Positions 1 through 64,000 are shown, counted from the first letter of the stretch. The stretch: 64,000 nucleotides of DNA from Solirubrobacterales bacterium (GCA_038232275.1 JBBSIC010000001.1:40206-104205), one strand, 5' to 3'. Made by a program: numbers and translations. The notes: a model not told the origin generated them from the letters alone.

Positions 1-723
1 CGCCTGCTGACCGGCAACGGGCAGCCGGGAAACCCGGGCTTCCTGCCGCCGGGCCATCCCTTCCACGCCGACGTTCAGCAGTACGCGTTCGACCCCGGCC
101 GCGCCGGGCGCCTGCTCGACGCGGCGGGCTATCCGCGGTCGGGCGGCGGCGTGCGCCGACACGCCGGCGGCGAGTCGCTGAGCTTCACCATCTTGACGGG
201 CAACTCGCCGGTCCCGCCCGTCCTCGACCTGCTCGTGCAGTCGCTGAAGGCGATCGGGGTGGAGCTGCGCGCGCAATCGGTGGACCTCCCCACGCTCTTC
301 GGCCGCCAGCAGAAGGGGGCCGACGACGTCGCGCTGAGCCTGTACCCCGGCCCGGGCGGCACGGCCGTCAATGCCGACCCCGACACGCTGCGCACCTTCT
401 ATTCCTCAAAGCTCAAGGGTCGGCTGCAGGGCGCCCAGGGCTACGTGAACGCGAACTTCGATGCCCTCGCCGAGCGCCAGCTCGTGACGCCGGGCCGAGC
501 CGAGCGCGCGCGAATCCTCGCGCGCATGCAGGCGATCGTCGCGCGCGACCTGCCAGCGCTCCCGCTGTACTACCCCAGCCTCTTCACCGTCTACCGCAAG
601 CGGGCCTTCGATCAGTGGTACCTCACGCCCGGCGGCTTCGCCGGTGGCCTCACGGGCGTGTTCAACAAGCAGATCCTCGTCACCGGCGCCAAGGCGGGCC
701 TGAAGATCGCCCGCCGTCCCTAG
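1..723 (+). CDS. ABC transporter substrate-binding protein, family 5 (peptide/nickel type), C-terminal part; 5' end is upstream of the window
   Basis: Frame 1 is open from base 1 to TAG 721-723, and the listed ORF 151..723 is its tail. ...LLDAAGYPRSGGG... and ...LPALPLYYPSLFTVYRKRAFDQWYLTPGG... look like the C-terminal lobe of DppA/OppA-type binding proteins. Codon position 3 is strongly G/C. Confidence 0.7.
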   Translation, partial: RLLTGNGQPGNPGFLPPGHPFHADVQQYAFDPGRAGRLLDAAGYPRSGGGVRRHAGGESLSFTILTGNSPVPPVLDLLVQSLKAIGVELRAQSVDLPTLFGRQQKGADDVALSLYPGPGGTAVNADPDTLRTFYSSKLKGRLQGAQGYVNANFDALAERQLVTPGRAERARILARMQAIVARDLPALPLYYPSLFTVYRKRAFDQWYLTPGGFAGGLTGVFNKQILVTGAKAGLKIARRP

Positions 724-743
724 TGGAGTCGCGACCACGCGGT

Positions 744-780
744 CCGCGGGGCGCGGCTGGAGCACCAGCCGCGCCCGCGG
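744..780. terminator. GC-rich hairpin between convergent genes (putative bidirectional terminator)
   Basis: CCGCGGGGCGCGGCTGG-agca-CCAGCCGCGCCCGCGG forms a roughly 16-bp near-perfect inverted repeat. It lies in the 78-bp gap between stop 723 (+) and stop 802 (-). Confidence 0.5.
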
Positions 781-801
781 GCCGTCACGGGGGTCCGGGC
801 C

Positions 802-2823
802 TCAGCCGGCCTTGACGTGGACCGGCTTGGCCTTGTCGGCCTTGAGGCGCTTGTTGCCGGCGAAGCGCCCGGTCATCTTGATCGTGACCGGGCGGTGCTT
901 GCCGAGCCGGCGGGCGATGGCGAACTTCAGGTGGATCTTCGCCGTGCAGGACTTGCTGATCGTCTTGCGCCGCGTCGAGATCGTCTTCTTGCCGCGCTTG
1001 GACTGGATCGAGACCTTGCCGCCGGGCCCGCAGAGGTTCTTCTTGGACCGGTGCTTGGGCAGCACGACCCGCGCCCTCGCCGTGTAGCGGTAGGGCAGCG
1101 TCCGATCGCGCTTGGGCTTGACCCGCACCACCAGGCGCACCTTCGCGCGCTTGGGCGTGGAGGGCGGCGTGGACGTCGGCGTCGGGGTCGGAGTGACCGA
1201 CGGCGTCGTCGTCGTCGGCGGCGTGACCGTCGGTGGCACCAGCTTCGGAACGCTGGACAAGAAGACGAACGCCTTTCCCTCGTCCTGGTTGGCCGGGGTG
1301 TCCTGGAACGTCGCGCCGGCGACGTAGTCCGGCTCGCCGTCGCCGTTGAGATCACCCGGGGCGGCCACGCTCCAACCGAGGTTCGACCCCAGGTTGGCGA
1401 AGGTGCCGGCGCCCGGCTGCGCGATGCCGAGGGGCAGCTCGAGCGACTTCAGCGCCGATCCGTCCCTGCCGTCGAAGACGTAGGTCCCGCCGCTCTGGTC
1501 CACGCGACCGGGGCTCTGCAGGTGGTGGGGCGACTGGCCCACGTAGAGGTCGGGAGTGCCGTCCTTGTTGTAGTCGGTCTTGTCGAGCGAGAAGCAGCAC
1601 TGGCCGCCCATGGTCGGCGTGGGATCCTTCGGCTCGTACAGCACGACGCCGTGGCTGCCAGGGGTGTCGACGGTGGCCTTGCCGTCGAAGACCCAGATGC
1701 GCCCCGCGTCGGTTCCGGCCGGGCCGGCCTGCGTGAAGCCGTTGGCGAAGATGTCGGCGCGACCGTCGCCGTTGACGTCTCCGGGCGCCAGCGGCGCCGC
1801 GTCCTGGAACCCGAAGGTCGCACCTGCCTGCGGCGTGGGGTCGTCGATCCGCGCGAGCAGGTCGCCGGTGCTGCCGCTGAAGAGGTACATCGCTCCCTGG
1901 CCGGCGTTGCAGTCGGCGAGGCCGGCGTCGCAGACGGCGCCCGCCGCGGTCTCGCTGAGACTGCTGCCGTCCACCAGCTGGTCGTCGACCCCGTCGCCGT
2001 CCACGTCGCCGGGGCTCTGCACTGACAGGCCGAGGCCGCCGCAGGAGACGGAGCAAGTGGCGGGTTTCTGGTCGGCGGCGGGCAGGTTCAGCGTCCGGAT
2101 CAGCGTGCCGTCCGCGCCGTCGAAGATGTAGGCCTGGCCCTGGTTCTTGCGACAGCCGTCCGGAACGGTGCCGGGCACGTTGCCGCAACCCACCGGCACG
2201 TCGTTGTTCGAGGCGCCCATGATCGAGTCGGGCACCCCGTCGCCGTTGACGTCGCCGGCGCGGCCGATCCGCGACCCGAAGCGGCCGTCGGCCTGCGGGT
2301 TGGGGTTGTTGACCTCGTACAGCAGCCCGCCGGCCTTGCCGCTGAAGACCCAGGCCTTGCCCTGGCCGTCGTTGCATCCCGAGGCCGGTGGCGTGCATGG
2401 GTCGCCGGCCGCCGTGGTGCTCTGGCTGTCCGTGCCGACCGCGAGGTCCTTGGTGCCGTCGCCGTTGACGTCGCCGAGGACGCTGATGAAAAATCCGAAC
2501 TGCGCGTCGGCCTGCATCTCCGGCGAGACGACGGTGTAGATGACCGCGCGGGTCTTGCCGCTGATCGCGTAGACGCGGCCCGCGTTCGTCAACGAGCCGA
2601 CGTCCTCGCTGAGGTCGCCGATGAAGTAGTCGTTGACCCCGTCGCCGTCGATGTCGTCGGTGGCGGCGTGGCGCTCGCCGAACCGGCCTGTGGGCTGGGG
2701 GAACGGCGTATCGACCGAAGTGAGGTCGTAGGCGGTCGTCGGAGTCGCGCCGAACGCGCTCGGCGCGCCGAGCGCCATCGCCACCAGCACCGCCGGGACC
2801 ATCCAAAAACGGGCACTTCGCAT
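802..2823 (-). CDS. Secreted FG-GAP repeat (integrin-alpha-like 7-blade beta-propeller) protein with a Pro/Thr linker and a Lys/Arg-rich C-terminal domain
   Basis: There are seven DxNGDGxxD-type calcium-loop repeats: DIDGDGVNDY, DVNGDGTKDL, DVNGDGVPDS, DVDGDGVDDQ, DVNGDGRADI, DYNKDGTPDL and DLNGDGEPDY. The signal peptide is MRSARFWMVPAVLVAMALGAPSAFG. I prefer the ATG at 2823 because GGAAGG lies about 8 nt upstream; the listed ORF starts at GTG 2838. Confidence 0.85.
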   Translation of the reverse strand: MRSARFWMVPAVLVAMALGAPSAFGATPTTAYDLTSVDTPFPQPTGRFGERHAATDDIDGDGVNDYFIGDLSEDVGSLTNAGRVYAISGKTRAVIYTVVSPEMQADAQFGFFISVLGDVNGDGTKDLAVGTDSQSTTAAGDPCTPPASGCNDGQGKAWVFSGKAGGLLYEVNNPNPQADGRFGSRIGRAGDVNGDGVPDSIMGASNNDVPVGCGNVPGTVPDGCRKNQGQAYIFDGADGTLIRTLNLPAADQKPATCSVSCGGLGLSVQSPGDVDGDGVDDQLVDGSSLSETAAGAVCDAGLADCNAGQGAMYLFSGSTGDLLARIDDPTPQAGATFGFQDAAPLAPGDVNGDGRADIFANGFTQAGPAGTDAGRIWVFDGKATVDTPGSHGVVLYEPKDPTPTMGGQCCFSLDKTDYNKDGTPDLYVGQSPHHLQSPGRVDQSGGTYVFDGRDGSALKSLELPLGIAQPGAGTFANLGSNLGWSVAAPGDLNGDGEPDYVAGATFQDTPANQDEGKAFVFLSSVPKLVPPTVTPPTTTTPSVTPTPTPTSTPPSTPKRAKVRLVVRVKPKRDRTLPYRYTARARVVLPKHRSKKNLCGPGGKVSIQSKRGKKTISTRRKTISKSCTAKIHLKFAIARRLGKHRPVTIKMTGRFAGNKRLKADKAKPVHVKAG

Positions 2824-3001
2824 GCATGCGCCTTCCACTCGAGATCGAAACCCGGTGGGAACCTAGTCGATCGGGCGCCAGATTGGTACACACGTCGCTA
2901 CGTGTGAATCGCATCTAGCCTGAGGTGCCGGCCCCCGCAAGCCGTCCATCTAGCGGAGGCGGGCATCTCGCCCGTGGCCGGAGGCGCCGCGCTTCGCGAC
3001 C

Positions 3002-3170
3002 GCTTAGGAAGCGTCCGAAAACAAGTTGTGGGTTTGGGTGCCGGATCGTGGATGCGCGGCGCCGCACGGTCCCGTAGGCAATACCGGTGGTATTGGCAAG
3101 GGGCCGGGTGGCTCCGCGCGCCGCGAGACGGTGCCCAAACGCGCACCTTGTTGATGGACGCTTCCTTAGC
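3002..3170. repeat. 169-bp long imperfect palindrome with 15-bp terminal inverted repeats (MITE-like element or structured RNA)
   Basis: GCTTAGGAAGCGTCC (3002-3016) pairs with GGACGCTTCCTTAGC (3156-3170) at 14 of 15 positions. The inner arms pair partially (AACAAG/CTTGTT, GTTTGGG/CCCAAAC). A central hairpin is CAATACC-ggt-GGTATTG. The segment is non-coding and lower in GC than its flanks. Confidence 0.5.
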
Positions 3171-3180
3171 CGAGCCGGCC

Positions 3181-3210
3181 GGTCGGGCCCGCGCGGAGGC
3201 GGACCCGACC
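3181..3210 (-). terminator. Hairpin immediately downstream of the MFS gene stop
   Basis: GGTCGGGCCC-gcgcggaggc-GGACCCGACC has a 9-10-bp stem and starts 10 nt after the stop at 3220-3222 (minus strand). There is no U-tract, which is usual for high-GC genomes. Confidence 0.4.
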
Positions 3211-3219
3211 TGACCCGGC

Positions 3220-4662
3220 TCACACGGCGACCGGCCGGTCCTGCGGCGCCGGCTCGGCCGGGGCCGGCTCGGCGGCCGCCGGGCGACGCAGGGTGAGCGC
3301 CGCCACCGCACCTCCGATCACTGCGACGGCCGCCGCCCCGAGGAAGGCGGCCGAGTAGCCATCGGTGAGCGCGGAGGCGCTGGCGAGGCGGTCCGCGCCG
3401 TTCGCGCTCGCCACGGCGGTGATGGCCGCCAGCCCGAGCGCCGAGCCGACCTGGTACCCGGTGTTGACGATGCCGGAGGCGAGCCCGCCTTCCTCCGGAC
3501 GGGCGCTGGAGATCGCGGTCTGCAGGGACGGGATGAAGGCCAACGCCATGCCTGCGGCCGCCACCAGGGAGGCCGGCAGCACGTCGACGGCGAAGCTTCC
3601 GTCAGACCGGATGAGCGACAGGCCCACGAGGCCGGCTGCCAGGAGCAGCAGGCCGCCGACGATCAACGGCTTGGCGCCGAAGCGTGCCATCAGGCGCGGG
3701 GCCACGAGCACCATGCCCACCATGATGGCCAGCGTCATCGGCAGCAGGGCGGCGCCGCCGGCGAAGGCGCCAAAGCCGAGCACCTGCTGCAGGTAGAGGT
3801 TCAAGAAGAACCACATCGGCACCCACGCGGCTCCGAGGAGGACCTGCGCGAGATTGGCGCCGGCCAGGTTCGGCGTCCGGAGGATGCCGAGGCGCATGAG
3901 CGGCTCGCGGCGAGCGTTCTGCACCGCGACGAACAGCGCGAGGGCGACCAGCCCGCCGGCCAGGACCCCCAGGGTCTGGGCCGAGCCCCAACCCTGCTCG
4001 GGGGCCCGAACGATGGCGAACACCGTCGCCGCGAGGCCACCGGTCGCCAGGATGGCGCCGACGACGTCCACCGAGCCGCGCCGCGCCAGCACCGACGGCA
4101 TCAGCCGCGGCGTGAGCGCCAGGGCCAGGAGGGCGACGGGGATGTTGATGAAGAACACCCAGGGCCAGCTCGCCCATTCGGTGATCACTCCACCGAGGAA
4201 GACCCCCGCCGTGCCACCGGCCGGGGCGGCCGCCCCGTAGATGGCGAAGGCCTTCATCAGCTCCTTCGGGTTGTGCCCGAAGAGCATGATGAGCAGGGTC
4301 AGCGCCGATGGCGCGATGAGCGCCGCGCCGGCGCCCTGAACGGCGCGGGCGGCAATCTCGACGCCGGTGGAATCAGCGAGCCCCGCGACCAGCGAGCCCG
4401 CGGCGAGCACGACCCAGCCAAGGGCGAACAGCCGCTTGGCGCCGAACAGATCCGAGAGCCGCCCACCGAGCAGCAGCAGGCCGCCGAAGGCGATGACATA
4501 CGCGTTGAACACCCAGGACAGCTCGCCGGGGGCGAAGCCGAGATCGACGCGGATGTCCGGAAGCGCGACGCCGATGATGGAGGTGTCCATGATGACCATG
4601 AACTGCGCGAGCGCGATCACGGCAAGGGCCGTCCAGCGCCGCGGATTGATTGCGGTTTGCAT
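3220..4662 (-). CDS. MFS transporter, DHA2 (EmrB/QacA-like, 14-TMS) drug/H+ antiporter family
   Basis: The N-terminus is RRWTALAVIALAQFMVIMDTSIIGVALPDI. MFS motif A is present as GGRLSDLFGAKR. About 14 hydrophobic segments are visible. The RBS AAGGAGAAGG lies just upstream of ATG 4662. Confidence 0.9.
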   Translation of the reverse strand: MQTAINPRRWTALAVIALAQFMVIMDTSIIGVALPDIRVDLGFAPGELSWVFNAYVIAFGGLLLLGGRLSDLFGAKRLFALGWVVLAAGSLVAGLADSTGVEIAARAVQGAGAALIAPSALTLLIMLFGHNPKELMKAFAIYGAAAPAGGTAGVFLGGVITEWASWPWVFFINIPVALLALALTPRLMPSVLARRGSVDVVGAILATGGLAATVFAIVRAPEQGWGSAQTLGVLAGGLVALALFVAVQNARREPLMRLGILRTPNLAGANLAQVLLGAAWVPMWFFLNLYLQQVLGFGAFAGGAALLPMTLAIMVGMVLVAPRLMARFGAKPLIVGGLLLLAAGLVGLSLIRSDGSFAVDVLPASLVAAAGMALAFIPSLQTAISSARPEEGGLASGIVNTGYQVGSALGLAAITAVASANGADRLASASALTDGYSAAFLGAAAVAVIGGAVAALTLRRPAAAEPAPAEPAPQDRPVAV

Positions 4663-4693
4663 GCCTTCTCCTTTGGGCCTGGCGGCCCGGTCA

Positions 4694-4747
4694 ATACACC
4701 CAGGGGGTATATGTGCGTTCGACCGTTATACACCCCCTGGGGGTATA
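4694..4747. promoter_or_regulatory. Two copies of an AT-flanked C-tract/G-tract palindrome (CsoR/RcnR-type operator-like) upstream of the MFS gene
   Basis: Site 1 is 4694-4712, ATACACCCAGGGGGTATAT. Site 2 is 4727-4747, TATACACCCCCTGGGGGTATA. Both lie in the 93-bp gap between the ABM pseudogene stop (4756) and the MFS start (4662). Confidence 0.45.
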
Positions 4748-4755
4748 CCGCAAGC

Positions 4756-5090
4756 TCAGGCACAAGCCGCCGCGGCCTGTTCAAACGCCGGCTGCTGGAG
4801 CGCCCGCGAGAACATCAGCGGGCTCGACCAGCGGACAATGCTGACGAAACGGAAGTCCGCCTCCGACGCCAGGCGGCGGTGCAGCCGCGTCCCCAAATAG
4901 CCCCCTGCTGCACGAGCACGTCCCGCGCACCGTCCCAGGCCGCCACGAACCGCTCGTCGGCGTCCGGCGGCACCTCGAACCGGTTGATCAGCTCCGCGCC
5001 CCCGGCGCCCGCGTCGGGCGGTACCTCGAACGCGTTGATCAGGGTGACGGGGGCAGCTGCGCTACGAGTCGTAGCGCGGGCGATCGCCAC
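4756..5090 (-). pseudogene. ABM (antibiotic biosynthesis monooxygenase-like) domain gene disrupted by a -1 frame change in a G5 run, with an internal 51-bp imperfect duplication
   Basis: Listed ORF 4815..5090 reads ...LINAFEVPPDAGAGGAELINRFEVPPDADERFVAAWDGARDVLVQQG and then turns to junk. Shifting by -1 at the C5 run 4901-4905 gives GYLGTRLHRRLASEADFRFVSIVRWSSPLMFSRALQQPAFEQAAAACA*, a typical ABM C-terminal half. That frame ends at TGA 4756-4758. Confidence 0.6.
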
Positions 5091-5514
5091 CGCCCGCGCC
5101 GGAGCCCGGAGTCCAGGGGCGGTCGTCGTCGTCGTCGCGGGGCTCGCGCTTGGCGAAGCCGCGAGACAGGATGTAGGCGGCCGCGAGGCCGGCGATCAGC
5201 TGCCATGCGCCCTTGGCATCGAAGGAATCGGCGGCTGCCGCGCCGATGCCGACGGCCAGGGCGGTGAGCACGAACGCCCAGAACTCGCTGCGCTGCCAGA
5301 AGGGGTAGATGTAGACGCCCGGGCGACCGTGGGGCGTGACGACGCCGGCGTTGGGGCCGCCGCCTGGCGGGCGCCGACGGTCGTACTGGCCGGTGTCGAG
5401 CGGCGCGGTGGCGCGCTGCTGCTCGTAGGCGGGGTCGTGCGTCGGCATCGGGCCGGTGTCTGGAGCGGGACCGGGAGCAGGACCGGGGATGGGGCGTGTG
5501 GGGTCGAGGCTCAT
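5062..5514 (-). CDS. Hypothetical small membrane protein (Pro-rich N-terminus, two predicted TM helices, acidic tail)
   Basis: Codon bias is coherent. Hydrophobic segments are FWAFVLTALAVGIGAAAA and WQLIAGLAAAYILS. I recognise no family. Confidence 0.5.
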   Translation of the reverse strand: MSLDPTRPIPGPAPGPAPDTGPMPTHDPAYEQQRATAPLDTGQYDRRRPPGGGPNAGVVTPHGRPGVYIYPFWQRSEFWAFVLTALAVGIGAAAADSFDAKGAWQLIAGLAAAYILSRGFAKREPRDDDDDRPWTPGSGAGGGDRPRYDS

Positions 5515-5611
5515 GCCGACGGCACTTCCCCGGGCGCGGGCGTGCCAACCCGCCTCGTCAATCCCGGTTGTCGCGCGGCGCTGGCGGCCTCCGCTGCGTA
5601 GGCTCAGCGAC

Positions 5612-6589
5612 GTGCCAGACGGCGGTCAACGCACGCTGGCGGCCCGGCTGCTGGGGGCGGGCGCCAAGGGCGCCGAGCGCGTCGCCGTCGCCACCGGGGT
5701 CGACAAGGCGATCGAGGACGGCATCGAGGAGGCGATCGTGCGCGCGCTGCGCAGCCCGGCGGTCGAGCGCGCGCTCGTCCGCGTCATCCAGCGCAACGCC
5801 GTCCAGGACGCGATCAGCGGGGCGCTGACCGGCGACGAGGTGGCGGAGGCGATCATCGTCGCGCTCGAGTCCAAGGCCGCCGACAAGGTGTGGGCGGAGA
5901 TCCTCGCCGGCGACAAGGCGCAGATGCTCGTGGAGCGGATCGCCCAGGCCCCGGAGGTCCGCGCCGCGCTCGCGTCCCAGGGCGCCGGCCTGATCACCGA
6001 CATCGGCATCCGGCTGACCGTGGTCACCGAGGCGCTCGACGACGCGGTAGAGAGCGTCGTGCACCGCGTCCTGCGGCGCGCTGACCACGAGCTCGAGACC
6101 GACCAGGCGGGGCTGATCACGCGCGCGGTGGCCGCCGCCGTCGACCTCGGGCTGCTCACCATCCTCTTCTCGGTCACGTCCGGATGGTTCGCCTCGGTCT
6201 TCCCGGCGGTCGCCCGCAACGGCGGCCACCTGTCGCTGCCCGTCGCGATCGTCCTCGGCGTCCTGGCCGTCGGAGTCGGTGGCGGCATCGTCGTCGCGTT
6301 CTGGGCGCTCGTCGGCACCACGCCCGGCATGCGCTTCTTGAGCATCCGCCTCGAGGCCGAGGACGCTCAGGGCATCGGGCTGCGCTGCGCGATCCGCCGC
6401 CTGCTGGCGGTCCCGCTCGCGCTGCTGCCCCTCGGGCTCGGCTTCCTGGCGATCCTCGTGTCGCCGCAGCGGCGAGGGTGGCACGACCGGCTCGCGGGCA
6501 CCCAGGTGGTCTACGACGCCGCGCGGCGGCGCGCGCCGCACGCCGGCGAGGCCGCCGACGGCACGTCCGCCGAGGCGCGGGCCGCCTGA
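5612..6589 (+). CDS. RDD family membrane protein with a long helical N-terminal domain
   Basis: The C-terminal part ...GTTPGMRFLSIRLEAEDAQGIGLRCAIRRLL...RRGWHDRLAGTQVVYD matches the RDD-domain pattern. I chose the GTG at 5612 so the gene does not overlap the divergent gene ending at 5514. Confidence 0.7.
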   Translation: MPDGGQRTLAARLLGAGAKGAERVAVATGVDKAIEDGIEEAIVRALRSPAVERALVRVIQRNAVQDAISGALTGDEVAEAIIVALESKAADKVWAEILAGDKAQMLVERIAQAPEVRAALASQGAGLITDIGIRLTVVTEALDDAVESVVHRVLRRADHELETDQAGLITRAVAAAVDLGLLTILFSVTSGWFASVFPAVARNGGHLSLPVAIVLGVLAVGVGGGIVVAFWALVGTTPGMRFLSIRLEAEDAQGIGLRCAIRRLLAVPLALLPLGLGFLAILVSPQRRGWHDRLAGTQVVYDAARRRAPHAGEAADGTSAEARAA

Positions 6590-7357
6590 TCAGGCGCGCA
6601 GCTTGTAGCCCCTGGAGAACAGCCGCAGGTTGACGGCGAACAGGGCGGACGCGGCCAGGGCGAGCAGTCCGAGCGACAGCGCGACGTTGGCCTCCGTGTA
6701 CCCGAGGAACCCATAGCGGACCAGGTTGATCATGTAGTAGACGGGGTTGAAGTGGGTCAGGGTCTGAAACGGCTCGGGCAGCAGCGACGCCGAATAGAAG
6801 ACGCCCCCGAGGAAGATCAGCGGCTGCACCACGAAGGTCTGCGCGAAGGCGATGTCGTCGAACTGCTCGGCGCGGACGCCGACGAGGACGCCGAGCTGGG
6901 CGAACAGGAAGCCGACCAGCAGGAGGCCGGGGACGAGGACCGCAAGGTGCTCGACCGGCAGCCCGACGAGCAGCGCGCTGGCCACGAAGGTCAGCGTCGC
7001 GACCATCATCCCGCGCAGAAAGCCGCCGAGCGTCAACGCGAGCAGCAGCTGGCCCGGCGAGGCGGGCGAGGAGAGCTGGTCGTCGATCGCGCGCTGGATC
7101 TTCTGCTGCAGGATCGAGGCGGAGTTGTTGGAGAAGGCGTTGGTGGCCCAGGCCATCATGATGAGGCCGGGGATCACGAAGACGACGTAGTCGATTCCGT
7201 GCAGCTGCTTGATCCGCGAGCCCAGCGCCGCGCCGAACACGGAGATGTAGAGGAAGGTCTCCAGCAGCGGCGCCCCGACGGTCTGGCGCTTGATCTTCAT
7301 GAAGCGGTTGACCTCGCGCCGGACGAGCGTGAAGAAGCGGATCTGCGCGGCACTCAC
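6590..7357 (-). CDS. ABC-2 type transporter permease
   Basis: It has six hydrophobic segments and an ABC-2 style sequence (FLYISVFGAALG..., NPVYYMINLVRYGFLGY). Its start overlaps the stop of the upstream ATPase by 4 nt. Confidence 0.85.
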   Translation of the reverse strand: MSAAQIRFFTLVRREVNRFMKIKRQTVGAPLLETFLYISVFGAALGSRIKQLHGIDYVVFVIPGLIMMAWATNAFSNNSASILQQKIQRAIDDQLSSPASPGQLLLALTLGGFLRGMMVATLTFVASALLVGLPVEHLAVLVPGLLLVGFLFAQLGVLVGVRAEQFDDIAFAQTFVVQPLIFLGGVFYSASLLPEPFQTLTHFNPVYYMINLVRYGFLGYTEANVALSLGLLALAASALFAVNLRLFSRGYKLRA

Positions 7358-8121
7358 GGCGCGGCGTCTGGGACGAGCGCGCGGGAGAGCTCCTTGCGCC
7401 CGACGAGCTCGAGGTAGGCGTCCTCCAGGCTGCCGACCCCGTAGCGCGCCGCGAGCTCCCGGCTACTGCCGTCGGCGACGATCTGGCCGTCGTTGATGAA
7501 GGCGATGCGGCTGCAGAGCTGCTCGGCCTCCTCGAGATAGTGCGTGGTGAGCAGGATCGTCGTCCCCTCGCCGTTGATGCGCTGGACGTAGCGCCACAGC
7601 TCGAGCCGCAGCTCGACGTCGACGCCCGCGGTCGGCTCGTCGAGGATCAGCAGCCGCGGGCGGTGCATCAGCGCGCGGGCGAGGATCAGCCGGCGCTTCA
7701 TCCCGCCGGACAGGGTGAGCGTGCGGTCCTTGCGCTTGGCGGTCAGCGAGAAGGCGTCGAGCAGCTCGGCGCTGCGCTCCTTGCGCTCCTTGCGCGGCAT
7801 CCCGAAGTAGCCGCCGTGGTAGTCGAGGGACTCCTCGAGCGTGAGAAACGAGTCGAGGTTGAGCTCCTGCGGCGCGAGCCCGACGGCCGCGCGCGCCTCC
7901 CCGTAGTGCTCGATCGCGTCATGCCCGAAGACCTCGATCGCACCCGACGTGGGGCGGGCGAGGCCGGTCGTGCAGTGGATCAGCGTCGACTTGCCGGCCC
8001 CGTTTGGGCCGAGCAGGCCGAAGAACTCGCCGTCCTCGATGTCGAGGGACACGCCGCGCAGCGCCTCGGTCCCCGTCGCGTACCGCTTCACGAGGTCGGT
8101 GATGTGGAGGGCTCGGGGCAC
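7354..8121 (-). CDS. ABC transporter ATP-binding protein (DrrA/NatA-like)
   Basis: Walker A is GPNGAGKST, the signature is LSGGMKRRL, and Walker B is LLILDEPTAGVD. Confidence 0.95.
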   Translation of the reverse strand: MPRALHITDLVKRYATGTEALRGVSLDIEDGEFFGLLGPNGAGKSTLIHCTTGLARPTSGAIEVFGHDAIEHYGEARAAVGLAPQELNLDSFLTLEESLDYHGGYFGMPRKERKERSAELLDAFSLTAKRKDRTLTLSGGMKRRLILARALMHRPRLLILDEPTAGVDVELRLELWRYVQRINGEGTTILLTTHYLEEAEQLCSRIAFINDGQIVADGSSRELAARYGVGSLEDAYLELVGRKELSRALVPDAAP

Positions 8122-8151
8122 GCCCCTGCGAGCGTACCGGCCGCTGGTGGG

Positions 8152-8853
8152 CTAGGACGCGCGCCGACGGGCGCCGAGGACGATCAGCAGCACGCCGCCG
8201 GCCAGCAGCAGCCCGCCGCCGATCACGATGCCGACGCCGATCGCCGGGAGGCGCGCGACCGTGACGCCGAACCGGGTCCGGGTGATCACGTCCGGAGTCC
8301 CGTCCGCGTTCATGACGACGACGCGGTAGTCCCCGTCGGCGACCTTCCAGCTGATGTCGGCGGACGCCCTGCCGCTGCTCTGGGTGACCCAGAAGGGCTG
8401 GTCGGCGGGCGGCGCCGGGATGGCGCTGCCCGGCCGCGTGGTGCGGTCGAGCGTGAACGGGTCGACGTCGAAGTCCGTCACCTCGTCGACGGCCGCGCCG
8501 GCGAGGTAGCGGTCGACGTCGGCCTTCGGGCCCACGCCGACGAAGACGCCGCGGGAGCCCTCGGCGCCGGCGTCGACCGTCAGCCGCGTGGCGCCGAGGA
8601 CGTCGGTGACGCCGGCGGTGTCGCTGATGGTCGCGACGCCCGACACGAGGGCGCTCGTGGTGGTCGCCACCGGCTGGCGACCGGTGGAGAGGGCGCCGTC
8701 GGTGCCGAAGACGGCGAAGATGGCGCCGCCGCCGATCGCGAGCAGCGCGCCGACGATGGCGATCAGACAGCCGGCGACGATCGCGGCGGGGTGGCCGACC
8801 GAGCGCCTGGGAGCCGCGAGGGCCGGCGGTGCGATGACGGCTGGAGTGCTCAT
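8152..8853 (-). CDS. Hypothetical bitopic membrane protein (N- and C-terminal TM helices, beta-rich middle)
   Basis: I prefer the start MSTPAVIAPP. TM segments are AAIVAGCLIAIVGALLAIGGGAIFAV and AIGVGIVIGGGLLLAGGVLLIVL. It sits directly upstream of the ABC pair on the same strand. Confidence 0.55.
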   Translation of the reverse strand: MSTPAVIAPPALAAPRRSVGHPAAIVAGCLIAIVGALLAIGGGAIFAVFGTDGALSTGRQPVATTTSALVSGVATISDTAGVTDVLGATRLTVDAGAEGSRGVFVGVGPKADVDRYLAGAAVDEVTDFDVDPFTLDRTTRPGSAIPAPPADQPFWVTQSSGRASADISWKVADGDYRVVVMNADGTPDVITRTRFGVTVARLPAIGVGIVIGGGLLLAGGVLLIVLGARRRAS

Positions 8854-9006
8854 GGTCCGCGAAGCTACGGACGGTGCGGCGGTCCGTCGTCGGCCGCCGG
8901 GACCCACGTGCCTCGTCACCCCGGCACCCTGGGTCTCGTCCTTGCGAACTACTCGTGCGACGCCCCTGTCAGCACCTCCGCCCGCGAGGTGGCCCTTCCC
9001 GCATGG

Positions 9007-10347
9007 TCATGCCCCTCCGCGCGCGGGGCACGTGGATCGGACGGTCCACGAGCCGCTGCGAGCGCGTACCGGGAGCTTCTGCGCGCCCGGCGCGGGGCGG
9101 CCGATCCGCACGAGCATCGTGCCCGGGGTGACGGCGTGGGTGAACACATCGAGCGAGCGCAGCCCCAGCCGGTAGGCGACGGCCTGGCGCTCGAACGGCG
9201 TCGTGGCGACGCGGCCACAGGCCCGCAGGCCGGCCTTGCCGCCCGCGAGCGCGATCGCGCGGTCGAGCTGCCCGCCCAGCTCGCGCTCGTCGCGTGCGAG
9301 GCGGACGGCGCCGCTGACGATGATCGCCAGGCTGACGACGACGGCGATCGCGGCCGCGCCGGCCGCCGTCCACGCGAGGACGGGACGAGCGCGGGCGCGC
9401 AGCGCAGCGACGAGGGGCGGCAGTCCGATCCCGGCGAGCACGCACAGCAGCGCCCCGGGCAGGGTCACGTAGCGGATGTTCCCGGTGAAGCCCGTCTCCG
9501 ACATCAGCGCGACCGTGACCATCAGCAGCGTGGAGGCGGCCGCGAGCGCCAGCACGGCGCGGTCGCGCTCGTCGCGACGGTACGCGCGCAGGGTGGCGTA
9601 GACCGCGCCGGCGTAGAGCGGCCAGCACAAAAAGGCGGCCGCGTTGACGAACGTCAGCCCGAACGGGAAGCTCGACTGCGCCGGCGAGCCCGGCACCGGA
9701 TGGCGGGCGCGGGTGACGCCCCGCAGCCAGTCGCCGGTGACGACGTAGTCGGGCGCGAACCACGCCGCCAGCACCGCGACTCCGGCCGCCGCGACGAGCG
9801 CCGCGGTATGCGCGCGCCGCTGCGCGCGCACGAGCCAGAGCCCGTAGAGCGCGAGCAGCGGCCAGACCTCCGGGCGCAGCAGCGCGGCGCAGAGGGCCGC
9901 GCCCAGCGCGAGGTGCCGCCGGCGCGCGAGATGGAGGTCGATCGCGCCGAGCGCGCTCAGCACGAGCAGGCCCTCGGAGTCCCCGCGGAAGCAGTTGTAG
10001 AGGAAGTCGTTGGCGAGGACGAGGCCCAGCGCCGCGACCACGCCGGCGGGGACACCGCCGAGCCGCCGCGCCAGTCGGAAGGTCACCGCGACGGCGAGGA
10101 GCCCGCTCGTGCGCACGACCACCAGCCAGAGCAGCGGCGCGACGGTGTCGCCGGCGGCGGAGAACAGCGTGGTGAAGACGACGGGCAGCGGCTTCCACGA
10201 GGGTCCGCCGATCACGCTCAGCGTGCCGCCGGAGAGCTCGCGCCCCCAGATCAGCCAGGCGGTCGGGTCGAAGGCCGTCTGCCGGAGCAACAGCAGCGAG
10301 GCCGCTGCCGTGGCGAGCGACGCGGCTAGCACCGTCCTGCTGCGCAT
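9007..10347 (-). CDS. Polytopic membrane protein, GT-C-like (putative polyprenyl-phosphate-sugar dependent glycosyltransferase)
   Basis: About 11-12 hydrophobic segments are visible and there is no soluble domain. The N-terminal loop AFDPTAWLIWGRE... fits the general architecture of ArnT/PMT/DUF2029-type proteins. The family assignment is not certain. Confidence 0.55.
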   Translation of the reverse strand: MRSRTVLAASLATAAASLLLLRQTAFDPTAWLIWGRELSGGTLSVIGGPSWKPLPVVFTTLFSAAGDTVAPLLWLVVVRTSGLLAVAVTFRLARRLGGVPAGVVAALGLVLANDFLYNCFRGDSEGLLVLSALGAIDLHLARRRHLALGAALCAALLRPEVWPLLALYGLWLVRAQRRAHTAALVAAAGVAVLAAWFAPDYVVTGDWLRGVTRARHPVPGSPAQSSFPFGLTFVNAAAFLCWPLYAGAVYATLRAYRRDERDRAVLALAAASTLLMVTVALMSETGFTGNIRYVTLPGALLCVLAGIGLPPLVAALRARARPVLAWTAAGAAAIAVVVSLAIIVSGAVRLARDERELGGQLDRAIALAGGKAGLRACGRVATTPFERQAVAYRLGLRSLDVFTHAVTPGTMLVRIGRPAPGAQKLPVRARSGSWTVRSTCPARGGA

Positions 10348-10502
10348 CGGCGCAGACCCTACGAGGGGTCACCGGGACCAGACAGTTGCGTACGCAATTA
10401 CTTCTGCTAGATTGCCGGCATTCGGCGGCAAGGCCTCCACCACATGACGATGATCACGGGGGGAGTACGTGCTCGGCGGGGGTCGAGCGTCGCGGTGACC
10501 TC

Positions 10503-11144
10503 GTGACGCTCGTGCACCGAGAGCGCCCATCCGACGGCGACCCCGCGGGCCTGCTGGTCCTGCACCACGGCCGCGGGGCCGACGAGCACGACCTGCTCGG
10601 CCTCGCGGACGTGCTCGACCCCGAGCGCCGGCTGCACGTGGCGTCCCCGCGCGCGCCGCTCACGGTCCCGGGCTGGCCCGGCCACCACTGGTACCTCGTG
10701 CCGCGCGTCGGCTCCCCGGATCCGCGGACGTTCGACGCCGCCCGCGCCGAGCTTGCCGCCTTCCACGACGAGCTGTTCGAGCGCACCGGGCTGACCGCGG
10801 CGCAGACGGTGCTCGGCGGCTTCTCGATGGGCTCGGTGATGAGCTACGCGATGGCCTTCGAGCCGGGCCGGCCGGGGGTCGCCGGCGTGCTCGCCTTCAG
10901 CGGGTTCATCCCCGCCGTCGACGGCTGGACGCCGGACCTCGAGCCGCGCGCGGACACGCGCGCGTTCATCGCCCACGGCCGCCATGACCAGGTCATCGAC
11001 GTCGAGTTCGCGCGCCGGGCCCGCGCCCAGCTGGAGGCCGCCGGGCTGGAGGTCTCCTACCACGAGGCCGACGCCGCGCATCAGATCGACCCCGCGCACA
11101 TTCCGGCAGCGATCAGCTGGCTGCACGGCACCCTCGGGCTCTGA
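10503..11144 (+). CDS. Phospholipase/carboxylesterase family alpha/beta hydrolase
   Basis: LVLHHGRGADEHDL is present. The nucleophile elbow is GFSMGS. HGRHDQVI and a C-terminal AAHQI give the probable Asp/His. The start is set at GTG 10503; the listed ORF begins at 10386. Confidence 0.8.
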   Translation: MTLVHRERPSDGDPAGLLVLHHGRGADEHDLLGLADVLDPERRLHVASPRAPLTVPGWPGHHWYLVPRVGSPDPRTFDAARAELAAFHDELFERTGLTAAQTVLGGFSMGSVMSYAMAFEPGRPGVAGVLAFSGFIPAVDGWTPDLEPRADTRAFIAHGRHDQVIDVEFARRARAQLEAAGLEVSYHEADAAHQIDPAHIPAAISWLHGTLGL

Positions 11145-11155
11145 GGCCGGCGGTG

Positions 11156-12730
11156 TCAGGCGGGCGGCGGGGGCTGCGTCGGCGCGGGCTGCGCCGGCGC
11201 ACGCTCCGTCGGCGCACGGTCCGTCGGCGGAGGCTGCGCGGGCCCAGCGGAGCGCGGCGCGGCCAGCGCTCCCCCGGCGCCCCCGAGCACGGCGCCGCCC
11301 AGCAGGTACAGCGCGACGACGGATTGGCCGTCGGCCTCGCCGTGGAACGCGCCGCCGGCGAGCGCGGTCGCGATGGCCATGGCGACCGCCCACAGCGGGC
11401 CGGTGATCGCGCCCCAGCCGGCGGCGGCCGGGAGCGTCGCGGCGCCCGCGGCCCGCGCGGCCGTGAAGCCGGCGTAGAGCGCCCCGAGCGCAATCAGGCC
11501 CATCAGCACGATGATCGCCGGCAGGACGACGTACGCGGGCAGCGGCCCGCTGTAGGAGAAGATCCGCAGCCGGCCGTCGGACCCCGGGACCGCCGTCGGG
11601 TCGTCCACCGGGAAGGGCAGGCCCAGCGCCCCCTCGGCGTCGGTCCTGAAGCGGGCGCCGGCCCCGAGCACCGCGAGGTGCACGCTGTGCTCACCGGCGA
11701 AGGCGGCCTCCTCGATCAGCGCGGTCGGGGCCGAGCGGCCGAGGCGCACGTCGTCCACGGCTGACCCGACCTGCGCGAGCCAGCCGATCAGGCCGAGGGC
11801 AGCGAAGATCACCAGCACCACCGCCAGCGGGCGCAGCGCGGCGGCGGTCGCGGCCAGCGCCGTGGCGGCGAGCGGACTCCGCTCGGCTGACGGCGGCAAT
11901 GCGGGAACGACGGCGGCGAGGGCGGCGAGCAGGCCCCACAGCAGGCCGAGTCCGAAGGCGCCGCCGACGTCCACATCACCCAGCACCGCGAGCGCGAGCA
12001 TCAGGAGCGCGAAGAGCGGCGCGGCGGCGGCGGCCCATGCCACTCGGACGAGCGGGCGGGCGTCCGCCGTGCGGTGCAGCTGGCTGCGCACGGCGAGCAC
12101 CATGGCGACGAGCGGGACGGCGACGAGGAGCATGGGCGCGAGCCGCACGCCGACCACGGGCGCCAGCAGCGTGCCGACGGCCTGGCGGAAGCCTTCGGTG
12201 ACGACGTTGGCGTCCGTCCCGAGCTGGCCGAGGATCGACCCGTCCGGGGTGATGGCGGCGATCACGAGGCCGGCGGCCAGCACCCCGACGGCGGCCATCA
12301 GGGCCGCGAGCACGGCGCCGATCATGCCGGGAACGGCGAGCCGCGCCACCAGCAGCTCCGAGAGCTCCCCGGCCTGGGGGTCCACGCGCGCGATCCGCTC
12401 CGTCGCCGCGGGCCGGGACTGCGGCGCCGCGGGGGCGGGCCCCGGCGGCGGGGGTTGCGGCCGGGGCGGGACACGCCCCGGCAGCGGGACGGCGGGCTCC
12501 GGCTCCGGCGGCGGCGGGACGACCGGCTCGGGCGGCGGCGGAGCCGGCTCGGGCTCGGGCGCCGGCTCCGGCAGGGGCGCTGGCGGGACGGGCCCCGGCC
12601 GCGGGGCCGGCGGCGCGGACCCCGGCAGCGCGAAGTCCTCCTGACGGGCACCGCAGGTGGGGCAGAAGCGGGCGCGGTTGGAGATGCGCGTACCGCAGTT
12701 GGCGCAGTGCATGGCGTCGGTGGCTGACAT
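11156..12730 (-). CDS. Zinc-ribbon domain protein with a roughly 100-aa Pro-rich linker and a large polytopic membrane domain
   Basis: The start is MSATDAMHCANCGTRISNRARFCPTCGARQ, a CxxC...CxxC zinc ribbon. It is followed by a PAPEPEPAPPPPEP... linker and about 10 hydrophobic segments. The part of listed ORF 11156..14173 above 12730 is antisense to the vWA gene and I rejected it. Confidence 0.75.
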   Translation of the reverse strand: MSATDAMHCANCGTRISNRARFCPTCGARQEDFALPGSAPPAPRPGPVPPAPLPEPAPEPEPAPPPPEPVVPPPPEPEPAVPLPGRVPPRPQPPPPGPAPAAPQSRPAATERIARVDPQAGELSELLVARLAVPGMIGAVLAALMAAVGVLAAGLVIAAITPDGSILGQLGTDANVVTEGFRQAVGTLLAPVVGVRLAPMLLVAVPLVAMVLAVRSQLHRTADARPLVRVAWAAAAAPLFALLMLALAVLGDVDVGGAFGLGLLWGLLAALAAVVPALPPSAERSPLAATALAATAAALRPLAVVLVIFAALGLIGWLAQVGSAVDDVRLGRSAPTALIEEAAFAGEHSVHLAVLGAGARFRTDAEGALGLPFPVDDPTAVPGSDGRLRIFSYSGPLPAYVVLPAIIVLMGLIALGALYAGFTAARAAGAATLPAAAGWGAITGPLWAVAMAIATALAGGAFHGEADGQSVVALYLLGGAVLGGAGGALAAPRSAGPAQPPPTDRAPTERAPAQPAPTQPPPPA

Positions 12731-12766
12731 CGGTCGGCTGGCCGCAGTTGCTATCACTTCGAGCCG

Positions 12767-14125
12767 ATGGACGCGGCGGCCAGCAGGTGGCGGGCACGCA
12801 TGGTCACCGTGGTGGCCGTGCTGCTGACGATGCCCGCGGCGGCGAGCGCGCAGACCACCGGGCCGCCGAAGATCCTGCTCGCCTTCGACGCCTCGGGGTC
12901 CATGCAGAGCCGCTACGGGTCGGGCGGCCAGGCGAAGATCGACGCTGCGAAGGACGCCGCGGTCGCGCTGCTCGACGAGCTGCCCTCGCAGACCCAGGTC
13001 GGGCTGCGGGTCTTCGGCGGCGGCCGTCCGTCGCGGCCGATCGGGCCGGCCTGCCAGGACTCGCGCCTGGTGCTGCCGATCGGCCCGCTGGACCGCGCCA
13101 ACGCCGATCAGCAGATACGCGCGTTCCGGGCGCGCGGCCGGACGCCGATCACGTTCGCGCTGCGCGCGGCGGCCAAGGATCTCGGCACGAGCGGATCGCG
13201 CACGATCGTGCTGGTCTCCGACGGCAAGGACACCTGCCAACCGCCGGCGCCGTGCGACGTCGCCCGCCAGATCGCCCAGGGCGGCGTGAACCTGCGCATC
13301 CAGGCGATCGGGCTCAACGTGGACCGCGCGGCCCGGCAGGAGCTCAAGTGCATCGCCGCGGCCGGCGGCGGCGTGTACCGCGACGCGGGCGACGCCGCCT
13401 CGCTGCAGGAGGAGCTGCGCACCCTCTCCACCCGGGCGCTGCGCCAGTACATCGCGCGCGGCGCCCCGGTCCGCGGCGGACGCAGCGCCCACGAGGCGAA
13501 GACCCTCCAGCCCGGCCGCTACGTGGACGAGATGCCCGGGGACAGCGAGCGCTGGTACGCGGTCGAGCTGGCCACCGGCGAGACGCTGAAGGCGAGCGCG
13601 TCCTTCATCCCGCCCAACCGCCAGGTCGCGGACAAGGCCGAGTACACGGACTCGAGCATGGACATCGTCACCCCGAGCTTCGACATCCCCGCGAGCCAGA
13701 ACTCCTCCGCCAGCGGCAGTCCCTTCGAGCGGCGCGGCTACGTGGACGGCCTCGGCGTCGTCTCCCGGCCGGTCGGCGTCGGCGCCCAGGCGCAGGACAC
13801 CGAGCCCTTCCACAAGCCCGGTCGCTACTACCTCAAGCTCAAGCTCACCGACGACAGCGCCAAGGACCTGTTCAACGCGATCGGCGGCAAGCCGGTCGAG
13901 CTCGAGCTCTCGGTCGAGGTGCTCGGGCGCAAGGGCGGCTCCCCTCCGGCGCCCAGCGGCAACGGCACCGTCGCCAAGGCGCCGAGCCCACCGCGGCCGG
14001 CGCCCGCGCCGTCCGCGCCGGACGCGCCGCCGAGCGCGCCGCTGCTGGCGCTGATCGGGCTCGGCACGGCCGCGCTCGGCTTCGGGGTGGGCGCCGCGGC
14101 CTGGCGCCGGAGGACTCCGGCGTGA
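12767..14125 (+). CDS. Secreted, C-terminally membrane-anchored von Willebrand factor A (vWA) domain protein
   Basis: It has a signal peptide (...LLTMPAAASAQ) and a MIDAS motif DASGSM, plus ...TPITFAL... and ...VLVSDGKDTC. A beta-rich domain follows, then a Pro-rich stalk and the TM helix LLALIGLGTAALGFGVGAAAW. Confidence 0.85.
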   Translation: MDAAASRWRARMVTVVAVLLTMPAAASAQTTGPPKILLAFDASGSMQSRYGSGGQAKIDAAKDAAVALLDELPSQTQVGLRVFGGGRPSRPIGPACQDSRLVLPIGPLDRANADQQIRAFRARGRTPITFALRAAAKDLGTSGSRTIVLVSDGKDTCQPPAPCDVARQIAQGGVNLRIQAIGLNVDRAARQELKCIAAAGGGVYRDAGDAASLQEELRTLSTRALRQYIARGAPVRGGRSAHEAKTLQPGRYVDEMPGDSERWYAVELATGETLKASASFIPPNRQVADKAEYTDSSMDIVTPSFDIPASQNSSASGSPFERRGYVDGLGVVSRPVGVGAQAQDTEPFHKPGRYYLKLKLTDDSAKDLFNAIGGKPVELELSVEVLGRKGGSPPAPSGNGTVAKAPSPPRPAPAPSAPDAPPSAPLLALIGLGTAALGFGVGAAAWRRRTPA

Positions 14126-14925
14126 CCCGCCGCGCGCTCGCCGCGCTGGTCGTCCCGCTCGCGCTGGCGGCACCGGCCGCCGCCCAGGACAGCGGCAAGC
14201 CGGTCGTCGGCGGCGGCTCGTTCAACACCGCGCCGCTGCTCACCACAGGACGCTTCTCGGACACGGTCGCGGCCGGGGAGACCGTCTACTGGAAGATCCG
14301 CCTGCAGAAGGGCCAGGTGCTCAACGCGACCGTCACCGTCGACACCTCGTCGATCGAGACCGACGCCGGCAAGCCCTCCTACGACTCCGGCCTGGCCAAC
14401 CTCGACTACCGGCTGGACATCCACTCGCCCCTGCGCGAGCCCTACGCGGACGAGAGCGACTACCGCGACGCCTCGGCGGACGTGACCGGGGACAGCGGCG
14501 CCGGCTCGGTCACCGGGACGGCGAGCAGCCCGCGCGTGCTCGGCTACGAGCAGGTCCTCGGGCCGGACTTCACCCCCGACAAGTTCACCGCGCCCGGCGA
14601 GACCTTCGTCTCGCTCAGCGCCGCCGACTCCGACTTCGACCCCGCCGGCGTCCCCGCCGAGCTGCCGATCGACCTCGAGCTGCGCATCGACGGCGCCCCG
14701 CAGCCCTCGTCGCCGGACTTCGCCGCGAGCCTGCCCAAGGCGCAGCCGTCGCCGCCCGAGCACGACACCACCGGCTCGACCCAGACGGCGCCGGCCGTGC
14801 TGGGCGACTCGGGCGAGGGCGACGCGACGGTCACGATCCTCCTGGTCGCCGGGCTCGCCCTGCTCGGCGGCCTGCTGTTGGGCGTGCTCGGCGTGCTCGT
14901 GCTGCGCGGGCGCCGGCGCGGCTAG
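14122..14925 (+). CDS. Secreted, C-terminally anchored protein paralogous to the post-vWA domain of the upstream gene
   Basis: GTG 14122 overlaps the upstream TGA (GTGA). The signal peptide is ALVVPLALAAPAAAQ. GRFSDTVAAGETVYWKIRLQKGQVLNATV resembles GRYVDEMPGDSERWYAVELATGETLKASA in the vWA protein. The C-terminal TM is ILLVAGLALLGGLLLGVLGVLVL. Confidence 0.7.
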   Translation: MTRRALAALVVPLALAAPAAAQDSGKPVVGGGSFNTAPLLTTGRFSDTVAAGETVYWKIRLQKGQVLNATVTVDTSSIETDAGKPSYDSGLANLDYRLDIHSPLREPYADESDYRDASADVTGDSGAGSVTGTASSPRVLGYEQVLGPDFTPDKFTAPGETFVSLSAADSDFDPAGVPAELPIDLELRIDGAPQPSSPDFAASLPKAQPSPPEHDTTGSTQTAPAVLGDSGEGDATVTILLVAGLALLGGLLLGVLGVLVLRGRRRG

Positions 14926-14938
14926 TCTCGTCCGCCGC

Positions 14939-15258
14939 GTGACGACCCCCGAGCCCGAGCTCCACTACGAACTGCACCTCCTGCCCCCGGCCGGGTCCCC
15001 TTTCGCCGCTGGCGCTGGGAGCTGTGGCACGGCCCGCAGCTGGAGGCGACCGGCTGGCGGACCAGCGAGGGCCAGGCAGGGCGGGCGCTGCGCGCGCACG
15101 CGGCGCGTGTCGCGCACGGGCTGCACGGCCTGCATCTGCTGCGCCCGGAGGCGGCCGTCGTGCCGGGCGGCTTCCGCGCCGGCGCCGTTGCGCGCGTGGA
15201 GTGCGGCGCGGTGAGCTGCCGGCTCGTGCCGCGCGCGCTCGCCGCCGACGCCGCGTGA
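14939..15258 (+). CDS. Small hypothetical ORF that needs a -1 frame change at 14998-15004 (frameshifted, programmed or indel)
   Basis: The zero frame from GTG 14939 gives MTTPEPELHYELHLLPPAGSPF with G/C at 20 of 22 third positions. After that, the -1 frame gives protein-like RRWRWELWHGPQLEATGWRTSEGQAGRAL...VPRALAADAA* (TGA 15256-15258). The zero frame becomes R/C/A-rich junk. Confidence 0.35.
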
Positions 15259-15270
15259 CTGCCGGCCACG

Positions 15271-15308
15271 GCGCGCGTAATGGGGGTCAGGACCCCCATT
15301 GAGCGCGT
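15271..15308. terminator. Perfect 10-bp-stem hairpin between convergent genes; copy A of a recurring motif
   Basis: GCGCGCGT-AATGGGGGTC-ag-GACCCCCATT-GAGCGCGT lies between stop 15258 (+) and stop 15343 (-). Its core TAATGGGGGnCAnGACCCC recurs at 55258-55277. Confidence 0.5.
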
Positions 15309-15342
15309 GCTCGCGCCCGCCCCGGCGTCGGCCGCCGCCGGG

Positions 15343-16605
15343 CTACGAGCCCCGCTTCGGCGCCTCGAGGCCGATGCGGCGCGCCAGCGCCCAGAGCAGC
15401 GGCAGGCCCGGGTGCAGCACCGGCTTGCCGCTCGTGATCAGGCCGACGGAGAGTCCACGCGCGGGGTCCGCCCAGCCGAGGATGTTGGTGAAGCCAAGGT
15501 GGCCGAACGCCTCGTCGGTGTCCGGTCCGAACAGGCTCAGCGTGTCGGCGCCGAGCATGAAGCCGGCCGAGTGACGCATCGGGGCGGCGAGCGTGAGGTC
15601 AAACTCGCGGTAGGCGCGCTCGACCATCGCGCGGCGGACCGTGCGGCCCTCCATGATGCGCACGCCGTCGAGCTCGCCCTCGCAGCGCAGCAGCTCAAAA
15701 AAGCGCGAGAGCTCCTCGGCGGTCGTGACGATGTTGGAGGCCGGGATGACCGCCGTCAGGATGCGCGGGTCGTTGGAGCGCCGCGTGAGCTCGTCCGGGT
15801 GCATGCCCAGGGCGCGGTCGAGCACCGTCGAGATGGGCGGCAGCGGCAGCGGGCCGGTCACGTAGGCGTGCCCGACCGCGTCGAGCCGGTCCTCAGGGAC
15901 GCCGTAGTTGCCCCAGGTGAAGCCCAGCGGGTCGAGGATCTCCTCCCGCAGGACCTGGCGCACGTCCTTGCCCGTCAGGCGCTCGACGATCTCGGCGATG
16001 ATGAACCCGCCCGAGACGGCGTGGTAGGCCAGCAGCCGGCCGGGCCGGGTGCGCGGCTTGGCCTGGCACATGACGTCGAGCAGGTACTGGCGGTCGCCGA
16101 GGTGGTCGAAGTCCAGCGCCTCCCGCGGGAGGTTGGCGACGCCCGCACGGTGCGAGAGGACGTGCTCGATCGTGATGGCGTCCTTGCCGTGCCCGGTGTA
16201 CTCGGGGATGTACTCGCAGACGCGGTCGGCGATGTGCAGCAGCCCGCGGTCGTCGAGCAGGTGCGCCACCGTGGCCGTCATGGCCTTGGAGGCCGAGAAG
16301 ATGACGAAGGGCGTCTCGGGGGTCGCGAGGACCTTCGGGTCCATGCGCGACCAGCCGATGGCGCGGTCGAGGACGACCCGCCCCTCGCGCCGGACGCACA
16401 GGCCGATGGCCGGATAGAAGCCGGAGCGGTAGAGCTGCTGCGCGGAGTGCCAGATGCGCTCGACGCCGTCCGCGGTCATCCCGGCGCCGCGGGGATCCTG
16501 CTCGGCCTCGGAGATCGCGGTGATCGCCTCCAGATCGCGCGGCACCCGGATGCGGCGCAACGGATCCGGCACGAAGGGCAGGCGGGGCACCGAGAGGGTG
16601 GGCAT
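15343..16605 (-). CDS. Beta-lactamase-related serine hydrolase (class C / EstB-like family)
   Basis: An S-x-x-K motif sits in VIFSASKAMTATV. The length (420 aa) and sequence style fit PBP4*/esterase-type serine hydrolases. Confidence 0.8.
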   Translation of the reverse strand: MPTLSVPRLPFVPDPLRRIRVPRDLEAITAISEAEQDPRGAGMTADGVERIWHSAQQLYRSGFYPAIGLCVRREGRVVLDRAIGWSRMDPKVLATPETPFVIFSASKAMTATVAHLLDDRGLLHIADRVCEYIPEYTGHGKDAITIEHVLSHRAGVANLPREALDFDHLGDRQYLLDVMCQAKPRTRPGRLLAYHAVSGGFIIAEIVERLTGKDVRQVLREEILDPLGFTWGNYGVPEDRLDAVGHAYVTGPLPLPPISTVLDRALGMHPDELTRRSNDPRILTAVIPASNIVTTAEELSRFFELLRCEGELDGVRIMEGRTVRRAMVERAYREFDLTLAAPMRHSAGFMLGADTLSLFGPDTDEAFGHLGFTNILGWADPARGLSVGLITSGKPVLHPGLPLLWALARRIGLEAPKRGS

Positions 16606-16634
16606 CGGCCGGGAACCTAGTCCCTGGGACTCGA

Positions 16635-17702
16635 ATGTGGCATCTTCGCGACAGCATGCACGCTTCCCGGGTACGAACCCTCATCTCACTGGGCGCGGTC
16701 TCGGCCTTCCTGAACGCGGCGGCACCCGCCACCGCGCAGGCTCCGACGCCGACCCCCGCGGCGCCGGCTCCGGCGCCGCCGGCCCCCGCGCCCACCGTCG
16801 CCCCACCGGTCCCCACACCGACGCCTGCCGGAGCCGTCGCCGGCAAGCTCGCCGTCTCCTTCAAGGCGCCCTACCGCGACAAGGGCCACCGCGTCGCCCT
16901 GCGCGGCGATCGGGTGGCTGTCCGCGGAGCGCTGAGTCCGGCCGTCCCCGGCCAGCGCGCGATCGTCGAGCTCACACACGGTCACAGGACCCTGGCGCGA
17001 CGCCACGTCACGATCGGCCCCGACGGCGCCTTCGGACTGCGCCTGCGCCTACGCGGGACCGGCACGCTCGCCGTCCGGGCGCTGCATAAGCCCACCGGCG
17101 AGCTGCAGGCCGCGCGCTCGCGGGCCGCGCGCGTCGTGGTCCTCTCGCCGCGCCTGCACTTCGGCTCCCACGGGGCGTTGGTGCGCCTGTTCACGCGCGC
17201 GCTGGACCGGCTGAGGTACCCGGTCGGCGAGACGGGCTCCTACGACGCCGCCACCGGCCGCGCCGTGATGGCCTACCGCAAGGTCAACAGCCTGCGGCGG
17301 CTCCAGACGCCGAGCGGCGCCATCGTCCGCAGGGTCCTCTCCGGCAGGGGCGGCTACCACGTGCGCCACCCCACCACGGGCCATCACGTCGAGGTCGACC
17401 TCTCGCGCCAGATCGTCGCGCTGGTCGACGGCGACCGGCTCGTCCGGGTCTACCCCACGTCCTCGGGCAAGTCCTCGACCCCGACGGTCCGGGGCGCGTT
17501 CCGCTTTTACTCCAAGACGCCTGGGACGAACGCCAAGGGCATGCTGGACTCGAACTACTTCGTCGGCGGCTACGCCATCCACGGCTATCCGGACGTCCCC
17601 GCCTACAACGCCAGCCACGGCTGCCTGCGCATCCCGAACGCCAACGCCGCGGCGGTCTACGGCTGGATCCGGCTCAGCGACCGCATCTTCGTGGAGCCGT
17701 AG
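16635..17702 (+). CDS. L,D-transpeptidase (YkuD domain) with signal peptide, Pro/Ala-rich linker, Ig-like and peptidoglycan-binding-like regions
   Basis: The catalytic motif is GYAIHGYPDVPAYNASHGCLRIPN (His...SHGCxR). The signal peptide is ...LISLGAVSAFLNAAAPATAQA. ATG 16656 is an alternative start. Confidence 0.9.
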   Translation: MWHLRDSMHASRVRTLISLGAVSAFLNAAAPATAQAPTPTPAAPAPAPPAPAPTVAPPVPTPTPAGAVAGKLAVSFKAPYRDKGHRVALRGDRVAVRGALSPAVPGQRAIVELTHGHRTLARRHVTIGPDGAFGLRLRLRGTGTLAVRALHKPTGELQAARSRAARVVVLSPRLHFGSHGALVRLFTRALDRLRYPVGETGSYDAATGRAVMAYRKVNSLRRLQTPSGAIVRRVLSGRGGYHVRHPTTGHHVEVDLSRQIVALVDGDRLVRVYPTSSGKSSTPTVRGAFRFYSKTPGTNAKGMLDSNYFVGGYAIHGYPDVPAYNASHGCLRIPNANAAAVYGWIRLSDRIFVEP

Positions 17703-17708
17703 CGGCGC

Positions 17709-18461
17709 GTGCTCCCTTCGGCCACGCGGCGCATCCTCCAGATGCTCGACGAGGATGCGCTCGTGCTCGACGTGGGCGGCTGGGCGGCGCCCTTCAACCG
17801 CGCCACGCACGTCCTGGACCTCGCGCCGTACGAGACGCGCGGCGCGATGGGCAGCTACGGCCCGCCGCCCGAGCGCTTCAGCCCGGACACGTGGGCGATC
17901 CGGGACATCTGCGACCGCGACCCCTGGCCGTACGCGGACGACTCCTTCGACTTCGCCCTCTGCGTCACCACGCTCGAGGACATCCGCGACCCGATCGGGG
18001 CCTGCCGCGAGCTCTCGCGCGTCGCGAAGGCCGGCTACGTGGAGGTCCCCACCGTCGAGGCCGAGCTGATGTACAACGTGATGGGCGACGGCCGGTGGCT
18101 CGGCCACCAGCACCACCGCTGGTTTTGTGACCGCGAGGGCGACGGCCTGGTGTTCTGGCACAAGGATCCCGGCGTGCACTTCGACTGGCGCGTGCGCGTG
18201 CTGCCGCGCTGGCAGCCGCGGATGTCGCTGGAGGATCAGCTGCTCGGCGTCTTCTGGGAGGGGGAGCTGCCCGCGCGCGAGGAGCTGCGCATGTTCGACC
18301 GCGAGGCGATGTTCTCAGAGCTCGCCGAGCGCGTGCGCGCGAAGTTCCAGCCCACCGCCCGCGAGCTGCGCCTCAAGGAGCTGCGCGACCGGGCGGCGGG
18401 CCTCGCCGCGCGGGCGCGGGCGCCGGCGCGGCGGCTCGTCGAGCGCGCCCTCGACCGCTGA
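17709..18461 (+). CDS. Class I SAM-dependent methyltransferase (type 11-like)
   Basis: It shows LVLDVGGW..., DDSFDFALCVTTLEDIRDPIGACRELSRVAKAGYVEVP, a post-motif-I acidic residue and a motif III pattern. Confidence 0.7.
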   Translation: MLPSATRRILQMLDEDALVLDVGGWAAPFNRATHVLDLAPYETRGAMGSYGPPPERFSPDTWAIRDICDRDPWPYADDSFDFALCVTTLEDIRDPIGACRELSRVAKAGYVEVPTVEAELMYNVMGDGRWLGHQHHRWFCDREGDGLVFWHKDPGVHFDWRVRVLPRWQPRMSLEDQLLGVFWEGELPAREELRMFDREAMFSELAERVRAKFQPTARELRLKELRDRAAGLAARARAPARRLVERALDR

Positions 18462-18485
18462 GCCTGGGAGGCGTAGGGTCGCGTC

Positions 18486-19649
18486 GTGCGCGTCCTGATG
18501 GCCTCGACCCGCGGCGCCGGGCACTTCTTCCCCCTCGTCCCCTTCGCGGCGGCGCTGGCGCGGCGCGGCCACGACGTGCTCTTCGCGGGGCCGCCCGAGC
18601 TCGCCGGAAGCGCGGCCGCGGAGGCCTTTGCGTTCTGGCCCTTCGCCGACCCGCCGGCGGACGAGCTGGGCGCCGTCTGGTCGCGCGTGCCCTCGATGTC
18701 CCATGAGGAGGCCAACTTCGCCGTCCTCGCGGAGATCTTCGGCCGCCTCAACACCACGGCGGCGCTCCCGCGGCTGCGCGAGGCCTGCTCGACCTGGCGG
18801 CCCGACATCGTCGTGCGCGATCCGGCGATGTTCGGCGCCGCGCTCGCCGCGGAGGGGTCGGGCATCCCCCACGCGCGGGTGGCGATCGGCCTGGCCTCGA
18901 CGGAGGAGATGAGCCTGCGCACTGCCGCGTCGACGATCGACACGCTGCGCGGCGACGCCGGGCTCGCGCCGGACCCGGACGCCGAGACCCTGCGCGGCTC
19001 GCCCTATCTGACGTTCTGGCCGTCCTCCCTCGAGGATCCCGCCTGCGACGGGCAGCCCAAGACGGCGCGCTTTCACGATCCGCGTGCCGAGACGGCGGTG
19101 AGCGCCCTGCCGGACTGGTGGGACGGCGACGACGCCCCGCTGGTCTACGTGACCTTCGGGAGCGTCGCGGGCGGCTACCCGATGGGGGCGGGCGCCTACC
19201 CGGCGGCGGTCGAGGCCGCCGCCGGCCTCCCCGCCCGCGTGCTGTTCACCGTCGGGCACGGAGCGGACCTCGACGCGCTGCCGCCCGCGCCGCCGAACCT
19301 GCGCGTCGAGCGCTGGGTCCCGCAGGCGGACGTGTTGAGGGAGGCCGCGGCGGTCGTCTGCCACGGCGGCTCGGGCTCGACGCTGGGAGCGCTCGCGGCC
19401 GGCGTCCCGCTCGTCGTGGTCCCCCTGTTCGCCGACCAGCCCCTCAACGCCGCACGCGTGGCGGCGGTCGGCGCCGGGATCGCGGTCAAGCCGCCCTCAG
19501 CGGCGGGGATCCGCGACGGCGTGCTGGCGGCGCTCGCCGACCCCGAGTACCGCGCGCAGGCCGGGCGCCTGGCGCAGGAGATCCGCTCGCACCCGCCGGT
19601 CGACGACGCCGTGGCCTATTTGGAGCAGCGGGCGGGCATCCAGCCGTAG
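18486..19649 (+). CDS. GT1 family glycosyltransferase (MGT/UDP-glycosyltransferase-like, GT-B fold)
   Basis: The N-terminus is RGAGHFFPLVPFAAALARRGHDV. The C-terminal nucleotide-sugar region is CHGGSGSTLGALAAGVPLVVVPLFADQPLNA. Confidence 0.85.
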   Translation: MRVLMASTRGAGHFFPLVPFAAALARRGHDVLFAGPPELAGSAAAEAFAFWPFADPPADELGAVWSRVPSMSHEEANFAVLAEIFGRLNTTAALPRLREACSTWRPDIVVRDPAMFGAALAAEGSGIPHARVAIGLASTEEMSLRTAASTIDTLRGDAGLAPDPDAETLRGSPYLTFWPSSLEDPACDGQPKTARFHDPRAETAVSALPDWWDGDDAPLVYVTFGSVAGGYPMGAGAYPAAVEAAAGLPARVLFTVGHGADLDALPPAPPNLRVERWVPQADVLREAAAVVCHGGSGSTLGALAAGVPLVVVPLFADQPLNAARVAAVGAGIAVKPPSAAGIRDGVLAALADPEYRAQAGRLAQEIRSHPPVDDAVAYLEQRAGIQP

Positions 19650-19702
19650 CGCCACGGGCGGCGCGGATCGGCGGTGTGAATCGACCAGTTATCGGCTCGC
19701 GC

Positions 19703-20317
19703 TCAGTCCTCGCAGAGCTCGTCGAGCGCGCACAGGAAATAGCCGTACTTCCAGGTCCGCTTGAAGTCGTCGACGAGGAGGTCGGGCGGGCACTGCATGC
19801 GCAACAGCAGATTGTCGCGGAGCCTGCCCCTGACCTGTCCGTCGAAGCCCGGCAGCGTCCACGTGGGCCCGCCCTCCTTAGCCGACGGGTCGACCGATTC
19901 GCTCGAGGCCATCGTGGCGGCGAGATCCGCCATGGCGTCTCCGGATGAGAGCCCGTCCTTCTCCGCCTCCGCGAGCCACGAAGCCAACGTCTGGTGCAGG
20001 TCGGCGTCCGGGTCCAGATCGCCCTCGAACATCGCAGACTCGGCCGCTCGCGAGAGGTAGCCGAGGCGTGCGGCGGTCTGACCGGCGACCACGGCCGCCT
20101 TGGAGCACTCGCCCTGCGTGAGAGAGGGCAAGCCGACCTGCAGCTGCTCCAGCGTGTCGCGCGCGATCGGCGCCTCGCTCATGCCCTCGATGACGATCTG
20201 CTCGACCTCGGTGATCGCAACCTCGAGCTCGTCGCCGGACAACTCGGCCTGATCGTTCCGGCCCGCCGCCGGCATGTGGGCGGGAGGATCGGTCTTGTCA
20301 CGCCGAAGGAACCCCAC
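19703..20317 (-). CDS. Hypothetical acidic protein (orphan; no family recognised)
   Basis: The translation is coherent and non-repetitive (…[27 protein letters not shown]…[19 protein letters not shown]). GC is visibly lower than in neighbouring genes. Confidence 0.5.
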
Positions 20318-20393
20318 CCGTCAATACTCGCACAGTTGGACGGCACAGGATGGGATCGGCGGAACGCCGGCAGGGAATTGCATCGGTTCGCCG

Positions 20394-20651
20394 TCAGCGT
20401 GCTGTGCAGGCCTGCTCGGGAGTCAGCGCGAGATCTCGGCTCACGAGATACCGAAGGTCGCAGCTGACCAGCCGGGCACCGGCCGTTCGTGCACCGGCGA
20501 CGTAAGCGGCGTCGTAGACCGACACACCGGCGAGCTCGAGCGTTGCCACGGGCGCGACGTCCGAGAACAGTCGGCGCGCGGCGGCGTGCTGGTCGTCGTC
20601 TGCGTCCTCTCGGGCCAAGAGCACGCTCGCGTCGGCGAACCAGACGGTCAC
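20394..20651 (-). pseudogene. Internally deleted PIN-domain (VapC-like) toxin remnant
   Basis: [29 protein letters not shown]... matches a PIN N-terminus with the conserved Asp. ...[31 protein letters not shown] matches the PIN C-terminal S-x-YDA-x-Y and T/S-x-D blocks. It is only about 85 aa, so about 45-55 central residues are missing. Confidence 0.4.
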
Positions 20652-20844
20652 GCCGGCGGCCGATGACGCTTGAGCTCCTCCACGCCTCGACCACCGTGGC
20701 GGCCCGGCGAGCGCATGAGCTCCTCGACTCGACGAGCCCGCGCTTCCCCCGCTGACGCAGGCCCTCATCGACGTAGTTCTGCAGCTGGGCATGGTGGAGG
20801 GCGATGGACATCCCGCGTCGATCACGCGATGATGGGTTCTGACC

Positions 20845-21279
20845 GTGGACACCTCCATCGCTCGCGTGCTGGTCGTCGCCAACAAGACGGCCGCGACCCC
20901 GGCGCTCATCGACGTCGTCCGCATGCGCGCCGCCGCAGGGCCGGCGATGTTCTTCCTTCTCGTCCCGAACCCGGACCACCTGGCGTTCGACCGCGAGGGC
21001 GAGGACGTCCGCCACGGCGAGCAGGTGCTCGCGCTGGCGCTGCCGTTGCTCGAGGCGGCGGCCGGCAGGGGGATGGACGGCCGCGTGGCGCACAGCCCCA
21101 ACGCCTACGACGACATCGTGGAGGAGCTCGAGCGCTACGACTACGACGAGGTCATCCTGTCGACGCTGCCGACGCACGTGTCGCACTGGCTGCACCTCGA
21201 CCTCCCCCGCCGCGTGGCCGGGCTCGGCTACCCGCTCACGACGGTCACGGCAACCCACAGGCGCAAGGTCCCGGAGTAG
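20845..21279 (+). CDS. Conserved hypothetical protein, universal-stress-protein-like alpha/beta fold (tentative)
   Basis: [37 protein letters not shown]...[25 protein letters not shown] is present. The start is GTG. The function is only a pattern-based guess. Confidence 0.5.
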
Positions 21280-21353
21280 CCCGCCGCCCTCGGGCCGTCT
21301 GGGACTGCGGCTACCGAGCGGGCGGACGTTGAATCGGGGTTCCGCCGCGCCGG

Positions 21354-22016
21354 CTAGTCCGGCGCGGAGACGCCGAGCCCGATCGGGCAGGCGACGCCGG
21401 TGCCGCCGAGCCCGCAGTAGCCGTTCGGGTTCTTGGCCAGGTACTGCTGGTGGTAGTCCTCGGCGTAGAAGAACTCGCTCGCCGGGGCGATCTCCGTGGT
21501 GATCTCGCCGCGGCCGGCGTCGAGGAGGGCGCTGGCGTAAGCCTCGCCGGACGCGGCGGCCGCCTTCGCCTGCTCGTCGGAGAGCGTGTAGATCGCCGAC
21601 CGGTACTGGGTGCCGACGTCGTTGCCCTGGCGCATGCCCTGGGTCGGGTCATGCCCCTCCCAGAACGCCTTGAGGATCTGGTCGTAGCCGATGACGGCCG
21701 GGTCGAAGACGACGAGGACGGCCTCCGTGTGGCCGGTGCGGCCCGAGCAGACCTCCTCGTAGGACGGGTTGGGCGTGGAGCCGCCCGCGTAGCCGACCGC
21801 GGTCGTGTAGACGCCGGGCATCTCCCAGAAGACGCGCTCGGCGCCCCAGAAGCAGCCCAGGCCGAAGACGGCCTGCTCGAGGTGGTCTCCGAACGGCGGC
21901 TTGAGCTGGCGGCCGCTGACGAAATGGGTGTCGGGGACGCGAACCGGGGTGTCGCGTCCGGGCAGCGCCTCGCCGGGCGCGGGCACGGTGGGCTTGTGGC
22001 GTGAGAAGAAAGGCAT
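21354..22016 (-). CDS. msrA: Peptide-methionine (S)-S-oxide reductase
   Basis: The active-site motif is GCFWGAE, followed by [23 protein letters not shown] and [12 protein letters not shown]. The start is ATG 22016 (MPFFSRHK...). Confidence 0.95.
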
Positions 22017-22073
22017 GTCGGGTAGGAACCTCCTGCTGGTTTCCGTCCACGGAGGGTACCGAGCCGTTACCGG

Positions 22074-22964
22074 ATGATCGCCGCCACCGCCATTCCCGAA
22101 GACGCGACGCGACGCGCGCTGTCCTCCGTGCTCGCCGACGCCGGATGGCAGGTCTTCCACGCCCACGACGCCGACGAGGCCGTCGTCTTGTGCCGCCGCA
22201 CCGAGGCCGACGTCCTGCTCGTGGACGACACGTTCCCCGGCGGCGCGATCGGCCTGCTGGATCGCCTCAAGCACGACACCGAGCTGTTTCGCATCGCGGT
22301 CGTGATCGTGGGCGACGGGCTGGCCGTCGACGACGTCCTGTCGGCCATGAAGCGCGGCGCCGAGGACGTGCTGCGCACCCCCCTCGACCCGGCCGACGTG
22401 ATCGGACGGGCCACCGCCGCGGCGCGCACCAAGGCGCTCGTCAAGGAGCTCACCGCGCAGAACAATCGCTTCGAGGAGCTCGTGTTCTTCGACGAGCTGA
22501 CGGGCCTGCGCAACCGGCGCGCGATCATGCACGACCTGGAGATGCTCCTGGCCGGCGCCGAGCGCCACCACCACGCCCTCTCCGTCCTGATGCTCGACGT
22601 GGACAACTTCAAGGCGGTCAACGACGAGCACGGCCACCGCGTCGGCGACGAGGTCCTGCGCGAGGTCGCCAGGCGGCTGGAGGCCCGCCTGCGCCGCGCC
22701 GACGTGGCCGGGCGACCGGGCGGCGACGAGATGCTCGTGGTCCTGCCCGACACCAACGCCGCCGGTGCGGACGTGCTCGCCCGCTCGATCCGCGACGCCG
22801 TCGCCGGGACGCCGATGCTGACCTCGACCGGCCCGCTCGCGGTGACCGTCAGCCTCGGCTCCGCGGCCCGGAACGGCGAGGACGTCGAGATGCTGATCGA
22901 GCGCGCCGACCGCGCACTGTACGCCGCCACGGCGGCCGGCCGCGACCAGGTGGCGACGGCGTGA
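22074..22964 (+). CDS. Response-regulator receiver domain fused to a GGDEF diguanylate cyclase domain
   Basis: The REC domain shows [12 protein letters not shown]. The GGDEF domain shows [12 protein letters not shown], and [14 protein letters not shown] gives an RxxD I-site 5 residues before a GGDEM variant of GG(D/E)EF. Confidence 0.9.
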
Positions 22965-23386
22965 GCCAGGACATCGCCTATGCCAGGCTCGAGGCGGACG
23001 CGGCGGAGCACCGCTTCCAGCGCCTGCGCGCCGCGCTCGGCGTCACCAGCTTCGGCATCAACCAGATCGTGCTCGAGCCAGGGCAGCGGATGCGCGTGCA
23101 CATCCACGAGCGCCAGGAGGAGGTCTACCTCGTCCTCGCGGGAGCGCTCACGCTGCGCTTCGACGCCGGCGAGGAGCGGGTCCTCGAGCCGGGTGAGCTC
23201 GCACGGGTCGGCCCCGGCGTGCGCCGTCAGCTCGTGAACCGGGGAGGCGAGCGCGCCGAGGTGCTCGCTCTCGGCGGCCACGGCGAGCACGAGGGCCGCG
23301 ACGCGCGGGCCTGGGGCGACTGGGACGAGCCCGGCGAGGGCCGCTCACCGGCCGACGTCCCGCTTCCCGGCGACGAGCCGGCGTAG
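22961..23386 (+). CDS. Cupin domain protein
   Basis: GTG 22961 overlaps the upstream TGA (GTGA). The cupin-like core is [28 protein letters not shown]...[15 protein letters not shown]. Confidence 0.7.
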
Positions 23387-23422
23387 CCGGCGGCGCGTCT
23401 GTCGAGCGGACCGAACCGCTCC

Positions 23423-24367
23423 CTACCCAGCCAGGCCGTGAGCGCCCCGACCCGCCGGGCGACCCGCGGCGAGCACGCTCCAGACCATCGCCAGCCACAG
23501 GACGGCGGCCAGCGAGGCGTGCACCCAGACGATCTCGGGGGGCAGGGCGTTGTAGTACTGGACCAGGCCGATGACGCCTTGGAGCGCGATCAGCACGGCG
23601 ACGGCCGTCAGCGCGCGCATGAGGTTGCGGTCCGCGCCCTTGACCCGCGCGAAGACCCACAGCGCGACCGCGAGGCCGCCGAGGACCGCCGCGGCGTGCC
23701 CGTGCCAATGGATGAGCGTGCGCAGGGAGACGACGCTCAGGCGCTCCACGTAGTCGTGCGTGCCCGCGCCGCCCGCGTGCGGGCCGGCCGCCGTGGCGAA
23801 GCTGCCGGCCACGAGCACGAGGCCGCCGTAGACGGTCAGCGCCCGGGTGACGAGCACGATCGGCGCATCGTGCGCCGGCGCCGGCGCGCCGGCGGGCCGG
23901 TGCACGCGCCAGACGAGCACCGCGGCGGCGATCAGCAGCGCGCAGGTCGTCACGTAGTGGGCGAGCACGACCTCCCAGGAGAGGTCCAGCAGCACGGTCA
24001 GGCCGCCGAGGCCGGCCTCGACGAGGATCCCGAGGACCAGGACCAGGGCCGGCCAGACGAACTCGCGCCGGAAGGGCCGCAGCCGGAAGGCGCCGATCGC
24101 GGCGAGCAGGCACGGCAGCCCGACGACGCCGGTCACCAGGCGGTTGCCGAACTCGATCAGCTGGTGGGTCTGCAGCGGCGGCAGGAAGCCGCCGTTGCAC
24201 TTGGGCCAGTTCGGGCAGCCGAGCCCGGAGCCCGTCAGCCGGACCGCGGCGCCCGTGAAGATGATCAGCGTCAGCGTGAACAGCGACGCGTGGGCGATCC
24301 GGCGGTACTGGCGCTCGTCGAGCGTCAAGCGCTCAGGGCGAGCTTTGACCGGCTGCGTGAGGGCCAT
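23423..24367 (-). CDS. ctaA: Heme A synthase (COX15/CtaA family)
   Basis: AVRLTGSGLGCPNWPKCNG is present. About 8 TM segments carry conserved His residues (LIHWHGHAAA, WVHASLA). The start is set at MALTQPVK (24367). Confidence 0.85.
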   Translation of the reverse strand: MALTQPVKARPERLTLDERQYRRIAHASLFTLTLIIFTGAAVRLTGSGLGCPNWPKCNGGFLPPLQTHQLIEFGNRLVTGVVGLPCLLAAIGAFRLRPFRREFVWPALVLVLGILVEAGLGGLTVLLDLSWEVVLAHYVTTCALLIAAAVLVWRVHRPAGAPAPAHDAPIVLVTRALTVYGGLVLVAGSFATAAGPHAGGAGTHDYVERLSVVSLRTLIHWHGHAAAVLGGLAVALWVFARVKGADRNLMRALTAVAVLIALQGVIGLVQYYNALPPEIVWVHASLAAVLWLAMVWSVLAAGRPAGRGAHGLAG

Positions 24368-24452
24368 GCGCACCCCATTGAAGCGGACTCGCGCCGGACG
24401 GCGCCGCGCAGCGGCGGGGAGGCGCCCGGCGCTGCCGCTACCGTCGCGCCGG

Positions 24453-26402
24453 ATGACGCCGCGCATCGCCCTCTGCACCCGGGAGCTGCACCCGTTCATC
24501 GGCGGAGGGATCGCCCCGATCGTCCACGCGCTGTCCGGGGTGCTCAGCAAAGGTGCCGACGTCACGCTGATCACGACGGCGGCGCACCGGGAGCGCTACG
24601 AGGAACTGCTGGCCGAGGGCCCGGTGTTCGCGCCCGGCGTGCGGGTCGTCTTCGTGCAGGAGCCGCCGCCGGAGCGCGGCTACTACTACTCGTGGCTGCA
24701 GGGCTGGAGCCACCGCCTGTACGCGGGGCTCGTCGAGGCCTTCCCCGACGGCGGGCCCGACCTTGTGGAGTTCCCGGACTACCTCGCCGAGGGCTTCGTC
24801 ACCGTCCAGGCCCGCCGCACCGGCGACCCGCGCCTGCGCAACACGACCGTCGCCGTGCGCCTGCACACGACGACGGAGATCGTCTCCGTGCTCAACGGCC
24901 ACCAGGGCCAGGAGCTCGAGACGCAGGCCATCTACGAGATGGAGCGCCACTGCCTAGCCAACGCCGACCGGCTGCTGTGGCCCGGCGGCGACGTGCTCGC
25001 GACCTATGAGCGCTACTACGGCGAGCACACCCTCGCTCCCGCGGTCGAGATCCCCGACGCCTTTTTGATCCAGCGCGAGCACCCCGCCCCCGAGGTCGTG
25101 GGCGAGGGGCCGCTCAAGCTCCTGTACCTGGGCCGCATGGAGCGCCGCAAGGGCGTCCACAACCTCGTACGGGCGATGGCCTCGCTCGCGCACGACGACT
25201 GGCGGCTGACCCTGCTCGGCGGCGACACCCCGACCGGCCCGCTCGGCACGTCGATGCGCTCGAACCTGGCGATGATGACCGCGGCCGACGAGCGCTTCGA
25301 CCTCCACGAGCCCGTGCCGCGCGAGGAGGTGGGCAGGATGATCGTCGCCCACGACGCGGTGGTCGTGCCCTCGCTGTGGGAGTGCTGGCCGAACGTCGCC
25401 CGCGAGGCGCTGCTGCACGATCGCCCGCTGCTCGCGACGCCGGTCGGCGGCCTGGTCGCCTTCGTGCGCCCGGGCGAGAGCGGCTGGCTGGCGCGCGACA
25501 CGGGCGTCGGCGCGCTGTGCGACCTGCTCGAGCCGCTCGTCTCAGAGCCCGAGCAGGTGCGCGAGCTCGCTCGCTCCGGCGGGCCGAGCCGGCTCCTGGC
25601 CCGGCTCACGGACCCGGCCATGATCCTGGGGCGCTACCTGGACGCGATCGGGATCGCGAGCGCCGCACGGCCGCGGCGTAGGACGCGCACGCCGCTGGTC
25701 TCGGTCGTCATCCCGTACTACCAGCTCGACGCGTTCGTCTCCGAGACGCTCGCGTCCGTCGCGGCCCAGACGTACACGAACCTCGAGACGATCGTCGTCA
25801 ACGACGGCTCGCTGCGCGTCCAGGACGCCTTCCTCGAGCCGCTGCCGGTCCGGCTCGTCACGCAGCGCAACCGCGGCCTGGGCGCCGCGCGCAACCTCGG
25901 CGTCGCCGCCGCGCGCGGGCGCTTCGTCCTCCCGCTGGACGCCGACGACCTGCTCGAGCCCGACTTCGTCGAGTCCTGCGTGCGGGCACTGGTCGCCGAC
26001 GACGACATCGCCTACGTGGGCACCTGGTCGCGCTTCGTCGACGAGGACGGCCGTCAGATCGAGGGCGCCGACCCCGGCTACGCGCCGCTGGGCAACTGGT
26101 CGCGCCTGGCCGACGTCCAGAACGTCGCCGGCAGCGCCAGCGCGCTGCTGCGCCGCTACCTGTTCGACGTTGGCTTCGCCTACAGCCCGGAGCTGACCAG
26201 CTACGAGGACTGGCTGTTCTATCTGCAGCTGCGCGACGCGGGCCACGTGGGCGCGATCATCCCGCGGTCGCTGCTGAAGTACCGGATCCGCCGCAGCTCG
26301 ATGCTGCGCTCCACCGGCACCGACAACCTGGAGCGCCTGCGCGGAGAGGTCCTGGCCCATCTCGCCGAAGGAGGCATGCAGTGGACGTCTCAGAGCGCCT
26401 GA
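24453..26402 (+). CDS. Two-domain glycosyltransferase: N-terminal GT4 (GT-B) fused to C-terminal GT2 (GT-A)
   Basis: The GT4 E-x7-E motif is ECWPNVARE inside PSLWECWPNVAREALLHDRPLLATPVGG. The GT2 part shows LVSVVIPYYQ...IVVNDGS...LPLDADDLL. The start is ATG 24453 (MTPRIALCTRELHPFIGGG). Confidence 0.85.
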   Translation: MTPRIALCTRELHPFIGGGIAPIVHALSGVLSKGADVTLITTAAHRERYEELLAEGPVFAPGVRVVFVQEPPPERGYYYSWLQGWSHRLYAGLVEAFPDGGPDLVEFPDYLAEGFVTVQARRTGDPRLRNTTVAVRLHTTTEIVSVLNGHQGQELETQAIYEMERHCLANADRLLWPGGDVLATYERYYGEHTLAPAVEIPDAFLIQREHPAPEVVGEGPLKLLYLGRMERRKGVHNLVRAMASLAHDDWRLTLLGGDTPTGPLGTSMRSNLAMMTAADERFDLHEPVPREEVGRMIVAHDAVVVPSLWECWPNVAREALLHDRPLLATPVGGLVAFVRPGESGWLARDTGVGALCDLLEPLVSEPEQVRELARSGGPSRLLARLTDPAMILGRYLDAIGIASAARPRRRTRTPLVSVVIPYYQLDAFVSETLASVAAQTYTNLETIVVNDGSLRVQDAFLEPLPVRLVTQRNRGLGAARNLGVAAARGRFVLPLDADDLLEPDFVESCVRALVADDDIAYVGTWSRFVDEDGRQIEGADPGYAPLGNWSRLADVQNVAGSASALLRRYLFDVGFAYSPELTSYEDWLFYLQLRDAGHVGAIIPRSLLKYRIRRSSMLRSTGTDNLERLRGEVLAHLAEGGMQWTSQSA

Positions 26403-27424
26403 CCGACGAGGATCTGGCGCGGCCCGACTACCTGTCGGCCTCCCACCTGCACCGCTACGCGCTGGCGGCCGCGCTGTGCGCGGGCTCGCGGGTGCTCGAC
26501 GTCGGCTGCGGCACGGGCTACGGCACGGCGATGCTCTCCGAGCGCGGCTGTGAGGCGCTTGGGGTCGACATCGACCCCGAGGCCGTGCGCCAGGCCACCG
26601 GCTCGCATCCGGACGTGACCTTCGAGCAGGGCGACGCCCTGACCCGCCTGCGCGCGACCGGCGCGGAGGACGTCGACGCGGTGGTGATGTTCGAGGCGCT
26701 CGAGCACGTGCCCGATCCCGAGCTGGTCCTCCAGCAGCTGCGGCGCCTGTGCGCGGCCGGCGTGCGGCTCGTCGTCTCCGTGCCCAACAGCCAGGCCTTT
26801 CACGAGCGCAACGAGTTTCACGTCACCGACTACGGGTGGACGGAGGCGCGCCGGGCCTTCGCGGACATCGACGGCGCCGTGTTGTTGTACCAATATCTGT
26901 CGGAGGGCTCGCTGATCGTGTCCGACGAGGCCGAGCGCGCGCTCGACGGCGAGGTCGCCGCGCTCGACCAGGCCGAGCCGGAGTACGCCAACACCTACAT
27001 CTGCGCGGCCGGCTTCGAGCCCGGCGCGGTGACCGCCGCGTCCGCGCGCCTGAACCTGGTCGCCACGCCGAGCCACAACCGCTACATGCTCGATCTCGAG
27101 CGGGCGAACACCGAGGTCTTCCGCGTCAACCGCCAGCTCGCCCGCGGCGTCATGGGCAAGCACGACGCCGCGGCCGCCGCGATGATCTCCAAGTACGAGA
27201 CCGAGATCGCCTACCGCGATCGGCTCGTGGCCGATCTCGACCGCGAGGCCAAGCTGCTCGCCGTCCAGCTCGCCCAGGAGCGCGCCTGGCGCGACGCCCC
27301 GCGCTACCACCTCGTCGATCGCGTAGCTGCCGCGATCCGCGCCGTGCCCGGCGTCGCACAGGTCGCGCGCGGGGCCTGGTGGATCGTGCGACGGGCGTTC
27401 CGCCGCCGACCGCAGGCGGACTAG
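26381..27424 (+). CDS. SAM-dependent methyltransferase with a C-terminal coiled-coil region (WbdD-like architecture)
   Basis: The RBS GAAGGAGG lies 6 nt before GTG 26381. Motif I is VLDVGCGTGYG. The C-terminal roughly 120 aa are heptad-like and charged (NRYMLDLERANTEVFRVNRQLARG...ISKYETEIAYRDRLVADLDREAKLLAVQLAQERAW). It overlaps the upstream GT by 22 nt. Confidence 0.8.
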   Translation: MDVSERLTDEDLARPDYLSASHLHRYALAAALCAGSRVLDVGCGTGYGTAMLSERGCEALGVDIDPEAVRQATGSHPDVTFEQGDALTRLRATGAEDVDAVVMFEALEHVPDPELVLQQLRRLCAAGVRLVVSVPNSQAFHERNEFHVTDYGWTEARRAFADIDGAVLLYQYLSEGSLIVSDEAERALDGEVAALDQAEPEYANTYICAAGFEPGAVTAASARLNLVATPSHNRYMLDLERANTEVFRVNRQLARGVMGKHDAAAAAMISKYETEIAYRDRLVADLDREAKLLAVQLAQERAWRDAPRYHLVDRVAAAIRAVPGVAQVARGAWWIVRRAFRRRPQAD

Positions 27425-28806
27425 CCGCCGAGCTTGAGCTGCTCCGTGGCGCCTTCGGTGACCAGGGCGACCACCGCCATGAACGCGGCGTAGCCGACGG
27501 CGATCGCGGCGGGGGTGAGCCACGAGCGCGGGCGCGCGGGCCGCGGCCAGCCCGGCGCGAGGACGAGCATCGAGGCGAGCACGAAGGCGGGCAGCAGGAA
27601 GCGCGTCTCCACCGCCGAGGGCAGCGCCGACGCGCACGTGAGGACCAGGGCCACCGCGTAGCGCCAGCGGGCAGGGCCGAGGCCCCGGCGGGCGGCCGGC
27701 CACGAAAGCCGCAGCAGCGCGGCGAAGATGAGCGTCCAGCTCGCCAGCCGCAGCGGCCGCTGCCCTCCGGTGTCGAGGCGCTCCACGTACGGCGTGGGGT
27801 AGCGCTGGTCGATGCCGTTGACGACGTGGCGGGCGACCACCCCCGCCATGGTCAGCGGGTGCTCGGCGATCAGGCCGAGGTACTCCAGGTACCCGCTCAC
27901 CCGGCGGTCGCGGCCGAGATCGTCGACCACGGCCCGCGTGTGCGGGTCGAGGTAGCTCATGCGCGGGGACCGGCCGTCGAAGCCGACATAGGTCTCGTAG
28001 CGCTGCAGCTGCAGGCCCGTCGTGAGCTGGAAGCTCGTGAGGTCGGCCGGCGCGCCGGGGAGCGGGCTCCAGAGCCCGTACTGGCGATGGGTGATCAACG
28101 ACTGCGGCACGAGCACCACGGCCATGCCGGCTACCACCAGCGCGAGCGCCGCGGCGCGCCGGCCCCTCCGCGGGCGCTCCGTGCCCGTCCGCCGGCCCAT
28201 CGCCACGAGGACCAGCACGGCGGGGATGAGCACGAGGTAGGCGGGCCGGGTGTCGACGGCGAAGCCGGTCGCGGCGCCGCACGCCGCCACCGCCGGCAGC
28301 GACGAGGCGCGGCTGGCCAACAGCAGCGCCGCCAGCGCGGCGACCAGCGCGGGGAAGTCGCTGAGCGGATAGCTCAGATAGCCGTGCCAGAAGACCAGCA
28401 GCGCCACGACGAGGCCGAGCCGCCGCCAGACCCCGAACGTCCGCTCGGGCCAGATCGCGCGCGCCAGCCGCGGCGCGAGGACCGCGCCGGTGAGCGCGAA
28501 CAGCAGCGCGTTGAACAGCCGCACGACGGTCGAGCCGGTCGCGCCGGCGTCGAAGGCCTCGGCGACGACGCGCAGGGCCCCGTACACCAGCGCGGGCGCG
28601 TACCCGCGCAGCGGGTTGCGGTAGTGCAGCAGGGAGAAGTCGCCGTGGTCGAGGAAGGCCTTCGGGGCGTACCAGTAGGCGGCGGCGTCGAAGGGGGGGA
28701 ACGCCTTGCTGCCGATGACCAGCGCCGTCAGCGCCGCGAGCACGAAGCCGGCGGCGAGCGCGCGCACCTCCGCGCGGGCGAGCCGGCCCCGGATCCCCTC
28801 CCGCAC
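27421..28806 (-). CDS. Polytopic membrane protein, GT-C-like (putative extracytoplasmic glycosyltransferase)
   Basis: About 11 hydrophobic segments are visible. The first loop FPPFDAAAYWYAPKAFLDHGDF has acidic and aromatic residues as in ArnT/PMT-like enzymes. An extracytoplasmic loop of about 110 aa sits in the middle. The family is uncertain. Confidence 0.55.
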   Translation of the reverse strand: MREGIRGRLARAEVRALAAGFVLAALTALVIGSKAFPPFDAAAYWYAPKAFLDHGDFSLLHYRNPLRGYAPALVYGALRVVAEAFDAGATGSTVVRLFNALLFALTGAVLAPRLARAIWPERTFGVWRRLGLVVALLVFWHGYLSYPLSDFPALVAALAALLLASRASSLPAVAACGAATGFAVDTRPAYLVLIPAVLVLVAMGRRTGTERPRRGRRAAALALVVAGMAVVLVPQSLITHRQYGLWSPLPGAPADLTSFQLTTGLQLQRYETYVGFDGRSPRMSYLDPHTRAVVDDLGRDRRVSGYLEYLGLIAEHPLTMAGVVARHVVNGIDQRYPTPYVERLDTGGQRPLRLASWTLIFAALLRLSWPAARRGLGPARWRYAVALVLTCASALPSAVETRFLLPAFVLASMLVLAPGWPRPARPRSWLTPAAIAVGYAAFMAVVALVTEGATEQLKLGG

Positions 28807-28809
28807 GCG

Positions 28810-30075
28810 CTACTCGAGCGGGGAAGCCGGGCTGAACGCCCCGAGCTCCGCCGCGTAGGCGAAGACCTGCGCTGAGCCGAAGGCGTTCCACGGGTCGACG
28901 ATCACCGCATCGGACGAGGCGAGCCGCAGGACCCGCGCCAGCGCCACCGGGGTCGAGTACTCGGAGTGGTTGGTGGCCACGATCACGACGTCGGCGTCGG
29001 TGACGGCCTGGTCGAAATCCTGCGTCGGCGTCGGGACCAGCGGGTCGTGGACGGCGACGTCGGCGAGCTCGCGCTCGAGCAGGCGGATGAGCTTGTGCGA
29101 CAGGGAGTCGCGCTCGTCGTCGGTGTCCTGCTTGAAGGCCAGGCCGAGCACGGCGATCTTCTTCTCGCGCAGCGACCCGCCGACGCGGCGCTTGACGCCG
29201 TCGACCAAGAAGGAGGGGACGCTCTCGTTCACGCGGCTCACCGCCAGCAGCATGCCGGGGGCCGACGAGCGCTCCTCCGAGAAGGCGAAGTCCTTGCGCA
29301 GGCACGTCCCGGCCGTGAAGCCCGGGAGCGCGATGCCGCCGCGCGGGTAGTCGCGGTTGATCAGGTCGATGACGTCGAAGACGTTCGCGCCGTAGCGCTC
29401 GCAGTCCATCATCAGCAGGTTGGGCAGCGCGAAGGTCGCATAGCGCAGGATGTTGGCCCAGATCTTGGCGAGCTCGGCCTGGACCGGGGTCGACTGGACG
29501 ACGGGGGCGCCGAAGATGGCAAACAGGGCGGCGGCCCGGGCGGCGGAGGCGGCGCCGACGCCGCCGACGATGCACGGCAGCGTCCCGATCTCCGCGAAGA
29601 AGCGCGCGGCGGCGATGCGCTCGGGCACGTGGGCGACGAAGACGTCCTCGCCGACCGTGAAGCCGCGGTGCTTCTCCAGGTAGCCGGCGACGAACTCGGT
29701 CGTGCCGGGGGCGACGGTCGAGCGCAGCACCAGCAGGTGCCCGGGCGCGAGCAGCGGCAGCAGGTCGTCGAGCACCAGCCGCACCTCGCCCATGTCGATC
29801 TCGATGTGCGACAGCGCCGGCGTGCCGACGGTCAACACGATCGCCTCGGCGCGAGCGGCGTCGGCCGCGCGCTCGGACAGGCTGAGCCGGTCCGCGACGC
29901 GGGCGAGCATGTCGTCGGCGCCCGGCTCGACGAACGGCATGCGGCCGGCGCCGAGCGCCTCGAGCCGGTCTGAGTCCTTGTCGACGCCGAGCACGCGCAG
30001 GCCGGCGTGGGCGAACGACAGGGCCAGCGGCAGTCCCACTCGGCCCAGACCTATGACCGAGACGTCGTAGTCCAT
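28810..30075 (-). CDS. Nucleotide-sugar dehydrogenase (UDP-glucose/GDP-mannose dehydrogenase family; WecC/TviB-like)
   Basis: The Rossmann motif is VSVIGLGRVGLPLALSFAHAG. The catalytic Cys region is PGFTAGTCLRKD. Confidence 0.9.
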   Translation of the reverse strand: MDYDVSVIGLGRVGLPLALSFAHAGLRVLGVDKDSDRLEALGAGRMPFVEPGADDMLARVADRLSLSERAADAARAEAIVLTVGTPALSHIEIDMGEVRLVLDDLLPLLAPGHLLVLRSTVAPGTTEFVAGYLEKHRGFTVGEDVFVAHVPERIAAARFFAEIGTLPCIVGGVGAASAARAAALFAIFGAPVVQSTPVQAELAKIWANILRYATFALPNLLMMDCERYGANVFDVIDLINRDYPRGGIALPGFTAGTCLRKDFAFSEERSSAPGMLLAVSRVNESVPSFLVDGVKRRVGGSLREKKIAVLGLAFKQDTDDERDSLSHKLIRLLERELADVAVHDPLVPTPTQDFDQAVTDADVVIVATNHSEYSTPVALARVLRLASSDAVIVDPWNAFGSAQVFAYAAELGAFSPASPLE

Positions 30076-30087
30076 GGATCGTCCAGG

Positions 30088-30930
30088 CTAGGAGGCGCGT
30101 CCCCGCGCGCGATGGCGCAGGTACTGCAGCGCGAAGCCGTGGACGAAGAGCGGGTTGTAGCGCGCGTAGCGCCGCCACAGGCGCCGGGGCTCCTTGGCCA
30201 GGCGGAAGGCCCACTCGAGGCCGAAGCGCTGCATCCAGGCGGGCGCCTGCGTGACGAGGCCGGCGTGGAAGTCGAAGGCCGCGCCGACGCCGACCAGGAC
30301 CGAGGCGTCGAGGCGCTCGCGGATGTGCGCCATCCACTTCTCCTGCTTGGGCACGCCGATGCCGACCCACACGATATCCGCGCGGGCGCGGTTGATCTCG
30401 GCGACGACGGCCTCCTCTTCCTCGGCGTCGAGCTCGCGGTAGGGCGGGGAGTAGCCACCGACGATCTGCAGGCCGGGGAAGCGCCGCCGCAGGTTGAGGG
30501 CGAGCTGTACGAGGGCACCCTGGTTGCGACCACCGTAGAGGTACATCCGCACGCCGGTCTCGGCGGCGCGCTCGCAGGCGCGCTCCATCAGCTCGGGGCC
30601 GTAGACGCGGCTGGGAAGGTCGTGGCCGAGCATGTTCATTGCCCACACGAGCGGCTGCCCGTCGGGGACCGTGAAGTCGGCGTTCATGACGGCCTCGCGC
30701 AGGTCGGCGTCCTCCTGGCAGACCATCACCGTGTGCACGGCCGCGACGCAGATGTAGCCGTGGTCGCGCTGGGCGATGGTGGCGTCGATCCAGTCGAGGG
30801 TCTTCTCGTAGTCCGTCAGCGCCAGCGGGATGCCGAGCACGGGCTCCTCGTCGACGCGCGGCGTGACGGGCAGCGGGATGGCCCGGGCAGGGTGCGCCGA
30901 GGCGAGGTTGGTAAGGGCTGGGGAGGGCAT
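30088..30930 (-). CDS. WecG/TagA/CpsF family (GT26) glycosyltransferase
   Basis: ICVAAVHTVM...ADFTVPDGQPLVWAMN...VLVGVGAAFDFHAG is typical of N-acetylmannosamin(uron)yltransferases. Confidence 0.85.
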   Translation of the reverse strand: MPSPALTNLASAHPARAIPLPVTPRVDEEPVLGIPLALTDYEKTLDWIDATIAQRDHGYICVAAVHTVMVCQEDADLREAVMNADFTVPDGQPLVWAMNMLGHDLPSRVYGPELMERACERAAETGVRMYLYGGRNQGALVQLALNLRRRFPGLQIVGGYSPPYRELDAEEEEAVVAEINRARADIVWVGIGVPKQEKWMAHIRERLDASVLVGVGAAFDFHAGLVTQAPAWMQRFGLEWAFRLAKEPRRLWRRYARYNPLFVHGFALQYLRHRARGRAS

Positions 30931-31072
30931 CTTTGGTCTTCGAACGTGCGGGGAGCACGGTTGTTGCGGTATAAACCACCACGCTGCCCGGGCCGCGATG
31001 GTACCGCGGGATTCCGGTGCGTCGTGAGGGCTCTTCCCTTCGGGTTGCCCAATCCCTGCCTCCGCTACGCCT

Positions 31073-32170
31073 CTACGCCGCGGCCGCGGCCAGCGCGGCG
31101 CGCACGGCGGCGGTCACCTCGCCGGCCTGGGCAGCGTCGAAGACCGGGCTCATCGGGATCGCGAGGTGGTCCGCCGCGACCGCCTCGGTGACCGGGAGCC
31201 CGACGCCCGCACCGTAGCGGGACATCGCCGGCTGGCGGTGCACGGGGGTGCGATAGTAGGCCTTGGCGCCGATGCCGCTCTGCGCCAGCGAGGCGGCGAG
31301 GCGGTCGGCCCGGGGATGGCGGATCACGTACAGATGCCAGGCGGGCTCGCAGCCCGTTGCGCGCGCCGGCAGCGTCACGAGCTCGCCGAGGCCGGCCTGC
31401 TCGTAGTGGCGCCCGGCGGCGGCGCGGGCGGCGGCCCAGGTGTCCAGATGGGGCAACAGGACGCGCAGGATCGCGGCCTGCAGCTCGTCAAGGCGGCTGT
31501 TGTAGCCGACCTCCTGATAGCTGACCTTGTCGTAGGAGCCGTGGAAGCGCAGCACCCGCAGCCGCTCCGCCAGGCCGGCGTCGCCGGTGGTGACCGCGCC
31601 GCCGTCGCCGAAGGCCCCGAGGTTCTTCGACGGAAAGAACGAGAACGTCGCCAGCGTGCCCAGCGAGCCCGGGCGGCCGTCGGCGGTGGTCGAGCCGGCC
31701 GCCTGCGCGGCGTCCTCGACGACCGGGACGCCGAGCGCCTCGATCTCGCGCACGGGCGCGACGTTGCCGAACAGGTGGACGGCCAGGATGGCGCGCGTGT
31801 GCGGCGTCAGCGCGGCCCGGACGGTGTCCGCCGTGACGCAGAACGTGCCCGGGTCGATGTCGCAGAAGACGGGGTTGGCGCCGGCGTTGACGATCGCCTC
31901 GGCGCTCGCGTAGAAGGTGAAGGAGGGGACGACGACGTCGTCGCCGGGCAGGACGCCGAGCGCGCGCAGGGCGAGGGTGATCGCGTCCGTGCCGTTGGCG
32001 ACGCCGACCGCGTGGCGCGCGCCGCAGTGGGTGACGAGCTCCTGCTCGAAGGCGGCGACGTTGGGCCCGAGGATGAAGCGCCCGTCGTCGATGACCCCCG
32101 CGATGGCCGCGTCGACCGCCGCGCGCAACGGCAGCAGCGCGGTCTTCGTATCGAACAGGGGGACGGGCAC
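31073..32170 (-). CDS. DegT/DnrJ/EryC1/StrS family PLP-dependent sugar aminotransferase
   Basis: GVANGTDAITLALRALG is present. The PLP lysine lies in FSFFPSKNLGAFGDGG. Confidence 0.9.
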   Translation of the reverse strand: MPVPLFDTKTALLPLRAAVDAAIAGVIDDGRFILGPNVAAFEQELVTHCGARHAVGVANGTDAITLALRALGVLPGDDVVVPSFTFYASAEAIVNAGANPVFCDIDPGTFCVTADTVRAALTPHTRAILAVHLFGNVAPVREIEALGVPVVEDAAQAAGSTTADGRPGSLGTLATFSFFPSKNLGAFGDGGAVTTGDAGLAERLRVLRFHGSYDKVSYQEVGYNSRLDELQAAILRVLLPHLDTWAAARAAAGRHYEQAGLGELVTLPARATGCEPAWHLYVIRHPRADRLAASLAQSGIGAKAYYRTPVHRQPAMSRYGAGVGLPVTEAVAADHLAIPMSPVFDAAQAGEVTAAVRAALAAAAA

Positions 32171-32202
32171 GAGCCGCTGCGCAGCATAGACTCGCGCCGG
32201 AT

Positions 32203-33450
32203 ATGAGGGTTGGCATCGTCGGTCTGGGATACGTCGGTCTTCCGCTCGCCGTGGCGTTCGCCGAGGCGGGGCAGGAGGTGGTCGCGATGGACGTCGACGC
32301 GCGCAAGGTCGAGGCGATCCGCGCGGGCTCCTCCTACGTCGAGGACATCGCCGACGAGCGGCTGCAGGCCGTCGCCGAGCGGATCGAGGCGACGACGCGG
32401 CCGGCGGCGCTCGCGCACGCCGACGCGATCCTCATCTGCGTCCCGACGCCGCTGACCGCCAATCGCGAGCCCGACCTCGGCCAGCTGCTGGACTCCGGGC
32501 GCGCGCTGGCCGGGATCCTGCAGGCCGGTCAGCTGATCGTGCTCGAGTCCACGACCTACCCCGGCACCACGCGCGAGCGGCTCGCGCCCGTGCTCGAGGA
32601 GTCCGGCCTGGCCGCGGGGCGCGACTTCAACCTCGCCTTCTCGCCCGAGCGGGTGGACCCCGGCCGCACCGACTACACGCTGCGCACCACGCCGAAGATC
32701 GTCGGCGGCCTCACCGAGGCGTGCGGGGACCGGGCGGTGGCGCTGTACGAGCTCGTCTGCGACGAGATCGTGCGCGTGTGCACGCCCGAGGTCGCGGAGA
32801 TGTCCAAGTTGTTGGAGAACATCTTCAGGTCGGTCAACATCGCGCTCGTCAACGAGCTCGCGATCCTCGCCGACCGCATGGCCATCGACATCTGGGAGGT
32901 CGTCGAGGCGGCCGCGACCAAGCCGTACGGGTTCATGCGCTTCGAGCCCGGGCCGGGGATGGGCGGGCACTGCCTGCCGGTGGACCCCTTCTACCTGTCG
33001 TGGCGGGCGCGCGAGTACGACATGGCGACGGAGTTCATCGAGCTCGCCGGCAAGATCAACCAGAACATGCCCTACCACTGCGTGCAGCGCGTCGAGCGCG
33101 CGCTCAACGAGGACGGCAAGGCGGTGCGCGGCTCGAAGGTCGTGTTGATCGGCGTCTCCTACAAGTCCGGGACCGGCGACGTGCGCGAGGCGCCGGCGCT
33201 GAAGATCGCGGCGCTGCTGCTCGCGCTCGGCGCCGACCTGCACTACCACGACCCCCACGTGCCCGAGATGCGCGAGGCCGGCCTGCGCTCGGAGGCGCTC
33301 GCGGAGGTGCTGGAGGGCGCCGACGCGGCGGTGATCGTCACCGCCCACCCCGGCGTCGACCACGCGCTGGTCGTCGAGCGCGCGGCGCTGGTGGTCGACC
33401 TGCGCGGCGTCACCCGAGGCGTGCAGGCGCCCAGCGTGCACCGGCTGTAG
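32203..33450 (+). CDS. Nucleotide-sugar dehydrogenase (UDP-N-acetyl-hexosamine 6-dehydrogenase-like, WbpA/WbpO/TviB group)
   Basis: The N-terminus is MRVGIVGLGYVGLPLAVAFAEAG. The catalytic Cys lies in PGPGMGGHCLPVDP. Confidence 0.9.
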   Translation: MRVGIVGLGYVGLPLAVAFAEAGQEVVAMDVDARKVEAIRAGSSYVEDIADERLQAVAERIEATTRPAALAHADAILICVPTPLTANREPDLGQLLDSGRALAGILQAGQLIVLESTTYPGTTRERLAPVLEESGLAAGRDFNLAFSPERVDPGRTDYTLRTTPKIVGGLTEACGDRAVALYELVCDEIVRVCTPEVAEMSKLLENIFRSVNIALVNELAILADRMAIDIWEVVEAAATKPYGFMRFEPGPGMGGHCLPVDPFYLSWRAREYDMATEFIELAGKINQNMPYHCVQRVERALNEDGKAVRGSKVVLIGVSYKSGTGDVREAPALKIAALLLALGADLHYHDPHVPEMREAGLRSEALAEVLEGADAAVIVTAHPGVDHALVVERAALVVDLRGVTRGVQAPSVHRL

Positions 33451-34901
33451 TGCAGGGCGCGGGCGGGCCCGACCTGCTCGACACGCCGGCCGCCGGGTCC
33501 GCGGCGGTGCGGGGCGGGGTGCAGCGCATCGTCGGCTACGTCGTCGGCGTCGCCGTCACCGTGGCGTCGGCGGCGGTGCTGTTCCGCCACCTCGGCGTCG
33601 ACGACGCCGGCCGCTACGTGCTCGTGCTCTCGGTCGTCAACCTGGCGGCCGGGCTCACCGACGCCGGGCTGTCGAACATCGGCGTGCGCGAGCTGGCGCT
33701 GCGCCAGGGCCACGAGCGCCGGAGCTTCTTGTCCAACCTGCTCGGGCTGCGCGTGGCCCTCACCGTGCTCGGCCTCGGCGGCGCGTGCGTCTACGCCGTC
33801 GCCGCCGGGCTCGGCGGGCGCCTCGTGGCCGCGACCGCGATCGCCGGCCTCGGCGTGCTCGTCCAGAACCTGCAGAGCACCTACGCCACCGCGCTGATGG
33901 CCGACCTGCGGCTGGCGCGCGTGACGGTGCTGGACCTGGTCCGCCAGATCGTCACGGCGCTGGCGATCGTCGCGCTGGCCGCGGCCGGCGCGGGCCTGAT
34001 CGGCTTCTTCGCGGTGGCGCCGTTCGCCGGGCTCGTGGTGCTGGCGCCGACCGTCCGCATGGTGCGCCGCAGCGTGCCGCTGTGGCCGGCCTTCGACGTC
34101 GGGGCCTGGCGCCGACTGATCGTCCAGGCCCTGCCGTTCGCGCTCGCCGCGTCGGTGGCGGCGGTCTACTTCCGGCTGGCGATCCTGCTCGTGGACCTCC
34201 TGTCGACCGATCGCCAGACCGGCCTCTTCGGCGCCTCGTTTCGGATCGTCGAGGTCCTGATCATCGTCCCTCAGCTGCTGATCGGCGCGGCGCTGCCGAT
34301 CTTCTCGCGGGCCGCACGCGACGACGCCGAGCGCCTGCGCTACGGCCTCGGCCTGGTGACGGAGTCGATGCTCATGCTCGGGGCGGCGGTCGCGCTCGGG
34401 CTCGTCGCCGCGGCGCCGTTCGCCATCGACGTGGTGGCCGGCAGCCGGTACGCGGACGCGACGCCGGTCCTGCGCATCCACGCCGTGGCGCTGTTCTTTG
34501 CCTTCTTGACGTCGCCCTTCGTCTACGCGCTGCTGTCGCTGCACCGCCATCGCGAGGTCGTGCTAGCGAGCCTCGTGGCGCTCGCCACGCTCGCGGCCGG
34601 GCTGGCGCTGCTCGTCCCGGATCACGGGGCCGTGGGCGCCGCGATCGCGACCGCCGTCGGGGAGGCGGTGCTCGCGGCCTGCTGCTTTGCGTTCGTCGTG
34701 CGGGCGGGCGTGGCGCTGCGCCTCGGCCGCGCGCCGCGGGTCCTGCTGGCGGCGGCGCCGGCGGCGATCCCGGTCGTCCTGCTGCCCGCGATCCCCGCGG
34801 CCCTGGCGGCCGAGGTCGTCTTCGTCGGGCTGCTGCTGGCCCTGCGCGCCGTGCCGGACGAGCTGCTCGACGTGATCCGCCGCCGGAGCCGGACGGCGTG
34901 A
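33450..34901 (+). CDS. Polysaccharide biosynthesis protein / Wzx-type (MOP superfamily) flippase
   Basis: GTG 33450 shares its first base with the upstream TAG. About 12-14 TM segments are visible. The N-terminus RGGVQRIVGYVVGVAVTVASAAVLFRHLGVDDAGRY is typical of this family. Confidence 0.75.
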   Translation: MQGAGGPDLLDTPAAGSAAVRGGVQRIVGYVVGVAVTVASAAVLFRHLGVDDAGRYVLVLSVVNLAAGLTDAGLSNIGVRELALRQGHERRSFLSNLLGLRVALTVLGLGGACVYAVAAGLGGRLVAATAIAGLGVLVQNLQSTYATALMADLRLARVTVLDLVRQIVTALAIVALAAAGAGLIGFFAVAPFAGLVVLAPTVRMVRRSVPLWPAFDVGAWRRLIVQALPFALAASVAAVYFRLAILLVDLLSTDRQTGLFGASFRIVEVLIIVPQLLIGAALPIFSRAARDDAERLRYGLGLVTESMLMLGAAVALGLVAAAPFAIDVVAGSRYADATPVLRIHAVALFFAFLTSPFVYALLSLHRHREVVLASLVALATLAAGLALLVPDHGAVGAAIATAVGEAVLAACCFAFVVRAGVALRLGRAPRVLLAAAPAAIPVVLLPAIPAALAAEVVFVGLLLALRAVPDELLDVIRRRSRTA

Positions 34902-36052
34902 GGCCGCTGCGGGTGGGGCTCAACCTCGTCTACCTCGAGCAGCACTCGGGCGGCGCGGGCACCTATGCGCGGGAGCTGATCGCCGGCCTGCTGGAGGCCG
35001 AGCCGCAGACGCGCATCACCGCCTTTGTCAACGCGGAGGCACCCGCCTGGTTCGACGCGCAGCCGTGGCGCGGCGAGGTCGACGTCGTGCGCTTTCCGGT
35101 CACCGTGACGCACGGGCCGCCGGACAACTTCCTGCGCGTGGCCGGCGTGCAGTGGACGGCGCTGCCGTGGATCGCGGCGCGCCGCGGGCTCGACGTCGTG
35201 CACGGGCTGGCCAACGTCGCACCGCTCGTGGCGCCGCGGGTGGCGACCGTCGTGACCGTGCTCGACCTGATCTGGCTGCGCTTCGCGCGCACGCTGGAGC
35301 GCCGGGTGACGCTCGGGATGAAGCTCGTGGCGCTGCCCTCGGCGCGCGCCGCGGACCGGGTGATCGCGATCTCCGAGGCCGCGCGCGACGACCTCGTGCG
35401 CACGCTCTCCCTGCCCCCGGAGAAGATCGACGTCACGCCGCTGGGGATGCGCGCGGACGCGGGCCGCGCCGCGGCCACGCCGGAGGCCGGGCTGCGCGCG
35501 CGGCTCGGGCTGGGCGACGGCCCCGTGATCCTCTCGTTGGGCCAGAAGCGCGAGCACAAGAACCAGCTTGCGCTGATCCGCGCGCTGCCGCGGCTGCGCG
35601 CGCGCAGCGCCACCCTCGTGCTCCCGGGCGCCCCGACCCCGTACGAGGCGACGCTGCGCGCCGCGGCCGCCGGGCTGCCGGTCGTCTTCTGCGACTGGCT
35701 GAGCGCCGAGGATCTCGAGGGCCTGTACGCGCTCGCCGCGTGCTTCGTGCTCCCGAGCCTGGAGGAGGGGTTCGGTCTCCCGATCCTGGAGGCCATGGGG
35801 CGCGGCGTGCCCGTGGCGTGCTCGGACGCCTCGTCGCTGCCGGAGGTCGCCGGGGGGGCGGCGCTGCTGTTCGACCCGCACGCGCCGGCCGGCATCGCCC
35901 GGGCCGTCGACCGGCTGCTCGCCGAGCCCGACCTGCGCGCCTCCCTGGTCGCGCAGGGCCGCGAGCGTGCGCGGGCGTTTCCCTGGACCGCGACCGCCGC
36001 GGCGACGCTCGACAGCTACCGGCGCGCGATCGCGGAACGGCGCGGCGCGTGA
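34898..36052 (+). CDS. GT4 family glycosyltransferase (paralog 1 of 3)
   Basis: It overlaps the flippase stop as GTGA. The E-x7-E motif is EGFGLPILEAMGRGVPV, and SLPEVAGGAALLFDP follows. Confidence 0.9.
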   Translation: MRPLRVGLNLVYLEQHSGGAGTYARELIAGLLEAEPQTRITAFVNAEAPAWFDAQPWRGEVDVVRFPVTVTHGPPDNFLRVAGVQWTALPWIAARRGLDVVHGLANVAPLVAPRVATVVTVLDLIWLRFARTLERRVTLGMKLVALPSARAADRVIAISEAARDDLVRTLSLPPEKIDVTPLGMRADAGRAAATPEAGLRARLGLGDGPVILSLGQKREHKNQLALIRALPRLRARSATLVLPGAPTPYEATLRAAAAGLPVVFCDWLSAEDLEGLYALAACFVLPSLEEGFGLPILEAMGRGVPVACSDASSLPEVAGGAALLFDPHAPAGIARAVDRLLAEPDLRASLVAQGRERARAFPWTATAAATLDSYRRAIAERRGA

Positions 36053-37194
36053 CCGGCCGCCCGCTGCACGTCGGCCTGAACCTCGTCTACCTCGAGCCGG
36101 ACTCCGGGGGCAGCGGCACCTACGCCCGCGAGCTGATCCGGGCGCTGAAGGTCGTCGAGCCGGACACGCGCATCACCGCCTGGGTCGGGCAGGGCGCGCC
36201 CGCGGGGCTCGACTGGCCGGTCGACGAGTGGGTCCGGCTGCCGGTGCGCTCGACGGGCTCGCCCGTCCACGTGGTGGTCGAGCTGTTCGCGCTCGGGCTC
36301 GACGCGCGCCGGCGCGGCGTCGACCTCGTGCACGGGCTCGCCTACGCCTCGCCGGTGCTCGCGCCGGGGGTGGCGACGCTCGTGACGATCCTCGATTTAA
36401 CTTGGCACCACCACCCCGAGGCGGCGACGTGGCTGGCACGGCGGATGTTCGGGCTGCTCTCGCCGCTGTGCGGGCGCGCCGCGGACCGCGTCGTCGCGAT
36501 CTCCGAGACCGTCAAGGGCGACCTGATCGCGACCCTCGGCCTCGACGCCGGCAAGATCGAGGTGACGCCGCTGGGCGTGGCCGATCGGCCGCGCGCCGAG
36601 CCGGCCGCGGAGGGCGAGCTGCGCGCGCGGCTCGGCCTTCCCGGTGACGCGGCGGTCCTGCTCAGCGTCGCCCAGATGTCCGCGCACAAGAACCTGCTGG
36701 CGCTGATCGAGGCGCTGCCGCGGCTGGCCGACGCGCGCGCCGTCGTCGTCGTCCCCGGCCGGCGCACCGCCTACAGCGACGCGCTGCTCGAGCGCGCGCG
36801 GGCGCTGGGGGTCGGCGACCGCCTCGTGCTCCCGGGCTTCGTCGACGACGCGACGCTCGAAGGGCTCTACGCGCTCGCGCAGGCCTTCGTCCTGCCGTCG
36901 CTGCTCGAGGGCTTCGGGCTCCCGGTGCTCGAGGCGATGCGCCGCGGCGTGCCGGTGGCGTGCAGCGACGCGTCGGCGCTGCCGGAGGTCGCGGGCGGTG
37001 CCGCGCTGCTCTTCGACCCGCGCTCGCCGGACGCGATCGCCACCGCCTGCGACCGGCTGCTCGGCGACGCCGCGCTGCGCGGCGACCTGGCCGCCCGAGG
37101 CCGCGCCCGCGCGGCGCAGCTGACGGGGGAGGACACCGCGCGAGCGACGCTGCGCGCCTACCGGCGGGCGATCGCGTCGCGGGTGGTCGGCTGA
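36049..37194 (+). CDS. GT4 family glycosyltransferase (paralog 2 of 3)
   Basis: It has a GTGA overlap with the upstream gene. HVGLNLVYLEPDSGGSGTYARELI, EGFGLPVLEAMRRGVPV and ALPEVAGGAALLFDP are present. Confidence 0.9.
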   Translation: MTGRPLHVGLNLVYLEPDSGGSGTYARELIRALKVVEPDTRITAWVGQGAPAGLDWPVDEWVRLPVRSTGSPVHVVVELFALGLDARRRGVDLVHGLAYASPVLAPGVATLVTILDLTWHHHPEAATWLARRMFGLLSPLCGRAADRVVAISETVKGDLIATLGLDAGKIEVTPLGVADRPRAEPAAEGELRARLGLPGDAAVLLSVAQMSAHKNLLALIEALPRLADARAVVVVPGRRTAYSDALLERARALGVGDRLVLPGFVDDATLEGLYALAQAFVLPSLLEGFGLPVLEAMRRGVPVACSDASALPEVAGGAALLFDPRSPDAIATACDRLLGDAALRGDLAARGRARAAQLTGEDTARATLRAYRRAIASRVVG

Positions 37195-38306
37195 TGCACG
37201 TCGGCCTGAACCTGATCTTCCTCGTGCCGGGCGAGACCGGCGGGATGGAGGTCGCCGCGCGGAGCCTGATCCCGGCGCTGCGCGACGCCGCGCCCGCCGC
37301 GCGCTTCACCGCCTTCGTCAGCCGCGAGGCCGCGCACGAGGACTTCGGCATCGACCAAGTCGTCGTGCCCGTCAGGGCGACGAGCCGCGCGCAGTGGGTC
37401 CGCGGCGAGCAGGTCTACCTGCCGCGGCTCGCGCGCCGGGCGGGCTGCGACATCGTGCACTCGCTGGGCTCCACGGCGCCCGCCCACGGCGCCTTCAAGC
37501 GCGTCACCACGATCAACGACCTCAGCTACCTGGTCGTGCCCGAGGCGCACTTCGGCCTGCGCGCCCTCGGCATGCGGGTGCTGGTGCCGCTCGCTGCGCG
37601 GCGGTCGCATCGGCTGGTGGCCATCTCGCAGGCGACGCGCGACGACCTCGTCACGCGGCTGGGCATCGCGCCGGAGAAGATCGACATCGTCCCGCTCGGC
37701 CTGGGGCAGCTCGCGACGGCGGCGCCCACGCCGGAGGCCGCGCTGCGCGCGCGGCTGGAGCTGGGCGACCGCCCGGTGGTGCTGACCCTGAGCGCCAAGC
37801 GCCCGCACAAGAACCTCGCCGGCCTGCTCGACGCGCTCGCGCTCATCCCGCGCGAGCGCCGGCCGGTCGCGGTCCTGCCCGGCTACGCGACGCCCCACGA
37901 GGCCGAGCTGCGCGCGCAGGCGACGCGGCTGGGCCTCGACGATGACGCGCGCTGGCTGGGCTGGACGAGCGCCGAGGACCTCGAGGGCCTGTTCGCGCTC
38001 AGCCGCGCCTTCGTGTTCCCGTCGCTGTACGAGGGCTTCGGGCTGCCGGTGCTCGAGGCGATGGCGCGCGGCGTGCCCGTCGCGACCGCGGACCGCGCGT
38101 CCCTGCCCGAGGTCGCCGGCGACGCGGCGCTGCTGTTCGACCCCACCGACCCGGCGGCGATCGCGGCGGCGATCGAGACGCTGCTCGGCGACCGCGAGCG
38201 CGCCGCGCAGCTCGTCGCCGCCGGCCGCGAGCAGGTCAAGCGCTTCACCTGGCAGCGCAGCGCGCAGCTGGTGCTCGCGACCTACGCGCGCGTGCTCTCG
38301 GCGTAG
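37194..38306 (+). CDS. GT4 family glycosyltransferase (paralog 3 of 3)
   Basis: The junction is a TGATG stop/start overlap. MHVGLNLIFLVPGETGG, EGFGLPVLEAMARGVPV and SLPEVAGDAALLFDP are present. Confidence 0.9.
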   Translation: MHVGLNLIFLVPGETGGMEVAARSLIPALRDAAPAARFTAFVSREAAHEDFGIDQVVVPVRATSRAQWVRGEQVYLPRLARRAGCDIVHSLGSTAPAHGAFKRVTTINDLSYLVVPEAHFGLRALGMRVLVPLAARRSHRLVAISQATRDDLVTRLGIAPEKIDIVPLGLGQLATAAPTPEAALRARLELGDRPVVLTLSAKRPHKNLAGLLDALALIPRERRPVAVLPGYATPHEAELRAQATRLGLDDDARWLGWTSAEDLEGLFALSRAFVFPSLYEGFGLPVLEAMARGVPVATADRASLPEVAGDAALLFDPTDPAAIAAAIETLLGDRERAAQLVAAGREQVKRFTWQRSAQLVLATYARVLSA

Positions 38307-39427
38307 GTCGCGACGACGACATCGAGCGAGGCGTCGACCGACAGCCGCCGGGCGTTGCGGGCGAACCAGTCCGCGGTCGACTGCCGCAGCGCAGGGCCGG
38401 CCGCGTGCACGCGGACGATCGCGTCGGCGAGGTCCTCGGGGGCGTCCGAGCGGGCGATCACGCCGTTGACGCCGTCCTGCACGAGCTCGACCGCCGCGTT
38501 GTCCGGATGGTCGACGAGCACGGTCGGGACGCCCAGCGCCGCCGCCTCCACGACGACGAGCCCGTAGCCCTCGCGGCGCGACGGATGCAGCAGGCACAGG
38601 GCGCGGGCCATCGCCGCCTCGAGCGCCTCGTGCCCGACGAAGCCGGGCGCCGCGATCGCGTCCTCGCCGGCGATCGCCACCAGCACGCGGGCGCGCTCGG
38701 GGCCGTCGCCGAAGATCGTGCCGCGCAGCTGCGGCAGCCGCAGCCGCGCCGCGGCGATGGCGGCGGCGGCGGCGGGCGCGGCCTTCTCCGGGATGTGGCG
38801 CCCCGCGAAGACGACGACGGGCTCGGCGGGCAGCGGGCCGCGCGGCTCGAGCGCTCCCGCGTACAGGCCCGCCAGCAGCGTGACCTCGCCGTTGAGGCGC
38901 TCGGCGCGCAGCCGCGCGGCGGTCATGCGCGCGAACGTGAAGGCGTGCTGGCGCACGCGCAAGCAGCGCTTCTGGACGGCCCAGCCGACCCGGCCGCCGA
39001 TGTCGCCGAGGTAGGCGCGCCAGTAATCCCGGCTCCAGAACTCGATCCAGTCGACCACGAGCCCGTAGCGCCCGGCGGGCCGCGCGAGCGCCAGGGCAAG
39101 CAGCGAGAAGTACGGGAACGACGCGGTGTGGACGACGTCATAGTCGCGGCCGTGGCGCAGCGCGTGCCAGAGCACGCCCGCGCCGAAGACCAGCGGCGGC
39201 AACACGCGCCGCTGGCCGGGGCCGGAGTACAGCGCCATGCGCGGACCGGCGGCGACGACGCGCACGCCCGGGAGGTCGGCCGACTCGCCGCGATCCCACT
39301 GGCGCAGCGTCAGGTAGGTCACCGCGTGCCCCTCAGCCGCCAGCCGCAGCGCGAGGGTGCGATACCAGCGCTCCGCGCCGCCGACGGTGTGCGGGAACAG
39401 GCAGTCGTAGACGAGGCAGATGCGCAC
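38282..39427 (-). CDS. GT4 family glycosyltransferase
   Basis: The start is VRICLVYDCLFPHTVGGAERWY (GTG 39427). The E-x7-E motif is REGYGLVVVEAAALGVPTV. It converges on and overlaps the previous gene by 25 nt. Confidence 0.85.
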   Translation of the reverse strand: MRICLVYDCLFPHTVGGAERWYRTLALRLAAEGHAVTYLTLRQWDRGESADLPGVRVVAAGPRMALYSGPGQRRVLPPLVFGAGVLWHALRHGRDYDVVHTASFPYFSLLALALARPAGRYGLVVDWIEFWSRDYWRAYLGDIGGRVGWAVQKRCLRVRQHAFTFARMTAARLRAERLNGEVTLLAGLYAGALEPRGPLPAEPVVVFAGRHIPEKAAPAAAAAIAAARLRLPQLRGTIFGDGPERARVLVAIAGEDAIAAPGFVGHEALEAAMARALCLLHPSRREGYGLVVVEAAALGVPTVLVDHPDNAAVELVQDGVNGVIARSDAPEDLADAIVRVHAAGPALRQSTADWFARNARRLSVDASLDVVVATYAESTRA

Positions 39428-39444
39428 GCGCGGCGGGCTCCTCG

Positions 39445-40422
39445 TCAGGGCCGGCTCGCCAGGACGACGAGCTCCTCGGAGCGCCGGACGTCGCGCTGGC
39501 CGGCGAGGTCGGCTCGCAGCGCCTGCAGGCGCGCGCGCCGGCCCGTGAGGCCCGAGGCCGCGAAGTCCGTCAGCGCGGGGAAGGCCGGCCGCTGCACCTC
39601 GACCCGCGTGAAGCCCGCCGCGGCGAGCGCCCGCGCAAGCGCCGGGGCGTCGAAGAGGACGAGGTGGCGCGGCGGGTCCAGGCCGCGCCAGCGATCCCCG
39701 AGCAGGCGGTGGCGGTCGGCGCCCAGATTCGGCGTGGCGACCCAGAGCACGCCGGACGGGCGCAGCAGGTCCAGGCACCAGCCGAGCAGGGCGATCGGGT
39801 CCGGGACGTGCTCGATCACGTGCGACACCGTGATGGCGTCGTAGCTGCTGGGCTCGCGCAGCGCGAGCGCCTGGATCGGCTCGGCGGTGACCTCGAGCCC
39901 GGCCGCGCGGCCGGCCGCGACGGCGGCGAGGTCGACGTCGATGCCGATCGCCCGCCAGCCGACGGCCGCGGCGTCGGCCAGAAAGTGCCCGTTGCCGCAG
40001 CCCACGTCGAGCAGCCGCTCGCCGGCGGGCAGCGACCGCACGCCGCGGTCCACCCAGGCGGCGACGGGCGGGATCAGGCCCAGCATCCGTCCCCCCACGG
40101 GCGAGGCCGGCCGCAGCGCGTAGCCCAGGTGCCGGTTGAGGCGCCCGTTGCGCGCCGCTCGCCGCAGCCGCCCCGCACGGCCGGCGGCCGGGCTTGGCAG
40201 GGTCGGCGGCGCGTGCGTGGAGTAGGTGGCGTACAGCGCCGGAAGGGCCTCGTCGGTGGGCCGCGGATCGAGCCGCGCCGCGCCGCAGCCCGCGCACAGC
40301 ACGAGCCGCCAGCGGCCCTCGACGACCTCGAAGACGTGGTCGACCAGGCCGTCGTGCAGCACGCCGGCCGACGGGTCGGCGCATACCGGGCACTGCGGGA
40401 CCGGGACGGTTGGCACGGGCAT
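39445..40422 (-). CDS. SAM-dependent methyltransferase with an N-terminal Cys4 zinc-ribbon
   Basis: The zinc-ribbon is MPVPTVPVPQCPVCAD...LVLCAGCGAARLDP. Motif I is LLDVGCGNGHF, followed by DAITVSHVIEHVPDP and RPSGVLWVATPN. Confidence 0.8.
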   Translation of the reverse strand: MPVPTVPVPQCPVCADPSAGVLHDGLVDHVFEVVEGRWRLVLCAGCGAARLDPRPTDEALPALYATYSTHAPPTLPSPAAGRAGRLRRAARNGRLNRHLGYALRPASPVGGRMLGLIPPVAAWVDRGVRSLPAGERLLDVGCGNGHFLADAAAVGWRAIGIDVDLAAVAAGRAAGLEVTAEPIQALALREPSSYDAITVSHVIEHVPDPIALLGWCLDLLRPSGVLWVATPNLGADRHRLLGDRWRGLDPPRHLVLFDAPALARALAAAGFTRVEVQRPAFPALTDFAASGLTGRRARLQALRADLAGQRDVRRSEELVVLASRP

Positions 40423-41338
40423 GCAAGCCGTACCCTTGCGCATCGCCGTGGCCGACTTCGCCGTCGTCATCGTCAACCACCGCTCGGCCGAGCTCACCGA
40501 GCGCTGCGCCGCGGCCGCCGCCGCCGACGGGCCGGCCGAGCTGCTGGTGGTCGACAACGCGTCGGGGGACGGCTCCGTGGACGCCCTGCGCGGCGCCGGG
40601 CTCGACGTGCTCGCGCGCGCCGTCAACGACGGCTTCGCGTCCGGCGTCAACGCCGGCTTCACGGCGACGCGCGCGCCCGTCGTCGTGCTGCTCAATCCCG
40701 ACACCGAGCCGGCGCCCGGCGCCCTGGGCGCGCTCGTCGGCCATCTCGCGCGCACCCCGCGCGCCGGCATCGCCGCGCCGCGGCTGCGCAACGCGGACGG
40801 CACGCCGCAGCCCAATGCCTACCGCTATGCGCCGGGCCGCGCGACGCTGCTCGCCGAGCTGTGCGTCCCGGCCGGCCTCGTGCTCGAGCGCCTCCCCGCG
40901 CTCGACCGCTACCGCCTGCCCGCCGCCGGCTGGCGCGCCGGGGCGCAGGTCGCCCACGTCACCGGCGCGGCGCTCGCCGTCCGCCGCGCCGCCTACGACG
41001 CGGCCGGGCCGCTCGACGAGGGCTTCTTCCTGTACCTCGAGGAGACCGAGTGGCAGCAGCGCGTGCGCCGCACGGGCTTTACGATCGAGCTCGTCCCCGA
41101 CGCCGAGGTCGCTCACCTGATCCGCGGCGGCGGCGAAGCGGCGCTGGCGCCGTCGCCGCACTTCCTCGCCTCGACGCGGCGCTACCTCGCGCTGCGCGGG
41201 TATTCCCAAGGCGCGACCGACCGCGCGCTCGCGGCCACGCTCGCGGTCTCCCGCCTCGCGGCCCACGCCTGGGACCGCTGGCCCGGCGCCCAGCACGGCG
41301 GCGGGGCGCACGCCCGCGCCTGGGACGGGCTGCGCTGA
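40421..41338 (+). CDS. GT2 family glycosyltransferase (rhamnosyltransferase/WbbL-like style)
   Basis: FAVVIVNHRS...LLVVDNASGDGS...NDGFASGVNAG...VLLNPDT...GAALAVRR is present. ATG 40421 overlaps the divergent ATG on the other strand. TTG 40436 and GTG 40448 are alternative starts. Confidence 0.8.
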   Translation: MQAVPLRIAVADFAVVIVNHRSAELTERCAAAAAADGPAELLVVDNASGDGSVDALRGAGLDVLARAVNDGFASGVNAGFTATRAPVVVLLNPDTEPAPGALGALVGHLARTPRAGIAAPRLRNADGTPQPNAYRYAPGRATLLAELCVPAGLVLERLPALDRYRLPAAGWRAGAQVAHVTGAALAVRRAAYDAAGPLDEGFFLYLEETEWQQRVRRTGFTIELVPDAEVAHLIRGGGEAALAPSPHFLASTRRYLALRGYSQGATDRALAATLAVSRLAAHAWDRWPGAQHGGGAHARAWDGLR

Positions 41339-41395
41339 GCCAGCCGCCGGGGCGCTGAGGCTCGGCGGGGTGATCACCGCGACCTCGCGGCGCCC

Positions 41396-43756
41396 TCACG
41401 GCAGCGTCTCCAGCCAGTCGTAGCTGCGCCCGTCGCACAACCGCTGCGGGGCCGAGGCGGGGACGCGGACGATCGGGCGGGGCGCCTCGTCGGTCATCGC
41501 GAGGGGGCCGAGCGGGAACTGGTCGGCGTCGCCGCCGCGGCCGGGCAGCAGGCCGCGCGCGTAGGAGAGCGTGATCGCGTGCGGCCCGGCAGGCAGGCGG
41601 CGGGCACCGAAGCGCAGCCACCCGACGCTCGCGTCGAGCTGGTGGCGGTAGCTGCCGACGGGGTGCCCGTCGACGCGCACCGTCAGGCGGCCGAGCGTCA
41701 TGCCTCCGACCCAGACCCGCCAGCGGCCCGCGCGCGGGAGGGTGACGATCCGGCCCGCGGTGCCGTCGGCCACCGGGCGGATGCCGGTCGCCGTGCGCCA
41801 GGCGGCCGGGACGCTGCCGGTGTCGAGGCCGACCACGATCGGGTTGGCGCGGGGGACGGCGGCCAGCGTGTGGACGCCCGGCGACCGCGCGTAGCGGCGC
41901 ACCTGGCTGCACGGCAGCCCGGCCGCGGGCGCCAGCGGCGTGCCGAGCCCGACGTGTCGCAGCGGGCGCGCCACCTTCGGGTCGCGGATCCAGGCCTCGA
42001 AGTAGCGCCCGGCGTACAGCGGCCGATAGCCGCTCGGCGGGCGGCTGCCGACGGGGGTGCGGCGTCGGACGATCGCCTTGTAGCCGTACACGGCGCGCGG
42101 GTCCACCGCGTCGAGCTCGACGGTCGTGAAGTCCGGGAAGGCCCTGCCCTGGAGGTCGGGGACGGTGTTGACGCGCAGGTCGGTGGCGCCCTCGTCCTGG
42201 CCCGGGCCGAGGAAGTAGCGCGTGGCGTAGCCCTCGTAGTTGAGCACGAGCGTCGGTCCGCGGCCGTCGAGCAGCCGCCCGAGCGCGCGCAGCTCCTTCA
42301 GGCTGTCGCGCGGGGCGACGAAGACGTCGCGCGCCACGAGCCAGCTCGACCACACGCAGCCGGCGACGAGGATGCCCGCGCCCGCCGTCGCGAACGCCGC
42401 CCAGCGCCTCGCGCGCAGACCCGTCGCGACCAGCGCGGCCGCGGCGACCAGCAGCATGGGCGAGGTGATCGCGAGGACCTTCGCGTCGATCCAGGGCGCG
42501 CCGACCGCGAGCGCGGGGATGCCGCCGGCGACCACGGTCCCGACGAGCGCCGGCAGCGTCCAGGCGCGGCGGCGCACGGCGACGGTCACGCCGCCGGCCG
42601 CGGCGGCGAGGCACAGCACGGCGAGGAGAACGAAGAACCAGTGCGGGTTCACCGGGTCGCGGAAGTCCCCGTCCGGCCACAGCCCCGCGCCCTGCAGCAG
42701 CTCGAGCGGCCGGTGCAGCTTGCCGAGGTCGTCCGCCGCCGTCGGCGCGCCGTTGGCCGTCTGGTCGGCGTTGCGGCCGATCACCGCGAGGGCCGGAACG
42801 GCGCTGAGGACAAGCACCGCGGCCGAGCCCGCCAGCCCCAGCGCCAGGCGCGGGACGGGCGCCTCGCGACGAACGAGCGCGGCGGTCGCCGCGGCGGCGA
42901 GGCCGCTGCCCGCCCACACGATCCCGCCGATCCCGAAGCAGTCCAGCAGCGCCCCGGCGACCAGCCCGGCGAGCAGCAGGCAGCGCGTCCCGCCGCGGAC
43001 GGCGAGCCCGGCCAACGCCGGGATCAGCGCGGCCGCGGCGAGTTCCTTGATCGCGCCCCACTGCGCGTAGCCGAGCAGCAGCGACGCCTGCACGCCCACC
43101 AGCGCGCAGGCCGCGGCGAGCCCGCGCGGGCGCACCACCTCGCGGGCGGCCGCGTAGAGGCCGAGCGCGAGGATCGCGCCATACACGGCGATCACGGGCT
43201 GGTAGGCGTTGGCGACGTCCTGGCCGGTCGCCCGCGCCGTCACGCCGACGGGCGTCAAGGCGCCGACCGGGTACCCCTGCGCGAGCCAGTCGCGCAGGTC
43301 GAGCTGGAACGTCGAGGGCGGGACCATCGAGATGTCGCGCCCGTGGTCCATCACGTGGTGGATCAGCCCGAGCCAGATCGCGGAGTCGTCGAGCTTGATG
43401 TAGCCGGCGACGGACGCCTGGCCGGAGAGCACGGACGGCGCGGCGAGGATCGCGTAGGCCGCGAGCGCCGTCACGGCCGCCCACGGCCAGGCGGCGCGCA
43501 CGCGCGCGTCGCGCCACGGCCGCCGCACGGCGAATCCGGCCAGCGCCGCGGCGACGCACAGCGGCGTCGCCAGCGCGGTCGTCGAGCCCGAGATCGTCGT
43601 GAGTCCGGCGAGCACGATCAGCAGGGCGAGGCCGAGGCCGGGCAGCAGCGGCCCGGGGACCCGCGTGCGCGCCGCGGCCTCCGCGAGCAGGCCGAGGCCG
43701 GTGCACAGCAGGGCGAGCACGAGTGCAACCAAGAGCCAGCCGCCGGCCGGGGTCAT
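41396..43756 (-). CDS. Large polytopic membrane protein with a C-terminal extracytoplasmic domain, GT-C-like
   Basis: The start is MTPAGGWLLVALVLALLCTG (ATG 43756). About 13-15 TM segments are visible. An acidic first-loop motif is GYIKLDDSAIW. A soluble C-terminal region of about 300 aa follows. The part of the listed ORF above 43756 is antisense junk. Confidence 0.65.
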   Translation of the reverse strand: MTPAGGWLLVALVLALLCTGLGLLAEAAARTRVPGPLLPGLGLALLIVLAGLTTISGSTTALATPLCVAAALAGFAVRRPWRDARVRAAWPWAAVTALAAYAILAAPSVLSGQASVAGYIKLDDSAIWLGLIHHVMDHGRDISMVPPSTFQLDLRDWLAQGYPVGALTPVGVTARATGQDVANAYQPVIAVYGAILALGLYAAAREVVRPRGLAAACALVGVQASLLLGYAQWGAIKELAAAALIPALAGLAVRGGTRCLLLAGLVAGALLDCFGIGGIVWAGSGLAAAATAALVRREAPVPRLALGLAGSAAVLVLSAVPALAVIGRNADQTANGAPTAADDLGKLHRPLELLQGAGLWPDGDFRDPVNPHWFFVLLAVLCLAAAAGGVTVAVRRRAWTLPALVGTVVAGGIPALAVGAPWIDAKVLAITSPMLLVAAAALVATGLRARRWAAFATAGAGILVAGCVWSSWLVARDVFVAPRDSLKELRALGRLLDGRGPTLVLNYEGYATRYFLGPGQDEGATDLRVNTVPDLQGRAFPDFTTVELDAVDPRAVYGYKAIVRRRTPVGSRPPSGYRPLYAGRYFEAWIRDPKVARPLRHVGLGTPLAPAAGLPCSQVRRYARSPGVHTLAAVPRANPIVVGLDTGSVPAAWRTATGIRPVADGTAGRIVTLPRAGRWRVWVGGMTLGRLTVRVDGHPVGSYRHQLDASVGWLRFGARRLPAGPHAITLSYARGLLPGRGGDADQFPLGPLAMTDEAPRPIVRVPASAPQRLCDGRSYDWLETLP

Positions 43757-43837
43757 CCGGCGCGCATCCTCCCAGTCGCTACCATCGAGCGCCCCGCAGA
43801 CGCGCGACTTCCGGCTGTCTCGCGCGTCTTGACTCTG

Positions 43838-45013
43838 ATGAGCACCGTCGAGCAGCCCGCCGGGAGTTCGGCTCCGGGCCTTACAGCGCCGCCCAAGGTG
43901 TCGGTCGTGATCCCGTGCCTCAACGAGGCCGCGAACATCGAGGAGTGCGTCCGCCGCGCCGGCGCGGCGATCGCCGCCGGGGCCTTCGAGGGCGAGGTCG
44001 TCGTCTGCGACAACAACTCCACCGACGGCAGCGGGGGGCTCGCCGCGGCCGCCGGCGCGCGCGTCGTGCACGAGTCGCGGCCGGGCTACGGCAGCGCCTA
44101 CCTGGCCGGCTTCGCGGCCGCGCGCGGCGACTACATCGTCATGGCCGACGCGGACCTGACCTACGACTTCGCCGAGATCCCGCACTTCGTCGCAGAGCTC
44201 GACAAGGGCGCCCAGCTGGTCATGGGCGACCGCATGGACAACATCCATCCGGGCGCGATGCCGTGGCTACACCGCTACGTCGGCAACCCGATCCTGACCG
44301 GCGTCCTGAACGTCTTCTTCAAGACCGGCGTGCGCGACGCGCACTGCGGCATGCGCGGCTTCCGGCGTGACATCCTGCCGATCCTCGACCTGCGCACCAC
44401 CGGGATGGAGTTCGCCTCGGAGATGGTCATCCGCGCCGCCAAGGAGCAGCTGCGGATCGCCGAGCTCCCGATCGAGTACCACCCGCGCGGCGGGGAGTCC
44501 AAGCTCTCGAGCTTCCGCGACGGCTGGCGCCATCTGCGCTTCCTGCTCGTCCACAGCCCGACGCACCTGTTCATGGTCCCGGGCCTGATCCTCACCGTCC
44601 TCGGCGCGCTCGTCTCCGCGACGGTCATCCTCCAGATCAACATCCTCGGGCGCGAGTGGAGCATCCACACCATGGTCGGCGGCGCGCTGCTGATGATCAT
44701 CGGCACGCAGGTCGTCGGCCTCGGCCTGTGCGCGCACGCCTACGGCACGTACTTCATGGGCGAGAAGGACCCCTGGTTCGACCGCATGCGCAGGCGCTTC
44801 CGGCTCGAGCACGGGCTGGCGCTCGGCGGCGCGGTCATCCTCGCCGGCCTCGCGATGGCCGCCGTGATCGCGGTGAAGTGGATCGACCGCGGGTTCGGCC
44901 AGCTGTCCGAGGAGCGCCTCGCCGTCCTCGGCGCCGCGCTGATCATCATGGGCATCCAGATCTTCTTCTCCGCATTCCTGCTGAGCATCCTCGGCCTGCG
45001 CCGGCAGTCCTGA
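43838..45013 (+). CDS. GT2 polyprenyl-phosphate glycosyltransferase (DPM1/Ppm1/ArnC/GtrB-like) with C-terminal TM helices
   Basis: VSVVIPCLNEAANIEECV...VVVCDNNSTDGS...YIVMADADLTYD is present. It carries four C-terminal hydrophobic segments. The start is ATG 43838. Confidence 0.85.
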   Translation: MSTVEQPAGSSAPGLTAPPKVSVVIPCLNEAANIEECVRRAGAAIAAGAFEGEVVVCDNNSTDGSGGLAAAAGARVVHESRPGYGSAYLAGFAAARGDYIVMADADLTYDFAEIPHFVAELDKGAQLVMGDRMDNIHPGAMPWLHRYVGNPILTGVLNVFFKTGVRDAHCGMRGFRRDILPILDLRTTGMEFASEMVIRAAKEQLRIAELPIEYHPRGGESKLSSFRDGWRHLRFLLVHSPTHLFMVPGLILTVLGALVSATVILQINILGREWSIHTMVGGALLMIIGTQVVGLGLCAHAYGTYFMGEKDPWFDRMRRRFRLEHGLALGGAVILAGLAMAAVIAVKWIDRGFGQLSEERLAVLGAALIIMGIQIFFSAFLLSILGLRRQS

Positions 45014-45906
45014 TCTCCGTCGCCATCCCCACGCTCGACGGCGCCGCCGACCTCGAGCGCACGCTCACCGCGGTCCGCGCCCAGCGCGTCGAGGACGCGG
45101 TCGAGATCGTCGTGCTCGACTCGGAGTCCTGCGACGGCACGCGCGAGGTCGCCGCGCGCCACGGCGCCGCGGTCCACACGATCGCGCGAGCGACGTTCTC
45201 CCACGGCGGGGCGCGCAACCGGCTGATGGAGCTGACGGCCGGCGACCACGTCGCGTTCCTGACCCAGGACGCCGAGCCGGACGGGCCGGACTGGCTCGCG
45301 CGGCTGCGAGCGGGCTTTGCCCGCGGCGGGCGGGTCGGCCTGGTGTGCGGGCCCTACACGCCGCGCCCGGACGCCGGCGCGTCCGCGCGGCGCGAGCTCG
45401 CGGACTGGTTCGGCGCGATGCGCGACGGCGTCTACACCGCGGCGGACCTCGAAGATCCGCCGACGCCGGGCGCGACGACGTTCGCCTCCTCCGCGAATCT
45501 GTGCATTGCACGCGCGGCGTGGCGGGCGGTGCCGTTCCGCGCCGTCGCCTACGCCGAGGACCAGCGGCTGGCCCTCGACCTGCTGCGCGCGGGCTGGGAG
45601 AAGGTCTTCGATCCGGGCGCCGCGGTCATCCACTCCCACGCGTACCGGCCGGTCGCGCAGCTGCGGCGCTGGTTCGACGAGTTCCGCGCGCTGCACGAGC
45701 TCTACGGCTGGGTCGCGCCCGCGGACCCGCGCACGATCGCGGGCACGGTCCGCGCCGAGGTCCGCCGCGACCGGGCCGCCGGGGCGCCGCTCGGCGCCGC
45801 GACGGGCTACCAGCTCGGCCGCGCGGCGGCGGCGGCGGTTGGCACCCGCTCCGGCGCGCTGCCGCCCGCGGTCCGCCGGCGCCTCTCCCTCGAGGGCCGG
45901 GCGTGA
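45010..45906 (+). CDS. GT2 family glycosyltransferase; start codon uncertain (only CTG or ATT is available near the conserved N-terminus)
   Basis: LISVAIPTLDGAADLERTLTAVRAQ...IVVLDSESCDGT...FLTQDAEP is present. No in-frame ATG, GTG or TTG lies between 44881 and the beta-1 strand motif. CTG 45010-45012 overlaps the upstream TGA (CTGA). Confidence 0.65.
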   Translation: MISVAIPTLDGAADLERTLTAVRAQRVEDAVEIVVLDSESCDGTREVAARHGAAVHTIARATFSHGGARNRLMELTAGDHVAFLTQDAEPDGPDWLARLRAGFARGGRVGLVCGPYTPRPDAGASARRELADWFGAMRDGVYTAADLEDPPTPGATTFASSANLCIARAAWRAVPFRAVAYAEDQRLALDLLRAGWEKVFDPGAAVIHSHAYRPVAQLRRWFDEFRALHELYGWVAPADPRTIAGTVRAEVRRDRAAGAPLGAATGYQLGRAAAAAVGTRSGALPPAVRRRLSLEGRA

Positions 45907-48023
45907 GGCGCGGCGTCCTCATCGCGCTCGCCGCGGTCGCGGTCCTGCTCGTCGCCGGCATCGTGCCACAGCTCACGCACGGCACCCCGCGGCTGTCGGG
46001 CAGCAACGACGTCGAGCCGCTCGCGTTCGTCGCCGTCGCCGAGCACGGCGCCACCGTCTGCGAGGTCGAGACGCTGTTCGAGGGCACCGCGTCCGTGCGC
46101 GTGACGGTCGGCACCTACGGGAAGCCCGGCGGGCGCCTGGCCCTCGACGTCTCCAAGGGCGGAAGGACGCTGGCGCGCGGGAGCCTGCCGCGCTTTCGCG
46201 AGGGCGTCGTCGACATCCCCATCCGCCCCGTCCCCGAGACGAGCACCGCCGGCGCGACGTTCTGCCTGCGCCCGAGCGGCCAGAGGCTCGCCTTCGGCGG
46301 CGAGGGTCGCGACAACGACGCGCTCGTGCGCATCGGCGGCGTCCGCGTCAAGGCCCGCGTCAGCCTGAAGAGCCTGCGGGCCGGGAAGCCGAGCCTGCTC
46401 GGGTCGATCTCCGAGATCGCGAGCCGCTACGGCAGGGGCAACGCGCGCTGGCTGGGCGGCGGCGCCTGGGTCGCGATGGCCCTGCTGCTGCTCGGCGGCC
46501 TGGGGGCGGCCGCGGCCGCGCTCGTGGCGCGCGCTGGCGGGCCCAGCCGCTTTCCGCCCGCCGCGCGCCTGTGCGCGCTGGCCGCGGCGCTGGTCGGCAC
46601 GTGCTGGGCGCTATTGATCCCGCCCTTCCACGTGCCCGACGAGATCGCGCACGTGTCCTACGTGCAGGGCCTGGTCGAGACGGGGCACCTGCCCAAGACC
46701 AACGCGCAGCAGGCCTCCTACTCACAGCAGGAGATGCTGGTGCTCAGCTCCCTGCGCTTCTACGACGTCATTGGCTTCCCCGACGACAAGCCGCCGTGGA
46801 CGGCTCCGCAGGAGGCGACGGTCCGCAAGATCGAGGACGCCCGGCTGTCGCGCGACAGCCGCAACGCCGACACGGCCAGCAACAACCCGCCGCTGTACTA
46901 CCTCGCCGAGGCGCCGGTCTACGCCGCCACCCGCGGCGGCGACCTGCTCACCCAGCTGCTGCCGATGCGGCTGCTGTCGGTCCTGTTCGGCGTCGCCACG
47001 GTGTCGTTCGCGTTCCTGTTTCTGCGCGAGCTGCTGCCGCGCAGCCCGTGGCTGTGGCCGGCCGGGGCGCTCCTCGTCGCGCTGCAGCCCCTGTTCGGCT
47101 TCATCACGAGCGGCGTCAACGCGGACGCGCTGCTGTTCGCCTGCTCGGCCGGGACGCTGTGGCTGATGGCGGCCGTGCTGCGGCGCGGGCTGACGCGGCG
47201 CCGGGCGATCGCGCTCGGCGGGATGCTCGCCGCCGGCGTGCTCACCAAGCCTCTCTTTCTCGGCCTCGTGCCGGCCGCGCTGCTGGCGCTCGCCGTCAGC
47301 GGGTGGCGCGCCCGATCGGCCGAGGGCGTCCCGCTGCGCCGGTGGGCGGCGCTCGCCGCGGTGGCGCTCGCGGTGTTCGCGGTGCCGGTCGCCGCCTACG
47401 CGGGGCTCGGGGCGACCGTGCTCGACCACCCGTACTTCCAGCCCGGCACGAGCGCGAGCGCGCTCAGCGGCTCGGCGCAGCAGGCGGGCGCCAGGGCGCC
47501 GTCGCGCCGCGAGGAGGTCAGCTACATCTGGCAGCTCTTCCTGCCGCGGCTGCCGTTCTTGAGCGAGAAGTTCCCAGGGCCGCTGCCGCTCAAGGCGACG
47601 TGGCTCGGCGGCTTCGTCGGGCGCTTCGGCTGGCTCGACTACGGCTTCCCGGCCTGGGTGGTCGACATCGCCGGGTGGATCGGGCTCGCCGTCCTCGCCG
47701 CGGCGGTCGCCGGCCTCGTCCGGGCGCGGCGGGCGCTGCGCGCGCGGGTGCTCGAGCTCGGCTGCTACCTGGCCGCGGTCGCCGGGATCGTGCTCGTGAT
47801 CGGCTCCCAGCAGTACAACACCGTCGTCACCCACGGCGTCTCCAACTTCACCCAACCGCGCTACCTGCTGCCGCTGCTGGCGCTCTACGCCGGCCTCGTC
47901 GCCGTCGGCGTGCGCGCCTTCGGCCGCCGCGCCGGGCCCGTCGTCGCCGTGGTCGTCGTGGGCCTCGCGGCCTTCCACGAAATCTCGGCGATGCTGTTGA
48001 CCGTCGCCCGCTACTACGCCTGA
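45903..48023 (+). CDS. DUF2142-type polytopic membrane protein (GT-C-like) with a roughly 190-aa N-terminal extracytoplasmic extension
   Basis: It has a GTGA overlap with the upstream gene. FHVPDEIAHVSYV matches the PDE..H motif I associate with DUF2142. About 11 or more TM segments are visible. Confidence 0.7.
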   Translation: MRRGVLIALAAVAVLLVAGIVPQLTHGTPRLSGSNDVEPLAFVAVAEHGATVCEVETLFEGTASVRVTVGTYGKPGGRLALDVSKGGRTLARGSLPRFREGVVDIPIRPVPETSTAGATFCLRPSGQRLAFGGEGRDNDALVRIGGVRVKARVSLKSLRAGKPSLLGSISEIASRYGRGNARWLGGGAWVAMALLLLGGLGAAAAALVARAGGPSRFPPAARLCALAAALVGTCWALLIPPFHVPDEIAHVSYVQGLVETGHLPKTNAQQASYSQQEMLVLSSLRFYDVIGFPDDKPPWTAPQEATVRKIEDARLSRDSRNADTASNNPPLYYLAEAPVYAATRGGDLLTQLLPMRLLSVLFGVATVSFAFLFLRELLPRSPWLWPAGALLVALQPLFGFITSGVNADALLFACSAGTLWLMAAVLRRGLTRRRAIALGGMLAAGVLTKPLFLGLVPAALLALAVSGWRARSAEGVPLRRWAALAAVALAVFAVPVAAYAGLGATVLDHPYFQPGTSASALSGSAQQAGARAPSRREEVSYIWQLFLPRLPFLSEKFPGPLPLKATWLGGFVGRFGWLDYGFPAWVVDIAGWIGLAVLAAAVAGLVRARRALRARVLELGCYLAAVAGIVLVIGSQQYNTVVTHGVSNFTQPRYLLPLLALYAGLVAVGVRAFGRRAGPVVAVVVVGLAAFHEISAMLLTVARYYA

Positions 48024-48041
48024 CCGCGCGTACGCCGCCGG

Positions 48042-48485
48042 CTACAGGTCCACGACGCCGAGGTCCGGCAGGCGCCGGGCCAACAGCTCGGCGAGCTGGC
48101 GGCGGTGGCAGACGGCCGGCTCGGCCTCGAGGCACATGAGAACCGTGTGCGGCGCGCGGCCGTCGCCCAGTTCCGCGGCCAGCGCGTCGAGCGCGTCGGC
48201 GGCGTGCGCCTCGACGTGCTCGCGGAACAGGACGGCGCCCTCGTCGGAGCGCTTGTGCTTGAAGTACCAGCGGATGTCGGCCGGGGTGCCGAGCTCGCGG
48301 CGGTGCTCGTAGGCGATCTCGCGCTCGGCGAGCATGTCGGCGAGGCGCGTCTTGGACATGCCGGGCCGGCGCGACTGCGCCCGGTAGCGGACGTCGATCA
48401 GCCGCTCGATGGCGGCGGCCTCGAGCTCGTGCAGCAGCTCCGGCGGGAGCAGCCTCTCGTAGCCGATGGTCCAGAGCGTGGGCAC
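48042..48485 (-). CDS. DUF488 family protein
   Basis: The sequence is VPTLWTIGYERLLPPELLHELEAAAIERLIDVRYRAQSRRPGMSKTRLADML...AYEHRRELGTP...VLMCLEAEPAVCHR. Confidence 0.8.
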   Translation of the reverse strand: MPTLWTIGYERLLPPELLHELEAAAIERLIDVRYRAQSRRPGMSKTRLADMLAEREIAYEHRRELGTPADIRWYFKHKRSDEGAVLFREHVEAHAADALDALAAELGDGRAPHTVLMCLEAEPAVCHRRQLAELLARRLPDLGVVDL

Positions 48486-48509
48486 GCGCTGGACCCTACG
48501 CTGCGCCGG

Positions 48510-48944
48510 GTGCGCAGCCCGGCCGTCCTGGTGATCGCGGTGATGCTCGCCGGTTGCGGCGGCGTCGGCGCGCCGCGCTCGGATGAGGGCGAGGTCAAGG
48601 TCGCCGACGGCGTCCGCTCGATCTCGAAGACCGATCCGAAGACGAGCCTGCGCTTCGAGATCCAGACCGCGGGGCCATCGACGATGCTCACCATCGCGGC
48701 GACGAACACGCTGCCCGCCGGCGTGCGTACCCAGCTCGAGGGCAAGCGCATCTCCGCGACCTGCGCGGTCGCGGGCGTCACCGTCGCGCCGCCGCTGGCG
48801 CAGGCCTGGCCGGACCTCGCCACGCCCTTCCACACCACGCTGCAGACCAAGCGGCCGGTGCCGGTCGCCGACCGCGCGACGACCTGCACATTGCGGATCG
48901 CCGGGACCGCCGGCGCGCCGTTCTCGCAGGTGAAGCTGCGGTAA
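48510..48944 (+). CDS. Small lipoprotein (hypothetical)
   Basis: The lipobox is VLVIAVMLAGCGG. The mature part is beta-rich. The start is GTG 48510. Confidence 0.6.
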   Translation: MRSPAVLVIAVMLAGCGGVGAPRSDEGEVKVADGVRSISKTDPKTSLRFEIQTAGPSTMLTIAATNTLPAGVRTQLEGKRISATCAVAGVTVAPPLAQAWPDLATPFHTTLQTKRPVPVADRATTCTLRIAGTAGAPFSQVKLR

Positions 48945-49020
48945 CCGCGTCAGCGGGCGATGACGCGAGAGCGCGCCCGGCGCGTTCGCCGGCGAGATGA
49001 AGGCGCAGTCGCCAGCTGCG

Positions 49021-49473
49021 CTACGTCTGCAGGCCGTCCCATCCCCATCGCGGCATCGCGGCGCCCGGAGCAACCGCTGCGCCCTCGGGTGAGTAGGAGA
49101 GCACGTCGTCGACCGCCCACCGCATGTACGCGCGCAGGGCGGCGCGGAACGCGGGATCCTCAGGCAGCTCGGCGTCGTCCATCGCGCCGACGAAGCAGCT
49201 CAGAAAGCGCTCTCCGAGATCGCCCATGTCCCCGTTGCCGGCGTGCATGCGCAGCACACCCGCCTGGTCGCCGCAGGACTGCGAGTAGGCCGGCGGGCCA
49301 CCCATGACCTCCGCCCAGTAGGCGGCCAGCCGCTCGATGTGCTGCGGATGCTGGTCGTCGTGCGAAAACGGATGGTTGAGCTCGGCATCTGCGAGACAGC
49401 GCGCGTGGTGCGCCGCGGCGAGCGCCAGGAACGCGGTCTCCCCGCCGGCGAAGTCGAACAACGTGGGACGCAT
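49021..49473 (-). CDS. Truncated-hemoglobin-like (group II/YjbI-like globin) protein
   Basis: The sequence is MRPTLFDFAGGETAFLALAAAHHARCLAD...HIERLAAYWAEVMGGPPAYSQ...LRMHAGNG...FLSCFVGAMDD. The call rests on pattern only. Confidence 0.65.
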   Translation of the reverse strand: MRPTLFDFAGGETAFLALAAAHHARCLADAELNHPFSHDDQHPQHIERLAAYWAEVMGGPPAYSQSCGDQAGVLRMHAGNGDMGDLGERFLSCFVGAMDDAELPEDPAFRAALRAYMRWAVDDVLSYSPEGAAVAPGAAMPRWGWDGLQT

Positions 49474-49483
49474 CCGGTCCCGG

Positions 49484-49936
49484 CTAGCTCGAAGCCAGTC
49501 CTCGCAGCGCTGACGAGGGTGGCCCTGTCGTGGTGATCGGGTCTGCATGTCGATGTACGACCTTCCAGATGCCGTCCTCGGGTCGGAGGATGCTCGTGAC
49601 CCGCAACTCCATATCTGCGAGCTCGCCGCATCCGCAGGCATTGACCCGGAAGCGCTCTATCTCCATGATGTATGCGAGCTCGGGGGTCACCTGCTGCGCC
49701 AGTCGCTCGAAGCCGACCACCTCGCCGTCCGAGCCGTCCGCGAACTGCGCGCTCGCGCGCTCGATCGCCTGAGCGGCATCGGCCCACCCGCGAGCCACGA
49801 CGCCGGCGGGATTGACGAGGCTCACATCGTCCCCCCGGGAGAACACGGCCTTCTGCGGCTCGGGGTTTCCCCTGATGAACTCCCCCGCCGCAGCGTGATA
49901 GCGCTCGATCGCCGCATCCAGCTCACCGTCCGTCAT
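49484..49936 (-). CDS. NTF2-like (SnoaL/DUF4440-like) protein
   Basis: LDAAIERYHAAAGEFIRGNPEPQKAVFSRGDDVSLVNP...RVTSILRPEDGIWKVVHRHADP is present. Confidence 0.65.
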   Translation of the reverse strand: MTDGELDAAIERYHAAAGEFIRGNPEPQKAVFSRGDDVSLVNPAGVVARGWADAAQAIERASAQFADGSDGEVVGFERLAQQVTPELAYIMEIERFRVNACGCGELADMELRVTSILRPEDGIWKVVHRHADPITTTGPPSSALRGLASS

Positions 49937-49991
49937 CGGATGACTATATCCGGCCTCGACGCGCTGGAGACACCCGAGTACGGTCCGCTGC

Positions 49992-50873
49992 GTGGTCGCG
50001 CTCTCGCGTCAGTACGCCAAGCTCTGCGATGTCCGCGACTTCGACGACCCGGACCTGATCGCGAAGATCCACGAGGTCGACGGCCGCAGCCAGGCGAGCC
50101 CCGCCGACCGTCATCGCAAGGCATGGGAGTACGCGATGCTCGCCCTCTACCTGGAGGAGGCCGGAGCGCTCGGTGAGGACACGGACGTGCTCGCCGTCGC
50201 GGCCGGCCACGAGCCGCCGCTGTACTGGCTGGCGAACCGCTGCCGCAGCGTGCTGGCGACCGACGTCTACGGCGCCGGCGCCTTCGCCGGCCAGGAGGCC
50301 GACGCGCGGATGCTCGAGAACCCGGCGGCCTTCGCGCCGTTCGCCTACCGCGAGGATCGGCTCGAAGCCCGCTCGATGGACGCGCGCGCCATCGACGCGC
50401 CGGACGCGAGCTTCGACATCGTCACCTGCCTGTCCTCGATCGAGCACTTCGGCACGCCCGCGGAGATCCGGCGCAGCGCGGCGGAGATGGCGCGCGTGCT
50501 GCGCCCCGGCGGCCGGCTCGTGATCACGACCGAGCTGATCCTGCGCAAGCACCCGATGGACTGGCCGCCGCTGCAGGCGCTGCTGAAGACAATGTCCGGT
50601 GGCCGGATCTGCGCCGACGCCTCGCTCAGCGCGCGCCAGAACGACGGCTTCTGGCTGAGCGAGCTCCAGCGCGACGTCATCGATCCCACGGGGCTCGCGC
50701 TCGCCCAGCCGCTGCATACGGCGCTCAGCGAGGCCAGCTTCGAGCACGTCGTGCGCCAGGACCGCCACGGCCGGACCTGGACGCGCGACGGAGATCCTTT
50801 CCCGCACGTCGTCCTGCGCGCGTACGGAGCGCCATGGACGTCGGTCTTCCTGCCGCTCGCCGAGAGCGGCTAG
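49992..50873 (+). CDS. SAM-dependent methyltransferase (type 11-like)
   Basis: VLAVAAGHEPPLYWLANRCRSVLATD..., DASFDIVTCLSSIEHFGTPAE...VLRPGGRLVITTE is present. Confidence 0.7.
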   Translation: MVALSRQYAKLCDVRDFDDPDLIAKIHEVDGRSQASPADRHRKAWEYAMLALYLEEAGALGEDTDVLAVAAGHEPPLYWLANRCRSVLATDVYGAGAFAGQEADARMLENPAAFAPFAYREDRLEARSMDARAIDAPDASFDIVTCLSSIEHFGTPAEIRRSAAEMARVLRPGGRLVITTELILRKHPMDWPPLQALLKTMSGGRICADASLSARQNDGFWLSELQRDVIDPTGLALAQPLHTALSEASFEHVVRQDRHGRTWTRDGDPFPHVVLRAYGAPWTSVFLPLAESG

Positions 50874-50876
50874 CGC

Positions 50877-51728
50877 CTACGGCCGGACGAACGTGTCCGG
50901 GTCCGGCCCGATGCGCTCGCCGCGGTCGAGTGCCGCGATCGCCTCCATGTCCTCGCCGGTGAGCTCGAAGCCGAAGATGTCGAAGTTCTCCCGGATGCGC
51001 TCGGGGGTCACCGACTTCGGGAACACGACGTTGCCGAGCTGCAGGTGCCAGCGCAGGACGACCTGCCCGGGCGTGCGACCGTGGGCGTCGGCGATGTCGA
51101 CGAGGACCTGGTCGCCGAGCACCTCGCCCTGGGCCAGGGGGCTCCAGGCCTCGGTGACGATGCCGCGGTCGGCGTGCTCGCGCCGCAGGCCGCCCTGCTG
51201 CATGTAGGGGTGGAGCTCGACCTGGTTGACCACCGGAACGACGCCGGTCTCCTCGACCAGGCGCGCGAGGTGCGCCGCCTGGAAGTTCGAGACGCCGATG
51301 GAGCGCACGACGCCCTCCTCGCGCAGTTCGATCAGCGCCTTCCAGGTCTCCACGTACTTGTCCGCCGACGGCACGGGCCAGTGGACCAGGTAGAGGTCGA
51401 CGAACTCGAGCCCGAGCCGCTCGTAGCTGGCCTTGAAGGCGGCCTTGGCCTGCTCGTGGCCGTGGTCGGTGTTGAACAGCTTGGTCGTGACGAAGACGTC
51501 GTCGCGGTCCAGGCCCGAGGCGTGGATGGCCTGACCGACCCCGCCCTCGTTGCCGTAGGCGCTCGCCGTGTCGATGTGGCGGTAGCCGACGTCGAGCGCC
51601 TGCGTGACGACCTCGGCCGTGTCCTCGGGCGGGACCTGAAAGACCCCGAAGCCGAGCTGGGGGATCTGCGTGCCGTCTGAGAGCGCGACGGCCGGGACCT
51701 GGGTGGCGGAGGAGCCGGAGAAAGTCAT
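50877..51728 (-). CDS. Aldo/keto reductase (2,5-diketo-D-gluconate reductase-like)
   Basis: IPQLGFGVFQV, HIDTASAYGNE (Tyr), VTTKL (Lys), LYLVHWP (His) and SIGVSNF are present. Confidence 0.92.
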   Translation of the reverse strand: MTFSGSSATQVPAVALSDGTQIPQLGFGVFQVPPEDTAEVVTQALDVGYRHIDTASAYGNEGGVGQAIHASGLDRDDVFVTTKLFNTDHGHEQAKAAFKASYERLGLEFVDLYLVHWPVPSADKYVETWKALIELREEGVVRSIGVSNFQAAHLARLVEETGVVPVVNQVELHPYMQQGGLRREHADRGIVTEAWSPLAQGEVLGDQVLVDIADAHGRTPGQVVLRWHLQLGNVVFPKSVTPERIRENFDIFGFELTGEDMEAIAALDRGERIGPDPDTFVRP

Positions 51729-51788
51729 AGGGGGCGCCTTCCCGGCAGATCGACCGGCAAACGCGCCTCGCTAGGCTGGCGCACCCGA

Positions 51789-52622
51789 ATGACGGCCGCC
51801 GCCCCCTCTCTCGGCGACCGCGTCGCGGCGCTCGACTGGTATCACGTGCTCGAGCTGCCGGGCGGGGTCGTCACGCGCGGGCACTTCGATCCGCGCCGCA
51901 TCGTCTCCAAGGTCCCGCTCCCGGCCTCGCTGGCCGGCAAGCGCTGCCTGGACGTCGGGACCTGGGACGGCTTCTGGGCGTTTGAGATGGAGCGCCGCGG
52001 CGCGCGCGAGGTCGTCGCCGTCGACCTGCCCGAGCCGGCGCAGTGGGACTGGCCCGCGAGCGGCAGCGCCGACGTCCAGGCCGCCCAACAGCAATACCTG
52101 ATCAAGGTCAAGAACGGCAGCGAGGGCTTCCAGGTCGCGCGTTCGGCGCTCGGCTCGACCGTCGACCGCCGCATGCTGTCGGTCTACGACCTGTCCCCCG
52201 AGCTGGTCGGCGAGTTCGACTTCGTCTTCCTCGGCACCCTGCTCATGCACCTGCGCGATCCCGTCGGCGCGCTGATGGCGCTGCGCGGCGTCTGCAGCGG
52301 CGAGGCCGTGATCGCCGACGGCATCGAGGCCATCCCCTCCTACCTGCGGCCCAACACGCCGATCGCCCGCCTGGAGGGCGACTCCGAGCCGTGGTGGTGG
52401 CAGCCCAACCGCGCCGGCCTGCACCGCATGGTCCAGGCCGCGGGCTGGACGATCGAGCAGGCCAGCGGCGTCTACTACCTGCCGACGGGCCCGGCGCATC
52501 CCAAGCCGCCAGTCTCCGCGGCGATGCTCAAGGCCGCCCTGTCGGCCCGGGGCCGCGAGCGGCTGCTGATCCGCTTCTTCGGCGTGCCGCACGCCGCCGT
52601 GCGCGCGCGCCCGGCGCGATGA
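51789..52622 (+). CDS. SAM-dependent methyltransferase (CmoB/DUF1698-like N-terminal pattern)
   Basis: LDWYHVLELPGGVVTRGHFDPR...GKRCLDVGTWDGFWAFEMERRGAREVVAVD...FDFVFLGTLLMHLRDP is present. Confidence 0.75.
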   Translation: MTAAAPSLGDRVAALDWYHVLELPGGVVTRGHFDPRRIVSKVPLPASLAGKRCLDVGTWDGFWAFEMERRGAREVVAVDLPEPAQWDWPASGSADVQAAQQQYLIKVKNGSEGFQVARSALGSTVDRRMLSVYDLSPELVGEFDFVFLGTLLMHLRDPVGALMALRGVCSGEAVIADGIEAIPSYLRPNTPIARLEGDSEPWWWQPNRAGLHRMVQAAGWTIEQASGVYYLPTGPAHPKPPVSAAMLKAALSARGRERLLIRFFGVPHAAVRARPAR

Positions 52623-54664
52623 CGCGGCTGAACCCGTACCTGCGCTTCCTGCGCCGCCTGCTCGCAAACCTCCCCAGGCGGGCGTGGCTGACCCTGCGCT
52701 ACCAGGGGCCGAAGGAGACGCTGTACCGGCTCGTGAGCTTCCCGCTGCGGCTGACGCCGCTCGGGCCGCGGCTCGGCCTCGTCACCCGCCTGAGCGACCC
52801 GAGTGCCCCCGCCCGCCTCTGGTATGCCCAGCACGGGCGCCCCGTCGCCGTCGTCATCCCCAGCTACGGTCCGGCCGGGCTCGCGCTGAAGGCCGCGCGC
52901 TCGGTCCGGCGCACGACCGATCCCGCGCGCGTCCGCGTGCTCGTCGCCGACGACGGCTCACCCGCCGCGGAGGTGGAGCGTCTGCGCGCCTCCAAGCACG
53001 TGGACGCCGTCCTCGCCGGCCCCAACGCGGGCTTCGCGGCCAACGCCAACCGCGGCCTGCGCGAGGTGCGCGCGGACGAGGACGCGGTACTGCTGAACTC
53101 CGACGTGATCGCCCACCGCGGCTGGCTCGAGGTGCTCCAGCACGCCGCGTACGAGTCCGGCGGCGCGGACGTCGGCATCACCGGCGCCAAGCTGCTGTAC
53201 CCCGACGACTCGATCCAGTTCGGAGGCGCCGTGCGCAACCCGGACGCGCCGCAGTGGTTCGACCACCGCTTCCGCTTCCGCCCGGCCGACCACCCCGCCT
53301 CCGACGTGCTGCAGCCCGCGCTGGCGGTCACCGGCGCCTGCGCCTACGTCACGCGCGACACGCTCGACGCGGTCGGCCTGCTCGACGAGGCCTACGGCAT
53401 GGCCTACGAGGACGTCGACTACTGCCTGCGCGCCTGGGAGTCGGGCCGGCGCGTGATCTACGCGCCCGCCGCGACGCTCACCCACCACGAGTCCAAGACG
53501 CGCGGATCGGCCCAGGGCACGCGGGAGATCGACTCCCAGCAGCACTTCTGGGACACCTGGGGCGACTGGTTTGACCGCCGCGACGTGCGCGAGGCCGACG
53601 GCGGCGCGCGCATCGTCTACGTGACGCAGGACCTCGGCGTCGGCGGCGGGCACCGCGTCGTCTTCGAGCACCTCGACGGCCTGCTGGACCGCGGCCACCA
53701 CCCGGAGCTGTGGACGCTCGTGGAGGGTCCCCCCGACTGGTATGACCTGCGCGTCCCGATCCGCAGCTTCGCGAGCTACCACGAGCTGCGCGCCGCGCTG
53801 GCGCCCCTGGACGCGATCAAGGTCGCGACCTGGTGGGAGACCGCGCCCCACGTCTGGGAGGCGAGCCTGCGCCGCGGCGTCCCCGTCTACTTCGTGCAGG
53901 ACATCGAGACGACCTACTACCCGGACCGAGACGTCCACGGTCGCGTCTACACGACCTACCGCCCGGAGTTCACGTACCTGACGACGTCGCAGTGGGTCTA
54001 CCGGTCGCTGCTCGACCACGCGCCGTCGGCGACGATCATCTCCCCGGGCGTGGACCTCGAGCGCTGGCGCGCGCTCGAGGGCATGCCGCACTCCGACGAC
54101 GCCATCCTCGGCCTCGGCCGCGGCAACCCGCTGAAGAACTTTCCCCTGACGCGCGCCGCCTACCTCGGCCTCCCCGAGCCGCGCCCGGAGCTGTGGCTCT
54201 ACGGCATCGAGCCGGGTGTGGCGGACGGCATGGGCGACACGGTCACCTACCACCGCAGGCCGTCCGACGCCGAGGTCAACGAGCTGCTCAACCGCGCCGC
54301 CGTCTTCCTGCAGACCTCGCGCCACGAGGGCTTCTGCCTGCCGGTGCTCGAGGCGATGGCGGCCGGCGCGCCAGTCGTGTGCACGGACGCCCACGGCAAC
54401 CGCGACTTCTGCGTCGACGGCGTCAACTGCCTGATGCCGCGCGCCGAGCCGCGCGCGGTGCGGGGGGCGCTCGAGGCGCTCTTGCGCGACGGCGACCTGC
54501 GCGAGCGCCTGCGCGAGGCCGGGCACCGCACGGCCGCCGAGTACGCGCTGGAGCGCAAGCTCGACGAGCTCGACGCCTTCTACCGCGACCTCGCCGAGCG
54601 CCGCGCCTCGGGCGTCATGCCCGATCCGGTCGTGCGCGTCACGGTCGAGGCGAGCACGCGGTGA
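52619..54664 (+). CDS. Two-domain glycosyltransferase: N-terminal GT2 fused to C-terminal GT4 (reverse order to 24453..26402)
   Basis: It has an ATGA overlap with the upstream methyltransferase. The GT2 part is VAVVIPSYG...VLVADDGS...NAGFAANANRG...LLNSDV...EDVDYCLR. The GT4 part is SRHEGFCLPVLEAMAAGAPVVCTD. Confidence 0.85.
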   Translation: MTRLNPYLRFLRRLLANLPRRAWLTLRYQGPKETLYRLVSFPLRLTPLGPRLGLVTRLSDPSAPARLWYAQHGRPVAVVIPSYGPAGLALKAARSVRRTTDPARVRVLVADDGSPAAEVERLRASKHVDAVLAGPNAGFAANANRGLREVRADEDAVLLNSDVIAHRGWLEVLQHAAYESGGADVGITGAKLLYPDDSIQFGGAVRNPDAPQWFDHRFRFRPADHPASDVLQPALAVTGACAYVTRDTLDAVGLLDEAYGMAYEDVDYCLRAWESGRRVIYAPAATLTHHESKTRGSAQGTREIDSQQHFWDTWGDWFDRRDVREADGGARIVYVTQDLGVGGGHRVVFEHLDGLLDRGHHPELWTLVEGPPDWYDLRVPIRSFASYHELRAALAPLDAIKVATWWETAPHVWEASLRRGVPVYFVQDIETTYYPDRDVHGRVYTTYRPEFTYLTTSQWVYRSLLDHAPSATIISPGVDLERWRALEGMPHSDDAILGLGRGNPLKNFPLTRAAYLGLPEPRPELWLYGIEPGVADGMGDTVTYHRRPSDAEVNELLNRAAVFLQTSRHEGFCLPVLEAMAAGAPVVCTDAHGNRDFCVDGVNCLMPRAEPRAVRGALEALLRDGDLRERLREAGHRTAAEYALERKLDELDAFYRDLAERRASGVMPDPVVRVTVEASTR

Positions 54665-54694
54665 GGCGGATCCATCGGAGCCCTCGGTACAGCC

Positions 54695-55168
54695 ATGACA
54701 GAATCGGCTCTCGGGCATCCGATGAAGACTCTCGGCAACATTCTCTGGCTCGTCCTCGGCGGGCTCTTCATGGCAGTCGGCTACGCCCTCTGGGCGCTGC
54801 TGCTGTTCTGTCTCATCGTGACGATCCCGTTCGCAAAGCAGATGCTCAAGCTGGCGGGATACACCCTCTGGCCGTTCGGCAGGACCGTGGTGAAGGGCGA
54901 CGGCAGCGGCGCGGTGTCGGCCTTGGGGAACGTCCTTTGGCTCATCCCCGGCCTCATCATGGCCGTGGGCCACGTGCTCGCGGCGCTGGCGAACGTGGTG
55001 GCGTGTGTCTTCGTCATCACCATCCCGATCTGCCTGCCATTCGCCGTCGCGCACCTCAAGCTCGCGGGACTCGCGCTGAGGCCGTTCAACCGTGAGGTCG
55101 TGGACGAGAGGTCCGCTCACCTGCGGGCGGCGCACGCGCTCGTCACGGTGCCCGACGTGCGGCCGTGA
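54695..55168 (+). CDS. YccF-domain inner membrane protein
   Basis: Two tandem YccF repeats are LGNILWLVLGGLFMAVGY...IPFAKQMLKLAGYTLWPFGR and LGNVLWLIPGLIMAVGH...IPICLPFAVAHLKLAGLALRPFNR. ATG 54722 is an alternative start. The segment is lower in GC. Confidence 0.8.
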   Translation: MTESALGHPMKTLGNILWLVLGGLFMAVGYALWALLLFCLIVTIPFAKQMLKLAGYTLWPFGRTVVKGDGSGAVSALGNVLWLIPGLIMAVGHVLAALANVVACVFVITIPICLPFAVAHLKLAGLALRPFNREVVDERSAHLRAAHALVTVPDVRP

Positions 55169-55249
55169 CCCGGCGTATCCCACGGTGTGCGCAGCCTAGA
55201 CCGCTTACAGCAGGCAAGGTGGGGTAGGTTCGGCCCGCCGCCGACCCAT

Positions 55250-55290
55250 CACGCGCTTAATGGGGGCCATGACCCCAACTACACGCGTCG
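55250..55290. repeat. Copy B of the TAATGGGGGnCAnGACCCC hairpin motif
   Basis: CACGCGCTTAATGGGGGCCATGACCCCAACTACACGCGT lies between convergent YccF (stop 55168) and SUI1 (stop 55439). By my alignment its core matches copy A (15278-15297) at 18 of 20 positions. Confidence 0.4.
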
Positions 55291-55370
55291 TCGCTCCACG
55301 CCTGGGCGGGTGAGTGCCCGCGGCTGGTCGAAACTGATCCCTACCCAGCCCAAGCCGTAATCGGCTCACC

Positions 55371-55422
55371 GAGGTCGCTGCGCCTCGTGGTCGCCAGAGC
55401 GACCAATTCGCGCAGCGACCTC
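55371..55422 (-). terminator. Nested hairpin downstream of the SUI1/wzm/wzt transcription unit
   Basis: GAGGTCGCTGCGC...GCGCAGCGACCTC is a 13-bp perfect inverted repeat. It encloses GGTCGC-caga-GCGACC and starts about 17 nt after the SUI1 stop on the minus strand. Confidence 0.5.
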
Positions 55423-55438
55423 GCCTCGCCCCGGCCGC

Positions 55439-55765
55439 CTAACCGCCCGCCAGCACGGCCTTGTACCCCTCGCCGCGCAGCACCTCGAGAACGACGTCGC
55501 GGTGATCGCCCTGCAACTCGATCACGCCGGCCTTGACCGAGCCGCCGACGCCGCAGCGCTTCTTCAGCCGCCCGGCGAGCTCCTTCAGCGCCGCGTCGTC
55601 GACCGGGACGCCGCTCACGGTGGTGACGGCCCTGCCGCGCCGGCCGGAGGTCTCCCGGCGCACCTTGACCGGTCCCTCGCTGGCCAGGCGCGCCTTGAGC
55701 TGCGGGTCGCGCGCCTTGCGCAGATCGCCGTCGGTGGTCGAGTAGACGACGCGGCGGCCCGCCAC
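55439..55765 (-). CDS. SUI1/YciH family translation initiation factor homolog
   Basis: VRRETSGRRGRAVTTVSGVPVDDAALKELAGRLKKRCGVGGSVKAGVIELQGDHRDVVLEVL is present. The GTG start shares one base with the upstream TAG (TAGTG). Confidence 0.9.
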   Translation of the reverse strand: MAGRRVVYSTTDGDLRKARDPQLKARLASEGPVKVRRETSGRRGRAVTTVSGVPVDDAALKELAGRLKKRCGVGGSVKAGVIELQGDHRDVVLEVLRGEGYKAVLAGG

Positions 55766-56625
55766 TACAGCTCCTCGGCCACTTCGGGTGCCATGCGGTT
55801 GAACACATAAAAGCCGAGGCCGAAGACCACGAACGTGATGCCGATCGGGATGGCGAGCAGGGGCGCTCCGCCGATCGCGTCCGCGGCGCTCGGCGAGGCA
55901 GGGTCAAAGACGGAGTGGCGGATCTGCTGCACGACGGCCGACATCGGGTTGCTCATGACGATCGGCCTGGCCCAGCCGGGCACGCGCTCGATCGAGTAGA
56001 TGATCGGGATGGCGTAGAAGCTCGCCTGCAGCACGACGTCCCAGATCGGCTGCACGTCGCGGTAGCGGACGAACAGGGCCGAGAGCAGCATGGCGAGCCC
56101 GGTGACGTAGACCAGCATCATCGCGATGGCGGGGATCGCGACGAGCCAGTTCAGCGTGACGGGCACGTGCCCGATGACCATGAAGACGGCGATCGCCACC
56201 GAGTTGACCGCGAGGACGAGGCCGGCGCTGACCACGACCGAGAGCGGGATCACGATGCGCGGGAAGTGGATCTTGCGCACGAGGTTCTCGCGGGCGAGGA
56301 CCGCCCCGACCGAGCCGCCGGTGCACTCGCCGAAGAACTGAAAGAGCATGATCCCGGTCAGCAGCGTGGGCGGGTAGTACTTGACGTCGTTGCCGATCGG
56401 CAGGATCTCGACGAAGACCACGTAGTAGACGCCGAACATCAAAAGCGGCCGCCCGAGCTGCCAGATGTAGCCGAGCACGGTCCCAAAAAAGCGCAGCCGG
56501 AACTCCAGGTAGGCGAGCGTCCAGGTCAGCGCGGCGGCGCGGCGCCAGTCGCCGGTCAGCGCCGACGGTCCGTACATGCGCTGGCCGCCGGCCGCGCGGA
56601 TCCGCTCGATGTCGACGACGCTCAT
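55765..56625 (-). CDS. wzm: ABC-2 type polysaccharide/teichoic-acid export permease
   Basis: The start is MSVVDIERI (ATG 56625). LAYLEFRLRFFGTVLGYIWQLGRPLLMF...KIHFPR... is present. It has six TM segments and overlaps wzt by 4 nt. Confidence 0.85.
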   Translation of the reverse strand: MSVVDIERIRAAGGQRMYGPSALTGDWRRAAALTWTLAYLEFRLRFFGTVLGYIWQLGRPLLMFGVYYVVFVEILPIGNDVKYYPPTLLTGIMLFQFFGECTGGSVGAVLARENLVRKIHFPRIVIPLSVVVSAGLVLAVNSVAIAVFMVIGHVPVTLNWLVAIPAIAMMLVYVTGLAMLLSALFVRYRDVQPIWDVVLQASFYAIPIIYSIERVPGWARPIVMSNPMSAVVQQIRHSVFDPASPSAADAIGGAPLLAIPIGITFVVFGLGFYVFNRMAPEVAEEL

Positions 56626-57863
56626 GTGCTCACGCCCTCTTCGACGAGGTCGAAGGTCAGGTCGTGCTCGAGGTCGACGATGCCGCCGGTCTCCCGCGTC
56701 CCGGTGACCAGGAAGGTCGTCATGCCCGGGTAGCGGTCGCAGATCTCCTGGCCCGAGCCGCGCCGGGAGACCGTCGGCGTGACGAAGTAGCGGCCGGGGG
56801 TGAGCTGGTTTGCAAAGCGGATGCTCAGGCGCGCGTGCTCGCCGGCACTGAAGCCGCCGGTGCGCTCCGCGGTCCAGACCGTGCTGGTGGCGAACACGGG
56901 GCGGTGGTCGGCGCTCTCGATCGTGATGCCCACCGCGGGATCCTCGACGTCTGAGTAGAACTCGACCGTCGCCTTGAGCATCGTCTCCTGGCCCTGCGGG
57001 ATGACCTCGAGCGGCTCGCCGTCCGGGGTCTGAAACCACATCTGCGTGAAGCGCGCGGACCCGTCGCCGAAGCGGTCGCGCGACGCCGACTCGGGGATTC
57101 CGTCGTCCTGCGCGGAGTCGTTGTGGAAGTTCATGTCGAGGTAGTGCTCGCCGACGAGGATCGGGTCCCCCTCGCGCACCGTGACCCCGCGCTCCATGAG
57201 CATCGCGCGGTCGCAGAAGCGGCGCACCGCGCCCATGTCGTGCGTCACCAGCACGATCGTCTTCGCCTCGTCGCGCAGCCGGTTGAACTGGTCGTAGCAC
57301 TTCTGCTGAAAGGACGCGTCGCCGACCGCGAGCACCTCGTCGATCAGCAGCACGTCGGCGTCGACCTGGATCATCACGGCGAAGGCGAGCCGGACGTGCA
57401 TCCCGCTGGAGTAGTTCTTGAGCTTGACCGTCTCGTACTCCTGCAGCTCGGCGAACTCGATGACGCGCTCGTAGCGCTCGCGGGCCTCCCTGGGGGTCAG
57501 GCCGAGCATGATGCCGTTGAGGATCACGTTGTCGCGGGCGGCGAGGTCGGGGTTGAAGCCGACGCCGAGCTCGATGAAGGTCGACATGCGCCCGCGGGTC
57601 CAGATCTCCCCGTCGTTGGCCTGGTAGATGCCCGCCATCAGCTTGAGCAGCGTGCTCTTGCCCGATCCGTTGCGGCCGACGATCCCGAAGAACTCGCCCT
57701 CCTCGACGGTGAAGGTCGCGTCGCGGACGGCGGTGAACTGGTCGAAGTTGCGCCCGCGGAACGGGTGCAGCGCCCGCTCCTTGAAGGTGTGCATCTGCTC
57801 CTCAGGGCGGCGGAAGTGCTTGGTGACTCCGTCCACCACGATGGCGGGTGTCCGGCCGCTCAT
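56622..57863 (-). CDS. wzt: Polysaccharide export ABC transporter ATP-binding protein with a roughly 160-aa C-terminal extension (Wzt_C-like putative glycan-binding domain)
   Basis: Walker A is GRNGSGKST, the signature is YSSGMHVRL, and Walker B is VLLIDEVLAVGD. A beta-rich tail follows (…ARFTQMWFQTPDGEPLEVIPQGQETMLKATVEF…GRYFVTPTVSRRG…). Confidence 0.9.
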   Translation of the reverse strand: MSGRTPAIVVDGVTKHFRRPEEQMHTFKERALHPFRGRNFDQFTAVRDATFTVEEGEFFGIVGRNGSGKSTLLKLMAGIYQANDGEIWTRGRMSTFIELGVGFNPDLAARDNVILNGIMLGLTPREARERYERVIEFAELQEYETVKLKNYSSGMHVRLAFAVMIQVDADVLLIDEVLAVGDASFQQKCYDQFNRLRDEAKTIVLVTHDMGAVRRFCDRAMLMERGVTVREGDPILVGEHYLDMNFHNDSAQDDGIPESASRDRFGDGSARFTQMWFQTPDGEPLEVIPQGQETMLKATVEFYSDVEDPAVGITIESADHRPVFATSTVWTAERTGGFSAGEHARLSIRFANQLTPGRYFVTPTVSRRGSGQEICDRYPGMTTFLVTGTRETGGIVDLEHDLTFDLVEEGVST

Positions 57864-57889
57864 GATCGGACGATCCTAGCCTCGCCCGT

Positions 57890-59869
57890 GTGCGCGCCAG
57901 CGTCGTCATCCCCACGCTGAACCGGGCGAAGAGCCTGCACGACACGCTCGACGGACTGCGGCGCCAGACGTTTGCGCACTTCGAGGTGATCGTGGTCAAC
58001 GGGCCGTCGACCGACGGGACGCGCGAGCTGCTCGCCGGCCTTGAAGATGTGCGGGTCGTGGAGAACCGCGAGCGCAACCTGTCGCGCTCGCGCAACCTTG
58101 GTGTCGCCGCCGCGGCCGGGGACGTCGTGGCGTTCATCGACGACGACGCGATCCCCGAGTCGCGCTGGCTGGAGCAGCTCGTCGCCCCGCTGGAGCTCGA
58201 TCCCCGCCTCGCGGCCACCGGGGGCCTCGTGCTCGACAACAGCGGCGTCCGCGTCCAGTGGCGCCATCTGGTCAGCTCGCGGGCCGGGGAGCAGGACTTC
58301 GACCAGGTGCCGCCGCTGGAGCGCTTCGTGGCGCCCGGCGCGGATCCGTTCCTGTACGTCGCCGGGGGATGCAGCGCGTTCCGGCGAGCGGCGCTCGTCG
58401 AGATCGGGGGCTTCGACGAGGAGATCGAATACAACTTCGACGAGACCGAGGCGTGCCTGCGCCTGCTCGACGCCGGCTGGCGGCTCGAGTCGCTCGATGC
58501 GGCGGTGGTCCACCACCGCTTCCTGCCCTCCCACCAGCGCTCGTCCGTGGCCTTCACCGACCCGTTTTATGAGGTCAAGAACCGCGTCTACTTCGGTCTG
58601 GCCAACGGCACGCGCGGGCGCGCGTCCTGGGAGGTCCTGGCGAGCGTCAACCTGTTCCTCAGCCGGCTCAAGGCCGGCGCGCGCGACGCCGCCGCGCACG
58701 GCCGGCTCGACCCGGTGGACCTCGCCCACTACCTCGGCCGGGCCGACGCGGGCTTTCACTCCGGCCTCCAGCGCGGCCTGCGCGCACGCCGGCGCGGCGT
58801 CGCGGTGCCGGCGCCGGACCCGTCGGCGTTCGTCGCCTACCGCAGCGCCGGGACGGGGGAGCGTGCCGTTCTTGTCGCCGACCTTCCCGGCGCGCGTGCG
58901 CGCGCCGACGCCGGCGACGAGGTCCATCTGCTGCTCCCCGAGCCGGCCGGCACGCCGTACCGCGTCGACTACGACGCCGGCGTCTGGGTGCGCCACGTGC
59001 CGGTTAACCCGCGCTGGCTGCCGGGCGTCTCACACCGTGGCGCGGCCGAGCTCGAGGCGGCGCTGGCCGGCGCGCGCGCGGACGTCGAGGGCACGGCGGA
59101 TCGCCGGCGCTTCCCCGTCGACTGGGAGTATGAGGCGCGCATGGTGCTCGCCGAGCACGAGCCGGATGCCCTCGTCGAGGCCGCCTACCGGCGGCTGCTC
59201 GGACGGGCGCCGGATGCCATCGGCCGCGAGATCGCGCGGGCCGACCTGCTGCACCGCGGAACGCCCCAGGAGCTCGTGCGCCGGATGGCCCGGTCGGCGG
59301 AGGGGCGCGGGCGGGGGATCGACCCGGACCTGCACCTGCCCAGCGTGCCGGCCGCCGAGGCGCGGGGCCGCCTGCGCGCCGCGTGGCTGCGCGACGACGC
59401 GGCGTTCGCCCGCGAGGTCTGCGCGCTGCTTCTCGGCGACGAGGCGCGCGCTGCGCCGGTGGACGTGGGCGACCGCGGCGCCTTCGTGCGCGCGCTCGCG
59501 GCCCGCCCGCAGGCGCTCGACCGCGTGGCGGGCGCGGACCGGCTCCCGCCGGACGGGGTCCGCACCGCTCCCGAGCTGCGCGCCGAGCTCGACCGGCTCG
59601 CCGGCGCGGCCGACGCGGCGTTCGTCGACGGGCTCTACCGGCTGCTGCTCGGCCGCGACGCCGACCCGGACGGCGCCGCGGCGTACGTTGGCGGGCTGCG
59701 GGCCGGGCGGGCGCGGGCATCGGTCGTCCAGGAGATCGCCTCCTCGCACGAGGCGGCCGGCTACGGCAGCGCCCCCGACGTCGTCGCCGCGCACCTGCGG
59801 GCCAGCGCGGCCTTCCGGCCGCGCCTAGTCCAGCGCGCGCGGAGCGTGCTCAGGCGCGCTCGCGACTGA
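57890..59869 (+). CDS. GT2 family glycosyltransferase fused to a C-terminal region with two DUF4214-like repeats
   Basis: The GT2 part is ASVVIPTLNR...VIVVNGPSTDGT...RNLGVAAAAGDVVAFIDDDA. The DUF4214-like repeats are LVEAAYRRLLGRAPDAIG...LVRRMARSAE and FVDGLYRLLLGRDADPDGAAAYVGGL...VVQEIASSHE. Confidence 0.8.
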   Translation: MRASVVIPTLNRAKSLHDTLDGLRRQTFAHFEVIVVNGPSTDGTRELLAGLEDVRVVENRERNLSRSRNLGVAAAAGDVVAFIDDDAIPESRWLEQLVAPLELDPRLAATGGLVLDNSGVRVQWRHLVSSRAGEQDFDQVPPLERFVAPGADPFLYVAGGCSAFRRAALVEIGGFDEEIEYNFDETEACLRLLDAGWRLESLDAAVVHHRFLPSHQRSSVAFTDPFYEVKNRVYFGLANGTRGRASWEVLASVNLFLSRLKAGARDAAAHGRLDPVDLAHYLGRADAGFHSGLQRGLRARRRGVAVPAPDPSAFVAYRSAGTGERAVLVADLPGARARADAGDEVHLLLPEPAGTPYRVDYDAGVWVRHVPVNPRWLPGVSHRGAAELEAALAGARADVEGTADRRRFPVDWEYEARMVLAEHEPDALVEAAYRRLLGRAPDAIGREIARADLLHRGTPQELVRRMARSAEGRGRGIDPDLHLPSVPAAEARGRLRAAWLRDDAAFAREVCALLLGDEARAAPVDVGDRGAFVRALAARPQALDRVAGADRLPPDGVRTAPELRAELDRLAGAADAAFVDGLYRLLLGRDADPDGAAAYVGGLRAGRARASVVQEIASSHEAAGYGSAPDVVAAHLRASAAFRPRLVQRARSVLRRARD

Positions 59870-60679
59870 GAGCAGCCACCGGGCGACCTCCTCACCGGCG
59901 ATGCGCGAGCCGAGCGCGTTGAGGTTGACCCGGTTGGCCCCTCGGGCGCGCGCACGGTGGGGGGCGAGCAGCTCGTCGACCTCGATGACCTGCGCGCCTG
60001 CGGCGGTCGCGGCCGCGCGCACATCGGCCTGGAGCCGCCGCTCGGTCGCCCGGCGGCCGCGGGAGTGCACGAGCAGCGCCGGCACGGGCAGGACCCCCAC
60101 CGGCGCCTGCGGGAACGTCTTTCCGGTGGCCGCCAGGAAGGCCGCCAGGGCATCCGGCCCCCGGTACGGGACGAGGTCCTTCGCGAGCGTCTTGACGATC
60201 GGGTCGCTGGCCCGGAGGGCGAGGTGCGCGTGCCTGCCCATGCGCCGCCCGATGTCCGTCCGGAGCCGGTCGAGGAACGGGTTGCTGGGCAGGAGCCGGC
60301 GGGAGTAGTGGACGCTCCCGGTCGCCACGACGATCGCGTCGGGCGGGCCGCTCAGGCGCAGCCACCGCGTCAGCGCCTCGGGGTCGCCGGGGAGCGCGTC
60401 GAGGCTGGCGACCGTGACCACGGAGATCTCGAGGCCGATGCCCTGCGCGACGAGCCGCTCGGCGACGACGCGCGGCCAGCCCGGCGGCGTGTGGGTGCCG
60501 TGCGCGTGCTCCATCTCGCGCCAGCCGCAGTCGGCGTAGAGCGCGAGCCGCAGCGTGGGCAGGCCCGCAGGCGCGATCCCGCGCCAGCGGCGCGTTGGGT
60601 CGGGGACGTGCGGGCCGAGGATCTGATGCCGCGCGCGTCGCAGCGTGGTCCGAGCCGTCTCCCGGGTGACCGATGGCAT
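59825..60679 (-). CDS. Hypothetical protein with SGNH/GDSL-hydrolase-like block pattern but substituted catalytic residues (tentative)
   Basis: LRLALYADCGW sits where block I GDS is expected. VVATGSVHYS sits where block III GxND is expected. NRVNLNALGSRIAGE sits where block V DxxHxN..G is expected. This weak resemblance is the only basis for the call. Confidence 0.4.
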   Translation of the reverse strand: MPSVTRETARTTLRRARHQILGPHVPDPTRRWRGIAPAGLPTLRLALYADCGWREMEHAHGTHTPPGWPRVVAERLVAQGIGLEISVVTVASLDALPGDPEALTRWLRLSGPPDAIVVATGSVHYSRRLLPSNPFLDRLRTDIGRRMGRHAHLALRASDPIVKTLAKDLVPYRGPDALAAFLAATGKTFPQAPVGVLPVPALLVHSRGRRATERRLQADVRAAATAAGAQVIEVDELLAPHRARARGANRVNLNALGSRIAGEEVARWLLSVASAPEHAPRALD

Positions 60680-60719
60680 CGCGCCGGAGATTAGGCGCTT
60701 TCGCCTAGCGTTCTCGTGG

Positions 60720-61139
60720 ATGGTCCTTCCCCGCGCCCTCGCCCTGGACCCTCCGCGCGACCACCGCGAGGAGATGCTGCGCTTCCTCGTCGTCGGCGGT
60801 TGCGGGTACGTGCTGGCGATGGGCTTCTACGCGCTGGAGATCGCGGTCGGCGTGTCCGCATACGTGGCCGTGCCCCCGGTCTTCGTCTTCAACGGCCTGT
60901 TCAACTTCACCCTCAACCGGCTGTGGTCCTTCCCGCGCAGCGGCCGGCCCGTGCACCACGAGCTAGGCCGGTTCGCGATCGTGGCGGCGGTCTCCCTGGT
61001 CGTCAACTACGCGACGCTCTACCTGCTGCACGACGCGGCCGGCATGGCCGCGGTGCCCGCGCAAGCGCTGGCGATCATCGCCGCCGTGCCCGTGGGCTTC
61101 TTGGGCAACAAGTTCTTCTCCTTCGGGACGGCGCGATGA
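60720..61139 (+). CDS. GtrA family membrane protein (lipid-linked sugar translocation-associated)
   Basis: MLRFLVVGGCGYVLAMGFY...NFTLNRLWSF...LGNKFFSF is present, with four TM segments. The start is ambiguous (60720 or 60774). Confidence 0.8.
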   Translation: MVLPRALALDPPRDHREEMLRFLVVGGCGYVLAMGFYALEIAVGVSAYVAVPPVFVFNGLFNFTLNRLWSFPRSGRPVHHELGRFAIVAAVSLVVNYATLYLLHDAAGMAAVPAQALAIIAAVPVGFLGNKFFSFGTAR

Positions 61140-62257
61140 GCGCGGTCGGCGGGCGGGTCGTGCCGGCCAACGACTTCGCGGCCCAGTGGGACGACGTCCG
61201 CACGGATGCGCTCGCCGCCGTCGATCGCGTCGGGCGCAGCGGCTGGCTCGTGCTGGGCCAGGAGGTCGAGGCCTTCGAGGCCCAGGTCGCCGCGTGGTGG
61301 GGCGTCGAGCACGCCGTCGGCGTGGCCAACGGCCTGGACGCGATCGAGATCGCGCTGCGCTGCGGGGGGATCGGGCAGGGCGATCGCGTGCTGACCACGC
61401 CGCTGACGGCCTTCGCGACGACGCTCGCCATCCTGCGTGCGGGCGCCGAGCCGGCCTTCTGCGACGTCGACGCGACGGGCGGGCTGGACCTCGCGCAGGC
61501 CGACGCGGCGCTCGCCGCCGACGCCGGCATCCGCGCGCTCGTGCCCGTGCACCTGTACGGCCATCCGCTGGATCCGGCGGCGCTGCGCGACCTCGCCGGG
61601 CGCCACGCTGTCGTGGTGATCGAGGACTGCGCCCAGAGCGCCGGCGCCGCGCGGGCCGGCGAGCCGACGGGCCGGGCGGGGCTGGCCGCGGCGACGAGCC
61701 TGTACCCGACCAAGAACCTCGGCGCCATGGGCGACGGCGGGCTCGTGCTCACCGACGACGTCGGGGTCGCCGAGCGGGCGCGGCGCCTGCGCAACTACGG
61801 CCAGGGCGAGCGCTACCACCACGTCGAGACCGGGCTCAACAGCCGGCTGGACGAGCTCCACGCCGCGATGCTCTCCTCGGCGCTGCTGCCGCGGCTGGAC
61901 GGATGGCTGAAGCGGCGCGCCGAGGTTGCCGCGCGCTACGCGCAGGCGCTGCGCGGGTCCGCCGTGCTGCGGTGCATCGAGCCGGCAGACGGGCGCTCGG
62001 CCCACCACCTCTTCCCCGTCGAGGTCGTCGACGGAGAACCCGCGGACCGCGCCGCCGAGCTCGCCGCCGCGGGCGTGCGCGTCGGGCGCCACTACCCCGT
62101 GCTGTGCCCGGACCAGCCGGCGCATCCGCGTCCGGCCCAGGTTCCGGTGGCCCGCCGGCTCGCCGAGCGCGAGCTCTCGCTGCCGGTCCACCCGTATCTG
62201 TCCGAGGCCGACGTGGATCACGTGATCGCCGCGTGCCAGGGGCTCGCCGCCACATGA
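61136..62257 (+). CDS. DegT/DnrJ/EryC1-type sugar aminotransferase (FdtB/QdtB/WxcK-like by context)
   Basis: It has an ATGA overlap with the upstream gene. GVANGLDAIEIALRCGG is present. The PLP lysine lies in SLYPTKNLGAMGDGG. Confidence 0.9.
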   Translation: MSAVGGRVVPANDFAAQWDDVRTDALAAVDRVGRSGWLVLGQEVEAFEAQVAAWWGVEHAVGVANGLDAIEIALRCGGIGQGDRVLTTPLTAFATTLAILRAGAEPAFCDVDATGGLDLAQADAALAADAGIRALVPVHLYGHPLDPAALRDLAGRHAVVVIEDCAQSAGAARAGEPTGRAGLAAATSLYPTKNLGAMGDGGLVLTDDVGVAERARRLRNYGQGERYHHVETGLNSRLDELHAAMLSSALLPRLDGWLKRRAEVAARYAQALRGSAVLRCIEPADGRSAHHLFPVEVVDGEPADRAAELAAAGVRVGRHYPVLCPDQPAHPRPAQVPVARRLAERELSLPVHPYLSEADVDHVIAACQGLAAT

Positions 62258-63207
62258 GCGTTCGAGCCAACTCGCTCGTGATCCCGGTCTACCGCAACGC
62301 GGCGATGATCGACGCGCTCGTGACCGCGGTCGCCGGCATCGCCGAGCAGGTCGAGGACGGCTTCGAAGCCGTGTTCGTCGTCGACGGCAGCCCGGACGAC
62401 TCGCATGACCGGCTCGTCGCCGCGCTCTCCGACGCCCCCTTCGCCTCCCGCGTGATCTCCCATGCGCGCAACTTCGGGTCCTTCGCGGCGATCCGCACCG
62501 GCATGGCCGCCGCGCACGGGCGCTTCGTCGCCGTCATGGCCGCCGACCTCCAGGAGCCGCCCGCGCTCGTCGTGGAGTTCTTCCGACGGCTCGCCACGGG
62601 CGAGGTCGACGTGGTCGCCGGCGAGCGCGCCAGCCGCGACGATCGCGGCGACGGCGCCTCGCGCCTGTACTGGCGGCTGTACCGGCGCTTCGTCATGCCG
62701 GAGATGCCGGCCGACGGCGTCGACGTGTTCGGCTGCACCGCCCAGGTGCGCGACGTCGTCTGCGCGCTCGAGGACCAGCACACGTCGCTCGTCGCCCAGT
62801 TGTTCTGGGTCGGCTTCCGCCGCGAGCTCGTCCCCTATGACCGCCTGGCGCGCGAGGGCGAGAGCGGCTGGACGCTGCACCGCAAGCTGCGCTACCTGTC
62901 TGACAGCGTCTTCGCCTTCACCGACCTGCCGATCCGGATCCTCTGGATGGTCGGCGTGCTCGGGCTCGCCCTCGGCACGGCGCTGGGGCTGGCCGTGGCG
63001 GTGCTGCGGCTCGCGGGCATCATCGCGGTCCCCGGCTACGCCCCCACGATCCTGGTCGTGATCTTCTTCTCCGGGCTCAACTGCGTGGGCTTGGGCATCA
63101 TCGGCTCGTATGTCTACCGCGCCTACGAGACCGTCAAGGGCCGGCCTGGCGCCATCGTCTCCGAAGCCGTAGAGACCTCCAAGGAGCGCGACCGTGTCGA
63201 CGCGTGA
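62254..63207 (+). CDS. GT2 polyprenyl-phosphate glycosyltransferase (GtrB/ArnC-like) with two C-terminal TM helices
   Basis: It has an ATGA overlap with the upstream gene. LVIPVYRN...FVVDGSPDDS...VAVMAADLQEPP is present. The C-terminal TM segments are ILWMVGVLGLALGTALGLAVAVL and ILVVIFFSGLNCVGLGIIGSYV. Confidence 0.85.
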   Translation: MSVRANSLVIPVYRNAAMIDALVTAVAGIAEQVEDGFEAVFVVDGSPDDSHDRLVAALSDAPFASRVISHARNFGSFAAIRTGMAAAHGRFVAVMAADLQEPPALVVEFFRRLATGEVDVVAGERASRDDRGDGASRLYWRLYRRFVMPEMPADGVDVFGCTAQVRDVVCALEDQHTSLVAQLFWVGFRRELVPYDRLAREGESGWTLHRKLRYLSDSVFAFTDLPIRILWMVGVLGLALGTALGLAVAVLRLAGIIAVPGYAPTILVVIFFSGLNCVGLGIIGSYVYRAYETVKGRPGAIVSEAVETSKERDRVDA

Positions 63208-64000
63208 GGTCTTCGTCCACGAGCACGGCCTCGTGGAGAGCGACGACGTCGGTGCCGGCACCCGCGTGTGGGCGTTCGCGCACATCCTGCCGGGCGCGCG
63301 CGTGGGCGAGGACTGCAACGTCTGCGACAACGTCTTCATCGAGGACGGCGCGGTCGTCGGCGACCGCGTCACCCTCAAGCCCGGCGTGCAGGTGTGGAAC
63401 GGCGTGACCCTGGAGGACGACGTCTTCGTCGGCCCCAACGCCACCTTCACCAACGACCTGCGCCCGCGCAGCCGGCAGTGGCTCACCGAGCACCCGCAGA
63501 CGATCGTGCGACGCGGCGCGTCCATCGGTGCCAACGCGACCATCCTGCCGGGCCTCGAGATCGGCACGGGCGCCATGGTCGGGGCGGGGGCGGTCGTCAC
63601 CCGCGCCGTGCCGCCGCATGCCGTCGTCGTGGGCAACCCCGCCCGGATCACGGGCTACGACGCCGATGCCGCCCGCCGCGGCGACGAGCCGGTTCCCGCC
63701 CGCCCCGAGGCCGCCCTCGGCGTCACCGAGCTCGGCGTCTCAGGCGTCACGCTGCACCGCTTCGCCGAGCATGGCGACATGCGCGGCTCGCTGACCTCCA
63801 GCGCCGTCGCCGCGCCCGACGGCGTCCCCTTCGACGTCCAGCGCTGGTTCATGGTCTACGACGTCCCGACCCGCGAGGTCCGCGGCGAGCACGCGCACCG
63901 CCGCTGCCACCAGTTCCTCATCTGCGTCGCCGGCAGCGTCATCCTCGCCGTCGACGACGGCCACAACCGCGGCGAGGTCCTGCTCGACGCCCCGTCGAAG
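63194..64000 (+). CDS. WxcM-like bifunctional protein: N-terminal left-handed beta-helix N-acetyltransferase fused to an FdtA-like (sugar 3,4-ketoisomerase, cupin) domain; 3' end is beyond the window
   Basis: This ORF is not in the ORF track because it has no stop in the window. The RBS AAGGAG lies 7 nt before GTG 63194. Hexapeptide repeats are present (VGEDCNVCDNVFIEDGAVVGDRVTLKPGVQVWNGVTLEDDVFVGPN...IGANATILPGLEIGTGAMVGAGAVV). FAEHGDMRGSLTS...FDVQRWFMVYD...RGEHAHRRCHQFLICVAGSVILAVDDG then resembles the WxcM-like C-terminal domain. Confidence 0.8.
   Translation, partial: MSTREVFVHEHGLVESDDVGAGTRVWAFAHILPGARVGEDCNVCDNVFIEDGAVVGDRVTLKPGVQVWNGVTLEDDVFVGPNATFTNDLRPRSRQWLTEHPQTIVRRGASIGANATILPGLEIGTGAMVGAGAVVTRAVPPHAVVVGNPARITGYDADAARRGDEPVPARPEAALGVTELGVSGVTLHRFAEHGDMRGSLTSSAVAAPDGVPFDVQRWFMVYDVPTREVRGEHAHRRCHQFLICVAGSVILAVDDGHNRGEVLLDAPSK

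Follow-up and report, generated by a model that had tools for sequence, protein, structure and literature searches.

A Solirubrobacterales gene neighborhood proposed to build a cell-envelope polysaccharide by export followed by decoration

Do genes for several routes of glycan assembly that lie side by side serve one product, or have independent pathways merely been parked together? The question is raised by the 24.4-64 kb region of a 64,000-nucleotide stretch of DNA (the window) from a genome of the Solirubrobacterales (class Thermoleophilia), soil actinobacteria that have been little studied as a group. The initial annotation had taken the host for a high-GC actinobacterium, which is right and can be narrowed to this order. 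We consider it rather probable that the region is one conserved neighborhood that builds a complex cell-envelope heteropolysaccharide by "export, then decorate", the most likely product being a backbone that is end-capped, exported by the ABC transporter and, once outside the membrane, decorated by GT-C enzymes.

Gene content and predicted GT-C enzymes

Because 74% GC yields many spurious open reading frames, genes were called via codon and GC3 statistics, and each call was then scanned against Pfam. About 27 of 36 genes between 24.4 and 64 kb are glycan-related (Table 1), as is one of about 22 genes upstream, a GT1 at 18486. The inventory of the initial annotation was borne out almost item for item by Pfam, NCBIfam, PDB and AlphaFold/Foldseek comparisons: six GT4 domains (Pfam; genes at 24453, 34898, 36049, 37194, 38282 and 52619), seven GT2 domains (24453, 40421, 43898, 45010/45112, 52619, 57890 and 62254), one GT26, two NDP-sugar dehydrogenases, two DegT aminotransferases, four SAM methyltransferases (26381, 39445, 49992 and, weakly, 51789), a Wzx-type flippase, Wzm/Wzt with a C-terminal extension of Wzt (a Wzt_C domain), GtrA, two Ppm/GtrB-like GT2s with C-terminal transmembrane (TM) helices, a WxcM-like fusion, and three GT-C-like proteins, one found via Pfam (45903-48023) and two via AlphaFold models (27421-28806 and 41396-43756). 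Its statement that most genes are linked by 1-4 nt stop/start overlaps was too strong, as 1- or 4-nt overlaps occur at 10 of 34 junctions and at 10 of the 20 co-directional ones. The latter count rises to 11 with the start of GT2s, probably a CTG overlapping the preceding stop (CTGA); the N-terminal part of the ortholog aligns ahead of the first canonical start. Overlaps of 1 or 4 nt couple the three tandem GT4 genes translationally to wzx, and the methyltransferase gene at 51789 overlaps the GT2+GT4 gene that follows it by 4 nt.

Table 1. Features of the 24.4-64 kb region (positions in the window)
Feature	Position	Strand	Evidence
Bifunctional GT4+GT2 glycosyltransferase, 649 aa	24453..26402	+	Pfam Glycos_transf_1 (residues 209-373), Glycos_transf_2 (417-556)
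SAM methyltransferase, right after GT4+GT2 gene	26381..27424	+	Pfam Methyltransf_23/11/25
poly461, polytopic, Pfam-less, 461 aa, predicted GT-C fold	27421..28806	-	AF2, Foldseek
NDP-sugar 6-dehydrogenase 1	28810..30075	-	Pfam UDPG_MGDP_dh N, central, C domains; TIGR03026 277 bits (cutoff 190)
GT26 WecG/TagA/CpsF-family transferase	30088..30930	-	Pfam PF03808 217 bits; TIGR00696 177 bits, above cutoff
DegT/DnrJ/EryC1 sugar aminotransferase 1	31073..32170	-	Pfam PF01041 327 bits
NDP-sugar 6-dehydrogenase 2	32203..33450	+	Pfam; TIGR03026 410 bits (cutoff 190)
Wzx-family (MOP) flippase	33450..34901	+	Pfam Polysacc_synt_3 46.8 bits; hydropathy, ~12 predicted TM
Three tandem GT4 glycosyltransferases	34898-36052, 36049-37194, 37194-38306	+	Pfam Glycos_transf_1, Glyco_transf_4
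GT4 glycosyltransferase GT4d	38282..39427	-	Pfam
SAM methyltransferase, start inferred at 40422	39445..40422	-	Pfam Methyltransf_23 98.5 bits
Soluble GT2 glycosyltransferase	40421..41338	+	Pfam PF00535
poly786, Pfam-less, 786 aa; predicted N-terminal GT-C-fold membrane domain, C-terminal CBM6/35-like beta-sandwich	41396..43756	-	AF2, Foldseek
Polyprenyl-phosphate glycosyltransferase, GT2, 4 predicted C-terminal TM helices	43898..45013	+	Pfam PF00535; PDB ArnC 9e-20, DPMS 4e-14
Soluble GT2 (GT2s)	45010..45906	+	Pfam PF00535, partial
GT-C glycosyltransferase, DUF2142/PMT_2 family, 706 aa, ~12 predicted TM	45903..48023	+	Pfam PF09913 91.6 bits, PF13231
Interposed, mostly non-glycan: DUF488 (-), lipoprotein-like ORF (+), globin (-), SnoaL-like (-), methyltransferase 49992-50873 (+), aldo-keto reductase (-)	48042..51728	mixed	Pfam
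Weak SAM methyltransferase	51789..52622	+	Pfam Methyltransf_23 26.3 bits, just under cutoff 27
Bifunctional GT2+GT4 glycosyltransferase, 681 aa	52619..54664	+	Pfam Glyco_tranf_2_3 (residues 75-294), Glycos_transf_1 (537-636)
YccF membrane protein (+), SUI1/YciH-like protein (-)	54722..55765	mixed	Pfam
Wzm, ABC-2 permease of polysaccharide exporter	55765..56625	-	Pfam ABC2_membrane 65.8 bits
Wzt ATPase, C-terminal carbohydrate-binding domain	56622..57863	-	Pfam ABC_tran, Wzt_C 78.6 bits (cutoff 30.4)
GT2 + DUF4214 protein, 659 aa, divergent from wzt	57890..59869	+	Pfam
Uncertain gene, weak SGNH/GDSL-like match	59825..60679	-	Pfam PF13472 22.2 bits, below cutoff 32.9
GtrA-family small flippase	60645..61139	+	Pfam PF04138 65.9 bits
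DegT aminotransferase 2	61136..62257	+	Pfam PF01041 285 bits
GtrB/ArnC-like polyprenyl-phosphate glycosyltransferase, 2 predicted C-terminal TM helices	62254..63207	+	PDB GtrB 5ekp 1.6e-33, ArnC 1e-25
WxcM-like fusion: hexapeptide acetyltransferase + FdtA 3,4-ketoisomerase	63194..64000, runs past window end	+	Pfam Hexapep, FdtA (residues 184-268)

A split of the region into already characterized clusters was not seen: none of its genes, the GT4+GT2 gene at 24453 included, reached the cutoff of a characterized NCBIfam equivalog, among them the Tua (teichuronic acid) and Eps models and the mycobacterial galactan ABC exporter, so that the sugar identities proposed below are guesses. The models nearest to dehydrogenase 1 are UDP-ManNAc and UDP-Glc dehydrogenases, and GT26 falls below the TarA and WecG equivalog cutoffs.

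Two polytopic proteins have no Pfam match even at E=10, and poly461 has no NCBIfam match either. The poly461 model (pLDDT 91.3) retrieves mostly GT-C enzymes among its top Foldseek matches (STT3, ALG3/9, Pmt4, ArnT, Emb, PglB and AftB). That of poly786 (pLDDT 93.6) matches AftA, EmbC, EmbB, PglB and AftB, with CBM6/35/36 at its C-terminus, an architecture resembling that of Emb/AftA, and hhalign relates poly786 to the DUF2142 family (85% probability, E 5.7e-6). Judged from these confident models, whose top fold matches are almost only GT-C enzymes, both proteins are predicted to be GT-C-like. Invariant residues are D40 of poly461, in the loop after TM1; D124, within a conserved DD motif, and the C-domain cysteine pair C616/C774 of poly786; and D246, E247 and H250 of the DUF2142 protein. 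The acidic residues (D40; D124; D246/E247) and the cysteine pair are compatible with extracytoplasmic catalysis.

Conservation in relatives and the unity of the block

Synteny was anchored on the DUF2142 GT-C gene (45903..48023), and a flank of 10 kb around it was viewed in 79 related loci from species-representative genomes, almost all of Solirubrobacterales. The recurrent core reads GT4-GT4-(polyprenyl-P GT2)-GT-C-GT2-(GT2+GT4)-Wzm-Wzt. Within 10 kb of GT-C lie Wzt in 40 loci, GT4c in 36, Wzm in 33, GT2s in 31 and the GT2+GT4 fusion in 23. Gene content differs between relatives: poly786-like genes were seen in 11 loci, Wzx in 10 and GT26 in 4, counts that are limited by the flank viewed. The polyprenyl-P GT2 stands beside GT-C in 57 of the 79, and GT4d, which with GT4c belongs to the widely conserved core, is near it in 27. 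Nearly the whole 34-60 kb order is retained in two relatives, L001 and L002, at 47-87% protein identity. L001 keeps the Wzx-GT4-GT4-GT4 operon, with the tandem GT4s in the same order (67-76% identity), and L002 has orthologs of the methyltransferase at 39445..40422 (56%) and of the soluble GT2 at 40421..41338 (63%). Orthologs of the GT2+GT4 gene adjoin wzm/wzt in L001, L002 and L005 (67-78%), and the counterpart of the GT2+DUF4214 protein in L001 and L002 is a 1270-aa GT2+GT4 protein whose N-terminus is 47% identical. Even the DUF488 and aldo-keto reductase genes hold their position in L001, L002 and L005, and the methyltransferase at 49992-50873 recurs beside GT4/GT2TM/GT-C genes in nine relatives. 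The YccF and SUI1/YciH-like genes, absent at the corresponding position in L001 and L002, are probably unrelated passengers.

An unlikely alternative, in our judgment, is that independent pathways, each with its own acceptor, have merely been parked together. On this view, 24.4-41.3 kb would serve an oligosaccharide flipped by Wzx or a polymer like teichuronic acid, 41.4-48 kb would be a lipid-sugar/GT-C pair of the Ppm/Pmt kind, 51.8-59.9 kb would serve a homopolymer exported by the ABC transporter, and 60.6-64+ kb would be a decoration module of three components for an amino sugar. Non-glycan genes at 48.0-51.7 kb and 54.7-55.8 kb do break up the block and set such sub-blocks apart, its genes fall into at least eight transcription directions with numerous divergent and convergent operon boundaries, and the sub-blocks are reshuffled among relatives, Wzx, GT4a/b and GT26 being found in a minority of the 10-kb neighborhoods. 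Against this, in about half of the 79 species the pair of GT-C and polyprenyl-P GT2 has Wzt no more than 10 kb away, which is probably above chance as judged from the few such exporters that genomes hold and not from a computed chance rate; the 34-60 kb order, with DUF488 and aldo-keto reductase, is retained at about 50-80% protein identity; and every sub-block lacks an initiating transferase, a polymerase (Wzy) and a ligase of its own.

The two ends of the block bear on the same choice. In the window, poly461 lies at the left end (27.4 kb) and the DegT-GT2-WxcM module at the right. In three of five relatives (L082, L083 and L084; not L085 and L086), poly461 directly adjoins DegT-GT2-WxcM(-GtrA), although in L083 and L084 this block has no ABC genes within 10 kb, as separate pathways would allow. 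On chromosome OY970274.1, in contrast, the block that joins poly461 to its probable donor module is separated by about 6 kb from the GT-C/ABC core. Since the core recurs in relatives and the left-end poly461 adjoins the right-end module in three of five, the block is one functional, conserved gene neighborhood for a cell-surface polysaccharide; relatives whose proteins are about 50% identical keep it together, with rearrangements.

Proposed pathway and final acceptor

The Pfam scan of the window found no Wzy, chain-length regulator (PCP), initiating phosphoglycosyltransferase or LCP/WaaL/WsaB-type ligase, so we infer the start and the end of the pathway. A separate Wzx/Wzy pathway was rejected on the lack of Wzy, PCP and initiating enzyme. 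From the gene identities we infer the following order of events, substrates and product. Polyprenyl-phosphate would be primed by a WecA/TagO-type enzyme encoded elsewhere, and GT26, probably the second-sugar (linkage-unit) transferase on polyprenyl-PP-GlcNAc, would add a probably amino- or uronic sugar supplied by the two dehydrogenases and DegT-1. Multidomain GT2/GT4 enzymes (24453, 52619 and 57890), together with the soluble GT4 and GT2 enzymes, would polymerize the backbone in the cytoplasm; of the multidomain enzymes, that at 24453 is a candidate backbone polymerase or adaptor, and that at 52619 a candidate for polymerizing the backbone in the ABC-dependent branch.

The chain would then be capped or methylated by a neighboring methyltransferase, a candidate role suggested by adjacency and a single fusion, with one enzyme scoring below the Pfam cutoff: the methyltransferase at 26381 is a candidate O-methylating or capping enzyme, and that at 51789 a candidate chain-terminating methylase. 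In L082, a methyltransferase 39% identical to the former forms a fusion with a GT2(+GT4) protein, resembling the MT-GT-GT enzyme WsaE, with a capping logic like that of WbdD (PMC2943079, PMC3482155). The finished chain would be recognized by the carbohydrate-binding domain of Wzt, residues 15-388 of which match full-length Aquifex Wzt including this domain (PDB 8dku/7k2t, 8e-58), and exported via Wzm/Wzt.

For decoration, the two GtrB/ArnC-like GT2s would load sugars onto polyprenyl-phosphate, the one at 43898 serving the adjacent GT-C. One loaded sugar may be a 3-acetamido-3,6-dideoxyhexose made by DegT-2, with a WxcK/FdtB-like role, and the WxcM-like enzyme; poly461 is proposed as its transferase. 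GtrA, and probably also the Wzx-family protein, would flip the lipid-linked sugars (mono- or oligosaccharides) outward, and at the outer face the three GT-C enzymes, one of them Emb/AftA-like with a CBM-like domain, would transfer them onto the exported polymer. A possible glycan esterase or acyl-modifying enzyme is encoded at 59825..60679, a call with moderate coding signal that overlaps both neighbors.

Peptidoglycan, lipid or protein are candidate final acceptors. It is quite improbable, in our estimation, that the system glycosylates S-layer or other surface proteins and makes no wall polysaccharide, with an ABC-exported methyl-capped glycan passed to protein as in Geobacillus stearothermophilus and GT-C/polyprenyl-P GT2 pairs acting as Pmt/Ppm- or Pgf-like systems. 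The DUF2142 protein also matches PMT_2, WsaE acts in an S-layer glycan pathway (PMC2943079), and the NCBIfam models nearest to the lipid-sugar synthases, all below cutoff, include AglJ (S-layer N-glycosylation; with PpgS for 43898) and PgfS (S. mutans protein glycosylation; with ArnC for 62254). STT3, PglB and Pmt4 are among the fold matches, but these are drawn from all of the GT-C superfamily and do not tell acceptors apart, while the best matches of poly786, with its CBM-like domain, are the polysaccharide-elongating AftA, EmbC and EmbB. Pfam found in the window neither a WsaB/PglL/O-antigen-ligase-type oligosaccharyl:protein transferase nor an S-layer gene, and GT26 linkage-unit enzymes are typical of wall-linked polymers, which also argues against a protein acceptor.

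Relation to known systems

Mycobacterial arabinogalactan follows the same export-then-decorate logic. The "three logics" of the initial annotation (ABC exporter, Wzx-family flippase and polyprenyl-P/GT-C decoration) all lie in this neighborhood, but the closest analogs are not, as it had held, diderm LPS systems: the merger is shared by rhamnose-rich Gram-positive wall polysaccharides, for which the accepted model joins ABC export to Wzx and GtrA flippases, GtrB-like GT2s and more than one GT-C enzyme (PMC9574508). Multi-component transmembrane glycosylation is an established model (PMC9574508, PMC8035078), and in some rgp loci of S. thermophilus a DUF2142 protein even occurs together with a Wzx-like flippase and RgpCD (PMC9746298). 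The design being already well known in streptococci, lactococci and mycobacteria, the locus is a new example of it and not a new principle.

The analogy drawn with the X. campestris wxc cluster is apt for the GtrA-DegT-GT2-WxcM module. The GtrA ortholog in L082 (49% identity) adjoins the same DegT-GT2-WxcM genes, DegT-2 orthologs in L082-L084 are 68-70% identical, and full-length WxcM-like orthologs measure 316-317 aa (L082, L083) and 310 aa (L084).

Gene content of the glycan neighbourhood

Because the G+C content of the window is about 74%, spurious frames dominate plain ORF lists. Genes were called by third-position GC together with a codon log-odds model that had been fitted to the most clear-cut ORFs, and every call was scanned against Pfam (21-64 kb and 0-21 kb). 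The scan reproduced, almost item for item, the inventory that the initial annotation had drawn up (see table). Glycan-related genes represent about 27 of the 36 genes between 24.4 and 64 kb and 1 of about 22 upstream, an enrichment well above any chance level. The locus is a genuine and conserved, hitherto uncharacterised envelope-glycan neighbourhood of known design, bordered on the left by ctaA and extending on the right past the window end; tRNA genes, which may mark island borders, are absent from the window. A 43%-identical ctaA also lies at the cluster edge in a related locus (L052), which suggests a conserved chromosomal location. Further upstream, a second ABC-2 exporter pair, a beta-lactamase-fold protein, a YkuD L,D-transpeptidase and an EryCIII-like GT1 are envelope-related and fall outside the glycan neighbourhood.

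Features of the window, with their positions and the matches that support them
Feature	Position (strand)	Match or remark
Upstream envelope-related genes	6590-8121 (-); 15343-19649	
ctaA, haem A synthase	23423-24574 (-)	
GT4 domains (6)	24453, 34898, 36049, 37194, 38282, 52619	Pfam
GT2 domains (7)	24453, 40421, 43898, 45010/45112, 52619, 57890, 62254	Pfam
GT26 (1)	30088-30930	
NDP-sugar dehydrogenases (2)		both exceed the TIGR03026 cutoff
DegT aminotransferases (2)	31073 (DegT-1), 61136 (DegT-2)	Pfam
SAM methyltransferases (4)	including 51789	51789 marginal, 26.3 bits
poly461	27421-28806 (-)	461 aa
poly786	41396-43756 (-)	786 aa
DUF2142 GT-C	45903-48023 (+)	706 aa; DUF2142/PMT_2 (Pfam)
ArnC/DPMS-like GT2	43898-45013	PDB ArnC 9e-20, DPMS 4e-14; 4 predicted TM helices
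GtrB/ArnC-like GT2	62254-63207	PDB GtrB 5ekp 1.6e-33, ArnC 1e-25; 2 predicted C-terminal TM helices
Wzx-family protein		PF13440 46.8 bits; ~12 predicted TM segments
Wzm ABC-2 permease		PF01061 65.8 bits
Wzt ATPase		PF00005 77.2 bits; PF14524 Wzt_C 78.6 bits vs cutoff 30.4, residues 263-398; PDB Wzt 8e-58
GtrA-family flippase	60645-61139	PF04138 65.9 bits
WxcM-like fusion	63194 to window end	hexapeptide acetyltransferase + FdtA; runs off the window end
WxcM module	60645-64000	PF04138, PF01041, PF00535, Hexapep+FdtA
Lipoprotein-like ORF	about 48510-48944 (+)	
Methyltransferase of the insert	49992-50873 (+)	
SUI1/YciH-like gene	55439-55765 (-)	
SGNH/GDSL-like call	59825-60679 (-)	22 bits, under cutoff

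Overlaps of 1-4 nt, put down in the initial annotation as linking most genes, are less frequent than stated: they join 10 of the 34 junctions, equivalent to 10 of the 20 co-directional ones. An eleventh is likely, as the GT2 gene at about 45.0 kb apparently starts at the CTG inside CTGA. In this gene no ATG, GTG or TTG lies within 60 codons upstream of the first canonical start, the GTG at 45112, and a start there would cost the GT2 domain its first ~35 residues. The orthologue in the related locus L002 begins MSVSVAVPT, aligning with LISVAIPT in the window, and positions 45010-45013 read CTGA, so that the gene likely starts at a CTG that overlaps the TGA stop before it.

None of the genes called in the 64-kb window encodes an initiating phosphoglycosyltransferase (PF00953, PF02397). 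In model systems the initiating gene lies outside the cluster, so that this absence does not exclude an ABC pathway. In addition, no called gene of the window carries a Wzy_C or Wzz (PCP) domain, and among the relatives a Wzy_C gene is present only in L083. The reading as a canonical Wzx/Wzy capsule or EPS locus is rejected, the called genes including no Wzy, PCP or initiating transferase. No ligase is encoded in the window either.

The initial annotation had also reckoned with a division of the region into independently conserved, already characterised clusters. No gene attains the cutoff of a characterised NCBIfam equivalog, and therefore the region does not split in this way. Scores were far under the curated cutoffs for the TuaA-H and EpsA-E equivalogs (TuaD 118-136 vs 700, TuaB 22 vs 580, TuaG 60 vs 400, EpsA 151 vs 500), for the mycobacterial galactan exporter (NF050109 56 vs 380 bits, NF050108 159 vs 400 bits) and for PseC, ArnB/ArnC, PgfS and AglJ.

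Several individual genes deserve mention. The wzm/wzt segment (56000-58000) has the lowest G+C of the window, 0.67-0.68 versus an average of about 0.74, a pattern shared by many glycan-export genes; a horizontal exchange of the transporter might be the cause. At its start the SUI1/YciH-like translation-factor gene overlaps the end of wzm by 1 nt, an arrangement that makes it look translationally coupled to wzt-wzm; L001 and L002 lack it at the corresponding position. A lipoprotein-like ORF with the lipobox LAGC and a possible GTG start at 48510 lies in a gap of the gene caller, and the 5′ part of a longer ORF from 48105, which overlaps the opposite-strand DUF488 gene, is probably not real. For the call with a weak SGNH/GDSL-like match and no other, the start or the reality of the gene is uncertain because the call extends into the genes on both sides, by 45 and 35 nt.

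Conservation among Solirubrobacterales

The synteny analysis was anchored on the DUF2142 GT-C. While a scan of genome contigs with this single protein as query gave no match, a profile search with the alignment of its family retrieved 79 related loci from species-representative genomes, almost all of them from Solirubrobacterales (Actinomycetota; Thermoleophilia). In the annotations, relatives of the protein with 48-56% identity belong to Solirubrobacteraceae or Solirubrobacterales MAGs. The suggestion of a high-GC actinobacterium was thus correct, and these relatives narrow it to Solirubrobacterales/Thermoleophilia. The Solirubrobacterales are abundant soil actinobacteria and represent a deep-branching, mostly uncultured, class-level lineage of Actinomycetota.

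Synteny had been set beforehand as a test of whether the block is conserved as a unit. In L001 and L002, two loci with about 50% GT-C identity, gene order is retained at 47-87% protein identity. The left part runs from Wzx through three GT4 genes, a GT4 and a methyltransferase gene on the minus strand and a ~770-aa poly786 orthologue (also minus) to the polyprenyl-P GT2 and the GT-C. The right part comprises genes for penicillin amidase, aldo-keto reductase or DUF488, followed by the GT2+GT4 fusion, Wzm and Wzt on the minus strand and a large GT2(+GT4). The seemingly foreign DUF488 and aldo-keto reductase genes likewise keep their position in both loci. The methyltransferase inside this apparently non-glycan insert has 33-44% identical counterparts in 9 related loci, where they adjoin GT4, polyprenyl-P GT2 or GT-C genes, and part of the insert may consequently belong to the pathway.

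All window proteins were compared by tblastn with the 79 loci, each taken as ±10 kb around the GT-C. Matches to the polyprenyl-P GT2 occur in 57 loci, to Wzt in 40, to the GT4 encoded at 37194 in 36, to Wzm in 33, to the GT2 encoded at 45010 in 31, to the GT4 encoded at 38282 in 27 and to the GT2+GT4 fusion in 23, followed by poly786-like proteins (11), Wzx (10) and GT26 (4). These counts argue that the ABC branch and the lipid-sugar/GT-C branch form a recurrent core, while the Wzx/GT4 and linkage-unit branches are more variable, or lie outside the 10-kb flanks.

A second linkage involves poly461. In the window this gene lies at 27.4 kb, 33 kb from the WxcM module (60.6-64 kb), which forms one co-directional run with overlaps of 4, 4 and 14 nt. 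In 3 of 5 relatives (L082-L084), the poly461 orthologue directly adjoins a DegT–GT2(315 aa)–hexapeptide/FdtA block, with GtrA as well in L082; the other 2 have no WxcM-type neighbour. On chromosome OY970274.1, the poly461/WxcM block (L082, 1,705,037-1,726,452) is located ~6 kb from the GT-C/ABC core (L039, 1,732,591-1,754,749). This pairing would tie the two ends of the window together. These arrangements bear on the possibility that the locus is an island in which several independent pathways are merely co-located, as the genes that interrupt it, its many operon boundaries and a gene content that varies among relatives might indicate. Nevertheless, the recurrent ABC/GT-C linkage and the split poly461/WxcM pairing argue against it, no sub-block has an initiator, polymerase or ligase of its own, and we regard it as rather unlikely.

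GT-C-like proteins and predicted lipid-linked sugar synthases

Neither the polytopic protein poly461 nor poly786 has a match in Pfam (even at E=10) or NCBIfam. All the homologues collected for them are annotated as hypothetical and none carries a Pfam domain; the few named sources are Solirubrobacteraceae, Solirubrobacterales, Thermoleophilaceae, Paraconexibacter and unclassified Actinobacteria. An exhaustive search for the poly461 family yielded 1306 representative clusters at E ≤ 1e-3, or 960 with the threshold set at E ≤ 1e-10, and a Rosetta-stone fusion was sought in nine longer members, none of which contains a Pfam domain.

The homologues were aligned per family and structures were predicted, giving confident models for both poly461 (pLDDT 91.3, pTM 0.92) and poly786 (pLDDT 93.6, pTM 0.94). 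The top Foldseek/PDB matches of poly461 are mostly GT-C enzymes, comprising STT3, ALG3, ALG9, Pmt4, ArnT, EmbA/B, PglB, DPY19 and AftB (TMq 0.40-0.46). The membrane domain of poly786 matches AftA, EmbC, EmbB, PglB, AftB and STT3, and its C-terminal β-sandwich matches CBM6, CBM35 and CBM36 modules. In profile-profile comparison with hhalign, poly786 is related to the DUF2142 family (85% probability, E 5.7e-6) and poly461 is not (4% probability), so that the GT-C assignment of the latter rests on its predicted fold, the conserved D40 and gene context. The DUF2142-family profile itself found no match among PDB sequences. Conserved acidic residues occupy the positions at which GT-C enzymes have their modified DxD motif: D40 (poly461), D124 within a conserved DD motif (poly786) and D246/E247/H250 (DUF2142 protein). 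The C-domain of poly786 has two invariant cysteines, a pair that fits an extracytoplasmic location. Altogether, the models suggest that poly461 and poly786 fold as GT-C enzymes, not as Wzy, and would represent two new GT-C families lacking a Pfam model.

Residues 1-215 of the DUF2142 GT-C (45903-46550), absent from about half of the DUF2142 homologues, comprise one TM helix and a ~170-aa extracytoplasmic segment with conserved C53 and C121; they form a lineage-specific N-terminal domain.

The window encodes the candidate components of a GtrA/GtrB/GtrC-type system, namely a membrane-anchored GT-A, GtrA and polytopic proteins assigned to GT-C by Pfam (DUF2142/PMT_2) or by predicted fold (poly461, poly786). 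The similarities to PMT_2, AglJ and PgfS, together with a WsaE-like fusion, might alternatively be read as protein glycosylation, for example of an S-layer. This is quite improbable, since no oligosaccharyl:protein transferase was found and one of the predicted GT-C enzymes, poly786, is Emb/Aft-like and has a CBM-like domain.

Proposed assembly route and known systems

From the gene identities we infer the order of events and the substrates. Synthesis would presumably start with a WecA/TagO-type enzyme encoded elsewhere in the genome, the arrangement described for E. coli O9a (PMC3482155) and S. mutans (PMC9574508). The GT26 would add the second sugar of a linkage unit, and the two dehydrogenases and DegT-1 may point to amino- or uronic sugars. 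The backbone would be polymerised on the cytoplasmic face by multidomain GT2/GT4 proteins and soluble GT4/GT2 enzymes. Methyltransferases directly adjoin both bifunctional glycosyltransferases (26381; 51789, with a 4-nt overlap), wzm and wzt are encoded together with a 4-nt overlap, and the alignment of Wzt to full-length Aquifex Wzt extends to residue 388. In L082, a methyltransferase like that at 26381 is fused to a GT2(+GT4) enzyme. The Wzt carbohydrate-binding domain (CBD), the flanking methyltransferases and this fusion point to a terminal methyl capping that would license export, a mechanism demonstrated for WbdD/Wzt (PMC3482155) and suggested for WsaE (PMC2943079). Two GtrB/ArnC-like synthases would supply polyprenyl-P-sugars for decoration outside the membrane, one of which is most likely a 3-acetamido-3,6-dideoxyhexose formed through an FdtA-type isomerase, DegT-2 and the hexapeptide acetyltransferase. 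GtrA would flip these donors, and the Wzx-family protein, co-operonic with three GT4 genes, would probably flip a lipid-linked oligosaccharide, as GacK or WpsG do. The three predicted GT-C enzymes would transfer sugars onto the exported chain, and poly786, given its Emb/AftA-like architecture and CBM-like domain, may be the enzyme of a processive or en-bloc addition. The polymer might be anchored to peptidoglycan, lipid or protein.

In streptococci, lactococci and enterococci, the rhamnose-rich wall polysaccharides, such as those of GAC gacA-L, L. lactis cwps (rhamnan and PSP), S. thermophilus rgp and E. faecalis epa, are according to the accepted model made by ABC export combined with Wzx/GtrA flippases, a GtrB-like GT-A and several GT-C enzymes (PMC9574508, PMC8035078). 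The window would share with them a cytoplasmic backbone, Wzm/Wzt-type export, an initiating enzyme outside the locus, several GT-C enzymes in one locus and external side chains made by a GtrB-like GT-A, a GtrA- or Wzx-family flippase and GT-C (PMC9574508). Some S. thermophilus rgp loci also combine a DUF2142 protein with a Wzx-like flippase and the RgpCD transporter (PMC9746298). Unlike these systems, the window has no rml genes, no GacB/C/F/G-type rhamnosyltransferase orthologues and no GacJ/WpsB-like activator; its Wzt has a CBD and methyltransferases stand beside the candidate polymerases, an arrangement that would follow an O8/O9a-type capping logic; two of its predicted GT-C families have no Pfam model, and the host is a high-GC actinobacterium.

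Mycobacterial arabinogalactan, made by WecA, WbbL, GlfT1/2, Wzm-Wzt (Rv3783/Rv3781), the GtrA-like Rv3789 and Aft/Emb, with PpgS/Rv3779 for GalN decoration, follows the same export-then-GT-C logic with Wzm/Wzt (PMC13649706). Within the same phylum, the window would likewise proceed from a linkage unit to cytoplasmic polymerisation by bifunctional GT2 enzymes, Wzm/Wzt export and extracytoplasmic elaboration by GT-C enzymes using polyprenyl-P-monosaccharides. Its Wzt matches Mtb RfbE (PMC13649706), and poly786 finds its best structural matches in AftA, EmbC and EmbB and has a C-terminal carbohydrate-binding-type domain as in Emb, a likeness to Aft/Emb at the level of fold only (10-15% identity, TM about 0.3-0.45). 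In contrast to arabinogalactan loci, the window has no UDP-galactopyranose mutase (Glf) and no UbiA/DprE domains of the DPA pathway, its lipid-sugar donors would derive from NDP-sugars via GtrB/ArnC-like GT2s, and its Wzt carries a CBD. Judged by gene content and the missed equivalog cutoffs, the locus resembles the monoderm systems in its working, not by orthology.

A more far-reaching reading, unlikely as a whole, is that of a Solirubrobacterales wall heteropolysaccharide of arabinogalactan-like, two-domain design. A methyl-capped cytoplasmic backbone would be exported by Wzm/Wzt, then extended and branched outside the membrane by poly786 and two more GT-C enzymes from polyprenyl-P-sugars; poly461 and poly786 would stand for two GT-C families not modelled before, and in WxcM-type 3-acetamido-3,6-dideoxyhexose modules poly461 would be the transferase that was missing on the acceptor side. 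If the arabinogalactan-like reading were true, the mycobacterial export-then-GT-C-elaborate logic would be ancestral or recurrent in the phylum rather than a speciality of Mycobacteriales. A limited literature search found no work on wall-polysaccharide biosynthesis in Solirubrobacterales, only unrelated metagenomic papers, and the locus offers a conserved genetic handle on the main candidate secondary envelope glycan of this group. The assembly principle is not new, being established in Gram-positive rhamnopolysaccharides and mycobacterial arabinogalactan; new are the lineage, the two putative unmodelled GT-C families and a testable donor/acceptor pairing of poly461 with DegT–GT2–WxcM–GtrA.

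The observation of the initial annotation, its gene inventory, is confirmed, and its interpretation is supported in part. Of the analogues it had named, E. coli O8/O9a fits the putatively capped, CBD-recognised ABC branch and the Xanthomonas campestris wxc cluster fits the presumed amino-sugar module, whereas the whole architecture is nearer to the monoderm systems. The X. campestris cluster (wzm, wzt, wxcA-E, wxcK-N) joins wzm/wzt to an aminotransferase, an ArnC-like GT2, a WxcM-type fusion and a GtrA-like protein, and the WxcM module of the window matches this amino-sugar module by domain content. In X. campestris the module supplies a 3-acetamido-3,6-dideoxyhexose branch. That cluster is a diderm LPS system, while the window has two further GT-C enzymes and Wzx, and its candidate acceptor-side GT-C, poly461, is 33 kb off. 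With O8/O9a (WbdA-D, Wzm/Wzt) the window shares ABC dependence, multidomain polymerising glycosyltransferases, a C-terminal carbohydrate-binding module in Wzt and methyltransferase genes next to the polymerase, as expected of terminal capping (PMC3482155). In E. coli, however, WaaL ligates the product as the O antigen of a diderm LPS; GT-C decoration modules are lacking, and WbdD has a coiled-coil ruler, plus a kinase domain in O9a, neither of which was detected in the window.

The Geobacillus stearothermophilus slg cluster (WsaE, WsaF, Wzm/Wzt) also directs a Gram-positive, ABC-dependent glycan with overlapping wzm/wzt genes, and in the proposed mechanism Wzt recognises a chain that has been capped by an MT-GT-GT multidomain enzyme (PMC2943079), to which the MT-GT2(-GT4) fusion of L082 is comparable. 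Its glycan is moved to an S-layer protein by WsaB and GT-C modules are lacking, whereas the window has no WsaB-type transferase, S-layer gene or rml genes. Very large multidomain enzymes occur in the relatives, namely an MT+GT2+GT4 protein of 1080 aa (L082, 18055-21297, minus strand) and GT2+GT4 proteins of ~1270 aa (L001 from 20046, L002 from 20905). Their window counterparts are separate or shorter genes, and domain fission and fusion seem to be frequent in the pathway.
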